Part shown: positions 1 to 35,112 of the stretch, in pieces
Layout of the letters: every line of letters starts with the position of its first letter
Numbering within the stretch: position 1 is the stretch's first letter
Assembly: GCA_035758935.1 (NCBI GenBank)
Contig: DASTVU010000672.1
Span: forward strand, 1 to 35,112
Reading direction: 5' to 3'
Origin: Pyrinomonadaceae bacterium
Lineage (GTDB): Bacteria; Acidobacteriota; Blastocatellia; Pyrinomonadales; Pyrinomonadaceae
DNA length: 35,112 nucleotides
The notes under the pieces: generated by a model
What the model was told of the DNA's origin: nothing
Seen by the model: only the letters and a program-made list of their open reading frames with translations
Databases searched by the model: none
Translations under genes and position numbers: made by a program

Positions 1-1107
1 TTTCGTGTAACGCCAGCGAATCGCGTTGGCGGTCTGATCGCCCTTGCCGCCCATCTTGATTGCGAGCAAGCCATTCTCTGACGCCATCATCGCGCGAAAC
101 ACTTCCCAATCTTTCGCGTTCAACTTCTCGTCGCGATTCATATCAAACGCTTCGAACGCAGCGACCAGCATTTTGTCCATTGGCGCAGTGCCGCCGGCTG
201 CGGAAACCTCAGCCTTCGTGATCATCTGATCTTTATCTTTGTCGTAAGCACCGAGCCCTTGTTCAAACGAAATCGTCGGCACCTGCCGGCCCGGTTGGTT
301 TTGCGGAAATCCCCAGCCGTTGATGTAGAGATATTCAGAATCGTGACTCGCGATCGACTTCATCTCGCACGCCAGCCCGCGAACCCACCAGACTCTTTTG
401 CCGTCTGCAACGGAGTACGCCGACAGTTGAAACGACTCAGGAACAATGATTTGCTTCGGACCTTGTGCAGGTTTATAAACAATCGGTGTCGAGTAGCCGG
501 AGATCACGATTGGCCGCTCGATTTTCCAGCGTACCTTGCCACTGTTTTTATCAACCGCAACCATGTAGGAATTAGGGTTGTCCTGATCGACAGGCAATAT
601 GACCTTGTCATCAACGAGGATCGGCGACGCGCCGAAGCCGTAGAACATGTTGAATGGACCAAGCGGAAGTTTCCAGCGCTCTTTGCCTTCGGCGTCGTAC
701 GAGATCATTCCGAAGTCCTGGAAGAAAACGTAGACGTTCGTGCCGTCAGTAACCGGAGTCGGAGATGCCGGACCGTTCACATTCTGCAAACGTCCTGCTT
801 GCGCGCGTGGCGCTTCCTTTTGCCAGAGAATCTTGCCCGTTTGCCGATCCAAAGCGATCACAAACAGTTTTTCCTTGTCGTGTGCGGTGACGAAGATTCG
901 ATCGCGCGTCAACACCGGAGACGAATGGCCCGGCGGGAGTGCAGTTTTCCAAACGACGTTTTTGTTTGGTCCAAACTCCGTGGGCAAACCTTTGGTTTCA
1001 GAAACGCCGGTTCCATTCGGTCCACGAAACTGTGACCACTCATCGCTGGCAAAGCTGGTCAGTGACGTCACAAAAAGAATTGCGACAAGAAGAATGGGCT
1101 TTAACAT
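1..1107 (-). CDS. PQQ-like beta-propeller repeat protein with C-terminal EF-hand-like loops (partial; C-terminus lies beyond the left edge)
   Basis: Absent from the ORF track because no stop lies in the window. The reverse strand from ATG 1107-1105 is open to position 1 (369 codons): MLKPILLVAILFVTSLTSFASDEWSQFRGPNGTGVSETKGLP..VWKTALPPGHSSPVLTRDRIFV..ALDRQTGKILWQ..AVDKNSGKVRWK. This gives a signal peptide plus repeated D-x-x-(T/S)G-K-x-x-W blades typical of PQQ/BamB-like propellers. The tail has DKDKDQMITKAE and DMNRDEKLNAKDWE loops. The + strand ORFs 259..1035 and 740..1132 are its antisense shadow. Confidence 0.75.
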   Translation of the reverse strand, partial: MLKPILLVAILFVTSLTSFASDEWSQFRGPNGTGVSETKGLPTEFGPNKNVVWKTALPPGHSSPVLTRDRIFVTAHDKEKLFVIALDRQTGKILWQKEAPRAQAGRLQNVNGPASPTPVTDGTNVYVFFQDFGMISYDAEGKERWKLPLGPFNMFYGFGASPILVDDKVILPVDQDNPNSYMVAVDKNSGKVRWKIERPIVISGYSTPIVYKPAQGPKQIIVPESFQLSAYSVADGKRVWWVRGLACEMKSIASHDSEYLYINGWGFPQNQPGRQVPTISFEQGLGAYDKDKDQMITKAEVSAAGGTAPMDKMLVAAFEAFDMNRDEKLNAKDWEVFRAMMASENGLLAIKMGGKGDQTANAIRWRYTK

Positions 1108-1161
1108 TGTTACTGGCTCCGTTGTAAAGTGAGCAGATAATAACGCCTTCACGGTTCGGGG

Positions 1162-1180
1162 TAAATCTGTGTAATCTGTG
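1162..1180. repeat. Solo arm of the CACAGAT-type repeat family (taaatctgtgtaatctgtg)
   Basis: Same core as the arms at 31766..31814 and 12287..12307. Lies in the divergent spacer between the propeller gene and 1203..1970. Confidence 0.6.
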
Positions 1181-1202
1181 AACTGAAAGGAACCCGACAG
1201 AG

Positions 1203-1970
1203 ATGAAAACAATCTTTCTCCTCCTGGCTTTTGTTTCGTACGCGGCGGCGCAGAATCCCACGCTACAAAAAGACCGCCAGGTTCTATTAGACTTTCGAGT
1301 CGACCGGAAAATTCCCGATATCAGGATTCCAGCCGCGACTCAAAAAAATGTTCTTTCAAAAGTATTTCGCAGATACCTGAGTGACTCGAACCGTTGTAAC
1401 TCCGAAATCGATACCAGCAAAGGCACAGATCCCCTTGCCGAGGCACGCAAAGCCGGACAGATTGTGCCGTTGATTGTCGACATGACGACCGGGAGCTTCA
1501 CAGCCGCAAATCAGACTCAGACTCTGTACGTGATCTCTGTAAGTGAGTGCAACGCTTCTCACGCTGATAACTACGGCACGAAGCGAGTTGCAATCTTCGC
1601 GGGCCAACAAATGGTCGCCGATGTAGACGCTGATTTCGCGAGCAACATCGTGCGTAAGTCCGATCTCAACAGCGACGGCATCGACGAACTATTGATGACC
1701 ACTGGCGACATGGCCCAGGGAACGCTGATTGAGATGGCAACGCTCGTTAGCTTTCAAGGTGGGCGCCGCCGTGTGATTCAAGATTTTGGTTCAGTCGTCG
1801 AGGACTCATGCGCTTCGGAAATGCCGAGCGCCACTTCAGACGCATCAGTGCTTTACATCTCCGACGTCGTTCCCGGAAATATGCCGAAGATCACTCAGGA
1901 GAATTACAGTTCGGGCTGCCGTGGTAAGGCGAGACGCTGGAAACTCGTCTCACGCGGCAAGAGACAATAG
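1203..1970 (+). CDS. Secreted hypothetical protein
   Basis: ORF track. N-terminal MKTIFLLLAFVSYAAAQ looks like a signal peptide. DLNSDGIDELL resembles an FG-GAP/Ca-binding loop. No family recognised. Confidence 0.6.
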   Translation: MKTIFLLLAFVSYAAAQNPTLQKDRQVLLDFRVDRKIPDIRIPAATQKNVLSKVFRRYLSDSNRCNSEIDTSKGTDPLAEARKAGQIVPLIVDMTTGSFTAANQTQTLYVISVSECNASHADNYGTKRVAIFAGQQMVADVDADFASNIVRKSDLNSDGIDELLMTTGDMAQGTLIEMATLVSFQGGRRRVIQDFGSVVEDSCASEMPSATSDASVLYISDVVPGNMPKITQENYSSGCRGKARRWKLVSRGKRQ

Positions 1971-1984
1971 TGATGTTGGATTTT

Positions 1985-2082
1985 CTCTGTGCAACCTCTG
2001 TGTTGTCTGTGTCTCTGTGGTAAATGTTATCCACGAAACTGATCCCCCACAGAGACACAGAGAACACAGAGGTTGCACAGAG
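1985..2082. repeat. Long palindromic element, CACAGAG type (36-nt arms, 26-nt loop)
   Basis: Left arm ctctgtgcaacctctgtgttgtctgtgtctctgtgg (1985..2020). The right arm (2047..2082) is its reverse complement with one mismatch in 36. The right arm ends one base before ATG 2083 and contains the only SD-like AGAGG. Confidence 0.9.
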
Positions 2083-3042
2083 ATGCTTAGTCCTACCTTT
2101 GAAGACGTAATTGCCGCGCGCGAGTTCATCGCGCCGTACTTGCCAAAGACGCCTCTCATCCGCGTAAGAGCACTGTCAGAGCTGCTCGATTGCGACTACT
2201 ACGCAAAGTTGGAAAACCTGCAACCGGTTGGCGCATTCAAGGTGCGCGGCGGCGTAAACCTCGTCGGCACTGCGAGTGATCAGGAACGACGCACAGGCCT
2301 CGTTGCGGCGTCGACCGGGAATCACGGCCAGTCACTCGCATACGCCGGTCGTCTCTTTAGTTGTCGGGTCATCATTTATGCACCTGCCGAGAACGTGAAC
2401 GAATCGAAGATGCAGGCGATTCGCGATCTCGGAGCGGAAGTCAGATATCACGGACGCAATTTTGACGAAGCACGACAGGAATGCGAGCGAGTCGCAGTCG
2501 AGCAAGGGCTTCGTTATGTACATTCGGCAAACGAAACAAAATTGATTGCGGGCGTCGGTACGATTGGACTGGAGATCTTTGAGGATCTCTCAGACGTCGA
2601 CGTCATTATCGCGCCTGCCGGTGGCGGTAGTTGCGCTGCGGGAAATTGCATCGTCACGAATGAGCTCAATCCAAACGTGAAGGTGATCGCAGTTCAATCG
2701 GAGGCAGCGCCCGCGATGTGGCACGCCTGGCGCAACCGATCGCTGGACCCGTATCCAACGATGAACACAGAGCACGAAGGTCTCGCGACGCGCGTGCCTT
2801 TTGAGCTCACAAACAAGATCCTTTGGGAAGTGCTCCACGACTTTACGCTCGTGAGTGATAGTGAGATCAACGACGCTGTGAGGTTGCTTGCGCGTCATGC
2901 AAAGCAAGTCAGCGAAGGAGCAGGAGCGGCTTCCCTCGCTGCCGCGATCAAACTTCGCGATGAGTTGCGCGGAAAGAAAGTTGTTGGCATCGTGTCTGGT
3001 GGAAATCTCCCGCTCGAACGCTTTGCTAAATTAATAGGTTGA
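2083..3042 (+). CDS. Threonine/serine dehydratase-like PLP-dependent enzyme (fold type II)
   Basis: ORF 1786..3042 trimmed to in-frame ATG 2083 (MLSPTFEDVIAAREF), because the upstream part only translates the palindrome. Motifs: ENLQPVGAFKVRGG (Schiff-base Lys context), STGNHGQSLAYA, APAGGGS glycine loop. Confidence 0.85.
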   Translation: MLSPTFEDVIAAREFIAPYLPKTPLIRVRALSELLDCDYYAKLENLQPVGAFKVRGGVNLVGTASDQERRTGLVAASTGNHGQSLAYAGRLFSCRVIIYAPAENVNESKMQAIRDLGAEVRYHGRNFDEARQECERVAVEQGLRYVHSANETKLIAGVGTIGLEIFEDLSDVDVIIAPAGGGSCAAGNCIVTNELNPNVKVIAVQSEAAPAMWHAWRNRSLDPYPTMNTEHEGLATRVPFELTNKILWEVLHDFTLVSDSEINDAVRLLARHAKQVSEGAGAASLAAAIKLRDELRGKKVVGIVSGGNLPLERFAKLIG

Positions 3043-3043
3043 A

Positions 3044-3162
3044 CTTGGAAGGAGTCAGTACCGTAACGCGGTAGCGTCGGGTGAAGTCTTGAGTTTCTAA
3101 GAGCTACTGATGCACTACATTCGACCCGACGCTACCGCGTTACGGTACTGACCGCCTCCAAG
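3044..3162. repeat. Long imperfect inverted repeat (39-nt arms, 41-nt loop); single copy in the window
   Basis: cttggaaggagtcagtaccgtaacgcggtagcgtcgggt (3044..3082) pairs with acccgacgctaccgcgttacggtactgaccgcctccaag (3124..3162), with 3 mismatches. Starts 2 nt after the dehydratase stop and is followed by aaaaagtttt. Confidence 0.85.
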
Positions 3163-3207
3163 AAAAAGTTTTGAGGCAAGAGCCAACTACGAACATGGGG
3201 AGGAACA

Positions 3208-3468
3208 ATGGCAGAACTGTTGCAGGAGTACACAACTGTTATCACCGGTCCGGATGATACGACTTACACCGCGCGTAGCTACGGAGAAGAGCGCGCTGAT
3301 GGAACGTGGATTGGCTGGATTGAGTTTGAGCCGGTTGATCCGAGTAAACCAATGCTCGTGACCGATCAGGAAACATCACAAGCGAATCGAGTCGCCGTTG
3401 AATACTGGGCCACCGGGCTTGAGGCTGTTTACTTCGAAGGCGCATTGGAACGCGCGCACACCAGGTAA
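3208..3468 (+). CDS. Small hypothetical protein (86 aa)
   Basis: ORF track. GGGGAGG Shine-Dalgarno 5-11 nt upstream of the ATG. Balanced, protein-like composition. No family recognised. Confidence 0.6.
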   Translation: MAELLQEYTTVITGPDDTTYTARSYGEERADGTWIGWIEFEPVDPSKPMLVTDQETSQANRVAVEYWATGLEAVYFEGALERAHTR

Positions 3469-3486
3469 TCCACAGATTACGCAGAT
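3469..3486. repeat. Solo arm of the CACAGAT-type repeat (tccacagattacgcagat)
   Basis: Matches the arm consensus (t/g)ccacagatta-cacagat. Lies between the stop at 3468 and the amidohydrolase ATG at 3485, overlapping that ATG. Confidence 0.55.
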
Positions 3487-4702
3487 GCGATCGAAGACAC
3501 TCGCTGCCTGCCTCGTACTTCTGATTTGCGCGTGCAGTGTTAGCGCGCAGGAGAAAACGAAAAGGCTCGTCATTGCTGCGAGCACCGTTCTTGACGGCAA
3601 AGGCGGTGTCGTTCATAACACACGCATCGTTATTGAAGGATCGAAGATCGTTAGGATCGATCCGAAAGCCGGACCAGTCGACTACGATCTGCGCGGGTTA
3701 ACGGTGTTGCCGGGATGGATCGATAGTCACGTCCACATTACGTGGAGTTTCGGTCCCGACGGAAAAAACGCAGGCGCCGGAGGAACCTCACGATTTTTCA
3801 CCGAAGCAGCCGCCGCTAACGCAAAAGCGACATTGATGGCCGGTTTCACCACCGTGCAAAGTGTCGGCTCGCCAAACGATCTGCCGTTGCGTGATGCGAT
3901 CGCAAAAGGAACTCTACCCGGTCCAAGAATTCTCACCTCCGCGGAACCACTCATGGGCCGCGGCGATCAAACCGGTACCCCCGAAGAGATTCGCGCGTTT
4001 GTTAGAAAACAAAAGGAAGCGGGTGCTGACGTAGTCAAAATCTTTGCTGCCGGCAGTGTTCGGCGGCCGCAGATGTTGTTATCGCAGGAACAACTGAACG
4101 CCGCTTGTGATGAAGCAAAGAAACTGGGTTTGCGCACGCTTGTTCATGCTTACCAGGACGCGGTTGGCGCCGCCGCGCGTGCCGGATGTACGCAGATTGA
4201 ACATGGAACGCTTGCGAGCGACGACGATTTGAAGTTACTGGTCCAGAAAGGCGTATGGCTCGATCCACAGGCGGGACTGGTGATGGAAAACTATCTGCTC
4301 AATAAGGACAAGTTCGTCGGCACGCTGGGTTTTCCGGAAGAAGCTTTCACAGTCATCAAAGAGATTATTCCCTCGTATCACGCGTTTCTGAAACAAGCGC
4401 TGAAGGTTCAGGGTCTGAAGATCGTCTTCGGCTCCGACGCACTGGCCGGGTCGCACGGAAGAAATGCGGAGGAGTTTGTCGATCGTGTGCTTGACGGAGG
4501 TGTTGATCCGATGGCAGCTATGGTTTCCGCCAACTCACTTGGGGCAGAAGCACTGGGCATGGGAAATCAGATTGGGTCGATCGCGCCCGGCCTGGAAGCT
4601 GACATCATCGCGCTCGATGGCGATCCTTTAAAGGACATTACCGCGGTACGTCGCGTTGTGTTTGTGATGAAGGGCGGAGTTGTTCACAAAAACCCGCGCT
4701 GA
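3485..4702 (+). CDS. Secreted metal-dependent amidohydrolase family protein
   Basis: ORF 3398..4702 trimmed to ATG 3485 (MRSKTLAACLVLLICACSVSAQE signal peptide). GWIDSHVHITW metal-binding HxH motif. C-terminal ADIIALDGDPLKDI..VMKGG typical of the amidohydrolase superfamily. Confidence 0.85.
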   Translation: MRSKTLAACLVLLICACSVSAQEKTKRLVIAASTVLDGKGGVVHNTRIVIEGSKIVRIDPKAGPVDYDLRGLTVLPGWIDSHVHITWSFGPDGKNAGAGGTSRFFTEAAAANAKATLMAGFTTVQSVGSPNDLPLRDAIAKGTLPGPRILTSAEPLMGRGDQTGTPEEIRAFVRKQKEAGADVVKIFAAGSVRRPQMLLSQEQLNAACDEAKKLGLRTLVHAYQDAVGAAARAGCTQIEHGTLASDDDLKLLVQKGVWLDPQAGLVMENYLLNKDKFVGTLGFPEEAFTVIKEIIPSYHAFLKQALKVQGLKIVFGSDALAGSHGRNAEEFVDRVLDGGVDPMAAMVSANSLGAEALGMGNQIGSIAPGLEADIIALDGDPLKDITAVRRVVFVMKGGVVHKNPR

Positions 4703-5137
4703 CTACTTACTCAACCTCCAACCTGCAAACGGCTTCACAGTGGCGCAAGTTGGACTACCATCCTTGCCTGTTCCCGGTACGCGCGCTTCAAGAACTTTCT
4801 TTCCACCTGTTGCCTGATTCACAACGTCCCACGTGATATCTCGGAATGGAACTTTCAACCGGCGACTCCAGTGTGTGTCCGTCTGTCCTGCATAAGTTCC
4901 GATGCCAATGTAAACGAATCGCTCTTGAGGTGGTCCCTGTACAAATGGACCAAGGAGTGTCGGAGATCCATCTTTTCCCTCTTTGACGCGCACATCAAAC
5001 TCGAAGCTCAGGTCTCCTTTGCCGGACCGCTGCTTCTGCACGACTTCAAAGTCGTTTCCACGACCCTTCTGCAAACCAAAATCAATACCGGGCGGCGGAC
5101 TCGCCAGGATTATTCGAAAAGTAAGTTCCTGCTCCAT
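4703..5137 (-). CDS. DUF5990-like conserved protein
   Basis: ORF 4703..5197 trimmed to ATG 5137 (MEQELTFRIILASPPPGIDFGLQKG); the extra 20 codons read into the repeat at 5155..5227. Remembered family pattern: PP.G..F.LQ.G ... LLGPFVQGPP..RFVY...GT.AGQ...WSRR.KVP...ITW ... LEAR..GT.KDG.P.CATV. Confidence 0.7.
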   Translation of the reverse strand: MEQELTFRIILASPPPGIDFGLQKGRGNDFEVVQKQRSGKGDLSFEFDVRVKEGKDGSPTLLGPFVQGPPQERFVYIGIGTYAGQTDTHWSRRLKVPFRDITWDVVNQATGGKKVLEARVPGTGKDGSPTCATVKPFAGWRLSK

Positions 5138-5154
5138 GCCCCAAAGATAGACCC

Positions 5155-5227
5155 AGCCACAAAAAAGCACAAAAGGCACAAGAAAACAGATAATCACTTT
5201 TTGTGCTTCTTGTGCCTTTTTGTGGCT
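5155..5227. repeat. Palindromic element, GCACAAA type
   Basis: agccacaaaaaagcacaaaaggcacaag ... cttgtgcctttttgtggct. Outer 11 nt are perfectly complementary; inner units are permuted (about 3 mismatches). Confidence 0.85.
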
Positions 5228-5232
5228 GTGAT

Positions 5233-6042
5233 TTATTTCAACAAATTCGAAACTTCGAGCACTTGCTCGGGCCTCGCTCGCACCCAGTAGTTTTCAGTCA
5301 GATTGATCCATCGCACCGTGCCCGTTGAATCGACCAGGAACTCTGCCGGGCGTGCGATGTCATGACCATCCTCACCGGCACCCGCATGGACCAGATCGTA
5401 ACGACGAATCACTTCAACGCTCTGATCGGAGAGTAATGGGAAAGTGTAACCTTGTTGCTGCGCGAGATCGCGTGACGCATCAGGAGCATCAACACTGATC
5501 GCAACCGGACGTATGCCCACTTCGCTCAACTTGTCCAAACTTTTTTCAATACCCCGCAACTCGGAGTTGCACAAAGGTCACCAGTAGCCTCGGTAGAAGA
5601 TCAGCAGCACGCCTCTAGGCGCCTTGCCGTTGATCGGCGTGGTCATTAGTTCGTTGAGTGACACCTGCTTGCCTGTGGTATCAGGCAGAGTAAAGTCTGG
5701 CGCTCGCTGACCGACTTGCGGTGCACCTTTCGACGCCGGCAACATGCGTCCGCCAACGAAGTACGCAAAAACAAATAAACCAATCACGAGGACGCCAAAT
5801 GCAGTTACGAGCACGCTGATGATCTTCGAGCGCGTGGGATGCGGGCGATCCGAAGCAAAGCCCCGTCGCAGTCCCACGAACAGCAACACTCCCGCAAGCA
5901 GGAAGAGCAAGAAGTTGGCCCACGGAAAGTCGCGTGTAAGCGGGAACCAGACGAAGATGAAGAAGTAACTCATGAAGGCCGCGACGGTGAGCAGTAAGCC
6001 CACCCAGAGCGGCCAGTTAATGCGTCGTAATATCGTGTCCAT
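5233..6042 (-). CDS. Membrane-anchored peroxiredoxin-like (AhpC/TSA/redoxin family) protein with in-frame TGA at the first redox Cys; candidate selenoprotein (alternatively a pseudogene)
   Basis: ORFs 5578..6042 and 5233..5574 are in the same frame, separated only by TGA (5578..5580). Read-through gives ..APDFTLPDTTGKQVSL..GVLLIFYRGYW-[TGA]-PLCNSELRG..VAISVD..GYTFPLLSD... The family motif is FYRG.WCP.C, so the TGA replaces the first Cys. The M that starts ORF 5233..5574 is really the TTG Leu codon of PLC. The N-terminus has 4 predicted TM helices. Confidence 0.6.
5551..5577 (-). promoter_or_regulatory. Candidate SECIS-like hairpin immediately 3' of the TGA
   Basis: mRNA: UGA CCUUUGUGCAAC UCCGA GUUGCGGGG. 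It forms GCAAC/GUUGC plus a U-G extension, with C/U-G pairs beyond a bulge. The 5-nt apical loop contains a G about 19 nt from the U of UGA. Confidence 0.4.
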
Positions 6043-6046
6043 GGTG

Positions 6047-6427
6047 TTAACGACTAAACGGTCTTAACTTCGTTCTACCATACGCAACGAACGCGCACAG
6101 CAAAGCAATTATCAAATTCGGAAAAGCCGGTCCAAAACCATCGCCCATCGCCACTACAACCGTTGCACCGATCATAATGATCGTTAATCCGATGGCAGCA
6201 AGCACCGTCAGATATGGCTTTATCCGCAAAAGTCCCGGAAGTAGTAATCCGAGTCCACCAAGTATTTCACACACGCCGATGAAATGAATAAACCACCCGG
6301 GAAACAGTATCTGGTTCGGCGATCCCATACTTCGCATTTGCTCGATCGTGTAATAGAACTTGGTGCCGCCCGCAAACAAGAATAGTAACCCCAAAAGTAT
6401 CTGAAGTATCCAAAGTAAGATGTTCAT
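6047..6427 (-). CDS. DoxX family membrane protein
   Basis: 126 aa, four hydrophobic helices. N-terminus MNILLWILQILLGLLFLFAGGTKF is typical of DoxX. Stop lies 4 nt before the start of the peroxiredoxin-like gene (operon). Confidence 0.8.
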   Translation of the reverse strand: MNILLWILQILLGLLFLFAGGTKFYYTIEQMRSMGSPNQILFPGWFIHFIGVCEILGGLGLLLPGLLRIKPYLTVLAAIGLTIIMIGATVVVAMGDGFGPAFPNLIIALLCAFVAYGRTKLRPFSR

Positions 6428-6568
6428 GTTTAGTGTCCTTAAAGAATCAAGATCGATTACTACATCGCAAAGGAATCAGTGCACGCAAACGCGTGTCGTT
6501 TAAATCGAGTCCAAGCCAGAGCAACACTCAAGTTTGCAAATCAGTTTGCGCCATCACTCCTCCAAACT

Positions 6569-6925
6569 TCACTGCTGCGGCAGTCCTTTAATCTCCAACA
6601 CCGGACGAATCTCGATCGTGCCGTACTTCGCACCCGGAATACGTTCAGCAATGCTCATCGCCTCGTCGAGATCACGCGCGTCGATCAGGTAGTAGCCGCC
6701 GAGTGCCTCACGAGTTTCAGCGAATGGACCATCCGTGACCAGCCGTTTGCCAGAGCGCACGCGGACACTCGTGGCGGTCGCCACCGGATGCAAAGGACTA
6801 GCCGCCAGGTATTTGCCCGAAGCGTTGAGATCCTGTGCGAGTTGTGCCGACTCGACATAACAATGGTCACGCTCACTGTCGGTCATGGCGTCTTCCGCGA
6901 GATAAACCAGTAACATGTATTTCAT
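6569..6925 (-). CDS. YciI family protein
   Basis: MKYMLLVY start; DGPFAETREALGGYYLIDARDLDEAMSIA core typical of the YCII domain. Confidence 0.85.
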   Translation of the reverse strand: MKYMLLVYLAEDAMTDSERDHCYVESAQLAQDLNASGKYLAASPLHPVATATSVRVRSGKRLVTDGPFAETREALGGYYLIDARDLDEAMSIAERIPGAKYGTIEIRPVLEIKGLPQQ

Positions 6926-7002
6926 AATTTCGTGCCTCCACTGCTAAATCGAACGGCGAGCTATAGAATCGACACCTCAACCGAATTTTTTTATTATCAA
7001 AC

Positions 7003-8259
7003 GTGCTTCCAAACGCTAACTTTACCGTCGACGCAGTTTACCGATCTGACTGGGGCCGGATTGTTGCAACTCTCATACGTCAGTTTGGCGATTTCGAACT
7101 TGCCGAAGACGCTGCTCAAGACGCGTTCACTGCCGCCGTCGACCAGTGGCCAACCGAAGGTATACCCGAATCACCGCGTGCCTGGATCATCCAGACAGCA
7201 AAGCACAAAGCCATCGATCGCCTGCGACGTCAGATCCGTCTTCAGGAAAAACTCGAAGCCGATCCAGACTTCGCGTCAGAACCAATCGTCGAAGGTCCAA
7301 AGCTCGATTTTGAAGAGATCCCCGACGATCGTTTACGACTGATCTTTACCTGCTGCCACCCAGCACTGTCTCTGGAAGCACAGGTCGCCCTGACGTTGCG
7401 TACTTTAGGCGGTCTTCAGACCGATGAAATCGCGCGTTCGTTCCTCGTTCCCACCGCCACGATGGCCCAGCGACTGGTGCGCGCGAAACGAAAAATCCGC
7501 GACGCAGGAATTCCTTTCAGTGTTCCAGACACGACTGAGATGCCGGCGCGTCTGGACGGTGTGTTGACCGCAATCTATCTCATCTTCACCGAAGGTTATG
7601 CACCGACGAGAGGCGCACCACTCGTGCGAGCCGATCTCTGTGCGGAAGCAATTCGACTCGGCCGTCTTCTCAGAAGACTGCTCGGTCCGAAGCCGCCTTC
7701 TGAAGCGACTGCACTCGTTGCCCTCATGTTGTTACACGACTCGCGACGCGAGGCTCGCCTGGATGAAGATGGCGATCTGGTTACGCTCGAAGAACAGGAT
7801 CGCTCGCTTTGGAACAGGGCTCAAATTGACGAAGCACTCGTTTTAGTTGATGAGGCACTCGCCGGCCAACCTGGTCCATACGCGTTGGAGGCGGCCCTTG
7901 CCGCTGAACACTGTAAAGCCGCTCGAGCTGAAGACACGAACTGGGAAGAAATCGTCAAACTCTACGATCTCCTCGCAGACCTGATGCCTTCTCCGATCGT
8001 GTCGTTAAATCGCGCCGTGGCAGTTGCAATGGCCCGCGGTCCACAAAAGGCACTCGAGTTAATCGACGAGCTCGCCGCATCGGGCGAGCTCGACGAATAC
8101 CATCTGTTACACGCAGCGCGCGCTGACATGCTTCGTCGTCTCGGATCCAATGAAGAAGCCGCTGAGAGTTACAAAACAGCTTTGCGTTTGGTCACCAACG
8201 ACAGCGAGCGCCGTTTCCTCGAGCGCCGCCTCCGCGAAGTCCGATCGTTGCCACAATAA
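7003..8259 (+). CDS. ECF-like RNA polymerase sigma factor with long C-terminal helical extension
   Basis: GTG start. Region 2 (FELAEDAAQDAFTAAVDQW) and region 4 HTH (LTLRTLGGLQTDEIARSFLVPTATMAQRLVRAKRKI), followed by about 230 aa of Ala/Leu-rich helices. This sigma class is commonly adjacent to YciI genes. Confidence 0.85.
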   Translation: MLPNANFTVDAVYRSDWGRIVATLIRQFGDFELAEDAAQDAFTAAVDQWPTEGIPESPRAWIIQTAKHKAIDRLRRQIRLQEKLEADPDFASEPIVEGPKLDFEEIPDDRLRLIFTCCHPALSLEAQVALTLRTLGGLQTDEIARSFLVPTATMAQRLVRAKRKIRDAGIPFSVPDTTEMPARLDGVLTAIYLIFTEGYAPTRGAPLVRADLCAEAIRLGRLLRRLLGPKPPSEATALVALMLLHDSRREARLDEDGDLVTLEEQDRSLWNRAQIDEALVLVDEALAGQPGPYALEAALAAEHCKAARAEDTNWEEIVKLYDLLADLMPSPIVSLNRAVAVAMARGPQKALELIDELAASGELDEYHLLHAARADMLRRLGSNEEAAESYKTALRLVTNDSERRFLERRLREVRSLPQ

Positions 8260-8265
8260 ATTCTT

Positions 8266-8354
8266 GTCACAAAAAGGCACCTAAAGCACAAAATGATTAC
8301 TTCATTTGGCGCTGTTGCTGAATTATTGTTTTGTGCTTTGTGCCTTTTTGTGGC
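8266..8354. repeat. Palindromic element, GCACAAA type
   Basis: gtcacaaaaaggcacctaaagcacaaaa ... ttgttttgtgctttgtgcctttttgtggc. Lies between convergent stops (8259 and 8371). An extra half unit ttctttgtggct runs to 8372. Confidence 0.85.
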
Positions 8355-8370
8355 GACCTCTTCTTTGTGG

Positions 8371-8835
8371 CTAAGCTCCGCCGCCTGCGGCCATCGCGGC
8401 GAGGCGCTTGTCGATCTCTTCCGGTGAAACATCTTCTTTGTGCGTCGCGACGGTCCAAACGTGACCGAACGGATCCGTCAACGTACCGGAACGATCACCG
8501 TAAAACTGGTCCTGCACAGGCTTCATCTCAGTGCCGCCGGCGGCGATAGCCTGCGGATAGATCGTGTCGACGTCGTCAACGTAGATCATCAGGCTTACGG
8601 GTGTGCCACCGAAAGCTTTTACTCCCTTGAACTGCTCGCTCGCATCGGCGAGCATGAACGGTGAATCGCCAATCTTCATTTCGGCGTGGCCAATCTTTCC
8701 TTCGTGTTCCATGCGAAACAGTTCGACGGCACCGAATGCTTTCTTGTAATACTCCATCGCGTCAGCCGCACCATCGATAACCAAATAGGGCGTTAAAGAG
8801 TGGTATCCCTCCGGAATCGGTTTCACATCTGCCAT
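8371..8835 (-). CDS. VOC (glyoxalase/bleomycin-resistance, PhnB-like) family protein
   Basis: ORF 8371..8907 trimmed to ATG 8835 (MADVKPIPEGYHSLTPYLVIDGAADAMEYYKKAFGA), which has an AAGGGGA SD and removes the overlap with the upstream gene. GHAEMKIGDS..MLAD..DPFGHVWTV are typical motifs. Confidence 0.8.
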   Translation of the reverse strand: MADVKPIPEGYHSLTPYLVIDGAADAMEYYKKAFGAVELFRMEHEGKIGHAEMKIGDSPFMLADASEQFKGVKAFGGTPVSLMIYVDDVDTIYPQAIAAGGTEMKPVQDQFYGDRSGTLTDPFGHVWTVATHKEDVSPEEIDKRLAAMAAGGGA

Positions 8836-8851
8836 AACAATTCCCCTTTCG

Positions 8852-9715
8852 TTAGTTGAGAGTCTTACTAAGTCTGGAAATTTTTCTGCCGTTGTTTTTG
8901 ACGACAACGAGCGTCATATCGTCGGTGAGCGGGCGCGGCGCCGCAAAATCCTGCACTGCGCCCAGCACTGAAAACAGCACTGCCTCCGCCGACTCGCCCT
9001 GGGCGCGGCGTAACTCGGTTTGGAGTCGCATGTTGCCAAACTCCTGCTCCGCTTCGTTGAATGACTCAAGGATACCATCAGAGCACGCTAATAGCAGATC
9101 GCCGCGCCGTAAACGGACGGTGCCGCAGTCAAACGATGCTTCCGGCACTGCCCCGAGCACTGGTCCACCGTCCGAGAGTAATTCGAGCTGTCCACCTGAA
9201 CGCAGCAACAACGCGGGCGGATGTCCGGCGCTACAGTAATCGAGTTGCTCCGTAATCGAATTGAGTCGAGCAACAAACAAACTGCTTAACGGCTCGATGC
9301 CTGCGAAACGAGCAATGTCGCGATTGACACCGGCGACAATCGTTTCCGGATCGCTGCTCCTCGCGGTATGTGTGCGAATAAGTCCAACCAGATGCGTGAC
9401 CCACATCCCTGCCGCCAACCCTTTGCCGCCGATATCGCCAAGCGCAAGGATCAGACCTTCACTCGTCTCCTCGGCACTAAAGAAGTCACCCGGCAAATGA
9501 CGAACTGCAAAGATCTCACTCGCTACATCGAAACTGCCGTGTCGCACCAGACTCGGTGCGCATAAACGGCGATGCACCTGTGCCGCTTCGAAGATCGCAG
9601 TGTTCAGCTCAGCGTAATCCTGCTGCAGCTTCTCCAATCGTTGTTCGAGCGCGCTGGAGGGCGACACAACTGTAGACTGGGGAGACGACTGGACTCCGAA
9701 TGCTGGGAGAGTCAT
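8852..9715 (-). CDS. PP2C/SpoIIE-family serine phosphatase
   Basis: GDFFSA..LALGDIGGKGLAAG..CSAGHPPALLLR..LLACSDGILES..TDDMTLVVV motifs. N-terminal coiled-coil segment. Confidence 0.85.
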   Translation of the reverse strand: MTLPAFGVQSSPQSTVVSPSSALEQRLEKLQQDYAELNTAIFEAAQVHRRLCAPSLVRHGSFDVASEIFAVRHLPGDFFSAEETSEGLILALGDIGGKGLAAGMWVTHLVGLIRTHTARSSDPETIVAGVNRDIARFAGIEPLSSLFVARLNSITEQLDYCSAGHPPALLLRSGGQLELLSDGGPVLGAVPEASFDCGTVRLRRGDLLLACSDGILESFNEAEQEFGNMRLQTELRRAQGESAEAVLFSVLGAVQDFAAPRPLTDDMTLVVVKNNGRKISRLSKTLN

Positions 9716-9724
9716 AACAGGACC

Positions 9725-10408
9725 TCATCCGACAAACTTATAGCCACTTCCGTGAACGGTAAGAATAAAACGTGGTTCTTCGGGATTCGGTTCGAGCTTT
9801 TGTCTTAAATGAACAATGTGCGTATCGACCGTACGAGTGGTTGGATAATTTTCATATCCCCAAACTGCATCGAGCAGTCGATCACGACTGAGTGTTTCAA
9901 CAGGATGAGCAATGAAATAGGCCAGTAAAGCAAACTCTTTCGCCGAGAGATCGATTACGTTTCCAGCGCGGCGCACTTCGTTGCTGCGAATGTTGACTTC
10001 AACGTCACTGAATTTATAAATCTCCGGAGCCGGCGCCGGTGATGAAGCTCGTCTTAATACGGCCTTAACACGAGCCATCAACTCACGCACTGAAAACGGT
10101 TTGGTAACGTAATCATCAGCACCCAACTCGAGACCGACAACTTTGTCGATCTCCTGACCACGAGCAGTCAGCATGATGATCGGAACTGACGGTCGCTTCG
10201 CCTTCAACTGTTTGCAAACGTCGAGTCCGCTCATGCGCGGCATCATTACGTCCAGCACGACGAGATCCGGATTGTCAGACAGTGCACGATCGAGTCCGCT
10301 CACACCATCTTCAGCGCTGATCACTTCATAACCTTCGTACTCGAAGTTATCGCGCAACCCCGCCACCATCGCCGGCTCATCTTCAACAATTAGAATTTTG
10401 GATTTCAT
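9725..10408 (-). CDS. OmpR/PhoB-family response regulator
   Basis: Receiver (ILIVEDEP..LVVLDVMMP..LTARG..K) plus winged-helix output (LSAKEFALLAYF..TVDTHIVHLRQKLE..I.TVHGSGYKF). Confidence 0.9.
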   Translation of the reverse strand: MKSKILIVEDEPAMVAGLRDNFEYEGYEVISAEDGVSGLDRALSDNPDLVVLDVMMPRMSGLDVCKQLKAKRPSVPIIMLTARGQEIDKVVGLELGADDYVTKPFSVRELMARVKAVLRRASSPAPAPEIYKFSDVEVNIRSNEVRRAGNVIDLSAKEFALLAYFIAHPVETLSRDRLLDAVWGYENYPTTRTVDTHIVHLRQKLEPNPEEPRFILTVHGSGYKFVG

Positions 10409-10426
10409 AATGCCTCGATGTTCTTA

Positions 10427-10493
10427 GCCACAAAAAGGCACAAAGCACACAGGTATGAAGAAAATAATTTGTGTCTTTGTGCTTCTTTGTGGC
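10427..10493. repeat. Palindromic element, GCACAAA type, inside an operon
   Basis: gccacaaaaaggcacaaagcacac ... gtgtctttgtgcttctttgtggc. Fills the kinase-stop to regulator-start spacer. Confidence 0.85.
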
Positions 10494-10496
10494 CAT

Positions 10497-12287
10497 TTAT
10501 GATGTCGACTGTACCAGCGGTAACCAGACAGTGAACTTGCTGCCGCTTCCGGGTGTGCTTTCAACTTCCACGTCGCCGCCGTGAGCCTGTGTTATGTGAC
10601 GCACCAGCGACAATCCGAGGCCGCTGCCCTTCGTGTTATGCACGAGCGGATCGCAGGTTCGATAAAACTTTTCAAAGATTCTCGCTTGCTCGTTTCGTTC
10701 GATGCCGATGCCACGATCGCTAACTTCGAGTTTGAGCACACCCTGATCGCGATAAAGCCTCACACACAGGAATTTTTCACTGTCGGAATACTTCAATGCA
10801 TTGTTAACCAGATTAACAAGCGCACGCGCGATCGCTTCGCGATCGACTTTCACTGCGGGAATACCGGGATCGATCTGCTCCTCGAGCGCAAATCCCTGCT
10901 GCTCGATCTGATAACGATAGGAGTCGAGCGTGTTGCGCACGAGCTCGGCGATGTCAGTCTCACGGAAGTCGTATTCCTTGCGACCTGCCTCAATTCGAGA
11001 GAAATCGAGAATGTTGTTGATTAGCGCGCTAAGCCGTTCACTCTCTTTGCGAATGATGCCGTAATACTCGTTCTTTTTTTCCGGCGTCGTGATGCGACCG
11101 AGTTCGAGTGTCTCGGCATAAAGTCGAATCAGAGCGAGTGGTGTTCGCAACTCGTGCGAGACGTTGGAAACAAAGTCAGACTTCAAACGCGCGAGGGCGA
11201 CTTGTTTGTTAACACTGCGATACGTCAAAACTAATCCACCGATCATCAAAACTGACAACACACCAAGAATCAAAAAACTCTGCCACACCCACTTCTGCCC
11301 GATTGCCTGCGCCGTGGTACCCTGAAACTTGATGCCTAACGCGAGACCGCGGAAAGGGTTATCAAGGTTGAGCGAAACCTCAGGCTTGCCGCCATTCCAT
11401 CCTGTAGACGTTGCAAAAGGCCGCTCGGGCTCTGCTTTTAAGGCATCGGACGGAAAAACCAACATGGCCAGGCGTTGTTCCTTGTGCTCTTTCAGTCCTT
11501 GTGAAGTTAACTCGTAAAAGGTTCGACCCTCACTATTTCCCGGATCGTCAGTAAGTTCTGGTGATGTGAATTCCCCCAGCAGTTCCGGAAAAAATTTTTG
11601 TCTCAAATAGTTTGGATCGAAGCTCACGCCTCCCAACACAGTGCGATCCTTGCTGAGCTGCGGAAATGCGAAGAGTGCAGTCGTAGAGTAGACAGAAGAA
11701 CCGTCTGGTCCATCAAGTTCTCCGCTATACCACATAATGGGCTTGGGCTTCTTGCATAACTGTTCCACCATGGATCGACCGTCAAGCTCCAACCACCCGC
11801 CGTACATTTTGGTCAAATTGGCGAGCTCTTTTTCGTCATTGTGCTCACGTTGCTGCTGAACTATCGCTCCCTTTTTAGCCTCAAATAGAAAGGCGTGTGC
11901 AAACCAGGGGCTCTTGTCCAGAATAAGACCGAGCTTTCGTCGCTTCTCATCGTCCGAGTCGGAATCAGATGGAAAAGCACCCATCGCCTGTTCGGTCATC
12001 TCGTAGGCTTTGCCGCTAATCTTCTTCGCGGAATTCGAGAGCAAGTACTGAAAGTCGCGATGAATCAGAGCTTCGACTTTCTTGTCACGCTGGATCGATT
12101 TAACGTGCTGAAAGTTAACGAAGATGAGAGTCAAGGCAGGCAGGACGACGGCCAATCCGAGCGTAAGAACGAGACGAAAACGAGTGTTGGTTTCTCTTCT
12201 CGACTTCATTGCGGCCAGAGGATACGCCTGAGCAGCCGGGGCTATGTCAAGCTCAGGTAAAAATTTGTTAAGAGTTGTGAACTCCAT
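10497..12287 (-). CDS. Membrane sensor histidine kinase
   Basis: Two TM segments flank a periplasmic domain of about 290 aa. H-box FVSNVSHELRTPLALI. N, G1 and G2 boxes (NLVNNALKYS, DRGIGI, GSGLGLSLV). The start is uncertain: ATG 12287 directly abuts a repeat arm, and in-frame ATG 12209 (MKSRRETN) is an alternative. Confidence 0.85.
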   Translation of the reverse strand: MEFTTLNKFLPELDIAPAAQAYPLAAMKSRRETNTRFRLVLTLGLAVVLPALTLIFVNFQHVKSIQRDKKVEALIHRDFQYLLSNSAKKISGKAYEMTEQAMGAFPSDSDSDDEKRRKLGLILDKSPWFAHAFLFEAKKGAIVQQQREHNDEKELANLTKMYGGWLELDGRSMVEQLCKKPKPIMWYSGELDGPDGSSVYSTTALFAFPQLSKDRTVLGGVSFDPNYLRQKFFPELLGEFTSPELTDDPGNSEGRTFYELTSQGLKEHKEQRLAMLVFPSDALKAEPERPFATSTGWNGGKPEVSLNLDNPFRGLALGIKFQGTTAQAIGQKWVWQSFLILGVLSVLMIGGLVLTYRSVNKQVALARLKSDFVSNVSHELRTPLALIRLYAETLELGRITTPEKKNEYYGIIRKESERLSALINNILDFSRIEAGRKEYDFRETDIAELVRNTLDSYRYQIEQQGFALEEQIDPGIPAVKVDREAIARALVNLVNNALKYSDSEKFLCVRLYRDQGVLKLEVSDRGIGIERNEQARIFEKFYRTCDPLVHNTKGSGLGLSLVRHITQAHGGDVEVESTPGSGSKFTVWLPLVQSTS

Positions 12288-12307
12288 CCACAGATTACAC
12301 AGATTTA
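12287..12307. repeat. Solo arm of the CACAGAT-type repeat (tccacagattacacagattta)
   Basis: Essentially identical to the left arm at 31766..31785. Abuts the kinase ATG. Confidence 0.6.
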
Positions 12308-12355
12308 ACCTTGCTCGCCAAACTCGGTTATATTATCGCGTCCCCGAATTTACCC

Positions 12356-12916
12356 ATGGAGTCGACCGTGAAACATTTGACGATGCAGGAACTGGAAGCG
12401 GCGCTGGACCACCTGCGACAGGCGCCGAAAGACGATGGAGTTTTGCAACTGATCGTGTGCCGTCCGGAGGAGAACCAGCGACAAGAAATGAATGAAGCTG
12501 AGTTGGATCCGCTTAAGGGTTTGATTGGCGACAACTGGATCCTCCGCGGCAGCAGAAGAACACCGGACGGATCTGCACATCCGGACATGCAGATCAACAT
12601 CATGAATGCTCGTGTGACTGCCCTCGTCGCTCAGGAGAAAGAACGTTGGGCACTCGCAGGCGATCAACTCTATATCGACATGGACCTAAGCAAAGAAAAC
12701 CTGCCGGCTGGATCGCGCATTCAGGTTGGCTCAGCGGTGCTCGAAGTCAGTCCTCAGCCACACACTGGCTGCCACAAATTCGTCGCGCGTTTCGGACTCG
12801 ATGCAATGAAGTTTGTTAATTCAGAAATCGGTAAGGAACTCTGTCTGCGCGGCATCAACGCCAAAGTGGTCCAGGCGGGATCAGTCAAAATCGGCCAAAC
12901 TGCAAAGAAGCTCTAA
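12356..12916 (+). CDS. MOSC domain-containing protein
   Basis: ORF 12311..12916 trimmed to ATG 12356 (MESTVKHLT). INIMNARV..AGDQLYIDMDLS..GSAVLEVSPQPHTGCHKF (conserved Cys)..GINAKVVQAGSVKIGQ is typical of MOSC. Confidence 0.8.
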   Translation: MESTVKHLTMQELEAALDHLRQAPKDDGVLQLIVCRPEENQRQEMNEAELDPLKGLIGDNWILRGSRRTPDGSAHPDMQINIMNARVTALVAQEKERWALAGDQLYIDMDLSKENLPAGSRIQVGSAVLEVSPQPHTGCHKFVARFGLDAMKFVNSEIGKELCLRGINAKVVQAGSVKIGQTAKKL

Positions 12917-12922
12917 AAGAAT

Positions 12923-12979
12923 TTAGCCACAGATTTACACGGATTTTATCTGTGTAGATCCGCGTAAATCTGTGGCTAA
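12923..12979. repeat. Palindromic element, CACAGAT/CACGGAT type
   Basis: ttagccacagatttacacggat (12923..12944) against atccgcgtaaatctgtggctaa (12958..12979), 21/22 complementary. Lies between convergent stops 12916 and 12984. Confidence 0.9.
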
Positions 12980-12983
12980 TATT

Positions 12984-13550
12984 CTAGGCAGCTCGTTGCC
13001 GAGAATGCCGACCTTCGGCAAACTCCTCGATCATCTTCTTATTGAACGCGGGTATATCGGCAGGCTTTCGACTCGTTATTAAGCCCCTATCTACAACCAC
13101 CTCTCGATCAACCCAACGCGCACCTGCATTTATCAGATCGCTTTTCAACGAAGGCCACGAAGTAATGGTCCGTCCCTTTACTACCTCCGAATCGATCAAT
13201 GTCCACGGTGCATGACAAATCGCTGCGACAGGTTTTCCCGTTACAAAAAATCCGTCCACAAACTCCACGGCTCTGATCATAGTTCTCAGTTTGTCAGGAT
13301 TTCTCACACCACCCGGCAATAGAAGCGCGTCATAATCATCAGAACGTGCCCGGCTCAACGGCATATCAACATGAAATGTGTCTGCCTTTTCGTCGTGATT
13401 CCAGCCCTGAACTTCGTTTTCCGCGGGGGACACAATTTCCGTTATCGCACCAGCCTCTTCCAGCGCCTTTTTCGGCTCAGTAAGTTCCACCTGCTCGAAG
13501 CCGTCGGCAACCAGAATGGCGACCTTCTTTCCCTTTAGTTTCTTCTCCAT
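12984..13550 (-). CDS. DJ-1/PfpI family protein (type 1 glutamine amidotransferase-like)
   Basis: KKVAILVADGFEQVEL..YDALLLPGG..KPVAAICHAPW (nucleophile-elbow Cys)..SRKPADIPAFN. Confidence 0.9.
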   Translation of the reverse strand: MEKKLKGKKVAILVADGFEQVELTEPKKALEEAGAITEIVSPAENEVQGWNHDEKADTFHVDMPLSRARSDDYDALLLPGGVRNPDKLRTMIRAVEFVDGFFVTGKPVAAICHAPWTLIDSEVVKGRTITSWPSLKSDLINAGARWVDREVVVDRGLITSRKPADIPAFNKKMIEEFAEGRHSRQRAA

Positions 13551-13717
13551 GAGGTCTCCTCCTTGTTCTCACAAAAATCCGCCAAACTAAGTTAGGCAAT
13601 ACAGATGCCGCTACGTATTTGAGCGTACGGTGGGTGAGAAAGGGCGAAATGGAATGAAAACGTAATGAAGCCCGACAGGAGTGTTCGGAAAAGAATCTGT
13701 GTAAGCTGGGGATGGAT

Positions 13718-15133
13718 TTAGACGACCCGGTGCTTCCAGCGGCCGAGGCGGAATACCAAGCCACTGACTACCGCCAGCGTCGAAAAGGCGATTGTCATCG
13801 AGATGAAAACACCACGGGGCCCCCATCCCAGAAACACGCCTAGGAAGTAAGCGAGCGGTATCTCCCACAACCAAAACACGAACAGATTGATGATCGTCGG
13901 CGTCCACGTATCGCCGGCGCCGTTAAACGACTGCCCCAGTACCATGCCGTAGGCGTAAAACAAAAAGCCATATGCCACGATCCGCAGGCAATCGACACCG
14001 TATTGAGCGACGTTCGGATCGTCTGTGTAAAACCAGATGATCTGTGGCGCAAAGAAAATGAAACACAGGCCAACAATCCCGAGAAAGATCATGTTGTAGA
14101 AACCTGCCTTCCAAACGGCGGTCTCCGCACGTTCCGGATTCTTGGCGCCAAGCGCCTGACCAACCATCGTCGCGGCTGCGTTAGCCATTCCCCACGACGG
14201 CAAGAGCGCAAAGAGAATCACGCGAATCCCGAACGTGTAACCCGCGACGGCGTTGCTGCCGAAACTCGAGATGATACGGACCAGTCCGATCCAACTCGCC
14301 ATGCCGATGAAAACCTGAAACGTGCCCGTGGCAGACAAGCGAATCAAACGTCCGATGATCGCCGGCTCGATGCGAAGGTGACGTCGTTCAAGATTGAATC
14401 GGCCGCCTTCACGAATCAGTTTGCTGATTGCGAAGAGTGCGCCCGTTCCACGTCCAATGTTTGTAGCGATGGCCGCGCCAACAATACCGAGCTTCGGAAA
14501 TGGTCCGAGTCCAAAGATCAAACATGGACCAAGCACGATATTGATCCAGTTGGCCAGCCACAACGTCCGCATCGCGATCGCGGCGTCGCCCGCACCGCGA
14601 AAGATTGCGTTGATCATGAACAGCATCACGACGGTGACGTTTCCAGCCAACATCACGCGCGTGAATGCCGAACCGTGTTCGACCACCCACGGTGAACCAC
14701 CCATCAGCTTCAGCAACTGCGGCGCAAGTGGAGCACCAACCGCGCCGATCACGATCGAAACGATCAATGCCAAGACAATCGCCTGTACTGCCGCACGTGC
14801 GGCGCCTTCCGGATTCCCTTCTCCAATGCGGCGCGCAATCATCGCCATCGCACCGATGCTCAATCCGATCGCGAGTGCGTAAATGAGTGTGAGTAAAGAT
14901 TCGGTGAGACCGACGGTTGCAGCAGCGTCAGTGCCGAGGTGTGATACCCAGAAAATATCGACCACAGCGAAAACGCTTTCCATGATCATTTCGAGGACCA
15001 TGGGTATTGCGAGCAGTAGAATTGAACGTCCGATCGGTCCGGTGGTGTAGTTGCGATGCGAGCCCCGGATCGATTCTTTTACGGCAGACCACAGGCTTTG
15101 TGAGTCTTCCTGAACCGCAACTGTATCGGACAT
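13718..15133 (-). CDS. MATE family efflux transporter
   Basis: ORF 13718..15172 trimmed to ATG 15133 (MSDTVAVQ); the extension reads into the repeat. About 12 TM helices and the typical GPIGRSILLLAIPMVLEM opening. Confidence 0.9.
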   Translation of the reverse strand: MSDTVAVQEDSQSLWSAVKESIRGSHRNYTTGPIGRSILLLAIPMVLEMIMESVFAVVDIFWVSHLGTDAAATVGLTESLLTLIYALAIGLSIGAMAMIARRIGEGNPEGAARAAVQAIVLALIVSIVIGAVGAPLAPQLLKLMGGSPWVVEHGSAFTRVMLAGNVTVVMLFMINAIFRGAGDAAIAMRTLWLANWINIVLGPCLIFGLGPFPKLGIVGAAIATNIGRGTGALFAISKLIREGGRFNLERRHLRIEPAIIGRLIRLSATGTFQVFIGMASWIGLVRIISSFGSNAVAGYTFGIRVILFALLPSWGMANAAATMVGQALGAKNPERAETAVWKAGFYNMIFLGIVGLCFIFFAPQIIWFYTDDPNVAQYGVDCLRIVAYGFLFYAYGMVLGQSFNGAGDTWTPTIINLFVFWLWEIPLAYFLGVFLGWGPRGVFISMTIAFSTLAVVSGLVFRLGRWKHRVV

Positions 15134-15146
15134 AAACTGGATCTCA

Positions 15147-15212
15147 AGCCACAGATTTACACGGATGGACACGGATTGTCTCTATCAGTGAAATCCGTGT
15201 AAATCCGTGGCT
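15147..15212. repeat. Palindromic element, CACAGAT/CACGGAT type
   Basis: agccacagatttacacggat(ggacacggat) ... atccgtgtaaatccgtggct. Arms differ at one position (cacagat against cacggat). Confidence 0.9.
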
Positions 15213-15220
15213 AAAATATC

Positions 15221-15568
15221 TTACCTACCGTAGTCATCTTGAAGACGGACGATGTCGTCTTCGCCGAGATAAGTTCCTCGCTGCACTTCTATGAAGACTA
15301 AATCCACATCGCCTGGGTTCTCGACGCGATGGGCCGTGCCGATGGGAATGTCGATCGCCTCGCCGGCGTTCACAGTGATCTCTTGTCCATCGAGAGTCAC
15401 TTTCGCAGTGCCTTCTACGACGAACCAGTGCTCAGCTCGTTGAGCGTGTTTCTGGTAGCTGAGTCTTTGTCCAGGCAAGACTTCAATACGCTTCACCTTG
15501 AAATTTCGATCTTCCTCAAGGACTGTGTAAGTTCCCCAGGGCCGGCGATCAAACTCCCGCATCATCAC
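15221..15568 (-). CDS. Cupin domain protein (mannose-6-phosphate isomerase type II C-terminal-like)
   Basis: RPWG.Y..L......KVKRI.V.PG..LS.Q.H..R.EHW.VV.G.A......I.VNAGE...IP.G..HR..N.G and DDIVRL.D.YGR. Confidence 0.8.
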   Translation of the reverse strand: MMMREFDRRPWGTYTVLEEDRNFKVKRIEVLPGQRLSYQKHAQRAEHWFVVEGTAKVTLDGQEITVNAGEAIDIPIGTAHRVENPGDVDLVFIEVQRGTYLGEDDIVRLQDDYGR

Positions 15569-15603
15569 GTTCCTCCTCGAATGGTGGAACGTACATTAGC
15601 GCA

Positions 15604-15638
15604 TAAAAAAACACAAAGGCTCTTTACGAGCCTTTGTG
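15604..15638 (-). terminator. Intrinsic terminator of the DegP/HtrA gene
   Basis: Minus-strand RNA: CACAAAGGCUC GUAAA GAGCCUUUGUG followed by UUUUUUU. 11-bp perfect stem, about 30 nt after the stop at 15668. Confidence 0.85.
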
Positions 15639-15667
15639 CATTTTGGTTGCCCCCTTTATATACCCGA

Positions 15668-17167
15668 TTACGAGTTGGCTTTCAAGGTTAAATAAATTAC
15701 TGCGTTTCGTCTCTTCACTAGAACGAGAGCCGGCTTCGCACCGGACCTTTGAATCGCAGCGCTGAACTCCGCAACCGTTTTTACGGGTTGACGATTGACT
15801 TCCTGAATCAAATCGCCCTGCCGTATGCCTGCGTTGGCTGCGCTGCCGGAAGGATCGACTCGCGTAACCAGCAACCCCTCGTCGTTGGCGTCGAGCCCAT
15901 ACCGCGAACCTGTCTCGGCCGTGAGCGGCTGGACCGTTATTCCGAACTTACCGGTGCCAACGCCGGAGCTATTAGCGCTCTCGTCGTCGTCGCTTTCCGG
16001 CTGTGCGCGATCGGGAAGTTCAGCAAGCGCGACCTGGAAATTCTGATCGCGACCGTTACGCAGCGCCGTAACTTCCACGCTCGATCCCGGAGGCATGCTG
16101 GCAACGATGTTTCGCAGGTTGTTGTTGTCAGCCACTGGCTGCTTGTTGACCGCCGTGATCACGTCGCCGCGTTTGAGGCCTGCCTTGTCAGCCGGACCAC
16201 CACTGTTGACTGAAGTAACAATCGCTCCGCGCGCACTTGGCAGGTTCAAGCTCTGCGCCAGATCCGAGTCAACCGACTGGATTGTCACGCCAAGCATTCC
16301 GCGCCGCACTTTGCCAGTCTTCATTAACTGGTCCATCACGGCCTTCGCCATATTCGACGGAATCGCAAAACCGATACCGATGTTGCCGCCGGACGGCGAG
16401 AGAATCTGGGAATTGACTCCGATTAACTCTCCGCTGGTGTTCACGAGGGCGCCACCCGAATTACCGCGGTTGATGGCAGCGTCAGTCTGCAGAAAGTCTT
16501 CGAAACTGCCGTCACTCAAACCCGTCGCGCGACCCTTCGCACTCACGATGCCCGAGGTTACCGTTTGACCGATACCGAGCGGATTGCCGACCGCGAGAAC
16601 AAAGTCGCCGACGCGAACCTTGTCAGAATCTCCCAGCGACAGTGTCGGCAGGTCTTTCGCGTCCACCTTCAGCACGGCGAGATCGCTCGGCGGATCGGAA
16701 CCGACCAGCTTTGCCGTGAAAGTACGATTGTCGGTTAGTTCTACTTTGATCTCGAGAGCTCCATCGACCACGTGATGGTTTGTCAGAATGTAGCCCTCAG
16801 AATTGACGATGACTCCGGAACCGACACCCTGAACTCTCTGCGGCGGCTGCTGTTGCTGCGGCATCCGATCGCCAAAAAATTCCCGGAAAGTCGGGTCGTC
16901 CATGAAAGGAAACTGCTGCGCTGCTCGTGCGCGCTCGGTTGAACGAATTGTCACGACCGCGGGCGAAACCCGGCTCACCAGGTCGGCATAAGACGTCTGC
17001 ATTCCCGCCACGCTGGCAACCGGCGCCGGCTGCGCTGGTTGGGCGGAAGTCAGATTCATCAATTTGTTCTGTCCACTGCACGAAGCAAATGAAAAAACCA
17101 CCAGAACTAAGCTTAAAATCATGTTTGCGCGCGAAAGCGCTCCTCGATAAATCTTCACGTCTCTCAT
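15668..17167 (-). CDS. DegP/HtrA (Do family) periplasmic serine endoprotease with two PDZ domains
   Basis: Catalytic contexts ILTNHHVV, D..AVLKV, GNSGGALV. Two PDZ-like segments (GAIVTSV..GLKRGDVI and GLLVTRV..GIRQGDLI). Alternative start at M16 (17122) precedes a lipobox-like FASC. Confidence 0.9.
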   Translation of the reverse strand: MRDVKIYRGALSRANMILSLVLVVFSFASCSGQNKLMNLTSAQPAQPAPVASVAGMQTSYADLVSRVSPAVVTIRSTERARAAQQFPFMDDPTFREFFGDRMPQQQQPPQRVQGVGSGVIVNSEGYILTNHHVVDGALEIKVELTDNRTFTAKLVGSDPPSDLAVLKVDAKDLPTLSLGDSDKVRVGDFVLAVGNPLGIGQTVTSGIVSAKGRATGLSDGSFEDFLQTDAAINRGNSGGALVNTSGELIGVNSQILSPSGGNIGIGFAIPSNMAKAVMDQLMKTGKVRRGMLGVTIQSVDSDLAQSLNLPSARGAIVTSVNSGGPADKAGLKRGDVITAVNKQPVADNNNLRNIVASMPPGSSVEVTALRNGRDQNFQVALAELPDRAQPESDDDESANSSGVGTGKFGITVQPLTAETGSRYGLDANDEGLLVTRVDPSGSAANAGIRQGDLIQEVNRQPVKTVAEFSAAIQRSGAKPALVLVKRRNAVIYLTLKANS

Positions 17168-17279
17168 CTCTAAATCTCCACTTGAGTATGCAAAAAATAC
17201 AGACCTTATGATTCAGCGAACCCCGATTCCGTTTACCAGACTGAATATACGTACAAAACCGGGAGGATCCGTTGCCTGA

Positions 17280-17308
17280 TTTTGTGCTTTTTTGTGCCTC
17301 TTTGCGCC
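17280..17308. repeat. Solo arm of the GCACAAA-type repeat (ttttgtgcttttttgtgcctctttgcgcc)
   Basis: Matches the right-arm consensus tttgtgc-tttttgtgcc. No partner arm nearby. Confidence 0.55.
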
Positions 17309-17465
17309 TTTCAATGGTGTGATATACTGCGCCCGTTCAAACGCCTGTAAATCCTTTGTATCTGTTATTCAAAAGGAATTGCCGACAGTCCTTTAATTCA
17401 CAACCTGTACGCCGTTCGCCCCCGGTTCTTCCAACCAAAACACGGCAGTCTGAGGTAAAGCCCTG

Positions 17466-19688
17466 GTGCATGGGATAGATTCCAACGGCCACGAGGAAAA
17501 TTCCGTTCTGATCGTCAACGATGAGCCAGACCAGCTCACCCTGATGGGAAGTCTGTTGCGAAAGGCCGGTTATGCGGTTCTTACCGCTGAAGACGGACTT
17601 GAGGGTCTGACTCTCGCCAGACGAGAACGGCCCGATCTGGTTATCAGTGACGTTTCGATGCCGCGAATGAACGGCCTGGCATTCTGCCGCGAGATTCGCG
17701 CCGACCTGGAATTAAAAACTGTCCCGATTCTGCTCGTCACAGCCCTTCAGAAAGACACCGAAAGCGCGGTGGCTGGTCTGCAAGCCGGCGCTGACGACTA
17801 TCTCGAATTCCCTTTTGATTCGGCTCGCCTCGTCGCCAAAGTCTCGCGCCTGCTCGAGCGTTCTCGTCTCGAGGCCAGTTATCGAGACCTCGTCGAGCAG
17901 GCCAGTGACATGATCTTTACGCAGGATCTGGCAGGCAGACTGACGAGCATCAACCTCGCCGCGCAGAAGTTTCTGGGTCGCAAACCTGAAGAGATCATCG
18001 GCAACTCTTTCTTCTCCGTCTTTGGAGTGATTCCAGAAAGTAATGGTTTTGGCGGCAGTCTCGGACGTTCACAGGAAGCGGACGAGTTCCGCCACCAGTT
18101 TGTCGCACGCTCGTCCGGAGGCGACGATCGTTGGCTCGATCTCATTGTTTCGCCTATCAAAGACAAGCTGAACGAAACAATCGGTTTTCGTGGACTTGCG
18201 CGCGACGTCACCGAGCGCAAACGTTTCGAAGAAGCACTGCGCGACTCCGAGGAACGCTACCGGCTTCTCTTTGAATCGACGCCGCAACCAATCTGGGTCT
18301 ACAACGAAGACACACTCTCGTTCCTCGCCGTCAACGAAGCTGCAACTCGGACCTATGGCTACTCCCGCGACGAGTTTCTCTCCATGACGATCGACGACAT
18401 TCGTCCTTCTGAAGATATTCCCACCCTCATGATCAAAAACGATCCGAACGACCTCGTCATCTCGAGTCCATGGCGCCATTGCACCCGAACGGGAGCGACG
18501 CTCTATGTCGAGATGAGCTCGCACCCGGTCGTCTTTGACGGGAAGAACAGCAGGCTGGTAATCGTCAACGATGTCACTGAACGCAAACTTCTCGACGAGA
18601 AGCAGCAGCGCCTGCATGCCTCGTTGCAGCAGTCGGCAATGGAATGGCGGCAGACGTTCAACGCCATCGATTTTCCAGTGTTAATTGTGGATCTGTGGGG
18701 AACTATCAAGCGTTCGAATCAGGCCGCCGAGCAGATCGTGGGCGTCAGTGCGGAACAGATTCTGGGGAAAACTGTGAGCGAGCTTGGTGAAAACGAGCCC
18801 TGGAAAAAGGCTGTCGCGTTGATCGAAAACATACGCCAAAACCCGGCTCCTGCGGCTGAAGAAGTTAAATGCGCCATCACCGGAAAGACGTGGACCATCA
18901 CTCTTTATCACGTCAACGAATTCGGCTCCGCCGGCGAACGAGCAATCCTGATCGCACAGGACATAACAAAACGCGCCGAGCTCGAAGCGTCACTGCGACA
19001 AAGCGAGATGATGTCGCTACTCGGATCCCTCGTCGCCGGCGTTGCACACGAAGTCAGGAATCCTCTCTTCGGGATCTCATCGATACTCGATGCGTTTGAA
19101 ACGAGATTCAGTGACCGGACGGAGTATTTGCGCTATACAAATGTACTGCGCGACGAGATCGGGCGTCTCACCATTTTGATGGAAGAGTTGTTAGAGTATG
19201 GCAAGCCGTTTCGAGGCGAACTGTACCTGGTCTCAATGGAAGAGATGGTTGCACGGTCGGTTCGGGCCTGCATGCCCGCAGCGGAAGTGGCCCACGTAAA
19301 TCTGGTAAGCAAAGTGGAAGACTCTTTACCAAAGATCCGGATCGATCGCCGCAGGCTTTCAAAAGTTTTCGTAAACCTGATCGAGAACGCGATTCAGCAT
19401 TCACCGCAGAAGAGCACGGTCACCATCGAAGCGCACAGCATCAACGATGGAAATCACGAGTGGGTCGAGTGTGCAATCAGGGATAGTGGAGCCGGAATTC
19501 TGCCCGAAGATATGCCAAAGATTTTCGAGCCATTCTTTTCGAAACGACGCGGCGGCACCGGACTTGGGTTAGCGATTGCCCAACGAATCATGCAGGAACA
19601 TGGCGCAAAACTCATTGCCGGCAATAATCCCGAAGGTGGGGCCTGTATGATAGCGAGATTCCCAATACCAGTTGAGGGAGACGCTTAA
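17466..19688 (+). CDS. Hybrid sensor kinase: N-terminal receiver, about three PAS domains, HisKA and HATPase
   Basis: GTG start. Receiver (VLIVNDEPD..LVISDVSMP..). PAS-like blocks (SDMIFTQDLAGRLT, QPIWVYNEDTLSFLAVN, DFPVLIVDLWGTI). H-box VAGVAHEVRNPL, N box LIENAIQHS, G boxes RDSGAGI and GGTGLGLAI. No TM segment. Confidence 0.9.
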   Translation: MHGIDSNGHEENSVLIVNDEPDQLTLMGSLLRKAGYAVLTAEDGLEGLTLARRERPDLVISDVSMPRMNGLAFCREIRADLELKTVPILLVTALQKDTESAVAGLQAGADDYLEFPFDSARLVAKVSRLLERSRLEASYRDLVEQASDMIFTQDLAGRLTSINLAAQKFLGRKPEEIIGNSFFSVFGVIPESNGFGGSLGRSQEADEFRHQFVARSSGGDDRWLDLIVSPIKDKLNETIGFRGLARDVTERKRFEEALRDSEERYRLLFESTPQPIWVYNEDTLSFLAVNEAATRTYGYSRDEFLSMTIDDIRPSEDIPTLMIKNDPNDLVISSPWRHCTRTGATLYVEMSSHPVVFDGKNSRLVIVNDVTERKLLDEKQQRLHASLQQSAMEWRQTFNAIDFPVLIVDLWGTIKRSNQAAEQIVGVSAEQILGKTVSELGENEPWKKAVALIENIRQNPAPAAEEVKCAITGKTWTITLYHVNEFGSAGERAILIAQDITKRAELEASLRQSEMMSLLGSLVAGVAHEVRNPLFGISSILDAFETRFSDRTEYLRYTNVLRDEIGRLTILMEELLEYGKPFRGELYLVSMEEMVARSVRACMPAAEVAHVNLVSKVEDSLPKIRIDRRRLSKVFVNLIENAIQHSPQKSTVTIEAHSINDGNHEWVECAIRDSGAGILPEDMPKIFEPFFSKRRGGTGLGLAIAQRIMQEHGAKLIAGNNPEGGACMIARFPIPVEGDA

Positions 19689-21040
19689 TGGCCAGGAATA
19701 AGGTACTGGTTGTTGATGATGAATCCGGAGTGAGATTTGGTATCCGTGACTTCCTCGAGCAGCACGGATACGAAATCGAAGAAGCGGACAGCTGCCAGGA
19801 CGCGCAGAATCTCTTTCGCAATTCGAGACCCGACATCGTCATCGCCGACTACATGATGCCGGACGGCACCGCCCTCGATCTCCTGCCAAAATTGAGAGAG
19901 ATCGACGCCGGAATTCCTTTACTGGTCCTAACGGCTCATGGCTCAATCGATCTTGCCGTCAGAGCGATAAAAGAGGGCGCAGAACAATTTCTAACCAAGC
20001 CACTCGAGTTGCCGACGCTTCTCGTAATCCTGCAAAGACTGCTGCAAAAACAGCGCAACTACCACAAGCAACTGGCCAGCAAATCGCGCCAGGTTCGCCA
20101 GGCCATCGATCCATTCATCGGCACAAGTGCCGCCATTCGCGCGCTCGCTGATCAGGCGAAAAAAATTCTTTCGACTGAGAGTCCGGTCCTGATTCTGGGT
20201 GAAACCGGAACTGGAAAAGGCGTGCTGGCCCGCTGGCTACACGAGAATAGCCCGCGCGCCGACGAAGCTTTCGTCGATCTCAATTGTGCTGGTCTAACCC
20301 GGGAACTTCTCGAGACGGAGCTCTTCGGTCATGAAAAGGGAGCCTTCACGAGTGCGACTGCCTCCAAGCAAGGTCTCTTTGAAGTGGCCCATCGCGGCAC
20401 CATCTTTCTCGACGAAGTTGGTGACGTGGACCTTCAGATTCAACCCAAGCTGTTGAAAGTTCTGGAGGAGAAACGCTTCAGACGATTGGGCGACGTGAGA
20501 GACCGTCAGGTGGATGTACGACTTATTGCAGCCACTCATCAGGATCTCGGACAGCTCGTGCGGGAGAAGCGATTTCGCGACGACCTCTATTTTCGTATCA
20601 GCACGATTCCTCTGTCGTTTCCATCTCTGCGAGATCGAATCGAAGATATACCAACGTTGGCCCAATACCTGCTCGATAAAGTTGCCGCCGACTTGGGTCG
20701 TGGCGAATTAAGATTGGACCAGGGCTGTATGCAGGCGCTTCAGGCTTACTCATGGCCCGGCAATATTCGCGAACTGCGTAACGTTATAGAACGAGCTGTG
20801 TTGCTCAGTGACCAAAAACATATCACGCTTAACGATCTTCACTTCGATGGTCATGCACAGGTTGGCGCTCCTTTTCTCGACTCACGTCTCACGCTTCTGG
20901 AACTCGAAAAGCAACACATCGAGCGGGTGCTGCAGGAGGAGAAGGGCCGCGTTGAGAAGGCAGCTAAACGTCTCGGCATTCCGAGAAGCTCGCTTTATCA
21001 GAAGATAAAGAAGCATCAGATCCTCCCGTCCAAAGTCTAG
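19688..21040 (+). CDS. Sigma-54-dependent NtrC-family response regulator (REC, AAA+, Fis-type HTH)
   Basis: The ATG overlaps the kinase stop (TAATG). Walker A GETGTGKG, GAFTSA loop (GAFTGA variant), RFRDDLYFR, WPGNIRELRN. C-terminal HTH AAKRLGIPRSSLYQKIKK. Confidence 0.92.
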   Translation: MARNKVLVVDDESGVRFGIRDFLEQHGYEIEEADSCQDAQNLFRNSRPDIVIADYMMPDGTALDLLPKLREIDAGIPLLVLTAHGSIDLAVRAIKEGAEQFLTKPLELPTLLVILQRLLQKQRNYHKQLASKSRQVRQAIDPFIGTSAAIRALADQAKKILSTESPVLILGETGTGKGVLARWLHENSPRADEAFVDLNCAGLTRELLETELFGHEKGAFTSATASKQGLFEVAHRGTIFLDEVGDVDLQIQPKLLKVLEEKRFRRLGDVRDRQVDVRLIAATHQDLGQLVREKRFRDDLYFRISTIPLSFPSLRDRIEDIPTLAQYLLDKVAADLGRGELRLDQGCMQALQAYSWPGNIRELRNVIERAVLLSDQKHITLNDLHFDGHAQVGAPFLDSRLTLLELEKQHIERVLQEEKGRVEKAAKRLGIPRSSLYQKIKKHQILPSKV

Positions 21041-21062
21041 ACTACACGTCTGAGTTCTAGAC
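21035..21062 (+). promoter_or_regulatory. Candidate enhancer (UAS): two TCTAGAC sites 20 bp apart
   Basis: GTCTAGAC (21035..21042, a perfect palindrome overlapping the activator stop codon) and TTCTAGAC (21055..21062). About 75-100 bp upstream of the -24/-12 candidate. Confidence 0.35.
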
Positions 21063-21135
21063 ATTCCTGTTTGGGCCAACTCACACACCTCAGAAAATTC
21101 CGAACTTTTGCTCTATTAGCACTTTCTGATAGTTA

Positions 21136-21151
21136 CGGCGCAGATTTTGCT
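21136..21151 (+). promoter_or_regulatory. Candidate sigma-54 (-24/-12) promoter
   Basis: CGGCGCAGATTTTGCT against consensus TGGCACG-N4-TTGCW. GG and GC have correct spacing and TTGCT is intact; mismatches at 3 less critical positions. 175 nt upstream of PEP-CTERM gene 1. Confidence 0.45.
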
Positions 21152-21325
21152 AAGGAAAGTGACAAGTGCCAGACATACGTATGTTCTCGGGTAGTTCTCC
21201 GAGCCATTTTGGCTGACCTCATCAGAGCCGCAGTTGCCCTGCGTCGCTTTGTTGATGTCAGCCCTCCCACAGATTCTGCGTTTATAGGCTTCCGTTCGGA
21301 AGTCGGTACAAGGAGGCGGTTAAAA

Positions 21326-21982
21326 ATGTCCCGATTTGGTTCTATGAAAAATTTCGTGCTTGCGTTGGCGGTGTTCGCCGTTATCGGCGTCGTAGCCGGC
21401 ACGGCAAAAGCCGATATAGTTGTTGTTACAGGAGTCAATAACCAGGGCACGGACAATGTCCTGCTCAACCCTGCTACCAACGTGCTCACCGTAACCGGTA
21501 CGGTCGGCCAAAATAATCTACTAGTCAATTTTACTTCCACCAGCGGCAGCGGGCTGCTCAATGCTAATCCGTCGGGCCAGGCTACGGTAAGCGGAGGTAC
21601 TGGTAACGATCCGTTAAACCAACTGACCTTTAGCCTAGCCAACAACGGCACGTTCACTCGCGCAGTCTTCAACATTAATGCTGCAGTAAACGGTACGGTC
21701 ACGCTGACAGTGACAGGAATAAACATCACCGGCGGCACGTTTGTCGACACGTTTCAGGTGGACGCTAATGGTCAAAATTTCTTTACCGTAACGGCCATAA
21801 ACGGTCAGTTAATTCAGACCATTAGTCTCAATGGCGTAGCGATGGAAGACGTTAGACAGGTTCGACTTGGTGGTGGCGAGATTCAGCAAACTATTCCAGA
21901 ACCGGCCAGCATGTTCTTGCTGGGAACTGGTCTTCTCGGAGCAGCAGCTGGTTTCCGAAAGCGGTTTGGCAAAAAGAGTTAG
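21326..21982 (+). CDS. PEP-CTERM sorting domain protein 1
   Basis: ORF 21071..21982 trimmed to ATG 21326 (AGGAGG 9 nt upstream). Signal peptide MSRFGSMKNFVLALAVFAVIGVVAGTAKA. T/N/G/V-rich core. C-terminal IPEPASMFLLGTGLLGAAAGFRKRF. Confidence 0.9.
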   Translation: MSRFGSMKNFVLALAVFAVIGVVAGTAKADIVVVTGVNNQGTDNVLLNPATNVLTVTGTVGQNNLLVNFTSTSGSGLLNANPSGQATVSGGTGNDPLNQLTFSLANNGTFTRAVFNINAAVNGTVTLTVTGINITGGTFVDTFQVDANGQNFFTVTAINGQLIQTISLNGVAMEDVRQVRLGGGEIQQTIPEPASMFLLGTGLLGAAAGFRKRFGKKS

Positions 21983-22037
21983 GCTGAAACTCGGTTGAGT
22001 CTCCGCCTGGCAATCAAGCGAGTGTCCTGTGTGTAAC

Positions 22038-22058
22038 TCCCTCGCCCCGACCGAGGGA
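22038..22058 (+). terminator. Possible terminator hairpin after PEP-CTERM gene 1
   Basis: tccctcg ccccgac cgaggga followed by atttctct. 7-bp stem with a weak U tract. Confidence 0.4.
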
Positions 22059-22186
22059 ATTTCTCTGGCCGGTATGTTGAGCGTGCATTGCCCCGCTTCG
22101 CTCGCCAATCCCAGGCCTTCTTACTTTGTTTTGCTTCCAGGGCTGCGGCCTGGGAGCAACGTAAAATTGTCCTCGAGGAGACTTAA

Positions 22187-22912
22187 ATGCCCAGGTTTTC
22201 GAACCTCAAGAATGCTGTGCTGGCCCTGGCGGTCTTCGGCATCATCGCGCTTGCCAACGGAAGCGCAAAAGCCGACCCCATCTCTGTTTGTACCGGACCC
22301 GGGTGCAGCACAACCAACGTGACAGGTTCAATTGTCGCAGGCAATGGAACCGTTACCATAACCCTTAACAACAACCTGACCAACAGCCAGGTGGTCAGTG
22401 TTATTCAAAATATCAGTGGTGTCTATTTCCAGGTGAGTGGTTACAACGGCGGCGCCGTTTCGCTCTCGGGAAGCAACAGCACGCAATCCACCAATATCGA
22501 CAATGCTGGAAACGCAGTTCTCGCTGGTGCAGTGAACCCAACAGGTTGGGCCGCTGGACATAGTGGTTCGACCATCACGGCTTGTGTGGTATGCGCCTTT
22601 GGCGTAGGTCCAACGGCAGGTCCAGAGCAGACGATTATTGGCGGTACCGGAAGCGGTGCGTACGCGAATGCGAACGGCAGTATTGCGGGTAATAATCCGC
22701 ACAACCCGTTTCTTGCTGGAACCGTGACATTCACTGTCGTAGTTCCGGGAGTGACCGTCAACTCGACATTTTCAAATGTTGTGATCCAATTCGGCACAAC
22801 TGCGACTCCTCCGCAAACTCAGCAAGTTCCCGAACCTGCCAGCATGTTTCTGCTGGGCACGGGTCTTCTCGGAGCTGCGGCTGGTTTCCGCCGGCGTTTT
22901 CTTAAGAAATAG
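22187..22912 (+). CDS. PEP-CTERM sorting domain protein 2
   Basis: GAGGAG SD. Signal peptide MPRFSNLKNAVLALAVFGIIALANGSAKA, paralogous to gene 1. C-terminal VPEPASMFLLGTGLLGAAAGFRRRF. Confidence 0.9.
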   Translation: MPRFSNLKNAVLALAVFGIIALANGSAKADPISVCTGPGCSTTNVTGSIVAGNGTVTITLNNNLTNSQVVSVIQNISGVYFQVSGYNGGAVSLSGSNSTQSTNIDNAGNAVLAGAVNPTGWAAGHSGSTITACVVCAFGVGPTAGPEQTIIGGTGSGAYANANGSIAGNNPHNPFLAGTVTFTVVVPGVTVNSTFSNVVIQFGTTATPPQTQQVPEPASMFLLGTGLLGAAAGFRRRFLKK

Positions 22913-22932
22913 CTGAATCCTTTCGGGTTCAG
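22913..22932 (+). terminator. Possible terminator hairpin directly after PEP-CTERM gene 2
   Basis: ctgaatcc tttc gggttcag. 8-bp stem with one G-U pair, followed by ttatg. Confidence 0.4.
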
Positions 22933-22947
22933 TTATGCGGATGAAAT

Positions 22948-22988
22948 GTGTTTCCACATCTGCTTTGCCACCGCAGATGTGGAAACAC
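22948..22988. repeat. Perfect 16-bp inverted repeat (CCACATCTGC type)
   Basis: gtgtttccacatctgc tttgccacc gcagatgtggaaacac. The ccaca-tctg core resembles the CACAGAT family. Confidence 0.8.
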
Positions 22989-23080
22989 GGGTCCTTCAAC
23001 CCGGGTGCTATTACGCGAGTTCGCTCTTTAATACTTGCGAATAAGAATTGATCAACCGATCAAAGAGGGGGAACTAACCT

Positions 23081-23692
23081 ATGAGCAGTCTACTTAAGAC
23101 TACTTTGATGGGCGTCCTGCTAACAGTGATGTTGGGCCTCGCGGCCGCTGAAACAAAAGCGGATCCGGTGACCTTCAGCACCACAGGCGTCTTTAGCGTG
23201 ACTGGAACTAACGTCGTTGCCTTCACAAATATCCAAGGAACAACGACTATTACGTTTAATGGCACAACGAATCCGGTGAACACACCCGCAGGCACCAGTT
23301 TTGGCGACCTCGTCGTGACCACCACTGTGCCGGCAAACCTGCTGGGCCCAGCAATCGGCGGGAATTTCACCCTGAATTTCGTTCAGGTTGCACCGCCGGG
23401 CGCGGGTAGTTTAATTGGAACGCTTGATGGCACTCTTGGTTTCAATCAAGGTATTGCCACATTAACTTTCAATACCACATCAATCAACATCGCAGGTTTC
23501 ACCTACACCGTTAACCCGATCTATACGATTGCGTTGCCGGTCACGGGTGTAGGCGGCGGCGCCGGAACAGGAACCACGACCATTCAGGGTACTGTTGTTG
23601 GCAGCGCCGTTCCGGAGCCGACCAGCATGTTCCTGCTAGGCACGGGCTTGCTTGGTGTTGCGGGTGCGGTAAGAAGGCGTTTCAAACGCTAG
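23081..23692 (+). CDS. PEP-CTERM sorting domain protein 3
   Basis: AGAGGGGGA SD. Signal peptide MSSLLKTTLMGVLLTVMLGLAAAETKA. C-terminal VPEPTSMFLLGTGLLGVAGAVRRRF. Confidence 0.9.
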   Translation: MSSLLKTTLMGVLLTVMLGLAAAETKADPVTFSTTGVFSVTGTNVVAFTNIQGTTTITFNGTTNPVNTPAGTSFGDLVVTTTVPANLLGPAIGGNFTLNFVQVAPPGAGSLIGTLDGTLGFNQGIATLTFNTTSINIAGFTYTVNPIYTIALPVTGVGGGAGTGTTTIQGTVVGSAVPEPTSMFLLGTGLLGVAGAVRRRFKR

Positions 23693-23797
23693 TAGCGAAT
23701 CGATTCGATCCTCATTCAGTCGCGGAGTGAGGGTGGACCTAAATTTGCCAACGGTGAATTTTGTGCGGTCCCGTGGTCAAAGAGGGAGTCTGTGTGC

Positions 23798-24010
23798 ATG
23801 TACGATGAACCAATGATTCTTCCCCTGGATGCCAACGGCCGGATCTATGCGCTACAGGACGAAAAGGGAAATACAATCGGGACGGGCACTCGTGAGGTTT
23901 GTGAGGTTTTACTTTACATCATCACGAAGGCCGCTTCGCCCAGCAGTGCAGGGCTTGCAAATGGTTCGCTCAGGCAGCGCTCAAATGTGCGGGCTGCTAT
24001 TACTATCTAG
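23798..24010 (+). CDS. Small hypothetical protein (70 aa)
   Basis: ORF 23792..24010. ATG 23798 lies about 10 nt after AGAGGGAG. No family recognised; coding status is unproven. Confidence 0.35.
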   Translation: MYDEPMILPLDANGRIYALQDEKGNTIGTGTREVCEVLLYIITKAASPSSAGLANGSLRQRSNVRAAITI

Positions 24011-24021
24011 CTTTCGGGTCG

Positions 24022-24098
24022 GGCAACGGCAGCTTCAAGGCTACTGAAGTTGCCGTTGTCATGACTCATCGTTTCTGTGCGGAGTCTAACGATGAGTG
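24022..24098 (+). terminator. Two consecutive strong hairpins (possible terminator or structured element)
   Basis: gggcaacggcagcttca aggctac tgaagttgccgttgtc (24022..24061), then actcatcgtt tctgtgcggagtct aacgatgagt (24065..24098, 10-bp perfect stem). No clear U tract. Confidence 0.35.
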
Positions 24099-24344
24099 CA
24101 ACGAGAGCCAAACCCTCGCAAGACAAAGCTTCATCTCCTACGGAATTTTTCCGGCATTCTTGGTCGCCTCTTGGATACGCGTTGGCGATGAACAGTGATC
24201 TTGCCGTTGAGGCAGTGTTTTGAATTCTGCCTGAACAAGGGGTGATTGGTAGCGTATAAATTGAGTGAATTTTGTTCCTTTGGTGTGCCCGTGAAGCAGA
24301 ATCGATTTGGAACCCTTAAGAAAGTCTCCGGTAGATTGAGACAA

Positions 24345-24776
24345 ATGTGGCTCGGTAAAGACGAGAAGTCTGCAGAACTGCCAATGCCTCGCCTGCTAGT
24401 CGTCGACGATGAAGAGTCAATTTGTTTTTCGATGAGCGAGTACTTTTCGTTGCAGGGTTACAAAGTCGATACCGCTTGTGAAGTAGAAGAAGCTGAGAAA
24501 CTCCTTGGGGCCACAAACTACAAAGTCGTAATCCAGGATCTCCGCCTCACGATGACCAACAATCGTGATGGTCTCGAAATGATCCGGCTGATTAGGGAAC
24601 ACAACCCGCAGACTCGTATCATCGTCTTAACCGCCTACGGTTCTGCCGAAATCGAAGATGAAGCACGACGTTGCGGCGCCGATGCATTTCTCAGGAAACC
24701 GAAACCCCTCTCACAGGTCGCCCAGGTTGTTCAGGGCCTGCTCGAATCCCCCTCAAGAACTGCCCGCCACGCTTAG
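24345..24776 (+). CDS. Stand-alone response-regulator receiver protein
   Basis: ORF 24246..24776 trimmed to ATG 24345 (alternative ATG 24384, MPRLLVVDDEE). Acidic pocket DDEE, phospho-acceptor context VVIQDLRL, LTAYG, RKP. Confidence 0.8.
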   Translation: MWLGKDEKSAELPMPRLLVVDDEESICFSMSEYFSLQGYKVDTACEVEEAEKLLGATNYKVVIQDLRLTMTNNRDGLEMIRLIREHNPQTRIIVLTAYGSAEIEDEARRCGADAFLRKPKPLSQVAQVVQGLLESPSRTARHA

Positions 24777-24778
24777 TC

Positions 24779-24885
24779 GCCACAAAAAGGCACAAAAAGC
24801 ACATAAAGGTTTTTCCGAGATTTGCTGAGGGACTGGTCTTCTCTGCTGTTTAAATATTTTGTGTTTTTTGGTGCCTTTTTGTGGC
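24779..24885. repeat. Palindromic element, GCACAAA type (56-nt loop)
   Basis: gccacaaaaaggcacaaaaagcaca (24779..24803) against tgtgttttttggtgcctttttgtggc (24860..24885). Lies between convergent stops; its last base is the first base of the dnaE2 stop codon. Confidence 0.85.
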
Positions 24886-27800
24886 TAATGAAAGTCGTGG
24901 GAAGGTGCGGCGGCTACCGCGAATGAGAGTGGCTGCACATGGCTGGCTTTTACCGAAATAACATTATCCTGATTTTGCAGATCTCCTTCGATCAAGAGAA
25001 ACGGGTGGCCTACCAGTTCAAACCGGTACTTCTCGAACAGTTGCGGAGTGACGATGATGTTGCTCACACCTGTCTCGTCCTCGAGACTCAGGAACATGAA
25101 TCCCTTCGCGGTACCCGGTCGCTGACGAACGATGACCCATCCAGCTACTTTCACAAAAGTACCATTGCGCAACTTCCGGATGTCGATTGCCCGCAGCGCC
25201 TTGAGCTTTTTCAACTCTCCACGATGATAAGCAACCGGATGTTTTCCGATCGTCAACCCTGTCCCGCGGAAATCAGCGTCCACTCGTTCAGTTAACGTCA
25301 TCTGGTGCAGCGGTGAATTGTCATCTTTTTCGAGTAACTCTTCGTATAGTTCGCCGGCCGCGCGCGTCACCCGCTCAACCTGCCACAGCGCATCGCGACG
25401 TGTAGACGTTTGAATAAAATTCAACGCGCCAACAGCAGCCAGTTTTCGCAACTCATCTCTACGCAACCACGGCACGCGATTGTGCAAATCGTCGATACCA
25501 ACGAACGCTCCAGACGCCCGCTCGTGAACAATTGCCTCGCCCGCTTGCTGGCTCAAACCTCGGACGTATCTCAACCCGAGACGGACTGCGAGTGTGGAGT
25601 CTACCTGCTTCTCGATCGTGCAGAGCCATTCAGAGCAGGTAATGTCGATCGGCAGAACCTTCAACCCGTGACGTTGCGCATCTTTAATGATGGTGAATGG
25701 CTGATAAAACCCCATCGGTTGGTTGTTGAGAATCGCGGCTGTGAATGCTGCCAGGTAGTTACATTTAAGATAGGCGCTGGCATAAGCGATCAAAGCAAAA
25801 CTGGCCGCATGCGACTCCGGAAAACCGTAAAGCGCAAACGAGCTGATCGCGAGGACGATCTCTTCCTGCGTCTTTCCCGTGATCCCATTTTTCGTCAGTC
25901 CCTGCCGCAGTTTCACTTCAATCATTTTCATGCGCGCTTCCGAACGTTTGAAACCAAACGCGCGGCGTAATTCTTCGGCCTCGCCTCCGGTAAAGCCGGC
26001 GCAGACCATGGCCATCCGCAGGAGTTGTTCCTGAAACAACGGTATTCCAAGGGTGCGTTTTAAGATGGGCTCCAGCGCAGGATGAGCATAAGTCGCCGGT
26101 TCCCTGCCCTGCCGGCGTTTGAGATAAGGATGGACCATGTTGCCGACGATTGGGCCCGGCCGAATAATTGCCACCTGGACCACGATGTCGTAGAAGTTTG
26201 TTGGTCGCAGTCGTGGCAGACACGACATCTGCGCACGGCTTTCAACCTGAAACATTCCGATCGTGTCGGCCTTTTGCAGCGCTTCATAAACTGCCGGGTC
26301 GTGTTGTGGCAGATGGGCCAGCTCAACTTCTTCGTCGTACGACTCGCGAATCAACTTGATCGAATCTTCCAGCACCGCCATCATTCCCAGTCCCAGCAAG
26401 TCGACCTTGATCAATCCCAGGTCCGCACAATCTTCTTTGTCCCATTGGACCACAACGCGACCGGGCATCGCGGCGGGCTCGAGCGGCACGACGGAATCGA
26501 GCGCTCCCTGGCAAATCACCATGCCGCCTGAATGCTGGCCCAGGTGTCGCGGTAGATCCTGTACCAGTTGATAAAGCTGGAAGAATTTTTTGATTCGCGG
26601 CTGGCGTATATCCAGACCTGCATCACGGAACTGCCGCTCGCTGGAATCGTTTGGATCTTTCCATTCCCAGGTATGGACGAGGGCCGACAGACGCGAAAGC
26701 GTGTCTTCGTCAAAGTCGAGCGCTTTTCCGACTTCGCGCGCCGCTGAACGTCCTCGATAAGTGATGACATTGGCGGTCATCGCAGCTCCCAGTTTTCCGT
26801 AGCGCTCGTAAACGTATTGAATTGCCTGCTCGCGTTTATCTCCGCTCGGCAAATCTAGATCGATGTCGGGCCATTCGCCTCTCTCTTCCGAAAGAAACCG
26901 TTCAAACAAAAGATCCATGCCGATCGGATCAACGGCAGTGATTCCCAGCGAATAACAGACAGCGCTATTTGCCGCCGAACCGCGTCCCTGAACCAGAATT
27001 CCATGGCGATTGCAGAACTTAACGATGTCCCAAACGATCAGGAAATAACCTTCCAGCTTGAGTTTTTCGATCAAGGCCAGCTCACGTTCGAGTTGAGGCC
27101 GCGCCTTTTCGTAAGTAGGCATGCCGTGCGTGCCGGTGTAGCGTGCGCGCGCGCCTTCTTCCGTGCGCTTGCGTAGAAAGGAGGTCATCGTTTCGCCACG
27201 TGGCACAGGGTATTTGGGAAACTCATAACCGAGATCTTCGAGCGTAAACTTCAGTCGCGAGGAGAGTTCAACAGTATTGGCAATCGCTTCAGGAAGATCC
27301 GCGAAGAGTTGCTCCATCATCGCGCCTGACTTCAGATGTCGTTCTGAGTTTTGTGCGAGCAGACGTCCGGCAGTTTCCAGTCGCACGTGATTGCGAATAC
27401 AGGTGAAGACGTCAGACACTTCCCGGCGTGACCGTGTCGCATAACAAACGCCGTTAGTGGCGAGTAACGGTAGATGATTGCGCCTGGCAAGCTCGATTAC
27501 CAGATGATTGCGGGCTTCCTCCTCGCGATCCAGATGCCGCTGCAGTTCCGCATACACATTTTTTTTGCCAAACAGTTCAACGAGCCAATCGATCTCGCTC
27601 TGTGCTTTAGTAGTGTTTTCCGCATCTCTGGGATTGATGGCAGTCGCAATTGGTCCATCAAAGCTTCCAGTCAAACAGATCAAACCTTTGGCGTGTGCGG
27701 CCAACTCGCCAGACGTGACTGTGCATTCACCGGGCTTTGCGTGTTTCGGCACACGCAATTTCATCAACGTGATGAGTCGACAGAGATTCTGATAACCGGT

Positions 27801-28064
27801 GCGGTTACGGACGAGGACGGGAATGGAGCAGATGCCTCGTGCGCCTGGTTTTTGAACGCTTATCTCGGCCCCGATATGCGCCTGGATGCCGTTCCTTTTT
27901 GCAGAAAGGTGAAATCGCGGTGCGCCATAAACTCCATCGCGGTCCAGCAAAGCCATCGCCGGCATCTCTAACTCGAGACCGGCAGCAATCAACTCTTCAG
28001 GCACCGAGGCGCCCTCGAGAAAACTAAAAGCCGACCGCGCATGTAGCTCAACGTAGGTGGACAT
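24885..28064 (-). CDS. dnaE2: Error-prone DNA polymerase DnaE2 (Pol III alpha paralogue)
   Basis: ORF 24885..28160 trimmed to ATG 28064 (MSTYVELHARSAFSFLEGASVPEEL, the canonical PHP-domain opening); the 32 extra codons translate the intergenic palindrome. About 1059 aa. Follows imuA and imuB. Confidence 0.95.
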   Translation of the reverse strand: MSTYVELHARSAFSFLEGASVPEELIAAGLELEMPAMALLDRDGVYGAPRFHLSAKRNGIQAHIGAEISVQKPGARGICSIPVLVRNRTGYQNLCRLITLMKLRVPKHAKPGECTVTSGELAAHAKGLICLTGSFDGPIATAINPRDAENTTKAQSEIDWLVELFGKKNVYAELQRHLDREEEARNHLVIELARRNHLPLLATNGVCYATRSRREVSDVFTCIRNHVRLETAGRLLAQNSERHLKSGAMMEQLFADLPEAIANTVELSSRLKFTLEDLGYEFPKYPVPRGETMTSFLRKRTEEGARARYTGTHGMPTYEKARPQLERELALIEKLKLEGYFLIVWDIVKFCNRHGILVQGRGSAANSAVCYSLGITAVDPIGMDLLFERFLSEERGEWPDIDLDLPSGDKREQAIQYVYERYGKLGAAMTANVITYRGRSAAREVGKALDFDEDTLSRLSALVHTWEWKDPNDSSERQFRDAGLDIRQPRIKKFFQLYQLVQDLPRHLGQHSGGMVICQGALDSVVPLEPAAMPGRVVVQWDKEDCADLGLIKVDLLGLGMMAVLEDSIKLIRESYDEEVELAHLPQHDPAVYEALQKADTIGMFQVESRAQMSCLPRLRPTNFYDIVVQVAIIRPGPIVGNMVHPYLKRRQGREPATYAHPALEPILKRTLGIPLFQEQLLRMAMVCAGFTGGEAEELRRAFGFKRSEARMKMIEVKLRQGLTKNGITGKTQEEIVLAISSFALYGFPESHAASFALIAYASAYLKCNYLAAFTAAILNNQPMGFYQPFTIIKDAQRHGLKVLPIDITCSEWLCTIEKQVDSTLAVRLGLRYVRGLSQQAGEAIVHERASGAFVGIDDLHNRVPWLRRDELRKLAAVGALNFIQTSTRRDALWQVERVTRAAGELYEELLEKDDNSPLHQMTLTERVDADFRGTGLTIGKHPVAYHRGELKKLKALRAIDIRKLRNGTFVKVAGWVIVRQRPGTAKGFMFLSLEDETGVSNIIVTPQLFEKYRFELVGHPFLLIEGDLQNQDNVISVKASHVQPLSFAVAAAPSHDFH

Positions 28065-28071
28065 TTGTACT

Positions 28072-28160
28072 TTGAGCTTGGTGCTTTGTTCTTTGTACTT
28101 TGTGTTTTGTACTTGGGGCATCACTAATACAAAGAACAAAGTACAAAGCACCAAGCTCAA
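28072..28160. repeat. Palindromic element, GTACAAA type, filling the imuB-dnaE2 spacer
   Basis: ttgagcttggtgctttgt (28072..28089) is the exact complement of acaaagcaccaagctcaa (28143..28160). Inner tttgttc/tttgtac units are permuted. The right arm overlaps the imuB stop (28157..28159); the left arm ends 8 nt before the dnaE2 ATG. Confidence 0.85.
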
Positions 28161-29455
28161 TCATAGTTTCCCTCGACAAACCAGTGCTCGGTATTCAACT
28201 CGCGATAGATGCGATAGAGAGTTCGGTGGCCCTGGCGCTCGAGCGTTACGTCCCATTCGTCTCGGGACCAACTATCGTCGCGCCACCAATCACCGGTTGT
28301 TCTCCATGGACCAGCGAGGGCGACGACTTTCCCGTAGACACTGCGTTGCTTGCCCCAGGCGCTGATCTGTGTGGGCCAACCCTGATCGGCTTCAACGATT
28401 GCCTTCAATGGCGGACGATAGCGGCGAAAGCCAAGGCATTGCTGATTGCCAATTGCCGATTGCCGCCTGGCTTTTGTCTGCAACGTGAAACGTTTCATGC
28501 TGAACGCATCCGGCCGGTGTGTATCGAGCAACACGGGTGAACCGACATTTTGCTCGCCCACGAGTTTTGCGAGTCTCGCGAGGGTCAGTTCCAGCTTGTC
28601 GGGCGCCGGCGCAAGCGGCACAAACAGTCCGTTCTGCAACACACGCGGTTTCACCGGTTCACAGGCAATTGCAACTGACGTGACGGCTGCCGCCGGTGGG
28701 TGCATTTCAGTGTCGAGCAACAACAACTTCAGAAACACTTTGTGATCGCGCATCGGGTGAGGCAAAGACAATTTGCGTTCGTGGACGGTCTGATTTTCCA
28801 GTTGCAGAGTCACGCATAGTTCATTCGTCGCGAGGGCATAAGCATTCAGCGCGGCGCAGAGTTGATGCAACAGTCGCGCAAAAATAAATGAGAGCGGCTC
28901 GAGTTCACTAAGGGCGTGATCGAGCTCGATCGAATTTGCAAAAACAGGTGGGGGTTGTTTGACCTGCAAATGTCGCTCGGTTTTGCCGGCAGCGAGTTGC
29001 TGAAGTTTTATTCCCTCTTGTCCCAGGCGTTCAGAAACGCCCGTAACCGGGAGTGCGGCAAAGTCAGCAAAGGTGCGAATGCCCCAGAGCCGCAGTGTTT
29101 CCAGAATCTGATCGGCGATTTTTTTCTCGACCTTAATCAGCGAGTAGTCGAGGTGCTCGATAGGAAACTCTCCGAGGCAGGTCAACTCCTCGCCCGGATA
29201 GACAAAGGTTATTCCTTTCAGGTGAGTGGCGGCATGGATTGCGGCATCCGGATTTGCAGCCAGGGCCACGCTGACCGGAGTTTCCGCGCGCTGAACGACT
29301 TCACTGGCGAGTTGGTAAGGAGAGCCAAATAACAACTCGCATCCTTCTACATCGATTACAACCGTCCCCTTCCCAATCTCTTCCACGATGGGTGAAAAGC
29401 CGTAAGCGAATTCCGCTAAAGAAACATCAACCGGAGAATGGATACAGGCAAACAT
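28157..29455 (-). CDS. imuB: ImuB (catalytically inactive Y-family polymerase-like mutasome subunit)
   Basis: MFACIHSP..VVIDVEGCELLFG opening. Y-family-like N-terminal half. Positioned between imuA and dnaE2. Confidence 0.9.
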   Translation of the reverse strand: MFACIHSPVDVSLAEFAYGFSPIVEEIGKGTVVIDVEGCELLFGSPYQLASEVVQRAETPVSVALAANPDAAIHAATHLKGITFVYPGEELTCLGEFPIEHLDYSLIKVEKKIADQILETLRLWGIRTFADFAALPVTGVSERLGQEGIKLQQLAAGKTERHLQVKQPPPVFANSIELDHALSELEPLSFIFARLLHQLCAALNAYALATNELCVTLQLENQTVHERKLSLPHPMRDHKVFLKLLLLDTEMHPPAAAVTSVAIACEPVKPRVLQNGLFVPLAPAPDKLELTLARLAKLVGEQNVGSPVLLDTHRPDAFSMKRFTLQTKARRQSAIGNQQCLGFRRYRPPLKAIVEADQGWPTQISAWGKQRSVYGKVVALAGPWRTTGDWWRDDSWSRDEWDVTLERQGHRTLYRIYRELNTEHWFVEGNYD

Positions 29456-29494
29456 TGATTTCGAAAATCAGCGAAAATCTTAGAAAATGATCTG
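29456..29494 (-). promoter_or_regulatory. imuA-imuB spacer with three 10-bp-phased GAAAAT units and a 6-3-6 palindrome abutting the imuB ATG
   Basis: Plus strand: GAAAAT at 29463, 29473 and 29483. tgatttcgaaaatca (29456..29470) reads TGATTT-TCG-AAATCA on the mRNA strand, directly before the ATG. No SD is present. Confidence 0.35.
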
Positions 29495-30172
29495 TCACAT
29501 CTGTGCCGCTATAAATTGACGGTCATTGCGCGAGGGATAAAGCGGACGCTGACGATTCACCCTGATCGCGTTGTGACGCAGAAGCTTTCCGCGCGACCAC
29601 TCTGCAACTCCGTTCAACTCAAGCGTTACCGCGGCGCACGAGCGAGTGCACGCTTCCTCAGAAATTACCGCCAGCACTGTTGGTCTATCCTCGACGGTGC
29701 GACGAAAGCGATACCACCACGAAGAGATAATCCGGCGCGCTTCTTTTCCTGCCACATCCCCGAGATCGAGGATCACCAACCCGAAGCCACCTGCATGTAA
29801 CAACAGATCCGCGGCCTTAAAAGCGTGTTCGAGATTGCCGGCACAACGAACCCACAGCAGTCGATCGAAATCCACGCCGCTTGCCGTTGCGGCCGTCGGC
29901 GCAAACACATCATTCGTATCAACGAGAGCACATGTCTCTTCATGCCTGGTTGCATAAGAAAGCATTGAATACATCAAGCTGGTACGTCCTGATGATGCCG
30001 GTCCAAAAATCTCACTAATGGCCCCACGCGGCAGACCGCCGGTTAAGTCGTCAATCTCATCGACACCGGTGGAAAGTGTTTCGACAACAGCCTTTTCATG
30101 AACTCTAAAGGCATCGCCAAAACGACTGGCCATATTGGCTTCGAGCTCTGTTTTTGAGAGTGCAGCTTTCAT
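29495..30172 (-). CDS. imuA: ImuA (RecA/SulA-like mutasome subunit)
   Basis: LSTGVDEIDDLTGGLPRGAISEIFGPASSGRTSL (RecA-like P-loop remnant)..LLWVRC..GGFGLVILD. First gene of the imuA-imuB-dnaE2 cassette. Alternative start at M14 (30133). Confidence 0.8.
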   Translation of the reverse strand: MKAALSKTELEANMASRFGDAFRVHEKAVVETLSTGVDEIDDLTGGLPRGAISEIFGPASSGRTSLMYSMLSYATRHEETCALVDTNDVFAPTAATASGVDFDRLLWVRCAGNLEHAFKAADLLLHAGGFGLVILDLGDVAGKEARRIISSWWYRFRRTVEDRPTVLAVISEEACTRSCAAVTLELNGVAEWSRGKLLRHNAIRVNRQRPLYPSRNDRQFIAAQM

Positions 30173-30207
30173 GATTATCGTGAGATTCTCTCAGTGCAAT
30201 CGCAACA

Positions 30208-30234
30208 TAGGTCTTATAGGACCTATAGGATCTA
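30208..30234. promoter_or_regulatory. 27-bp near-palindrome in the imuA/udgX divergent control region (candidate operator)
   Basis: TAGGTCTTATAGG-A-CCTATAGGATCTA: 11 of 13 arm positions are complementary around centre 30221. ATAGG recurs with a 9-bp period (30207, 30216, 30225). The last base is the A of the udgX ATG. Confidence 0.5.
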
Positions 30235-30869
30235 TGCCGAAAAAATCCTTCAAAAGCCCAGCAGAAGACTTAATTCCATCGCGGCCCACGCTCTCTTCGC
30301 TCAAAAACGCCGCCGCCGACTGCCAGGCCTGCGACCTCTGGAAAACCGGAACGCAGACCGTTTTTGGTGAAGGGGCCAGGCGCGTAAAAGTCATGTTTGT
30401 GGGCGAGCAGCCGGGCAACGAAGAAGATCTTTCAGGCAGACCTTTCGTCGGTCCTGCTGGTCGTTTGCTGGACGATGCACTGGAAGCAGCAGGCATCAAT
30501 CGCAAACAGACTTACGTCACCAATGTTGTCAAACATTTCAAATGGGAACCGCGCGGCAAACGCCGTATTCACAAGAAACCGAACTCCCTCGAGATCGCTT
30601 CCTGTCGTCCCTGGCTTGAGGCCGAAATCGCGCTCATCAAACCTGACGTAATCGTTGCTCTCGGCGCCACCGCCGCCCAGTCATTGCTCGGACCTCAATT
30701 TCGAGTCACCAAACAACGCGGCGAATTCATTCCCTCAACTCTTGCTCCCTATCTCATGGCTACCGTTCATCCCTCCTCAATTCTTCGTGCTCCTGACGAC
30801 GAAACCCGACGGCTCGAGTTACGACTTTTTATCGACGACCTCAAAAAACTCGCGAAGGTAATCAAGTAA
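30234..30869 (+). CDS. udgX: Family-4-like uracil-DNA glycosylase of the UdgX type (KRRIH loop)
   Basis: ORF 30135..30869 trimmed to ATG 30234. Motif A GEGARRVKVMFVGEQPGNEED, motif B ATVHPSSILR, and the insertion HFKWEPRGKRRIHKKP carrying the KRRIH signature of mycobacterial UdgX. Confidence 0.8.
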   Translation: MPKKSFKSPAEDLIPSRPTLSSLKNAAADCQACDLWKTGTQTVFGEGARRVKVMFVGEQPGNEEDLSGRPFVGPAGRLLDDALEAAGINRKQTYVTNVVKHFKWEPRGKRRIHKKPNSLEIASCRPWLEAEIALIKPDVIVALGATAAQSLLGPQFRVTKQRGEFIPSTLAPYLMATVHPSSILRAPDDETRRLELRLFIDDLKKLAKVIK

Positions 30870-31050
30870 CTCTTCTTCCCGCGCCGTGGCTTTAGCCCGG
30901 TGGTGGTGTTCAGTTGCCCTATCCAGAAGGGATTCAAAATCCGGACGATGAGGGGCCAACTGATCACCGGGCTAGGGTCACGGCGCGCGACGCGAACCGA
31001 GGCCGTAATGGTCTCCCCCGCATCACTGCGCCTCGGCTCTAAAAAACTAC

Positions 31051-31110
31051 TTGACGTCGCGCTCCATATGTTCGAGAATGTTCGCTCAATTTTCGGTTGT
31101 CAACGAAAAT
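31051..31110 (+). promoter_or_regulatory. Candidate lexA promoter with overlapping repeat motifs (candidate operators)
   Basis: TTGACG (31051..31056), 17 nt, GAGAAT (31074..31079). Direct repeat ATGTTCG at 31068 and 31078, giving GTTC-N6-GTTC, followed by GTTC-N7-TTTC. Near-palindrome ATTTTCG-GTTGTCAA-CGAAAAT (31089..31110) lies in the predicted 5' UTR. Confidence 0.45.
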
Positions 31111-31142
31111 TTATTCTGGGCGGCAAGAGGGAGAAGTTAGTT

Positions 31143-31766
31143 ATGCCAGTAACGGCCAAGCAAAAAAGAATCTTTGAGTTCATCCGGCGCTATATCGAAT
31201 CGAACCAGGAGGCACCCACCATCGCGGAGATTGGCCGGCAATTTCAGATGAGATCGTCTGCCAGCGTTCATGCTGTGCTCACGGCTCTGGAGCGAGAGGG
31301 GTTAATCAAACGCATTCCCAACGTCAGTCGGGGAATCGAAATCGTTCAACAAAAGGAAGGCGAGGGCGGCGGTGAAGGAGACAATGAAATCCCTTTACTG
31401 GGAACCGTGGCTGCGGGCCAGCCGATTGAGGCAATTCTCAGCCACGACACTATCTCCGTTCCCAAAGACATGCAGGGACACGGACGTACATTTGCTCTAC
31501 GGGTACGCGGCGAATCGATGATCGACGAAAACATCCAGGATGGCGACATCATCATCGTCTCGTCGCAAAAAACTGCTGAAAACGGACAGATGGTAGTTGC
31601 GCTTATCGATGGCAACTATGCCACGGTGAAAAAGTTTTACCGCGAGCCTGACTTTATTCGTCTCGAACCTGCTAACCCGCAGTTCAAACCGATCTTCATC
31701 AAGACTCCGGAAAGAATTCAGATCCAGGGTGTGGTGAGAGGGTTGATTCGCAGGTTTGATATGTAA
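31143..31766 (+). CDS. lexA: LexA repressor
   Basis: ORF 30900..31766 trimmed to ATG 31143 (GGGAGAAG SD). Winged HTH (KQKRIFEFIRRYIESNQEAPTIAEIGRQF). Ala-Gly cleavage site VAAGQPIEA. S24 catalytic Ser (VRGESM) and Lys (ATVKKFY). Confidence 0.92.
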   Translation: MPVTAKQKRIFEFIRRYIESNQEAPTIAEIGRQFQMRSSASVHAVLTALEREGLIKRIPNVSRGIEIVQQKEGEGGGEGDNEIPLLGTVAAGQPIEAILSHDTISVPKDMQGHGRTFALRVRGESMIDENIQDGDIIIVSSQKTAENGQMVVALIDGNYATVKKFYREPDFIRLEPANPQFKPIFIKTPERIQIQGVVRGLIRRFDM

Positions 31767-31814
31767 TCCACAGATTACACAGATTCTGTAAATCAATCTG
31801 TGTAATCTGTGGAT
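31766..31814. repeat. Palindromic element, CACAGAT type (perfect 20-nt arms)
   Basis: atccacagattacacagatt ctgtaaatc aatctgtgtaatctgtggat. Begins on the last base of the lexA stop codon. Confidence 0.92.
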
Positions 31815-31825
31815 AGAGGTTAGTT

Positions 31826-32116
31826 ATGTCGAGCGTACCAGTGAGTGAGATTGAGTTTCTTGGGTTTGCCCTCGGTGACTGTACTGTCGACCTGGACCAA
31901 ACCTCGGCGAAGTATCTGAGAGTAGTACACGGTACGGCGCTGGAACTCGCAATCCACAATCAGTTTGGCGCCGAGTTTGGCGGCTTCTGGTTGCTGTCTC
32001 CTCAAATCACTCAACTACGCCGTCTCCCCGAGTATTACTCCCCGGAAGAAGCACCACTCGTCGAATTCGCAATCGAAGCCTATCTCGCAGCTCAGATCCG
32101 CGAATTCAGCTTTTAA
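31826..32116 (+). CDS. Hypothetical protein (96 aa) downstream of lexA
   Basis: ORF track. GAGG 6 nt upstream of the ATG. Protein-like composition. Its stop codon overlaps the stop of the convergent EamA gene (TTAA). No family recognised. Confidence 0.5.
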   Translation: MSSVPVSEIEFLGFALGDCTVDLDQTSAKYLRVVHGTALELAIHNQFGAEFGGFWLLSPQITQLRRLPEYYSPEEAPLVEFAIEAYLAAQIREFSF

Positions 32117-33033
32117 TCTGCGCCGGAAGAAGCCGTAACGACTTCTTCGCTACGTTCTTTCTGCTTAGCTTTGCGCACAACGATGAAGCCGATCCCCAGC
32201 ATGATCATTGCTCCGCCGGCGAGAGTGCGCCAGCCGAACTCTTCGTCGAGGACAATCATGCCGAGAATAACTGCTACCACTGGGGTCACTAACGCAATCA
32301 TCATTGACTTCGTGACGTCCATGTTCTGAACTAACCAGTAGTAAAGCAAAAACGCGATCACTGAGCCGACGATCGCCAGATACAACATCGCGACTACAGC
32401 GATTGGCGTCCAGTGGATTCGAAAAGGATTTCCCTCGAGCGGAATGCCGACAGCCAGCAGCAACAACAGACCAAAGAACATCTGACCGGCGCTGAGCACT
32501 GCTGGATTGAGATGTTTCCCGTATGCCTTCACCAGCACATTCGAATAAGCCGCGAACATCGCACTCAGAATCAACGCCACACAACCCGCTAGCGCCCGGG
32601 TTCCTGACACTGTAAGTTGATTCGAAAAAACCACGCCTACACCAAACACACCCAGTACGACTCCAAAGATCTTGGTCCAACTCAAACGCTCTGCCGGGAG
32701 ATGGAAGTGCGCAAAGACAAGTCCGAACGCGGGAAGCGTCGCTTGTAACAACGCAGCGAGACCCGAAGTGATGTACTGCTCTCCCCAGAATACGAGGCCG
32801 TAGTTGAACCCGAACGCAAGAATTCCGCTGATCGCGAGCAGAATCCAGTCGTTACGTGCTCGAGGCAGTGAAATTTGGCGAATGCGGATTAAAGAAAAAA
32901 GGATGGTGCAGGCAATAACGAATCTGATGCCTGCGAAAGTTATGGGAGGCAGGTCAGCGAGACCGAGCTTGATAAACAGCCAGGTCGAGCCCCAGATACC
33001 ACAGAGGATTAACCAGACAAGGCGAGCCTTCAT
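32113..33033 (-). CDS. EamA/DMT family transporter
   Basis: 10 TM helices in two EamA repeats. Opening CGIWGSTWLFIKLGL is typical. Confidence 0.9.
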   Translation of the reverse strand: MKARLVWLILCGIWGSTWLFIKLGLADLPPITFAGIRFVIACTILFSLIRIRQISLPRARNDWILLAISGILAFGFNYGLVFWGEQYITSGLAALLQATLPAFGLVFAHFHLPAERLSWTKIFGVVLGVFGVGVVFSNQLTVSGTRALAGCVALILSAMFAAYSNVLVKAYGKHLNPAVLSAGQMFFGLLLLLAVGIPLEGNPFRIHWTPIAVVAMLYLAIVGSVIAFLLYYWLVQNMDVTKSMMIALVTPVVAVILGMIVLDEEFGWRTLAGGAMIMLGIGFIVVRKAKQKERSEEVVTASSGAD

Positions 33034-33042
33034 CGATCATTT

Positions 33043-33101
33043 CCAATTGCCGATTGCCAATCTCGTTTCCAATTGGCAATCGGCATTTGGCAATTGGCAA
33101 T
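33043..33101. repeat. Palindromic element, ATTGCC type
   Basis: ccaattgccgattgccaa (33043..33060) against aattggcaatcggcatttggcaattggcaatg (33071..33101). Lies between the VOC stop and the EamA start. Confidence 0.85.
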
Positions 33102-33104
33102 GAA

Positions 33105-33908
33105 TTAGCCGTGTGGTTGCGTCTTGATAATCGCGAACGCAGCACCCTGTGGATCAATCAGGATCGCAAAGCGTCCGACACCGGGAATATCGTCGGCCGG
33201 CTTCATGACTTGTGCTCCGAGCTCGGTGGCCTTTTGAACCGAGGCGTCGCAGTCATCGACTGAAAAGTACACCAGCCAGTGTGGCGGAACGGGTCCCATT
33301 TCGGGCATAAGCTTGTACACCCCACCAATTCCCGCACCGTCATTCAGGAAGAGGGTGTATGGGATAGGACTGTCACCGAAAGGTTGTCTGGTCCAGCCAA
33401 ACACGTTCGAATAAAACTCACCGGCTTTTTCCGGATCGTTTGTGCCGAGTTCGCTCCAGGTGGCAGCACCGGGCACTCCCCAGACTTCCGATCCTTTGTT
33501 ATCCATGGCTTGCCAAACCGCAAAAACGGCGTCGGTCGGGTCCTTAATAACGGCCATTCGGCCATAGGTAGCTACGTCGAATGGACCATTCATCACGGTT
33601 GCACCTTCGGCCTTTGCTTTTTCAACTTTCTCATCTGCGTCGGTAACCGCGACATAAGTCAACCAGTTAGGTGGGACTCCCTGCTCAACCATGTCGGGCA
33701 TCAACTTGTAAAGCCCACCGACATCTTTGCCATCGAGCTTCAGCATCGTGTAGACCATGTCTGGGCCCATCGGGTTGTCTTGAAACTCCCAACCAAAGAG
33801 TTGTGAGTAAAAACTTTTCGCGGCATCGGTATCGCTGGTGCTGAGTTCCACCCAACAAAAATTTCCGGGCTTGATTTCGGGGGTCTCTTGCATTCTTGCT
33901 TCGGTCAT
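33105..33908 (-). CDS. Two-domain VOC (glyoxalase/dioxygenase superfamily) protein
   Basis: Two tandem repeats of F.WVEL.T.D...A..FY...FGW........Y.......G...GG......P..W..Y..V.D. Confidence 0.85.
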   Translation of the reverse strand: MTEARMQETPEIKPGNFCWVELSTSDTDAAKSFYSQLFGWEFQDNPMGPDMVYTMLKLDGKDVGGLYKLMPDMVEQGVPPNWLTYVAVTDADEKVEKAKAEGATVMNGPFDVATYGRMAVIKDPTDAVFAVWQAMDNKGSEVWGVPGAATWSELGTNDPEKAGEFYSNVFGWTRQPFGDSPIPYTLFLNDGAGIGGVYKLMPEMGPVPPHWLVYFSVDDCDASVQKATELGAQVMKPADDIPGVGRFAILIDPQGAAFAIIKTQPHG

Positions 33909-34047
33909 TTCAATTAATCCCTCCTATCGTCGGACAAGTACATTGAGGCGCTTTTCAGCGACGTGGAAAACGGGGAGAAACTTTTTTCTGATTTTGGAAA
34001 GCGGATAATTTATCACTTTAGAGCGCGGCAAGAAAGGCAGGAAGAAA

Positions 34048-34112
34048 AGCCACGGATTTCACGGATGAACACAGATAAAACCATCCGTGTTCATCCGTGA
34101 AAATCCGTGGCT
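34048..34112. repeat. Palindromic element, CACGGAT type
   Basis: agccacggatttcacggatgaacac (34048..34072) against gtgttcatccgtgaaaatccgtggct (34087..34112). Arms differ by a single-T indel. Confidence 0.9.
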
Positions 34113-34119
34113 TACTTTT

Positions 34120-34165
34120 CTTTTAAAAACGAAATGCGCTGCTCCCAGCAAGCTGAAAGCAGCGC
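34120..34165 (-). terminator. Intrinsic terminator ending the candidate ncRNA
   Basis: Minus-strand RNA: GCGCUGCU uucagcuugcuggg AGCAGCGC followed by AUUUCGUUUUU. Confidence 0.7.
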
Positions 34166-34618
34166 AATCCGTTTTCCTACAGTTTGCCGAAGCTCCCTAT
34201 AGGATGGCAACTAAAGCATGTACACACTCAAGCTGCCAATTTGTATCCCGATGACCAACTGGCGGTCAGCCAATCGCCGGTCAGCACTCGAATTAGTTTC
34301 CCAATCCTCGCACCCTTGCGGGCACGGTGCCGTTAGGTTTTTGTTGTGGTGGCTTTTCCTCCACCGCCGATTACGCTCCGGCAACGAAGCTCAACTTTCG
34401 TTGAGCCGCTTTGCTCCCTTTGGCGGGTCCTTGCCTCCGGGTGCCATTCGTTTTTATTCGAATGGCTCGAGAAAGTCTCGCAACCTTCTCTAGCTAAGCC
34501 TTTCGGCTCCGATTAGGGCGTCAATAGAATCAACAGCCGCCTGTCTCTTCTCTCTCTCAGGCGTCACCGCCCGATTGCCGATCCCTTTCTCGGTCTCGAA
34601 GGCCGCAACCCTCGCGAC
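34133..34618 (-). ncRNA. Candidate large structured ncRNA (about 485 nt), class not recognised
   Basis: ORF-free on the minus strand. Bracketed by a promoter (34625..34653) and a terminator. At least 10 local hairpins. Loops read GNRA or UUCG only on the minus strand: GGCG-GUGA-CGCC (34560..34571), AGCC-GAAA-GGCU (34497..34508), GCUCAAC-GAAA-GUUGAGC (34389..34406), CCC-GCAA-GGG (34313..34322), GC-UUCG-GC (34186..34193). Also has an 8-bp GCCAUUCG/CGAAUGGC stem and a 17-nt polypurine tract. Confidence 0.5.
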
Positions 34619-34624
34619 AGGATG

Positions 34625-34653
34625 GTTATACTCCTACACTGTTTTTAGATCAA
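34625..34653 (-). promoter_or_regulatory. Candidate sigma-70 promoter of the ncRNA
   Basis: Minus strand: TTGATC (34653..34648), exactly 17 nt, TATAAC (30..25 of the 346xx block, i.e. 34630..34625). Lies just downstream of the HIT stop codon. Confidence 0.55.
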
Positions 34654-34666
34654 ATTTTTGTGTGTT

Positions 34667-35092
34667 TTATTTTTTGGTTTTCACGGCTGTAAGTATTTTG
34701 CTTTGCACTTCCCTCATTTCTTCATCGCTTTTGTATTTCGTTCGTGGCCAGAAAAAACCTTTCAAACCATCTTTTCTCCGACGCGGCACCACATGAACAT
34801 GCAAATGAGGCACGCTTTGACTCACGCGATTATTCATCGCGACAAAAGTTCCTTCAGCATCCATTGCTGATTCAATTGCAAGAGCTAGCAGTTGCGCTGC
34901 TTCGAAATAAGGTGCAACAAGTTTTGTCGGAAGTTCGCCGAGTGTTTCCACATGTTGTCGTGGTACAAGCAACGTATGTCCTGGAAACAAAGGACGATGA
35001 TCGAGAAACGCCACTGCGTTCTCGTCTTCGTAAACGACAGTTGCCGGCACTTCACCAGACACAATTCGACAAAACAGACATTTGTCATCCAT
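34667..35092 (-). CDS. HIT (histidine triad) family protein
   Basis: ORF 34667..35107 begins at a TTG; ATG 35092 (MDDKCLFCRIVSGEVPA) is preferred. Histidine triad VPHLHVHVVPR. Confidence 0.85.
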   Translation of the reverse strand: MDDKCLFCRIVSGEVPATVVYEDENAVAFLDHRPLFPGHTLLVPRQHVETLGELPTKLVAPYFEAAQLLALAIESAMDAEGTFVAMNNRVSQSVPHLHVHVVPRRRKDGLKGFFWPRTKYKSDEEMREVQSKILTAVKTKK

Positions 35093-35112
35093 AAAATCCG
35101 TTCTCAATCCAC

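What the first reader, a model, noticed from the sequence alone, without database searches (positions are those of the whole stretch)
1162..34112. Dense superfamily of intergenic palindromes built from reiterated 6-8-nt units; arms co-vary within copies but differ between copies
Seen in sequence: at least 13 complete long inverted repeats and about 5 solo arms occur in 35 kb, in nearly every intergenic spacer.

Families:
- GCACAAA type: 5155, 8266, 10427, 24779, solo arm 17280.
- CACAGAT/CACGGAT type: 12923, 15147, 31766, 34048, solo arms 1162, 3469 and 12287.
- CACAGAG type: 1985.
- GTACAAA type: 28072.
- ATTGCC type: 33043.
- CCACATCTGC hairpin: 22948.

Most share an outer (G/T)CCAC(A/G)..A....CAC / GTG....T..(C/T)GTGG(C/A) frame. 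The stems differ between copies, yet each copy's two arms match each other (20/20, 21/22, 35/36, or a single indel). Loops are unrelated in sequence and length (9 to 56 nt).

The elements occur in three settings:
- between convergent genes;
- between co-directional genes;
- inside operons (kinase-regulator, imuB-dnaE2).

Inference:
- Selection acts on hairpin formation (RNA or cruciform DNA) and on a short terminal motif, as for REP/BIME-like elements.
- The internal low-complexity unit structure and the number of sequence classes are unusual.
- No RAYT-type or other transposase gene is in the window.
Basis: partly seen in the sequence, partly recalled or inferred. Interest (0 to 1): 0.65.

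Follow-up and report, generated by a model that had tools for sequence, protein, structure and literature searches.

The report
Gene-less arms of GxxExxY nuclease elements
The palindromes that fill this soil bacterium's gene spacers are real, and they match the paired end-sequences that elsewhere bracket a small nuclease gene of unknown function (GxxExxY), so they are most likely gene-less copies of a widespread, apparently undescribed selfish DNA element rather than selected RNA hairpins.

Summary
In detail: 13 inverted-repeat clusters in 35 kb against 0.2 in shuffles, all intergenic. The window comes from a Pyrinomonadaceae bacterium (Acidobacteriota).

The hairpin-selection reading does not hold.
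- Arms of an orthologous element drift independently across 7 genomes.
- G.U mismatches are not favoured on the sense strand.
- The palindromes lack T tails, and none of the unit-built ones was called in a terminator scan limited to 3-8-nt loops.

The elements turn over quickly. The same spacer in genomes 78-97% identical in ImuB holds different families, nested copies, solo arms or nothing.

The exact 19-mer GCCACRGATTTACACRGAT occurs in many phyla, in loci of 32-63% GC.

The key result: a 139-aa GxxExxY protein (PF13366, PD-(D/E)XK nuclease fold) sits between two such arms. In most of 68 metagenome loci, by eye about 55, its gene is bracketed arm-gene-arm. Units are 4-5 times enriched next to the gene, orientation is about 4:1, and protein clade tracks unit type.

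The window's palindromes are therefore best read as miniature derivatives, analogous to REPIN-RAYT or MITE-IS pairs but with a different enzyme. The link is shown for CACRGAT-like arms and is only inferred for the GCACAAA, CACAGAG, ATTGCC and TTTGTAC families. How they move is unknown.

The parts
1162..1185 (.). Solo arm, CACAGAT family (reads AAATCTGTGTAATCTGTGAAC on the + strand), in a divergent spacer 18 nt before the ATG of gene 1203-1970
   Evidence: arm-only homology in metagenome contigs (section 5c)
1984..2083 (.). CACAGAG-family palindrome with 37-nt arms (36/37) and a 26-nt loop. It has the 'inside-out' topology (CCAC next to the loop). It fills the spacer between gene 1203-1970 and the PALP gene, and its last bases overlap that gene's ATG.
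   Evidence: Near-identical arms sit at other loci in L140 and L141. Dozens of metagenome contigs share only the arms.
3469..3485 (.). Solo arm TCCACAGATTACGCAGAT, abutting the start codon of the amidohydrolase gene
   Evidence: sharp break in homology at 3468 in 18-37 contigs per run
5154..5228 (.). GCACAAA-family palindrome (31-nt arms, 27/31) between two genes on the minus strand
   Evidence: metagenome depth spike
8266..8354 (.). GCACAAA-family palindrome with an indel between the arms, in a convergent spacer. An extra CTTTGTGGC repeat follows at about 8363-8371.
10427..10493 (.). GCACAAA-family palindrome between the histidine-kinase stop codon and the response-regulator start codon
12287..12310 (.). 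Solo arm CCACAGATTACACAGATTT, directly abutting the kinase start codon (CAT|CCACAG), in a divergent spacer
   Evidence: break in homology at 12286 in 11-35 contigs per run
12918..12985 (.). CACRGAT-family palindrome (TTAGCCACAGATTTACACGGAT / ...GTGGCTAA) in a convergent spacer. A related strain's contig lacks it.
   Evidence: an X3 contig skips 12911-12990
15147..15212 (.). CACRGAT-family palindrome with 3 + 3 units between the cupin and MatE genes. A strain about 97.5% identical has a 1 + 1 unit version at the same site.
   Evidence: 83 nt replaced by the 35 nt TAGAAGAAACCTCGCCACAGATCCGTGGCTAAATT in runs X3, X4 and X7
17280..17308 (.). Solo arm, GCACAAA family (TTTTGTGCTTTTTTGTGCCTCTTTGCGCC), in a divergent spacer
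   Evidence: joints from 5181/5185 to 17288/17291 in metagenome contigs
24767..24900 (.). GCACAAA-family palindrome between the convergent response-regulator and dnaE2 genes. It is retained at the orthologous site in 7 of 9 genomes. Its loop evolves by tandem duplication.
28072..28160 (.). TTTGTAC/TACAAAG-family palindrome (35-nt arms, 32/35; inside-out topology) filling the imuB-dnaE2 spacer. The imuB TGA stop codon lies inside the stem.
   Evidence: relatives carry other families in this spacer
31766..31814 (.). CACAGAT-family palindrome (20/20, 2-nt inter-unit spacer) directly after the lexA stop codon
   Evidence: 13-28 contigs per run share it with unrelated flanks
33029..33104 (.). ATTGCC-heptamer palindrome between the glyoxalase and EamA genes. 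In L135 and L140 it is reduced to one unit per side, with a CACAGAT palindrome nested in its loop.
34047..34113 (.). CACGGAT-family palindrome (3 + 3 units, 6-nt loop) just downstream of the terminator of an abundant non-coding RNA

Best explanation
The palindromes are gene-less, miniature derivatives of small selfish elements.

The full form of such an element is arm - gene - arm, about 430-680 bp long. Its single gene encodes a protein of about 125-140 aa, a PD-(D/E)XK-fold nuclease of the GxxExxY family (Pfam PF13366, NCBIfam TIGR04256). Each arm is a phased array of 2-4 copies of a 7-nt core such as CACRGAT, usually at a 10-nt period, with a conserved outer end ((T)TAGCCAC).

Shown here:
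- The same arms as in the window bracket GxxExxY genes in other Pyrinomonadaceae and in many other bacteria.
- Nuclease clade and arm-unit type vary together.
- Gene-less copies outnumber gene-bearing ones by about 50-100 to 1 in my sample.
- Copies are gained, lost, replaced, nested into one another and resized between close relatives.

Inferred, not shown:
- The arrays are the nuclease's binding or recognition sites.
- The nuclease mobilises or copies gene-less pairs in trans, as a RAYT is thought to do for REPINs or an IS transposase for MITEs.
- Loss of the gene leaves arm-loop-arm. One route would be recombination between the two forward arms seen in L038 and L143.
- Unit number changes by slippage.
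- The hairpin potential is a by-product of the inverted ends, not the selected trait. Any effect on mRNA would be secondary.
For: 1. L038, a Pyrinomonadaceae genome: TTTTAGCCACAGATTTACACAGAT... - 139-aa ORF - ...ATCTGTGCAAATCTGTGGCTAAAA. The ORF matches TIGR04256 at E 1e-40 and PF13366 at E 1e-40.
2. Two further homologues in loci I had already fetched are bracketed by arrays of other unit types (L051 CACGAAAA, L109 GCCAAGG).
3. An unbiased sample of GxxExxY genes from metagenomes. Of 68 loci with both flanks available, most (by eye about 55) show an inverted pair of phased arrays. The median own-pair alignment score is 40.5, against 19.7 for mismatched pairs.
4. Units are 13.9 per kb in the adjacent 200 nt, against 2.9-3.8 per kb further out and 2.5 per kb inside the gene.
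5. Orientation. Upstream of the gene there are 144 forward and 37 reverse units; downstream, 151 reverse and 44 forward. The gene therefore lies inside one palindrome.
6. Proteins flanked by the same unit class are more alike (0.613 against 0.538 identity; 0 of 2000 permutations reach this).
7. A decayed intermediate exists: L063 has a GxxExxY remnant between CACAGAT arms.
8. Arms of gene-bearing copies match the window's arms.
9. Related genes (77% identical) occupy different loci with the same arm type. One sits between a hexapeptide transferase and an oxidase (L038, L143, L241). Another sits in the argG operon (L242).
10. Turnover at orthologous spacers.
11. The exact 19-mer occurs in many phyla, in loci of 32-63% GC.
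12. GxxExxY proteins at least 80% identical occur in different proteobacterial classes. A published survey reports 'multiple transfers' for PF13366 (PMC3424549).
13. The AlphaFold2 model (pLDDT 87) matches PD-(D/E)XK nucleases, and D85 and E95-x-K97 are conserved.
Against: - No GxxExxY gene lies in the window or in about 150 kb of its closest relatives.
- For the window's GCACAAA (A-tract), ATTGCC, TTTGTAC and inside-out CACAGAG families I saw no gene-bearing copy. I saw only related cores: CACAAAT in L152, CACGAAAA in L051, CGCAAAA in L161 and CACAGAA in L203.
- No clean empty site against filled site was found, so there is no target-site duplication and no direct proof of transposition.
- PD-(D/E)XK nucleases acting alone are not established transposases.
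- Some GxxExxY genes are not in palindromes. P0326 overlaps a type IIG restriction-modification-like gene.
- The gene-bearing copy at the L038 locus is inherited vertically (84% DNA identity with L143; the same locus in L241).
- The link between protein clade and unit class is confounded by host phylogeny.
Confidence: 0.6

Rival explanations
1. The nuclease gene is a secondary invader. Under this reading the palindromes arise and spread by some other, unknown route. GxxExxY genes then home into their loops, using the arms as recognition site and as homology for repair. The nuclease would be a parasite of the palindromes, not their mobiliser.
For: - Loops are the usual site of nesting (L135/L140 glyoxalase-EamA spacer; L141).
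- The F-gene-F'-loop-R architecture in L038 and L143 looks like a cassette added next to a complete palindrome.
- The fold resembles the PD-(D/E)XK homing endonuclease I-Bth0305I, among others.
- Gene-less copies vastly outnumber gene-bearing ones.
Against: - It leaves unexplained how gene-less palindromes with the same arms are dispersed across loci and across phyla.
- Co-variation of protein clade and unit type fits either direction, so it does not decide between the two readings.
Confidence: 0.15
2. They are functional RNA hairpins. On this reading they act as terminators, 3'-end stabilisers or RNase III processing sites, and are kept by selection for pairing, as proposed for REP elements.
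For: - In the window all full palindromes lie downstream of a stop codon and none lies in a divergent spacer (manual map).
- Across all fetched loci, 47 of 57 periodic-arm palindromes lie within 100 nt of the stop codon of a long ORF.
- Stems of 20-37 bp would be RNase III substrates (from my own knowledge, not tested).
Against: - The 47 of 57 is about what intergenic placement alone predicts, because divergent spacers make up only about 22%.
- No T tails on inspection. The terminator scan is limited to 3-8-nt loops; it called true terminators at 15611-15639 and 34135-34166 and none of the unit-built palindromes.
- G.U against A.C on the sense strand is 43 against 56.
- No compensatory evolution in 7 orthologues.
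- RNA contig depth is about 0 over 34048-34110, against up to millions just upstream.
- The same spacer holds different families or nothing in close relatives.
Confidence: 0.1
3. They are ordinary REP/REPIN elements mobilised by a RAYT (a HUH Y1 transposase) encoded elsewhere in the genome.
For: - High copy number, extragenic location, and inverted doublets with decayed singlets.
- RAYT-like 'TIRYT' genes flanked by long inverted repeats have been reported in Acidobacteria (PMC3733652).
Against: - Single arms are not self-complementary.
- There is no unpaired GTAG or CGTC tag; the conserved GCCAC is itself paired.
- A crude regular-expression scan for the HUH...Y motif found nothing in six-frame translations of about 1 Mb of repeat-bearing loci.
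- The gene actually found between the arms is a PD-(D/E)XK nuclease.
Confidence: 0.07
4. They form locally, without any mobility. On this reading, replication slippage builds the unit arrays, template switching (quasi-palindrome correction) makes the arms match, and similar sequences in different places are convergent.
For: - Unit number differs between strains (3 + 3 against 1 + 1 at 15147).
- Tandem expansions occur: about 14 heptamers in L141, 27-nt loop repeats in L137 and L139.
- Mismatches between arms are mostly transitions at variable unit positions.
Against: - Arms of 37 nt with the same irregular spacers recur at unrelated loci (window 1984, L140, L141).
- Homology breaks sharply at the arm ends in dozens of contigs.
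Confidence: 0.05

Closest known systems
REPIN-RAYT systems (REP doublets with a domesticated HUH Y1 transposase; Bertels & Rainey 2011, PMC3116915; Di Nocera et al. 2013, PMC3733652)
   Same: - Short extragenic repeats in inverted pairs that could form long hairpins.
- Decayed singlets.
- Several families per genome.
- A small nuclease-type gene itself flanked by the repeats in inverted orientation.
- Repeat type and protein type vary together.
   Different: - The protein has a PD-(D/E)XK fold, not HUH/Y1.
- A single arm is not a palindrome.
- There is no unpaired GTAG or CGTC tag.
- Arms are phased arrays of a 7-nt core.
- The same arm sequence is shared across phyla, whereas REP families are mostly specific to a species or genus.
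- Density is about 1 per 2-3 kb.
MITEs derived from insertion sequences (for example Correia elements of Neisseria)
   Same: - Terminal inverted repeats around a short, non-coding and variable core.
- High copy number in intergenic DNA, including inside operons.
- A longer gene-bearing relative with the same ends.
- In Methylococcaceae and in one alphaproteobacterium the core is also conserved between copies.
   Different: - No recognised transposase.
- No target-site duplication could be shown.
- In Pyrinomonadaceae the loops are locus-specific or very diverged.
- The ends are built from reiterated units.
Heptamer direct repeats shared across phyla (TAACTGA repeats of Beggiatoaceae, Cyanobacteria and Bacteroidetes, MacGregor 2015, PMC4679880; cyanobacterial STRR repeats)
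   Same: - Reiterated 7-nt units in intergenic DNA.
- A patchy, cross-phylum distribution 'with no evident mechanism'.
- Some arrays abut start codons.
   Different: - Those are direct arrays, not inverted pairs.
- They have different cores.
- No associated gene has been reported for them.
Free-standing homing-endonuclease genes of the PD-(D/E)XK fold (for example I-Bth0305I)
   Same: A small selfish nuclease gene; the fold match is at TM about 0.3-0.4.
   Different: - Homing endonucleases copy themselves into one cognate allele.
- They do not leave thousands of gene-less palindromes.
- Nothing here shows cleavage.

Membership tests
REP / REPIN-RAYT | The repeat unit is itself a 20-40-nt imperfect palindrome with an unpaired GTAG (or CGTC) tag at one end | tested here: not met
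   Single arms such as GCCACAGATTTACACGGAT are not self-complementary. The conserved end GCCAC pairs with GTGGC of the other arm.
REP / REPIN-RAYT | A RAYT (HUH Y1 transposase) gene flanked by the repeats | tested here: inconclusive
   No transposase domain in the window. A regular-expression scan for the HUH...Y motif found none in about 1 Mb of loci. That scan is crude, and no whole genome could be searched.
REP / REPIN-RAYT | High-copy, extragenic, inverted doublets with hairpin potential | tested here: met
   13 clusters in 35 kb against 0.2 in shuffles. Density is 0.15-0.37 per kb in eight relatives. Tens of arm-sharing contigs per metagenome run.
MITE (non-autonomous derivative of a transposable element) | Terminal inverted repeats shared with a longer, gene-bearing element | tested here: met
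   Shown for CACRGAT-type arms only. Gene-bearing copies L038, L143, L208, L219, L241 and L242 have the same arms.
MITE (non-autonomous derivative of a transposable element) | The gene-bearing relative encodes a transposase | tested here: inconclusive
   The gene encodes a PD-(D/E)XK-fold protein of unknown function. No transposase activity is known or tested.
MITE (non-autonomous derivative of a transposable element) | Target-site duplication and a filled-versus-empty site polymorphism | tested here: inconclusive
   Presence, absence and replacement are seen between strains. No clean empty site was found. The flanking TA/TTA...TAA is part of the palindrome.
Intrinsic (Rho-independent) terminator | A G+C-rich stem followed by a U tract | tested here: not met
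   No T tails on inspection. The scan, which accepts only 3-8-nt loops, called two clear sites (15611-15639 and 34135-34166) among a chance-level total and none of the unit-built palindromes.
Structured RNA under selection for pairing | Compensatory changes and G.U tolerance on the transcribed strand | tested here: not met
   Own-arm identity 0.87 against cross-genome 0.876. G.U 43 against A.C 56. The neighbouring non-coding RNA does show compensatory pairs, which serves as a positive control.
GxxExxY (PF13366 / TIGR04256) arm-gene-arm elements (defined here) | A GxxExxY gene lies between a forward and a reverse phased array of one 7-nt core | tested here: met
   Met for the family at large. 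The window itself holds only gene-less pairs.
GxxExxY (PF13366 / TIGR04256) arm-gene-arm elements (defined here) | Each arm family in the window has a gene-bearing counterpart | tested here: inconclusive
   Yes for CACRGAT. For GCACAAA, CACAGAG, ATTGCC and TTTGTAC none was seen among 80 loci or in viral scans; only related cores turned up.

The most novel reading that the evidence does not exclude
GxxExxY proteins are the enzyme of a new, pan-bacterial class of mobile element. On this reading a small PD-(D/E)XK nuclease recognises phased heptamer arrays and, alone or with host repair, moves or copies arm pairs, with or without its own gene, between loci and between phyla. This would seed many intergenic spacers of many environmental bacteria with palindromes.
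Probability: 0.4. Interest if true: 0.85.

Novelty: new variant of a known kind. Interest (0 to 1): 0.72.

Why it matters
If this reading is right, it has four consequences.

1. It gives a first testable role to a very large protein family of unknown function. The family has 24,213 clusters at 50% identity with E <= 1e-3, and Pfam's PD-(D/E)XK survey lists its function as unknown.
2. It explains a class of repeats that occupies many spacers in Pyrinomonadaceae and that recurs, with the same sequence, in many other phyla: Acidobacteriota, Verrucomicrobiota, Planctomycetota, Proteobacteria, Bacteroidota, Chloroflexota and several candidate phyla.
3. It adds a second enzyme type to the REPIN-RAYT and MITE-IS pattern of a gene-bearing element surrounded by many miniature copies.
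4. It has practical effects. These repeats may contribute to the short contigs seen for this gene family. They also yield spurious small ORFs (ICVNLWL, TDYTD, FVPFV-like peptides). They may also process or insulate operon transcripts.

Tried and rejected
- Rfam at E <= 1 gave only spurious miRNA-hairpin matches on the palindromes. There are no tRNAs in the window.
- Literature searches by sequence words and by topic found no description of these repeats.
- Distant inverted arms 0.3-4 kb apart were checked for a transposase. Most bracket ordinary genes: an acyl-CoA dehydrogenase, a permease, a phage capsid-like gene and a TniB-like ATPase.
- A RAYT motif scan was negative.
- DnaA-box, parS, IHF and CsrA-site resemblances were considered by eye and dropped. 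They fit only a few copies or a single family.
- The idea that hairpins avoid divergent spacers could not be shown outside the window with crude ORF calls.
- A plasmid BLAST gave 4 unannotated hits, in Skermanella, Bacteroides finegoldii and Ca. Thiodictyon.
- I looked up an identical GxxExxY protein that occurs on many contigs, hoping to read target sites. It turned out to be one locus sampled repeatedly, next to a restriction-modification-like gene.
- Viral scans for GCACAAA and CACAGAG arms gave gene-less copies only.
- GxxExxY has no PDB sequence match and no PADLOC or PHROGs family.

Full report
**1. The observation**

The window is 35 kb at about 53% G+C. It comes from a soil Pyrinomonadaceae bacterium (Acidobacteriota): ImuB homologues at 78-97% identity are named Pyrinomonadaceae, and 98% of sampled words are held by one soil metagenome run.

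The repeat finder and my own ungapped scan find 13 inverted-repeat clusters (arm >=16 nt, >=80% complementary). Thirty dinucleotide-preserving shuffles give a mean of 0.2 and a maximum of 1. All clusters lie between genes in the map built from Pfam hits. CACRGAT-N3-CACRGAT occurs 9 times against 0.05 expected.

Full palindromes lie between co-directional genes (about 9) or convergent genes (3), and none lies between divergent genes. Three of the four solo arms are in divergent spacers. Several elements touch stop or start codons.

One listed hairpin does not belong. Hairpin 22948-22988 is conserved at 94-98% at the same site in six relatives, unlike all the others.

**2. Tests of hairpin selection**

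- **Orthologous arms.** I fetched the orthologous region from eight relatives (ImuB identity 97, 95, 91, 87, 86, 83, 80 and 79%). For the GCACAAA element between dnaE2 and the response-regulator gene, present in 7 genomes, an element's own arms are no more complementary (0.87) than a left arm from one genome and a right arm from another (0.876). The arms drift independently.
- **Strand asymmetry.** Across all fetched loci, transition mismatches in stems give G.U on the inferred sense strand 43 times and A.C 56 times.
- **Within-family comparison.** Inside the window, own-arm identity barely exceeds cross-element identity within a family.
- **Spacers between units.** In other genomes the two arms share the heptamers but often not the 3-nt spacers between them.
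- **Terminator features.** The terminator scan accepts only 3-8-nt loops, so most palindromes fall outside it. Its total count was at chance level. It called two convincing sites, 15611-15639 and 34135-34166, and none of the unit-built palindromes; on inspection the palindromes lack T tails.
- **RNA depth.** Soil metatranscriptome contigs cover the non-coding RNA upstream of 34126-34175 at enormous depth and fall to about 0 over palindrome 34048-34110.

Pairing is therefore not detectably under selection at the RNA level.

**3. Behaviour as dispersed, fast-turning-over repeats**

Metagenome contig depth rises 20-40-fold in the bins that hold the palindromes. Homology breaks sharply at arm ends (positions 2021, 2047, 2083, 3468, 5155, 12286, 24779, 24888, 31766, 31815), with tens of unrelated flanks per run.

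A strain about 97.5% identical has a 35-nt, 1 + 1 unit version where the window has the 83-nt, 3 + 3 unit element at 15147.

The orthologous spacers tell the same story:

- **imuB-dnaE2 spacer.** It holds a unit-built palindrome or arm in all nine genomes, but of different families. TTTGTAC is in the window and L138. GCACAAA is in L135, L136, L139 and L142, and as a single arm in L137. CACAGAG is in L140, with arms almost identical to window 1984-2083. L141 has a 476-nt version with about 14 tandem heptamers and another palindrome nested inside it.
- **Glyoxalase-EamA spacer.** It holds ATTGCC, or a CACAGAT palindrome nested in an ATTGCC remnant, or GCACAAA.
- **lexA spacer and the spacer after the non-coding RNA.** Both show palindromes, solo arms or nothing, depending on the genome.

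**4. Spread across phyla**

Hits come from:
- Pyrinomonadaceae, Terriglobia and Chloracidobacterium;
- Chthoniobacterales and Udaeobacter;
- Pirellulales and Scalindua;
- Gallionella, Methylobacter, Burkholderiales, an alphaproteobacterial chromosome, and an isolate of Rudaea;
- Flavobacterium, Chitinophaga, Winogradskyella and Balneolaceae;
- Chloroflexota, Omnitrophota, Cloacimonadota, Calditrichia, Latescibacterota, WOR-3, Aerophobetes and Desulfobacterales.

The loci have 32-63% G+C, and the motif has the same extended form, tTTAGCCACRGAT-TTA-CACRGAT-GAA-CACRGAT. It also occurs in 15 viral contigs.

Adjacent units are spaced 10 nt apart in 295 cases, against 42 at 9 nt and 22 at 11 nt; this count is partly biased by the search pattern. 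The same loci carry many other families built on the same plan, with cores such as CACGAAT, CACGAAGAT, CGCGGAT, ACAGGAT, GCGCAAAG and CGCGAAT.

**5. The associated gene**

Looking for inverted arms a few hundred bases apart, I found one case in a Pyrinomonadaceae genome (L038). There, TTTTAGCCACAGATTTACACAGAT... is followed by a 139-aa ORF and then ...ATCTGTGCAAATCTGTGGCTAAAA. The ORF is a GxxExxY protein (TIGR04256, E 1e-40; PF13366 PDDEXK_3, E 1e-40).

The two other homologues in the loci I had already fetched are also bracketed by unit arrays, of different cores. L063 holds a decayed remnant of the gene between CACAGAT arms.

I then took an unbiased sample of the gene family from metagenome contigs: 582 relatives found, the best 80 kept.

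- **Bracketing.** Of 68 loci with both flanks, most (by eye about 55) show an inverted pair of phased arrays next to the ORF. The median own-pair alignment score is 40.5, against 19.7 for mismatched pairs. That control is itself inflated, because different loci share unit families.
- **Local enrichment.** Units are 13.9 per kb in the adjacent 200 nt, against about 3 per kb further away and 2.5 per kb inside the gene.
- **Orientation.** Upstream units are forward 144 to 37, and downstream units are reverse 151 to 44. The gene therefore lies inside one palindrome rather than between two.
- **Co-variation.** Proteins flanked by the same unit class are more similar to each other (0.613 against 0.538 identity; 0 of 2000 permutations reach this). 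Host phylogeny is a confounder.

Gene-bearing arms match the window's arms.

Related genes sit at different loci. The L038-type copy lies between a hexapeptide transferase and an oxidase in L038, L143 and L241, so it is inherited vertically there. A 77%-identical copy with CACAGAT arms lies inside an arginine-biosynthesis operon in L242.

**6. What the protein is**

- It has no PDB sequence match and no PADLOC or PHROGs family.
- An AlphaFold2 model (pLDDT 87) matches PD-(D/E)XK nucleases: an alkaline exonuclease, Cas4 SSO0001, MGME1, I-Bth0305I and Hjc, at modest TM scores of 0.3-0.5.
- D85 is nearly invariant and E95 and K97 are invariant.
- The family is large: 24,213 clusters at 50% identity with E <= 1e-3.
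- The only literature statements I found are 'function unknown; multiple transfers' (PMC3424549) and one incidental mention.
- Proteins at least 80% identical occur in Methylobacter, Herminiimonas, Undibacterium, Gallionella, Sulfuriferula and a deltaproteobacterium.
- Not every member is in a palindrome. One overlaps a type IIG restriction-modification-like gene.

**7. Interpretation**

The best-supported reading is that the window's palindromes are gene-less arm pairs of GxxExxY elements. They would stand to those elements as REPINs stand to RAYT-bearing units, or MITEs to insertion sequences.

Shown:
- the shared arms;
- the arm-gene-arm architecture;
- the co-variation of protein clade and unit type;
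- the turnover, nesting and unit-number change;
- the spread across phyla.

Inferred:
- that the arrays are the nuclease's recognition sites;
- that it mobilises or copies arm pairs in trans;
- that gene loss leaves a palindrome. The F-gene-F'-loop-R layout of L038 and L143 suggests recombination between the two forward arms as one route.

Open points:
- **Mechanism of movement.** No empty-site pair was found, so there is no target-site duplication.
- **Inside-out topology.** The CACAGAG and TTTGTAC elements have CCAC next to the loop. Viral contigs carry CACAGAG arms with CCAC outside.
- **Reach of the link.** It is not known whether the GCACAAA, ATTGCC, TTTGTAC and CACAGAG families have their own gene-bearing forms. 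None was seen.

The rivals are:
- the gene is a later invader of pre-existing palindromes;
- the palindromes are selected RNA hairpins;
- they are REP elements mobilised by a RAYT;
- they form purely locally by slippage and template switching.

Each is set out with its evidence in its own section.

**8. Comparison with known systems and novelty**

The system works like REPIN-RAYT or MITE-IS pairs. It fails the defining tests for REP:
- a single arm is not self-complementary;
- there is no unpaired tag;
- no RAYT was found.

For MITEs it lacks a recognised transposase and a demonstrated target-site duplication.

Cross-phylum heptamer repeats without a known mechanism have been described before (TAACTGA; PMC4679880). 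Those are direct arrays with no associated gene.

I found no paper that links PF13366/GxxExxY to repeats. I therefore rate this a new variant of a known kind, with a fair chance of being a new class of mobile element.

Noticed in passing
window 34126-34625, minus strand (between the HIT gene and palindrome 34047-34113): A non-coding RNA of about 440-500 nt. It has a sigma70-like promoter (TTGATC-17-TATAAC) and a canonical terminator at 34126-34175. It is highly conserved in 6 orthologous loci. Four soil and rhizosphere metatranscriptomes cover it at summed contig depths up to millions, with 9,000-29,000 contigs at least 90% alike. RNAalifold predicts 163 pairs, 7 of them with compensatory changes (for example the helix at alignment columns 302-319). 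Rfam has no match even at E <= 10. It is a candidate new large structured RNA.
   Followed up: partly
window 5233-6042, minus strand: The two 'AhpC/TSA' ORFs are really one membrane-anchored redoxin gene with an in-frame TGA (5578-5580). The TGA sits at the first Cys position of the redox motif (...FYRGYW-TGA-PLC...), and a small hairpin (GCAACTCCGAGTTGC) follows it. This is probably a selenocysteine (UxxC) protein with a bacterial SECIS element.
   Followed up: partly
window 3044-3162; also L141 3092-3268, L139 3-122, L103 7872-7958: A separate, G+C-rich palindrome family with 39-43-nt arms (GTCAGTACCGTAACGCGGTAGCGTCGGGT), not built from short units. It is high-copy in the metagenomes (depth spike), and L141 holds three tandem copies.
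   Followed up: partly
window 22948-22988: A perfect 16-bp hairpin between two PEP-CTERM genes, conserved at 94-98% in the same spacer of six relatives. It is a local, probably functional structure, distinct from the dispersed repeats.
   Followed up: partly
window 30877-30990; L138 8441-8540, L140 8400-8499, L141 8003-8106, L142 8389-8497: A conserved inverted repeat (arms about 19-26 nt, about 62 nt apart) between the uracil-DNA glycosylase-family gene and lexA, retained in all relatives checked. It may be a regulatory site of the lexA/imuA-imuB-dnaE2 region.
   Followed up: no
L018 6649-6739, L074 2957-3042, L120 677-782, L028 1483-1580 and 3719-3783, L036 771-882: Another palindrome family shared across taxa (…GTCATCCCGAGCGAAG…GGACC…), in Acidobacteriota and Chthoniobacterales loci.
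   Followed up: no
L125 1048-1501: A 128-aa small ORF that by eye resembles DUF559/Vsr-like endonucleases (not checked against Pfam), bracketed by a 19-nt inverted repeat (AGTCCTCCTTTGAAGGGGG). If it is a nuclease, it would be a second example of a small nuclease gene inside a palindrome.
   Followed up: no
L231-L240 (gene at 1501-1881 in L231): One GxxExxY gene overlaps the end of a large type IIG restriction-modification-like gene (DUF559, MmeI_Mtase and Eco57I domains) and precedes an AlbA_2/Schlafen-type ATPase gene. This is a defence-island-like context with no flanking arrays.
   Followed up: no

Follow-up and report, generated by a model that had tools for sequence, protein, structure and literature searches.

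Selenocysteine (Sec)-containing relatives of peroxiredoxins have been described as a Prx-like selenoprotein family, i.e. distant Prx homologues in which a thioredoxin-like UxxC motif replaces TxxU (PMC1088965), and Prx-like thiol:disulfide oxidoreductases of the PF00578 UxxC/UxxU type have been listed among the selenoproteins 'predicted with high confidence' (PMC13188914). Sec users are known among the Acidobacteriota (PMC1794560; PMC12013277). The reference selenoprotein retained for comparison was WP_010940744.1 of Geobacter sulfurreducens, whose sequence was retrieved from the supplement of PMC12013277.

The gene studied here lies in a window of 35,112 nt, i.e. the whole stretch of DNA that was analysed. 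Positions 6042..5233 of the minus strand form a single reading frame whose sole interruption is a TGA at 5580..5578 (tca on the plus strand). As a whole, the data are best explained by one gene encoding a 269-residue membrane-anchored selenoprotein in which UGA155 is recoded as Sec, a reading to which we give a probability of about 0.9; on comparative grounds, this in-frame 'stop' is almost certainly read as selenocysteine. The features of the gene are the following:

5233..6042, minus strand: complete read-through CDS of the putative selenoprotein, ATG at 6042, 269 codons plus TAA, Sec codon 155, a structure common to 160 loci
5749..6042, minus strand: N-terminal membrane domain with TM helices at about residues 11-33, 40-58 and 74-98 (three in all) and a T36-R37-D-F-P40-W41 loop, which is invariant
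5308..5715, minus strand: AhpC/TSA (peroxiredoxin-fold) redoxin domain, residues 110-245, from Pfam, PDB sequence matches and Foldseek
5578..5580, minus strand: in-frame UGA, almost certainly read as selenocysteine U155, TGA in 160/160 loci, aligned with the Cys of Cys-type homologues and the U of the Geobacter Prx-like selenoprotein
5569..5580, minus strand: redox motif U155-P-L-C158 at the beginning of a helix preceded by a beta-strand, from alignment to 2cx3 and 2ywn and from conservation
5551..5567, minus strand: SECIS-like hairpin A-CUCCG-AGUUG-CGGGG-U, 5-bp core pairing 5566..5562 with 5556..5552, loop 5561..5557

An earlier note on this DNA, made from the sequence alone, had proposed a UGA-encoded Sec at the first position of a CxxC motif in a membrane-anchored AhpC/TSA-type redoxin, and the comparative evidence supports this proposal. 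The two ORFs on which it relied, 6042..5578 (154 aa, with the C-terminal end ...LLIFYRGYW) and 5574..5233, do share one frame with only the TGA, followed by a CCT codon, between them. Read-through gives a 269-aa product (...FYRGYW-U-PLCNSELRG...) terminated by the TAA at 5235..5233, and the downstream frame, described as open in the window, has the same structure in the 160 loci. The 'M' attributed to the second ORF is indeed a TTG codon, namely Leu157 of U-P-L-C.

Compared by BLASTP with the Geobacter selenoprotein, the redoxin domain showed 30% identity over 176 columns (E = 1e-23), with U aligned on U and FYRGAW[U]PYC lying under FYRGYW[U]PLC of the window, i.e. a common motif FYRGxWUPxC; both proteins combine a PF00578 domain with Sec in UxxC. 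The soluble domain architecture of the reference is not found in the window protein: in the former, the first 50 or so residues form a soluble helical N-terminus (the alignment starts at its residue 51) and about 14 residues are inserted, whereas the latter carries a membrane domain of 98 residues and three helices, with an invariant TRDFPW loop of its own, and belongs to another phylum (Acidobacteriota) and another habitat (aerated soil, rhizosphere). The identity and the common motif place the protein in a known type, of which the membrane-anchored form is new. The suggestion that this was not a standard annotated selenoprotein type thus holds for the membrane-anchored form, the PF00578/UxxC type itself being already published (PMC1088965, PMC13188914).

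The 160 related loci comprised 80 metagenome loci (71-91% identity) from soil and rhizosphere samples (aerated soil) and 80 species-representative genomes (53-89% identity) covering Pyrinomonadaceae, other Blastocatellia, Chloracidobacterium, Terriglobia and Thermoanaerobaculia. TGA occupied the same codon in 80/80 metagenome loci and 80/80 species-representative genomes, and TGC, TGT or TGG was found there in none of the 160, a uniformity far beyond chance. A second stop was absent from all of them, 106-119 codons remaining open after the TGA, and dN/dS was 0.10 downstream of the TGA and 0.12 upstream (NG86; median dS ~1.3). Frame decay downstream of the stop was absent from these loci, and the sequence after the UGA is under purifying selection, as a translated sequence would be. 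Residues W154, U155, P156 and C158 were each at least 98% conserved among 160 sequences. Because neither TGC nor TGT nor TGG was observed despite a dS of ~1.3, the codon itself must be under selection.

Cys codons were encountered in more distant homologues. Cys stood at the U155 column in 19 of the 120 protein matches listed, and seven Cys-form genes (L163-L169) had TGC or TGT in their DNA at the Sec codon; among them, L164 was a syntenic Cys orthologue, with the gene order of the window and the codon TGC. True Cys homologues therefore have Cys in the TGA column, which corresponds to the first Cys of CxxC as had been expected from the motif.

A conserved hairpin, CUCCG-AGUUN-CGGRG, was chosen as consensus by RNAalifold, its core starting 11 nt past the UGA. 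The minimal fdhF element, of 17 nt and 11 nt after the UGA, agrees with the window hairpin in its geometry. The block CUCCGAGUU-N-CGG-R-G folds in 146/146 distinct sequences, among which hairpin positions C18-U26, C28-G30 and G32 are invariant. Among 139 conserved degenerate codons, only codons 159, 160, 161 and 163 were devoid of synonymous variation (permutation p = 3e-5), and these codons make up the hairpin. A search for the motif across loci returned one occurrence per locus, always inside the redoxin gene. The bSECIS model requires an apical loop of 3-9 nt, a stem of 4-16 bp, an MFE <= -7.5 kcal/mol, a G in the first two loop positions and 16-37 nt from UGA to loop (PMC13188914). The conserved hairpin has the corresponding geometry, with a 5-nt loop (AGUUN, G second and U third), a stem of 5 bp (6 bp with the A-U pair) and 16 nt from UGA to loop. 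Its energy alone was -6.6 kcal/mol in the window, a lower stability than the criterion of -7.5 kcal/mol, and that of the 5-bp core ranged from -5.8 to -7.1 kcal/mol across the 146 distinct sequences; two Cys-form genes bearing the A31 variant (L166 and L168) reached -7.5 kcal/mol. With -5.8 to -7.5 kcal/mol, hairpins of this kind are at the stability threshold of the model or fall short of it. Like the E. coli fdhF-type SECIS, the element is a small hairpin within the CDS with an apical-loop G followed by U; it differs by its AGUUN loop and by the absence of a bulged U and of a lower stem taking in the UGA.

Since the hairpin is invariant, no compensatory covariation was found in it among the related loci, and support for the structure comes from its thermodynamics, its invariance and its position. 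Folded as a whole, the 69 nt that follow the TGA had an MFE of -12.6 kcal/mol, no better than shuffled sequences (z = +0.72), and no Rfam family matched at gathering and E-value thresholds. The earlier note had drawn another hairpin directly after the TGA, GCAAC-UCCGA-GUUGC, which can be drawn and overlaps the conserved one, and which is broken in about one third of the sequences: pair 15-27 is C.A, C.U, U.C or U.U in 37/146, pair 16-26 is C.U in 13/146 and pair 17-25 is U.U in 2/146. With a mean energy of -3.9 kcal/mol (vs -6.4 for CUCCG-AGUUN-CGGRG), a G at loop position 4 and a spacing of 12 nt, it falls outside two of the bSECIS requirements, and its fit to many sequences is due solely to the invariance of the region. 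A hairpin 3' of the UGA was thus rightly anticipated, the one drawn being replaced by CUCCG-AGUUN-CGGRG. Of the seven Cys-form genes, four deviate at hairpin positions that are invariant among Sec forms and three retain the hairpin exactly; the latter suggests either that its conservation could be partly independent of Sec or that these Cys forms are recent Sec-to-Cys conversions.

The alternative that best survives these data, which we nevertheless consider improbable, is that the UGA is decoded as an amino acid other than Sec, i.e. as Cys by a SelC*-type tRNA(ReC) with a SelB-like factor, or as Ser or another residue by an allo-tRNA acting as opal suppressor. Acidobacteria have allo-tRNAs that may be nonsense suppressors, and a non-canonical tRNA of this kind could read the UGA; in other phyla, UGA is decoded by SelC* tRNA-Cys (PMC5389517), and tRNA(ReC) is also treated as an alternative decoder (PMC13582414). 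However, reading UGA as Cys would make TGA and TGY synonymous, and a mixture of both would be expected at a dS of ~1.3 instead of the uniform TGA observed; moreover, the phyla in which SelC* was reported are Firmicutes, Thermodesulfobacteria, Nitrospirae and Proteobacteria, and Acidobacteria are not among them (PMC5389517). Ser or Trp, for their part, would destroy the CxxC-type centre kept by homologues, and an invariant, position-specific hairpin is what marks SelB-dependent decoding, as opposed to general suppression.

Far less credible is the reading as a pseudogene, or as an error of sequencing or assembly, with TGA as the real stop of a decaying gene: the 152-154-aa truncated product given by gene callers fits it, but it is already refuted by the presence of the same TGA in 160 independent assemblies with an undecayed frame and the low dN/dS downstream. 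Equally hard to sustain is the production of two proteins, namely a 154-residue membrane protein and a separately initiated 113-residue C-terminal fragment, as the ORF list, with its TTG-initiated ORF straight after the TGA, might suggest. This TTG is codon 157, within U-P-x-C, and the codon is start-capable in only 18/161 sequences, no start codon being conserved within the next 20 codons; the junction falls within the Pfam domain and within the predicted Prx fold, and half a thioredoxin fold deprived of its first redox residue would be an implausible enzyme. Weakest of all is a reassigned code in which TGA is sense (Trp or Gly), as implied by IMG calls and by the W at this column in 12 of the 120 database proteins listed, and it is already refuted, since the DNA of one such protein (P0008, L170) has TGA and gives no translation to the query under table 11, TGA is the ordinary terminator of 5/22 Pfam-supported genes in the window, and TGG is absent from the related loci.

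The C-terminal domain matched PF00578 AhpC-TSA (4.7e-29, 101 bits vs a cut-off of 26), the match spanning the TGA junction, and PF08534 (1.5e-16). Its PDB sequence matches were BCP/PrxQ, AhpE and ResA, and Foldseek gave target TM-scores of 0.87-0.89 against Bcp4 and AhpE. The best matches in sequence and fold, PrxQ/BCP and AhpE peroxiredoxins (PDB 2cx3, 3hjp, 1xvw), are soluble, unlike the window protein. In the alignment with 2cx3 and 2ywn, C158 falls on the peroxidatic Cys of PrxQ/BCP and U155 on the Thr/Ser of PxxxT/SxxC, and the Pro and Thr/Ser typical of Prx are replaced by Arg151 and Sec155, so that the centre looks thioredoxin-like (UxxC), not peroxidatic; the invariant R231 lies one residue off the aligned Arg of BCP. 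No NCBIfam model reached its curated cut-off with the window protein, including PrxU NF040737 (32.6 bits vs 270), SelL-related NF040769 (33.5 bits vs 120) and WAxxUGC NF041054 (15.8 bits vs 300).

The N-terminal anchor had been described as four-TM, but it has three helices: hydropathy shows three peaks, and the AlphaFold2 model of a Cys homologue (P0004) has helices at 8-26, 39-61 and 68-97. Loop charges in 160 sequences place the N-terminus and the loop 59-73 inside, and prediction puts the peroxiredoxin-fold domain on the periplasmic side. A membrane anchor combined with an extracytoplasmic CxxC redoxin is also found in ResA/TlpA-type oxidoreductases and in the MauE/MauD pair, which differ by a single-pass anchor and by the use of Cys only; ResA was the best NCBIfam match (sub-threshold) to the window protein, and MauD matched weakly.

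Regarding the decoding machinery, neither selA, selB, selD nor tRNA-Sec was found in the 35-kb window (ARAGORN; Pfam on 32 ORFs), and tblastn with E. coli SelA, SelB and SelD together with ARAGORN found none in 161 sequences (1.59 Mb), which consist of gene flanks only and are silent on whole genomes. One of the related contigs (L153) also bears a second TGA-containing gene of a known selenoprotein type, which is deiodinase-like: its TGA lies at FGSYT-U-PPF and is followed after 10 nt by a strong hairpin. A de novo screen of all loci for TGA/Cys pairs returned only low-complexity shadow frames.

The redoxin gene is flanked by the following features:

5154..5228, no strand assigned: imperfect inverted repeat of 31 nt immediately past the redoxin stop codon, arms 5154-5184 and 5198-5228, 87% complementary
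6047..6427, minus strand: DoxX_2 / MauE-like membrane protein gene (Pfam DoxX_2 1e-20, MauE 1.3e-7)
6569..6925, minus strand: YCII-domain gene, first of the YCII-DoxX-redoxin string (Pfam YCII 2.8e-22)
7003..8259, plus strand: divergent ECF-type sigma factor gene with a DUF6596 C-terminal domain (Pfam Sigma70_r2, r4_2, DUF6596)

The stop of the DoxX_2 gene lies 4 nt before the redoxin ATG, and because of this short gap both genes are probably co-transcribed and translationally coupled. DoxX adjoins the redoxin gene in 55/61 close relatives and in only 10/75 species-level genomes; the linkage, which the earlier note took as co-transcription, is confined to the clade of the window, and DoxX was rejected as an obligate partner across the family. 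As the DoxX_2 protein matches MauE and the redoxin has sub-threshold matches to ResA and MauD, the module resembles a pair made of a membrane protein and a redoxin. In 75 loci the YCII gene lay upstream in the same orientation, and in 56 the ECF sigma factor gene lay upstream in divergent orientation, both with the same arrangement at the Cys orthologue locus L164. The last place of the redoxin gene in the YCII-DoxX-redoxin string, opposite the ECF sigma factor in the clade of the window, suggests stress-induced expression, possibly with DoxX as membrane partner, and the sigma factor may be considered a candidate regulator. The inverted repeat is a possible transcript-end hairpin, although a simple terminator scan did not report it.

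From these elements we propose that the CUCCG-AGUUN-CGGRG hairpin of the mRNA would bind SelB carrying Sec-tRNA(Sec), allowing the ribosome to insert Sec at UGA155 and to go on for 114 codons. The three N-terminal TM helices would serve as membrane anchor, with the C-terminal peroxiredoxin-fold domain predicted towards the periplasm. There, the thioredoxin-like U-P-x-C centre at the helix start, with Sec as nucleophile, would cycle between selenolate/thiol and selenenylsulfide, which would make the protein a thiol:disulfide (or hydroperoxide/sulfenate) oxidoreductase of the envelope. A bolder reading, which we regard as rather doubtful, is that of an extracytoplasmic polytopic membrane selenoprotein with Sec essentially fixed across several Acidobacteriota classes and an unusually minimal, phylum-invariant SECIS; if true, a dominant soil phylum would depend on selenium for envelope redox maintenance, and the membrane domain with its TRDFPW loop would be a functional electron-transfer partner, more than an anchor, and might have a link to quinone or DoxX in the manner of DsbB or VKOR.

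This membrane-anchored redoxin, almost certainly a Sec protein, is widespread among soil Acidobacteria, and annotation routinely makes it either truncated or Trp-containing. In public data, NCBI MAGs list it as a 'hypothetical protein' of 152-154 aa and IMG as a 'peroxiredoxin' with an active-site Trp, in line with the mis-calling as fragments that had been predicted; an exact-sequence look-up found no record of the window's own 154-aa product. This mis-annotation, together with the lack of an NCBIfam model, leaves hundreds of Acidobacteriota genomes without a correct call, for which the DNA signature TGA-N11-CTCCGAGTTNCGGRG may be used to find the family. The 17-nt element, invariant at near-saturated synonymous sites, offers a clear-cut case, found in nature, of a minimal bacterial SECIS. 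Finally, these results indicate that many soil Acidobacteriota decode Sec and that their selenol centre probably lies on the outer side of the cytoplasmic membrane, and the Sec redoxin thereby bears on the selenium demand of soil microbiomes.

The redoxin gene was read as one frame broken only by a TGA at codon 155:

6042..5578, minus strand: redoxin ORF before the TGA (154 residues, C-terminus ...LLIFYRGYW)
5580..5578, minus strand: in-frame TGA, the codon directly after ...FYRGYW
up to the TAA at 5235..5233, minus strand: redoxin frame after the TGA (114 codons, P-L-C-N-S-E-L-R-G...)

With Cys substituted for the stop, Pfam returned a single AhpC-TSA domain (4.7e-29) over residues 110-245, which therefore spans the TGA junction. 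The ORF coordinates and this domain bear out the single frame proposed in the earlier note, and the 'M' of the second ORF is indeed the TTG Leu codon of U-P-L-C. As TGA is the normal stop of 5 of the 22 Pfam-supported genes of the window, the genetic code is standard.

The protein search yielded, among the matches listed, at least 84 clusters of 151-154 residues ending exactly in ...YRGYW (77-96 % identical), several of them carrying the name Pyrinomonadaceae, together with full-length 'peroxiredoxins'. DNA was analysed for 80 metagenome loci from soil and rhizosphere (71-91 % identical) and for 80 species-representative genomes (53-89 % identical), i.e. Pyrinomonadaceae, other Blastocatellia, Chloracidobacterium, Terriglobia, Thermoanaerobaculia, Ca. 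Sulfotelmatobacter and one MAG labelled delta proteobacterium. Scan patterns were unbiased toward TGA, and one of them (IFYRGYWC) could match Cys forms only. TGA stood at codon 155 in 160/160 loci; the frame after it (106-119 codons) was open in all 160 and no second stop was found in the redoxin frame, so that these 160 loci display neither TGC at this codon nor frame decay beyond it.

In an alignment of redoxin homologues, true Cys homologues had at the TGA column, as expected from the earlier note, the first Cys of their WCPxC or GCRAC motif, and their DNA reads TGC or TGT there. One such form (P0005) is encoded at locus L164, which has the gene order of the window with a few extra genes inserted (His kinase, response regulator, SpoIIE, glyoxalase, divergent sigma factor with DUF6596, YCII, DoxX, redoxin) and whose redoxin is thus a Cys orthologue. 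No mixture of TGA and TGY occurs among close relatives despite near-saturated synonymous sites, hence the TGA-encoded residue is not equivalent to Cys; this apparent non-equivalence favours Sec over a tRNA(ReC)-type suppressor that would read UGA as Cys. Twelve IMG/JGI 'peroxiredoxin' entries among the matches listed (P0001, P0002, P0003, P0007-P0010, P0012, P0014, P0025, P0088 and P0090) carry W at the Sec position (...GYWWPxC...). The DNA behind P0008 (L170), the one of the 12 for which DNA was examined, reads TGG TGA CCG; W is evidently a gene-caller artefact of short contigs called with TGA as Trp.

Pairwise comparison of redoxin genes (Nei-Gojobori, 600 random pairs, median dS ~1.3) gave a dN/dS of 0.12 before the TGA (codons 5-154) and 0.10 after it (codons 156-265); purifying selection is hence the same on both halves of the protein. 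No conserved start-capable codon was found 3' of the TGA, the TTG of the window being start-capable in only 18 of 161 sequences, as most have Ser at codon 157. The downstream dN/dS of 0.10 and the missing conserved start codon rule out a pseudogene, a misassembly and two separate polypeptides.

Across 81 distinct genes, zero synonymous variation was seen at only 4 of 139 conserved degenerate codons, N159 (AAC), S160 (UCC), E161 (GAG) and R163 (CGG), all located 10-24 nt past the UGA (permutation p = 3e-5), whereas R151 varies over all six Arg codons. Numbering from the T of the TGG preceding the TGA, C18-U26, C28-G30 and G32 were invariant in 146 distinct sequences. This block (CUCCGAGUU-N-CGG-R-G) pairs as a 5-bp stem CUCCG/CGGRG with loop AGUUN, the structure chosen by RNAalifold, and folds in 146/146 sequences at -5.8 to -7.1 kcal/mol. 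The sole variable stem position is the G or A facing U19 (G.U or A-U), i.e. Gly or Ser(AGY) at codon 164, and an outer pair A17-U33 is present in 91/146 sequences.

5567..5551, minus strand: SECIS-like hairpin, -6.6 kcal/mol in the window

Table. The window hairpin against the bSECIS model as quoted in PMC13188914
Apical loop: model 3-9 nt; hairpin 5 nt
Upper stem: model 4-16 bp; hairpin 5-6 bp
Loop G: model within first two positions; hairpin G second, U third
UGA-to-loop distance: model 16-37 nt; hairpin 16 nt
MFE: model at or below -7.5 kcal/mol; hairpin -6.6 kcal/mol, narrowly short

The hairpin drawn in the earlier note overlaps this one, is weaker, is disrupted in about one third of the sequences and departs from the bSECIS model in loop G and spacing. 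No compensatory covariation was detected in the CUCCG/CGGRG hairpin because the element is invariant, and Rfam gave no match. Among seven Cys-form genes taken as control, four deviate at positions invariant across all Sec forms; three (L163, L166, L168) retain the exact hairpin sequence though their codon is TGC, and may be recent Sec-to-Cys conversions with a 'fossil' SECIS or reflect another sequence constraint.

No Sec machinery was found in the 35-kb window or in 1.59 Mb of flanks of related loci. On contig L153 (MAG MFD09222.bin.2.46), another TGA-containing gene lies 1.5 kb from the TGA-redoxin:

L153:7985-8473, minus strand: deiodinase-like gene, ~130 codons open after the TGA

Its TGA (FGSYT-U-PPF) matches the Sec position of an Occallatibacter riparius selenoprotein, and a strong 7-bp hairpin with a GGC loop (GUGCCCA-GGC-UGGGCAC) starts 10 nt past the UGA; it is probably a second selenoprotein gene on that contig. 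Together with the record of Acidobacteria among Sec users (PMC1794560; PMC12013277), it lends indirect support to Sec decoding.

Three hydropathy peaks (residues 13-31, 40-58 and 74-92) and the AlphaFold2 model of the Cys homologue P0004 (pLDDT 91, pTM 0.86; helices 8-26, 39-61 and 68-97 plus a short helix 32-36) indicate three transmembrane helices, not the four claimed before. Mean K+R over 160 sequences was +1.9 at the N-terminus and +5.2 in loop 59-73, loop 34-41 being neutral, so by the positive-inside rule the redoxin domain would face the periplasm. Conservation is 98 % or higher for T36, R37, P40 and W41 of the outer loop and for ARPAEF of the redoxin domain. Matches to the C-terminal domain were PrxQ/BCP, AhpE and ResA. 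In these alignments C158 lines up with the peroxidatic Cys and U155 with the Thr/Ser of PxxxT/SxxC, and Arg151 stands where that motif has Pro; the predicted centre is thus a U-x-x-C of thioredoxin type, whose Sec takes the nucleophile position at the helix start.

A DoxX_2 gene (also matching MauE) stops 4 nt ahead of the redoxin ATG, with YCII upstream and an ECF sigma factor with DUF6596 divergently transcribed. The proposed DoxX link holds among close relatives (adjacent in 55/61) but not generally (10/75 species-level genomes), other clades having different genes upstream, which makes DoxX a clade-specific neighbour rather than a defining partner. The window (6569-8907) and the Cys-orthologue locus (L164:5323-11167) share a conserved arrangement of YCII, DoxX, glyoxalase/VOC, SnoaL and DUF1428 genes around the divergent sigma factor with DUF6596. 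On the other side lies:

5154-5228: imperfect 31-nt inverted repeat (87 % complementary, GCACAA(A/G)A-like units), between the redoxin stop and the DUF5990 gene

The DUF5990 gene probably begins with ATG 5137 rather than GTG 5197, since its Pfam match begins at residue 25 of the listed ORF.

Elsewhere in the window, 17466-23692 holds a hybrid PAS histidine kinase and a sigma-54-dependent response regulator, then three small proteins with C-terminal PEP-CTERM sorting motifs, and resembles a PEP-CTERM/exosortase regulatory module. Region 24885-31766 looks like an SOS-type mutagenesis cassette, its first three genes below following the imuA-imuB-dnaE2 order:

30172..29495, minus strand: RecA-like 225-aa ORF
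29455..28157, minus strand: 432-aa ORF, no Pfam match
28160..24885, minus strand: DNA polymerase III alpha-like protein, 1091 aa
30135-30869, plus strand: uracil-DNA glycosylase family gene
30900-31766, plus strand: LexA gene

Overall, the selenoprotein interpretation is supported, with the hairpin, the helix count and the generality of the DoxX link corrected, and we put the probability that the redoxin gene is a real selenoprotein gene at about 0.9. From the earliest surveys of prokaryotic selenoproteomes onward, the 'Prx-like thiol:disulfide oxidoreductase' (PF00578, UxxC/UxxU) has counted among the predicted selenoprotein families (PMC1088965, PMC9312934, PMC13188914). Its Geobacter reference WP_010940744.1 shares 30 % identity (E = 1e-23) with the redoxin domain of the window protein, U aligning with U within a common FYRGxWUPxC block, but lacks the membrane domain. 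No NCBIfam model reached its cut-off for the window protein, the selenoprotein-specific PrxU, SelL-related and WAxxUGC models included. By the field's naming rule (domain plus Sec motif), the predicted protein belongs to this family; its architecture, predicted location, lineage and SECIS set it apart as a distinct, so far unannotated variant. What is new is thus a membrane-anchored version of a known kind of selenoprotein, widespread in Acidobacteriota and systematically mis-annotated.

Follow-up and report, generated by a model that had tools for sequence, protein, structure and literature searches.

We report a region in the genome of a Pyrinomonadaceae bacterium that probably contains a stand-alone gene for a structured noncoding RNA (ncRNA) of approximately 494 nucleotides (nt), a member of an undescribed Blastocatellia family that would act in trans and, in most of the family, be coupled to DnaA. 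The window analyzed was a stretch of 35,112 nt, and the predicted gene occupies positions 34618 to 34125 on its minus strand. An earlier note on this DNA had proposed an independently transcribed, ornate RNA whose class would be novel or confined to a lineage. That interpretation is supported: the RNA has no Rfam match, it carries its own promoter and terminator, and all of the genome matches to the family (at least 115) come from Blastocatellia.

Extent of the RNA gene, promoter, and terminator

The family falls into three clades, and the window belongs to clade A. Both hexamers of the TTGATC-N17-TATAAC promoter proposed in the earlier note were located on the minus strand (Table 1). The TTGA of the -35 and the TA..A of the -10 are conserved at ≥90 to 97% in a family that is otherwise only 52 to 98% identical. 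In the other clades, the -35 sequence is TTGACA or TTGACT, and clade B has TAGAAT or TAAGAT at the -10. The promoter is of the sigma-70 type. It went unnoticed by a simple consensus scanner in the window, because the rule of the scanner demands a T at the final -10 position and TATAAC ends in C.

At the other end of the gene, a terminator scan detected a stem (34166 to 34135) of 14 pairs, 8 of them G-C, with a loop of 4 and followed by TTTCGTTTTT. The family alignment lengthened this stem to 18 pairs, 13 of which show compensatory changes, which bears out the GC-rich hairpin and U tract described earlier. Comparison of the family sequences revealed a near-invariant block that runs from the promoter through the U tract, and conservation collapses immediately past the terminator. 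The promoter hexamers and the terminator are kept in all clades despite differing neighbors. The general features of a stand-alone ncRNA gene, namely, its own promoter, its own intrinsic terminator, and conservation independent of the neighbors, are all found here. With 5′ and 3′ ends predicted from sequence for all members, the RNA measures 494 to 615 nt across the family. Purifying selection on the RNA is evidently stronger than that on the neighboring protein genes, judging by nucleotide identities of 94 to 96% for the RNA versus 82 to 87% for the flanking coding sequences; 121 of the 494 positions are conserved at ≥97%.

Table 1. Features of the predicted RNA gene and its neighbors in the window
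Feature	Position	Strand	Evidence or remark
HIT-family gene, upstream neighbor	35107..34667	minus	Context, not RNA; synteny in clade A only
-35 hexamer TTGATC	34653-34648	minus	TTGA ≥97% conserved in 147 family members
-10 hexamer TATAAC	34630-34625	minus	17 nt past -35; TA..A kept across family
Predicted ncRNA transcript	34618..34125	minus	~494 nt; predicted 5′ end 7 nt past -10, predicted 3′ end within U tract
H1, 5′ hairpin, 10 bp	34618..34593	minus	6 pairs compensatory, 96% paired
Domain I: closing helix H2; inner H3 and H4-H6 (polypurine tract inside)	34592..34510	minus	Covariation
H3, GUGA loop	34574-34557	minus	GGUGAC ≥97% conserved
Polypurine tract	34558-34544	minus	Present; conservation merely moderate
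H7 hairpin GAGCC-GAAA-GGCUU	34509..34496	minus	Nearly invariant; 100% paired; CCGAAAGG invariant in 147 sequences
H8 hairpin, 9 bp, GCGA loop	34490..34469	minus	8/9 pairs compensatory in diverse set
H9 hairpin, GCCAUUCG stem, loop AAUAAAAA(C)	34466..34443	minus	Strands 34466-34459 with 34450-34443; 6/8 pairs compensatory
H10-H13: internal-loop hairpin (AAGGACCC loop) and CGAAAG hairpin	34441..34383	minus	Family alignment
H14 and H15: GCCGG/CCGGC hairpin, then GGUGG-AGGAAAAG-CCACC	34382..34348	minus	Most conserved block
Single-stranded linker ACAACAAAAACCUAA	34347..34333	minus	≥90 to 97% conserved; unpaired in all consensus folds
Domain II: closing H16 (CGGCAC/GUGCUG), H17 (GCAA or UUCG loop), H18 (GAAA loop)	34332..34282	minus	Covariation
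H19-H20, conserved linker GAUACAAAUU (34247-34238), H21-H22 with invariant GUGUACAUGC	34280..34206	minus	Family alignment
H23 long hairpin, invariant CUUCGG cap	34204..34175	minus	8/9 pairs compensatory
H24 intrinsic terminator, 18 bp and U tract UUUCGUUUUU	34173..34125	minus	Terminator scan; 13/18 pairs compensatory; U tract conserved
Two-domain glyoxalase/VOC gene, downstream neighbor	33908..33105	minus	Context, not RNA

Covariation and predicted structure

The sense (minus) strand folds with an MFE of -221 kcal/mol, compared to -170 ± 5.8 kcal/mol for shuffles (z = -8.8), and the antisense (plus) strand has a z of -3.7. In 48 close relatives, 99.4% of the pair cells were canonical. Double changes were seen at 25 pairs in this set, compared to 10.3 ± 1.9 upon shuffling (0/500 reached the observed value) and 4 to 7 in slid controls. 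One-sided changes from G-U to A-U or G-C, which are tolerated on the minus strand only, were frequent among the same relatives. When 147 unique copies with 52 to 98% identity were aligned, 92.7% of the pair cells were canonical, versus 37 to 45% in slid controls, and 110 of 140 pairs showed a compensatory change, versus 83 ± 3 in shuffles. The structure obtained from clade A alone was 80.2% canonical in clades B and C (35 to 44% when slid). The earlier note had made its reading depend on conservation and covariation in relatives, and both are strong in the close and the diverse sequences.

The alignments support a predicted fold of about 24 helices linked by strictly conserved single-stranded linkers. 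It begins with a 5′ hairpin and a domain of five helices; several capped hairpins follow in a row, then a domain of three helices, two more hairpin modules, and finally the terminator. Compensatory changes affect 7/8 pairs of H2, 5/7 pairs of H3, and all 6 pairs of H17, and one pair of H1 appears as GC in 71 sequences and as CG in another 67. The 8-bp stem GCCAUUCG and the polypurine tract pointed out previously are both present, the former as H9, whose loop CGAAUAAAAAC is ≥90 to 97% conserved. The 17-mer GGAGGCAAGGACCCGCC falls within H10-H13 and is conserved in the window's clade only. An 18-mer of the H14/H15 block (34365-34348) is invariant in 48/48 sequences that had been collected by another pattern.

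The strand-specific tetraloops of the earlier note largely turned out to be genuine. GUGA (34567-34564), GAAA (34504-34501), GCGA (34481-34478), GAAA (34399-34396), GCAA (34319-34316), GAAA (34300-34297), and UUCG (34191-34188) cap helices that are supported by covariation. However, the UUCG of GGCCUUCGAGAC (34596-34593) is located within the 3′ strand of H1 and is not a loop.

Folds of 5 and 48 sequences had suggested the long-range helices UUGCCGGAGC/GCUUCGGCAA, CGGCA/UGCUG, and GCC/GGC. These were rejected because, in the diverse set, covariation or pairing of their partners breaks down, whereas it is upheld for the local hairpins H23 and H16. The covariation of H23 disproves the long-range pairing derived from the 5-sequence fold. 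H16 shows changes from CG to UA in 7 to 9 sequences, and the rival long-range pairing is 55 to 78% canonical at two of five pairs. In a pseudoknot search, pairwise covariation scores were swamped by clade-level (phylogenetic) signal, and a helix scan returned low-complexity CCGG-type matches only. We assume that the RNA adopts a compact three-dimensional fold, with no pseudoknot or long-range tertiary pairing demonstrable by covariation or helix scans.

The same alignments bear on whether the region is instead a decayed or unrecognized protein-coding gene or a small-peptide gene. Open reading frames (ORFs) of 91 and 56 amino acids (aa) lie on the plus strand and one of 57 aa on the minus strand, and most family members have antisense ORFs (median, 91 aa). 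Long antisense ORFs are expected, since the sense strand is purine-rich (G+A, 57.5%). Variable sites are even over codon positions (23/24/26, 13/9/11, and 20/17/20), 14 gapped alignment columns fall within the 91-aa ORF, just 24 to 25 of the 48 close relatives retain intact 91-aa and 57-aa ORFs, and substitutions track base-pairing. A coding function can practically be dismissed. This agrees with the earlier note, which had seen no credible ORF and had listed a decayed protein gene among the outcomes that would count against it; the plus-strand ORFs lack codon periodicity, and two of the three ORFs tested are disrupted in roughly half of the close relatives.

Searches for known RNA families

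Using the 4,227 covariance models (CM) of Rfam 15, which include OLE, GOLLD, ROOL, HEARO, raiA, Acido-1, Acido-Lenti-1, RNase P, tmRNA, 6S, and SRP, we obtained 0 matches at the gathering threshold in the whole window, in 3 close loci, and in the 18 most divergent loci, the outcome anticipated for a new class when this search was first suggested. In E-value mode, just unrelated hairpins matched, on the neighboring palindrome or on the terminator. Across the window and 23 related loci, neither mode gave a family match. Literature searches found nothing on the Blastocatellia RNA.

A highly divergent universal RNA (RNase P RNA, tmRNA, 6S, or SRP RNA) that the Rfam models had missed would share several properties with this gene. 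Like RNase P RNA, tmRNA, and 6S RNA, it has one match per chromosome and apparently a single copy, a conserved strong sigma-70 promoter, an intrinsic terminator, a housekeeping-like size, and conservation above that of the neighboring proteins, and it is found in every examined member of the lineage within reach of the scans. Moreover, there is a loose likeness between GGAGGAAAAGCC and the P4 string GAGGAAAGUCC of RNase P. That resemblance lies in a hairpin loop and not in a long-range P4 helix, and the strings GAGGAAAGUCC...ACAGAAxCCGGCUUA are absent, as the earlier note had found for the P4 hallmarks. The 5′ end is a local hairpin and the 3′ end a terminator hairpin, so that the ends do not pair with each other and there is neither a P1 nor an acceptor stem. 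No match to universal RNAs appeared for three diverged members even at an E value of ≤5 to 10. ARAGORN detected neither a tRNA nor a tmRNA in the window, in agreement with the earlier note, which had looked for tmRNA hallmarks and seen none. The 494-nt, multidomain fold is unlike the 180-nt irregular rod (approximately) with a large central bubble of 6S RNA, and the family is limited to one class among the matches listed, whereas these RNAs are universal. We regard a divergent universal RNA as highly improbable.

Distribution, expression, and mobility

The family was collected by two pattern scans, each demanding an exact match: the 17-mer GGAGGCAAGGACCCGCC in metagenomes and the 18-mer at 34365-34348 in genomes. 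The former placed the RNA on at least 73 metagenome contigs and the latter in at least 115 species-level genomes. Among the matches listed, all hosts were Blastocatellia/Pyrinomonadaceae metagenome-assembled genomes (MAGs). Five genome-scan matches outside the family (Aminicenantaceae, Acidiferrales, and others) lay inside coding regions and were set aside as chance. The best 120 Obg homologue matches, which were sought for a cultured host, were likewise all MAGs. One match each was present in three complete chromosomes (OY970193.1, OY970352.1, and OY969111.1) and one in the window. Judged by these scans, the RNA belongs to a family that had not been described before and that, among the matches listed, is found in the acidobacterial class Blastocatellia. 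Two contigs break within the H9 palindrome. We rejected contigs ending inside the RNA as a sign of a multicopy repeat because such breaks fall in this palindrome, a typical site of assembly breaks.

Sense-oriented fragments of the RNA are fused to two Leviviricetes (ssRNA-phage) contigs, from samples 3300034664 and 3300048099. Because such genomes assemble solely from RNA, these fragments are evidence of expression. The fragments are partial and differ between the two contigs, as do the ends at which they sit, and one of them is fused to a truncated replicase ORF. This pattern fits chimeras, and the junctions could be library or assembly artifacts. The chimeras thus indicate the presence of the RNA, not its abundance or function. 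Alongside the difference in z between the strands and the one-sided changes at G-U pairs, the sense orientation of the fragments upholds the earlier argument for selection on a minus-strand RNA.

The phage contigs, the three different genomic contexts of the family, and a palindromic repeat that adjoins the RNA in the window could also be read as traces of a mobile-element or phage RNA: an omega-RNA/HEARO-type guide, a retron or group II intron remnant, or ssRNA-phage cargo. This is very unlikely. Each complete chromosome holds a single match, no transposase, IscB/IsrB/TnpB, reverse transcriptase, or integrase gene adjoins the RNA in any clade, terminal repeats are lacking, and within clade A the RNA and the neighboring genes diverge in step. 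Searches with blastn returned no match in a phage collection and one spurious 47-nt match in a plasmid collection, and the differing partial fragments on the phage contigs fit chimeras.

Gene neighborhood

The gene order is HIT-RNA-VOC in clade A and rplU-rpmA-RNA-obg in clade B. The neighbors in clade C differ (GNAT/NAD kinase), and at some of its loci (L150, L193, L206, L218, L245, and L179) the gene that follows runs on the opposite strand, 3 to 200 nt away. The synteny with the HIT gene considered in the earlier note is kept in the window's own clade but not in the others, and the three clades have no conserved co-occurring gene in common. Since the neighbors vary while the promoter and terminator are kept, we argue for a stand-alone, trans-acting RNA.

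The arrangement in clades A and B, in which a structured domain and then directly an intrinsic terminator precede a gene on the same strand, resembles that of a riboswitch or attenuator. The RNA might accordingly be a giant cis-acting leader, with a ligand- or protein-sensing domain and the 3′ hairpin as the expression platform for obg (ancestrally) or VOC/EamA (in the window). In most clade B loci, obg starts 14 to 90 nt past the terminator, and in this clade the RNA could double as an exceptionally long leader, or expression of obg could rely on read-through. Across the family, however, a constant same-strand association with a coherent downstream gene is not seen: the downstream genes (Obg, VOC, and NAD kinase) are unrelated among clades and at several clade C loci lie on the opposite strand. 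In the window, the spacer between the terminator and the VOC gene is 216 nt long, poorly conserved, and contains a repeat element. The RNA is 3 to 5 times the size of known aptamer domains, and a 450-nt aptamer would be without precedent. The terminator is long (18 bp). In a crude helix scan, its strands had no other conserved partner of the antiterminator kind. We consider a cis-acting leader unlikely and favor an RNA that acts in trans.

DnaA boxes upstream of the promoter

DnaA boxes occur at 6.5 per kb between -330 and -30, compared to 0.05 per kb elsewhere. With clades assigned by score bins, two or more boxes were present in 46 of 61 clade B loci and in 17 of 21 clade C loci. In these clades, they form tandem, same-orientation TTWTNCACA boxes with a spacing of about 11 nt, 80 to 140 nt upstream of the transcription start; no boxes were found in clade A. 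Clades B and C both carry the boxes despite having different neighboring genes. The array was also considered as an oriC and rejected, because the GC skew does not switch there (+0.010 on the left and +0.017 on the right) and rplU-rpmA are oriented toward it.

Clusters of DnaA boxes and promoters under DnaA control are known, for example, from Bacillus subtilis (sda or dnaA) and from the datA/DARS loci of Escherichia coli. The tandem boxes upstream of the RNA promoter in clades B and C are similar to these, although they are missing in the window's clade and the RNA site is not an origin. We know of no prior report of a DnaA-box array that precedes a gene for a large structured RNA.

DISCUSSION

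Bacterial ncRNAs larger than about 400 nt with comparably conserved structure are rare and amount to roughly a dozen classes. Historically, such RNAs have been ribozymes (RNase P and group I/II introns), central machines (tmRNA), or RNA-only architectures (ROOL, GOLLD, and OLE). The RNA described here exceeds 400 nt, combines many covarying helices with invariant unpaired nucleotides, and has no known function, and it can be grouped with the large ornate RNAs, a class that is operational and not based on homology.

OLE RNA (RF01071) offers the closest parallels in several respects: a size of about 0.5 to 0.6 kb, many short GNRA-capped helices, invariant stretches among covarying stems, restriction to one lineage, same-strand gene surroundings, and a function that was not known at discovery. 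The two RNAs share no sequence or CM similarity, and OLE hosts are anaerobic or extremophilic Bacillota, whereas the hosts here are Blastocatellia. The Blastocatellia RNA has no adjoining oapA-like gene, and it has its own promoter and terminator, whereas OLE is processed from an operon.

ROOL and GOLLD, also large and ornate, assemble into homo-oligomeric cages made of RNA only (PMC12286853). The Blastocatellia RNA is likewise large, intricately folded, and an orphan, and its conserved loops, among them an invariant self-complementary GUGUACAU at 34227-34220, could bring RNAs into contact with one another. Unlike ROOL and GOLLD, it has no CM match and no prophage or tRNA-gene association, it gives one match per complete chromosome, and it appears to be vertically inherited. 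Oligomerization of this RNA would be pure speculation.

According to our model, the RNA would act in trans as a folded molecule and not as the leader of the next gene. It may serve a ribonucleoprotein as scaffold or active component, or form an RNA-only assembly, like housekeeping or ornate large RNAs, and its invariant GUGA and GAAA loops and conserved A-rich linkers would be likely sites of tertiary or protein contact. In most of the family, DnaA would couple transcription of the RNA to replication and growth state via the tandem boxes, which the window's clade would have lost. We also put forward, tentatively and as a lesser possibility, that the family represents a novel class among the large functional RNAs, be it a ribozyme, an assembly made of RNA alone, or the central piece of an as yet undescribed ribonucleoprotein. 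Ancestrally, its synthesis would be under DnaA control through the tandem boxes, its gene would lie between rplU-rpmA and obg, and the RNA would tie the replication status of the chromosome to ribosome assembly or growth control.

The family adds a new, well-supported class of large RNA to the Blastocatellia, which are abundant but little-studied soil bacteria. The 147 unique sequences (52 to 98% identity) suffice for a reliable secondary structure. Leads toward its role are provided by the DnaA boxes before the promoter, the putative ancestral place flanked by genes for ribosomal proteins and for the Obg GTPase, and the metatranscriptome-derived evidence of expression. The RNA lends itself readily to an Rfam family, to cryo-electron microscopy, and to genetics in cultured Blastocatellia. 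If the proposed link between replication and growth is true, the RNA would represent a type of regulator without a described counterpart.

Structure of the transcription unit

We examined the 758-nt gap between the HIT-family gene and the two-domain glyoxalase/VOC gene, and found no credible ORF in it, in agreement with the earlier note. The promoter TTGATC-N17-TATAAC and the minus-strand terminator hairpin that the note had read there were likewise recovered. A purine-rich stretch lies 3' of the promoter hexamers and is closed by the terminator. The promoter was left unlisted by the promoter scanner only because the scanner accepts no -10 hexamer without a final T. The minus-strand RNA was predicted to fold at -221 kcal/mol, compared to -170 ± 5.8 kcal/mol for dinucleotide shuffles (z = -8.8); for the plus strand of the same region, z was -3.7.

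Coordinates of the features at the RNA locus and on the phage contigs
Feature	Sequence	Position	Strand	Remark
HIT-family gene	window	34667-35107	minus	upstream of the RNA
-35 hexamer	window	34653-34648	minus	TTGATC, read from the sequence
-10 hexamer	window	34630-34625	minus	TATAAC, 17 nt after TTGATC
Predicted RNA	window	34618-34125	minus	~494 nt
(AAN)3 tract, H9 loop	window	34458-34450		AAUAAAAAC
(AAN)3 tract, linker	window	34345-34337		AACAAAAAC
Terminator	window	34166-34135	minus	long hairpin, then UUUCGUUUUU; scanner's call
Imperfect palindrome	window	34045-34115		CCACGGATTTTCACGGATGAACAC...GTGTTCATCCGTGAAATCCGTGG
Glyoxalase/VOC gene, two-domain	window	33105-33908	minus	downstream of the RNA
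RNA fragment	L253	202-390	plus	
RNA fragment	L252	3-314	minus	

Just past the terminator is an imperfect palindrome of ~65 nt, built of CACGGAT-like units. No copy but that of the window has it at full length; a related half-site lies 19 kb away (15149-15172), and the element looks like a REP/MITE-type repeat.

A decayed protein gene, the alternative that the note had named, was not supported. Three ORFs overlap the RNA, of 91 and 56 amino acids on the plus strand and 57 on the minus strand. Variable sites are spread evenly across their codon positions (23/24/26, 13/9/11 and 20/17/20, respectively). Among 48 close relatives, the 91-aa ORF, which contains 14 gapped alignment columns, is intact in only 25 and the 57-aa ORF in only 24. 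The 56-aa ORF remains unbroken in 43, which says little for coding since it sits in the most conserved, near-invariant block. Long antisense ORFs are expected given that the sense strand is 57.5% purine. With no codon-position bias and two ORFs broken in about half of the relatives, we rejected a protein gene.

Conservation and range of the family

The best relatives of the window's HIT protein are encoded by Pyrinomonadaceae (Acidobacteriota) MAGs (83 to 96% identity), and all their contigs retain HIT, a gap of ~750 nt, VOC and EamA. Alignment of the HIT-VOC gaps revealed a near-invariant block whose limits coincide with the -35 hexamer and the U tract, and conservation drops off directly past the terminator. 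Comparing the window with four of these loci, the RNA is 94 to 96% identical in nucleotides versus 82 to 87% for the flanking coding sequences; the RNA is thus more conserved than its neighboring genes.

We scanned metagenomes with an exact 17-mer from the RNA and species-representative genomes with a different exact 18-mer (34365-34348); each scan returned at least 120 loci. The RNA was present in 73 of the 120 metagenome loci listed, the remainder being chance 17-mer matches, and in 115 of the 120 genome loci listed (nhmmer scores, 84 to 623 bits). The five other genome loci were chance matches inside coding regions. Because both scans demanded an exact word, these counts are minimums and the true range of the family is larger. 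The hosts of the 115 genome loci listed are all MAGs, labeled Pyrinomonadaceae, Pyrinomonadales, Blastocatellia, 'Chloracidobacterium sp.', subdivision gp4 or unclassified Acidobacteriota, and in two cases only 'bacterium'. At least 147 unique full-length members were obtained, with pairwise identities of 52 to 98% and lengths of 494 to 615 nt (median, 505). At least 97% conservation was seen at 121 of the 494 window positions, 103 of them outside the 18-mer imposed by the scan.

Complete chromosomes gave one match each (n = 3). MAG SMAG_U11525 carries two HIT-RNA-VOC copies on separate contigs (DATNOG010000223, L168; DATNOG010000119, L239), which could reflect strain heterogeneity or mis-binning rather than true duplication. 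The independent metagenome contigs L007 (end at 4668) and L011 (end at 3643) break inside the perfect palindrome of helix H9, GCCATTCGAATAAAAACGAATGGC (equivalent to window ~34458-34450), and many further contigs terminate at nearby hairpins. We rejected a multi-copy element as the cause of these ends; the breaks are assembly stops at inverted repeats.

Covariation supports a conserved secondary structure

RNAalifold, applied to an alignment of the 48 close relatives, yielded 148 pairs in which 99.4% of pair cells are canonical. Compensatory double changes occurred at 25 pairs, compared to 10.3 ± 1.9 in column shuffles (none of 500 reached 25) and 4 to 7 when partners were slid by 1 to 3 columns. 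Many one-sided changes convert G-U to A-U or G-C; read on the plus strand they are mismatches, which identifies the minus strand as the transcribed one. A diverse set of 147 sequences, aligned with MAFFT and not fitted to structure, gave 140 pairs (92.7% canonical versus 37 to 45% when slid) with compensatory change at 110, versus 83 ± 3 in shuffles (maximum, 90). Since this structure came from the same alignment that it scored, we added a cross-clade validation: the structure derived from clade A alone, scored only on clades B and C (family groups binned by nhmmer score), was 80.2% canonical versus 35 to 44% slid. The covariation for which the earlier note had proposed looking is therefore present in relatives. 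Long-range helices suggested by smaller alignments failed in the diverse set and were dropped, and no pseudoknot was established in the family.

The resulting model predicts 24 helices, numbered from the 5' end. Hairpin H1 is followed by a domain closed by H2, which holds the invariant GGUGAC hairpin H3 and a polypurine region. Then come three capped hairpins, H7 (invariant CCGAAAGG), H8 (GCGA) and H9 (GCCAUUCG stem, conserved AAUAAAAAC loop), followed by H10 to H13, H14 and H15 (GGUGG-AGGAAAAG-CCACC). The invariant linker ACAACAAAAACCUAA leads to a second domain, closed by H16 and containing H17 and H18. H19 and H20, the linker GAUACAAAUU, H21-H22 (invariant, self-complementary GUGUACAU), H23 with its invariant CUUCGG cap and the terminator H24 complete the model. 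The H17 loop alternates between GCAA and UUCG in step with its stem, as expected of a mere cap. Conversely, two loops, GUGA in H3 and GAAA in H7, are unchanged throughout, and this invariance suggests that they may make tertiary or protein contacts. Two (AAN)3 tracts, one in the H9 loop and one in a linker, are universally conserved; together with the U-tailed terminator they resemble the features bound by the distal and proximal faces of Hfq, as candidate sites.

Genomic context and upstream DnaA boxes

The genes around the RNA differ among the clades. Clade A comprises 33 of the species genomes listed plus metagenome contigs, including the window, and has the order HIT-RNA-VOC-EamA, all on one strand. 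Clade B (62 of the genomes listed) has rplU-rpmA, a gap of 300 to 450 nt, the RNA and obg, which in most loci starts 14 to 90 nt past the terminator. Clade C (20 of those listed) has a GNAT-like gene upstream; the downstream gene is NAD kinase or, for six loci or more, an opposite-strand gene at a distance of only 3 to 200 nt. Among the 82 loci of clades B and C, obg follows the RNA on the same strand in 47, and L27 precedes it in 45. Synteny with HIT, about which the earlier note had asked, thus holds in clade A and not in clades B and C. All three clades retain the promoter and terminator.

This context argues for a stand-alone RNA gene. If the RNA were a cis-regulatory leader or riboswitch, its terminator would be placed to act on the following gene, and in clade B it must affect obg expression. 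A leader, however, is expected to keep one type of downstream gene and cannot precede a convergent one; as downstream genes vary by clade and some are convergent, we rank this reading low.

The clade A neighborhood also holds many genes for DNA repair (a PHP-domain polymerase of the PolX type, an AlkZ-related protein, LexA and uracil-DNA glycosylase), seen in L003, L004 and L008 at places corresponding to beyond window position 35112 and around 31800-32100. In clade B, the long gap following rpmA measures 211 to 475 nt; no conserved ORF was seen in it, and conservation is slight outside the DnaA boxes and a few T-rich runs.

Clades B and C carry 2 to 6 tandem DnaA boxes in the same orientation (TTWTNCACA, mostly TTTTCCACA; ~11-nt spacing) at roughly -140 to -80 relative to the predicted RNA start; a conserved ACTTAAAGTATTTTCTAC comes next, and then the -35 hexamer. 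Examples are L199 (~3690-3775, with the RNA at 3851-4350), L194, L251, L214, L235 and L137. Box density is 6.5 per kb in the array region versus 0.05 per kb in the rest of these loci, a 130-fold difference. At least two boxes are found in 46 of 61 clade B and 17 of 21 clade C loci (separate score bins). Since the boxes accompany the RNA through two different gene neighborhoods, they belong to its promoter and not to obg. They are missing in 33 of 34 clade A loci, the window among those without an array, and just ~45 nt separate the HIT stop codon there from the -35 hexamer; the array was lost in this clade. A replication origin was rejected: GC skew does not switch at the array (+0.010 left, +0.017 right), and rplU-rpmA is transcribed toward it. 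We know of no large structured ncRNA for which a link to DnaA boxes has been described.

RNA fragments on phage contigs

Scanning viral contigs (IMG/VR) gave two matches, both in genomes of Leviviricetes, which are ssRNA phages. Both encode a maturation protein, and L253 also an RNA replicase beta chain (PF03431, E = 2e-73). They hold different fragments of the RNA, 93 to 95% identical to family members and both sense oriented relative to the phage plus strand. One fragment precedes the phage 5' UTR; the other, at the 3' end of the phage sequence, is joined to a truncated ORF that occupies the place of the replicase. Because ssRNA phages replicate without a DNA stage, such contigs derive from RNA, so the sense strand of our RNA is expressed in nature. 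The junctions are either chimeras made during library preparation or assembly, or products of template switching by the replicase. They also hint that these phages infect Blastocatellia.

Relation to known RNAs

At gathering thresholds, no Rfam family matched anywhere in the window. In E-value mode the sole matches were microRNA-like and spurious, arising from the neighboring palindrome outside the RNA. None of the family members submitted to Rfam gave a match, permissive mode included, and ARAGORN found nothing in the window. Within the incomplete coverage of the full-text literature on structured RNAs that are linked to obg or come from Acidobacteria or Blastocatellia, no description of this RNA was found. 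Like housekeeping-type RNA genes, it is apparently single copy and extremely conserved, and it has a strong promoter and a terminator of its own. In appearance it is similar to the 'ornate' large RNAs OLE, ROOL and GOLLD (PMC12286853), but it fails every test of homology to these and other known families. We therefore class it as a new family of the operational kind 'large, highly structured bacterial ncRNA of unknown function'.

Together, these results bear out the first reading of the locus as an independently transcribed, structured minus-strand RNA of a possibly novel or lineage-restricted class, and we are highly confident that it represents a genuine family absent from Rfam 15. With less certainty, we favor a role in trans, either for the folded RNA itself or for an RNP of which it is a component, over that of a leader.
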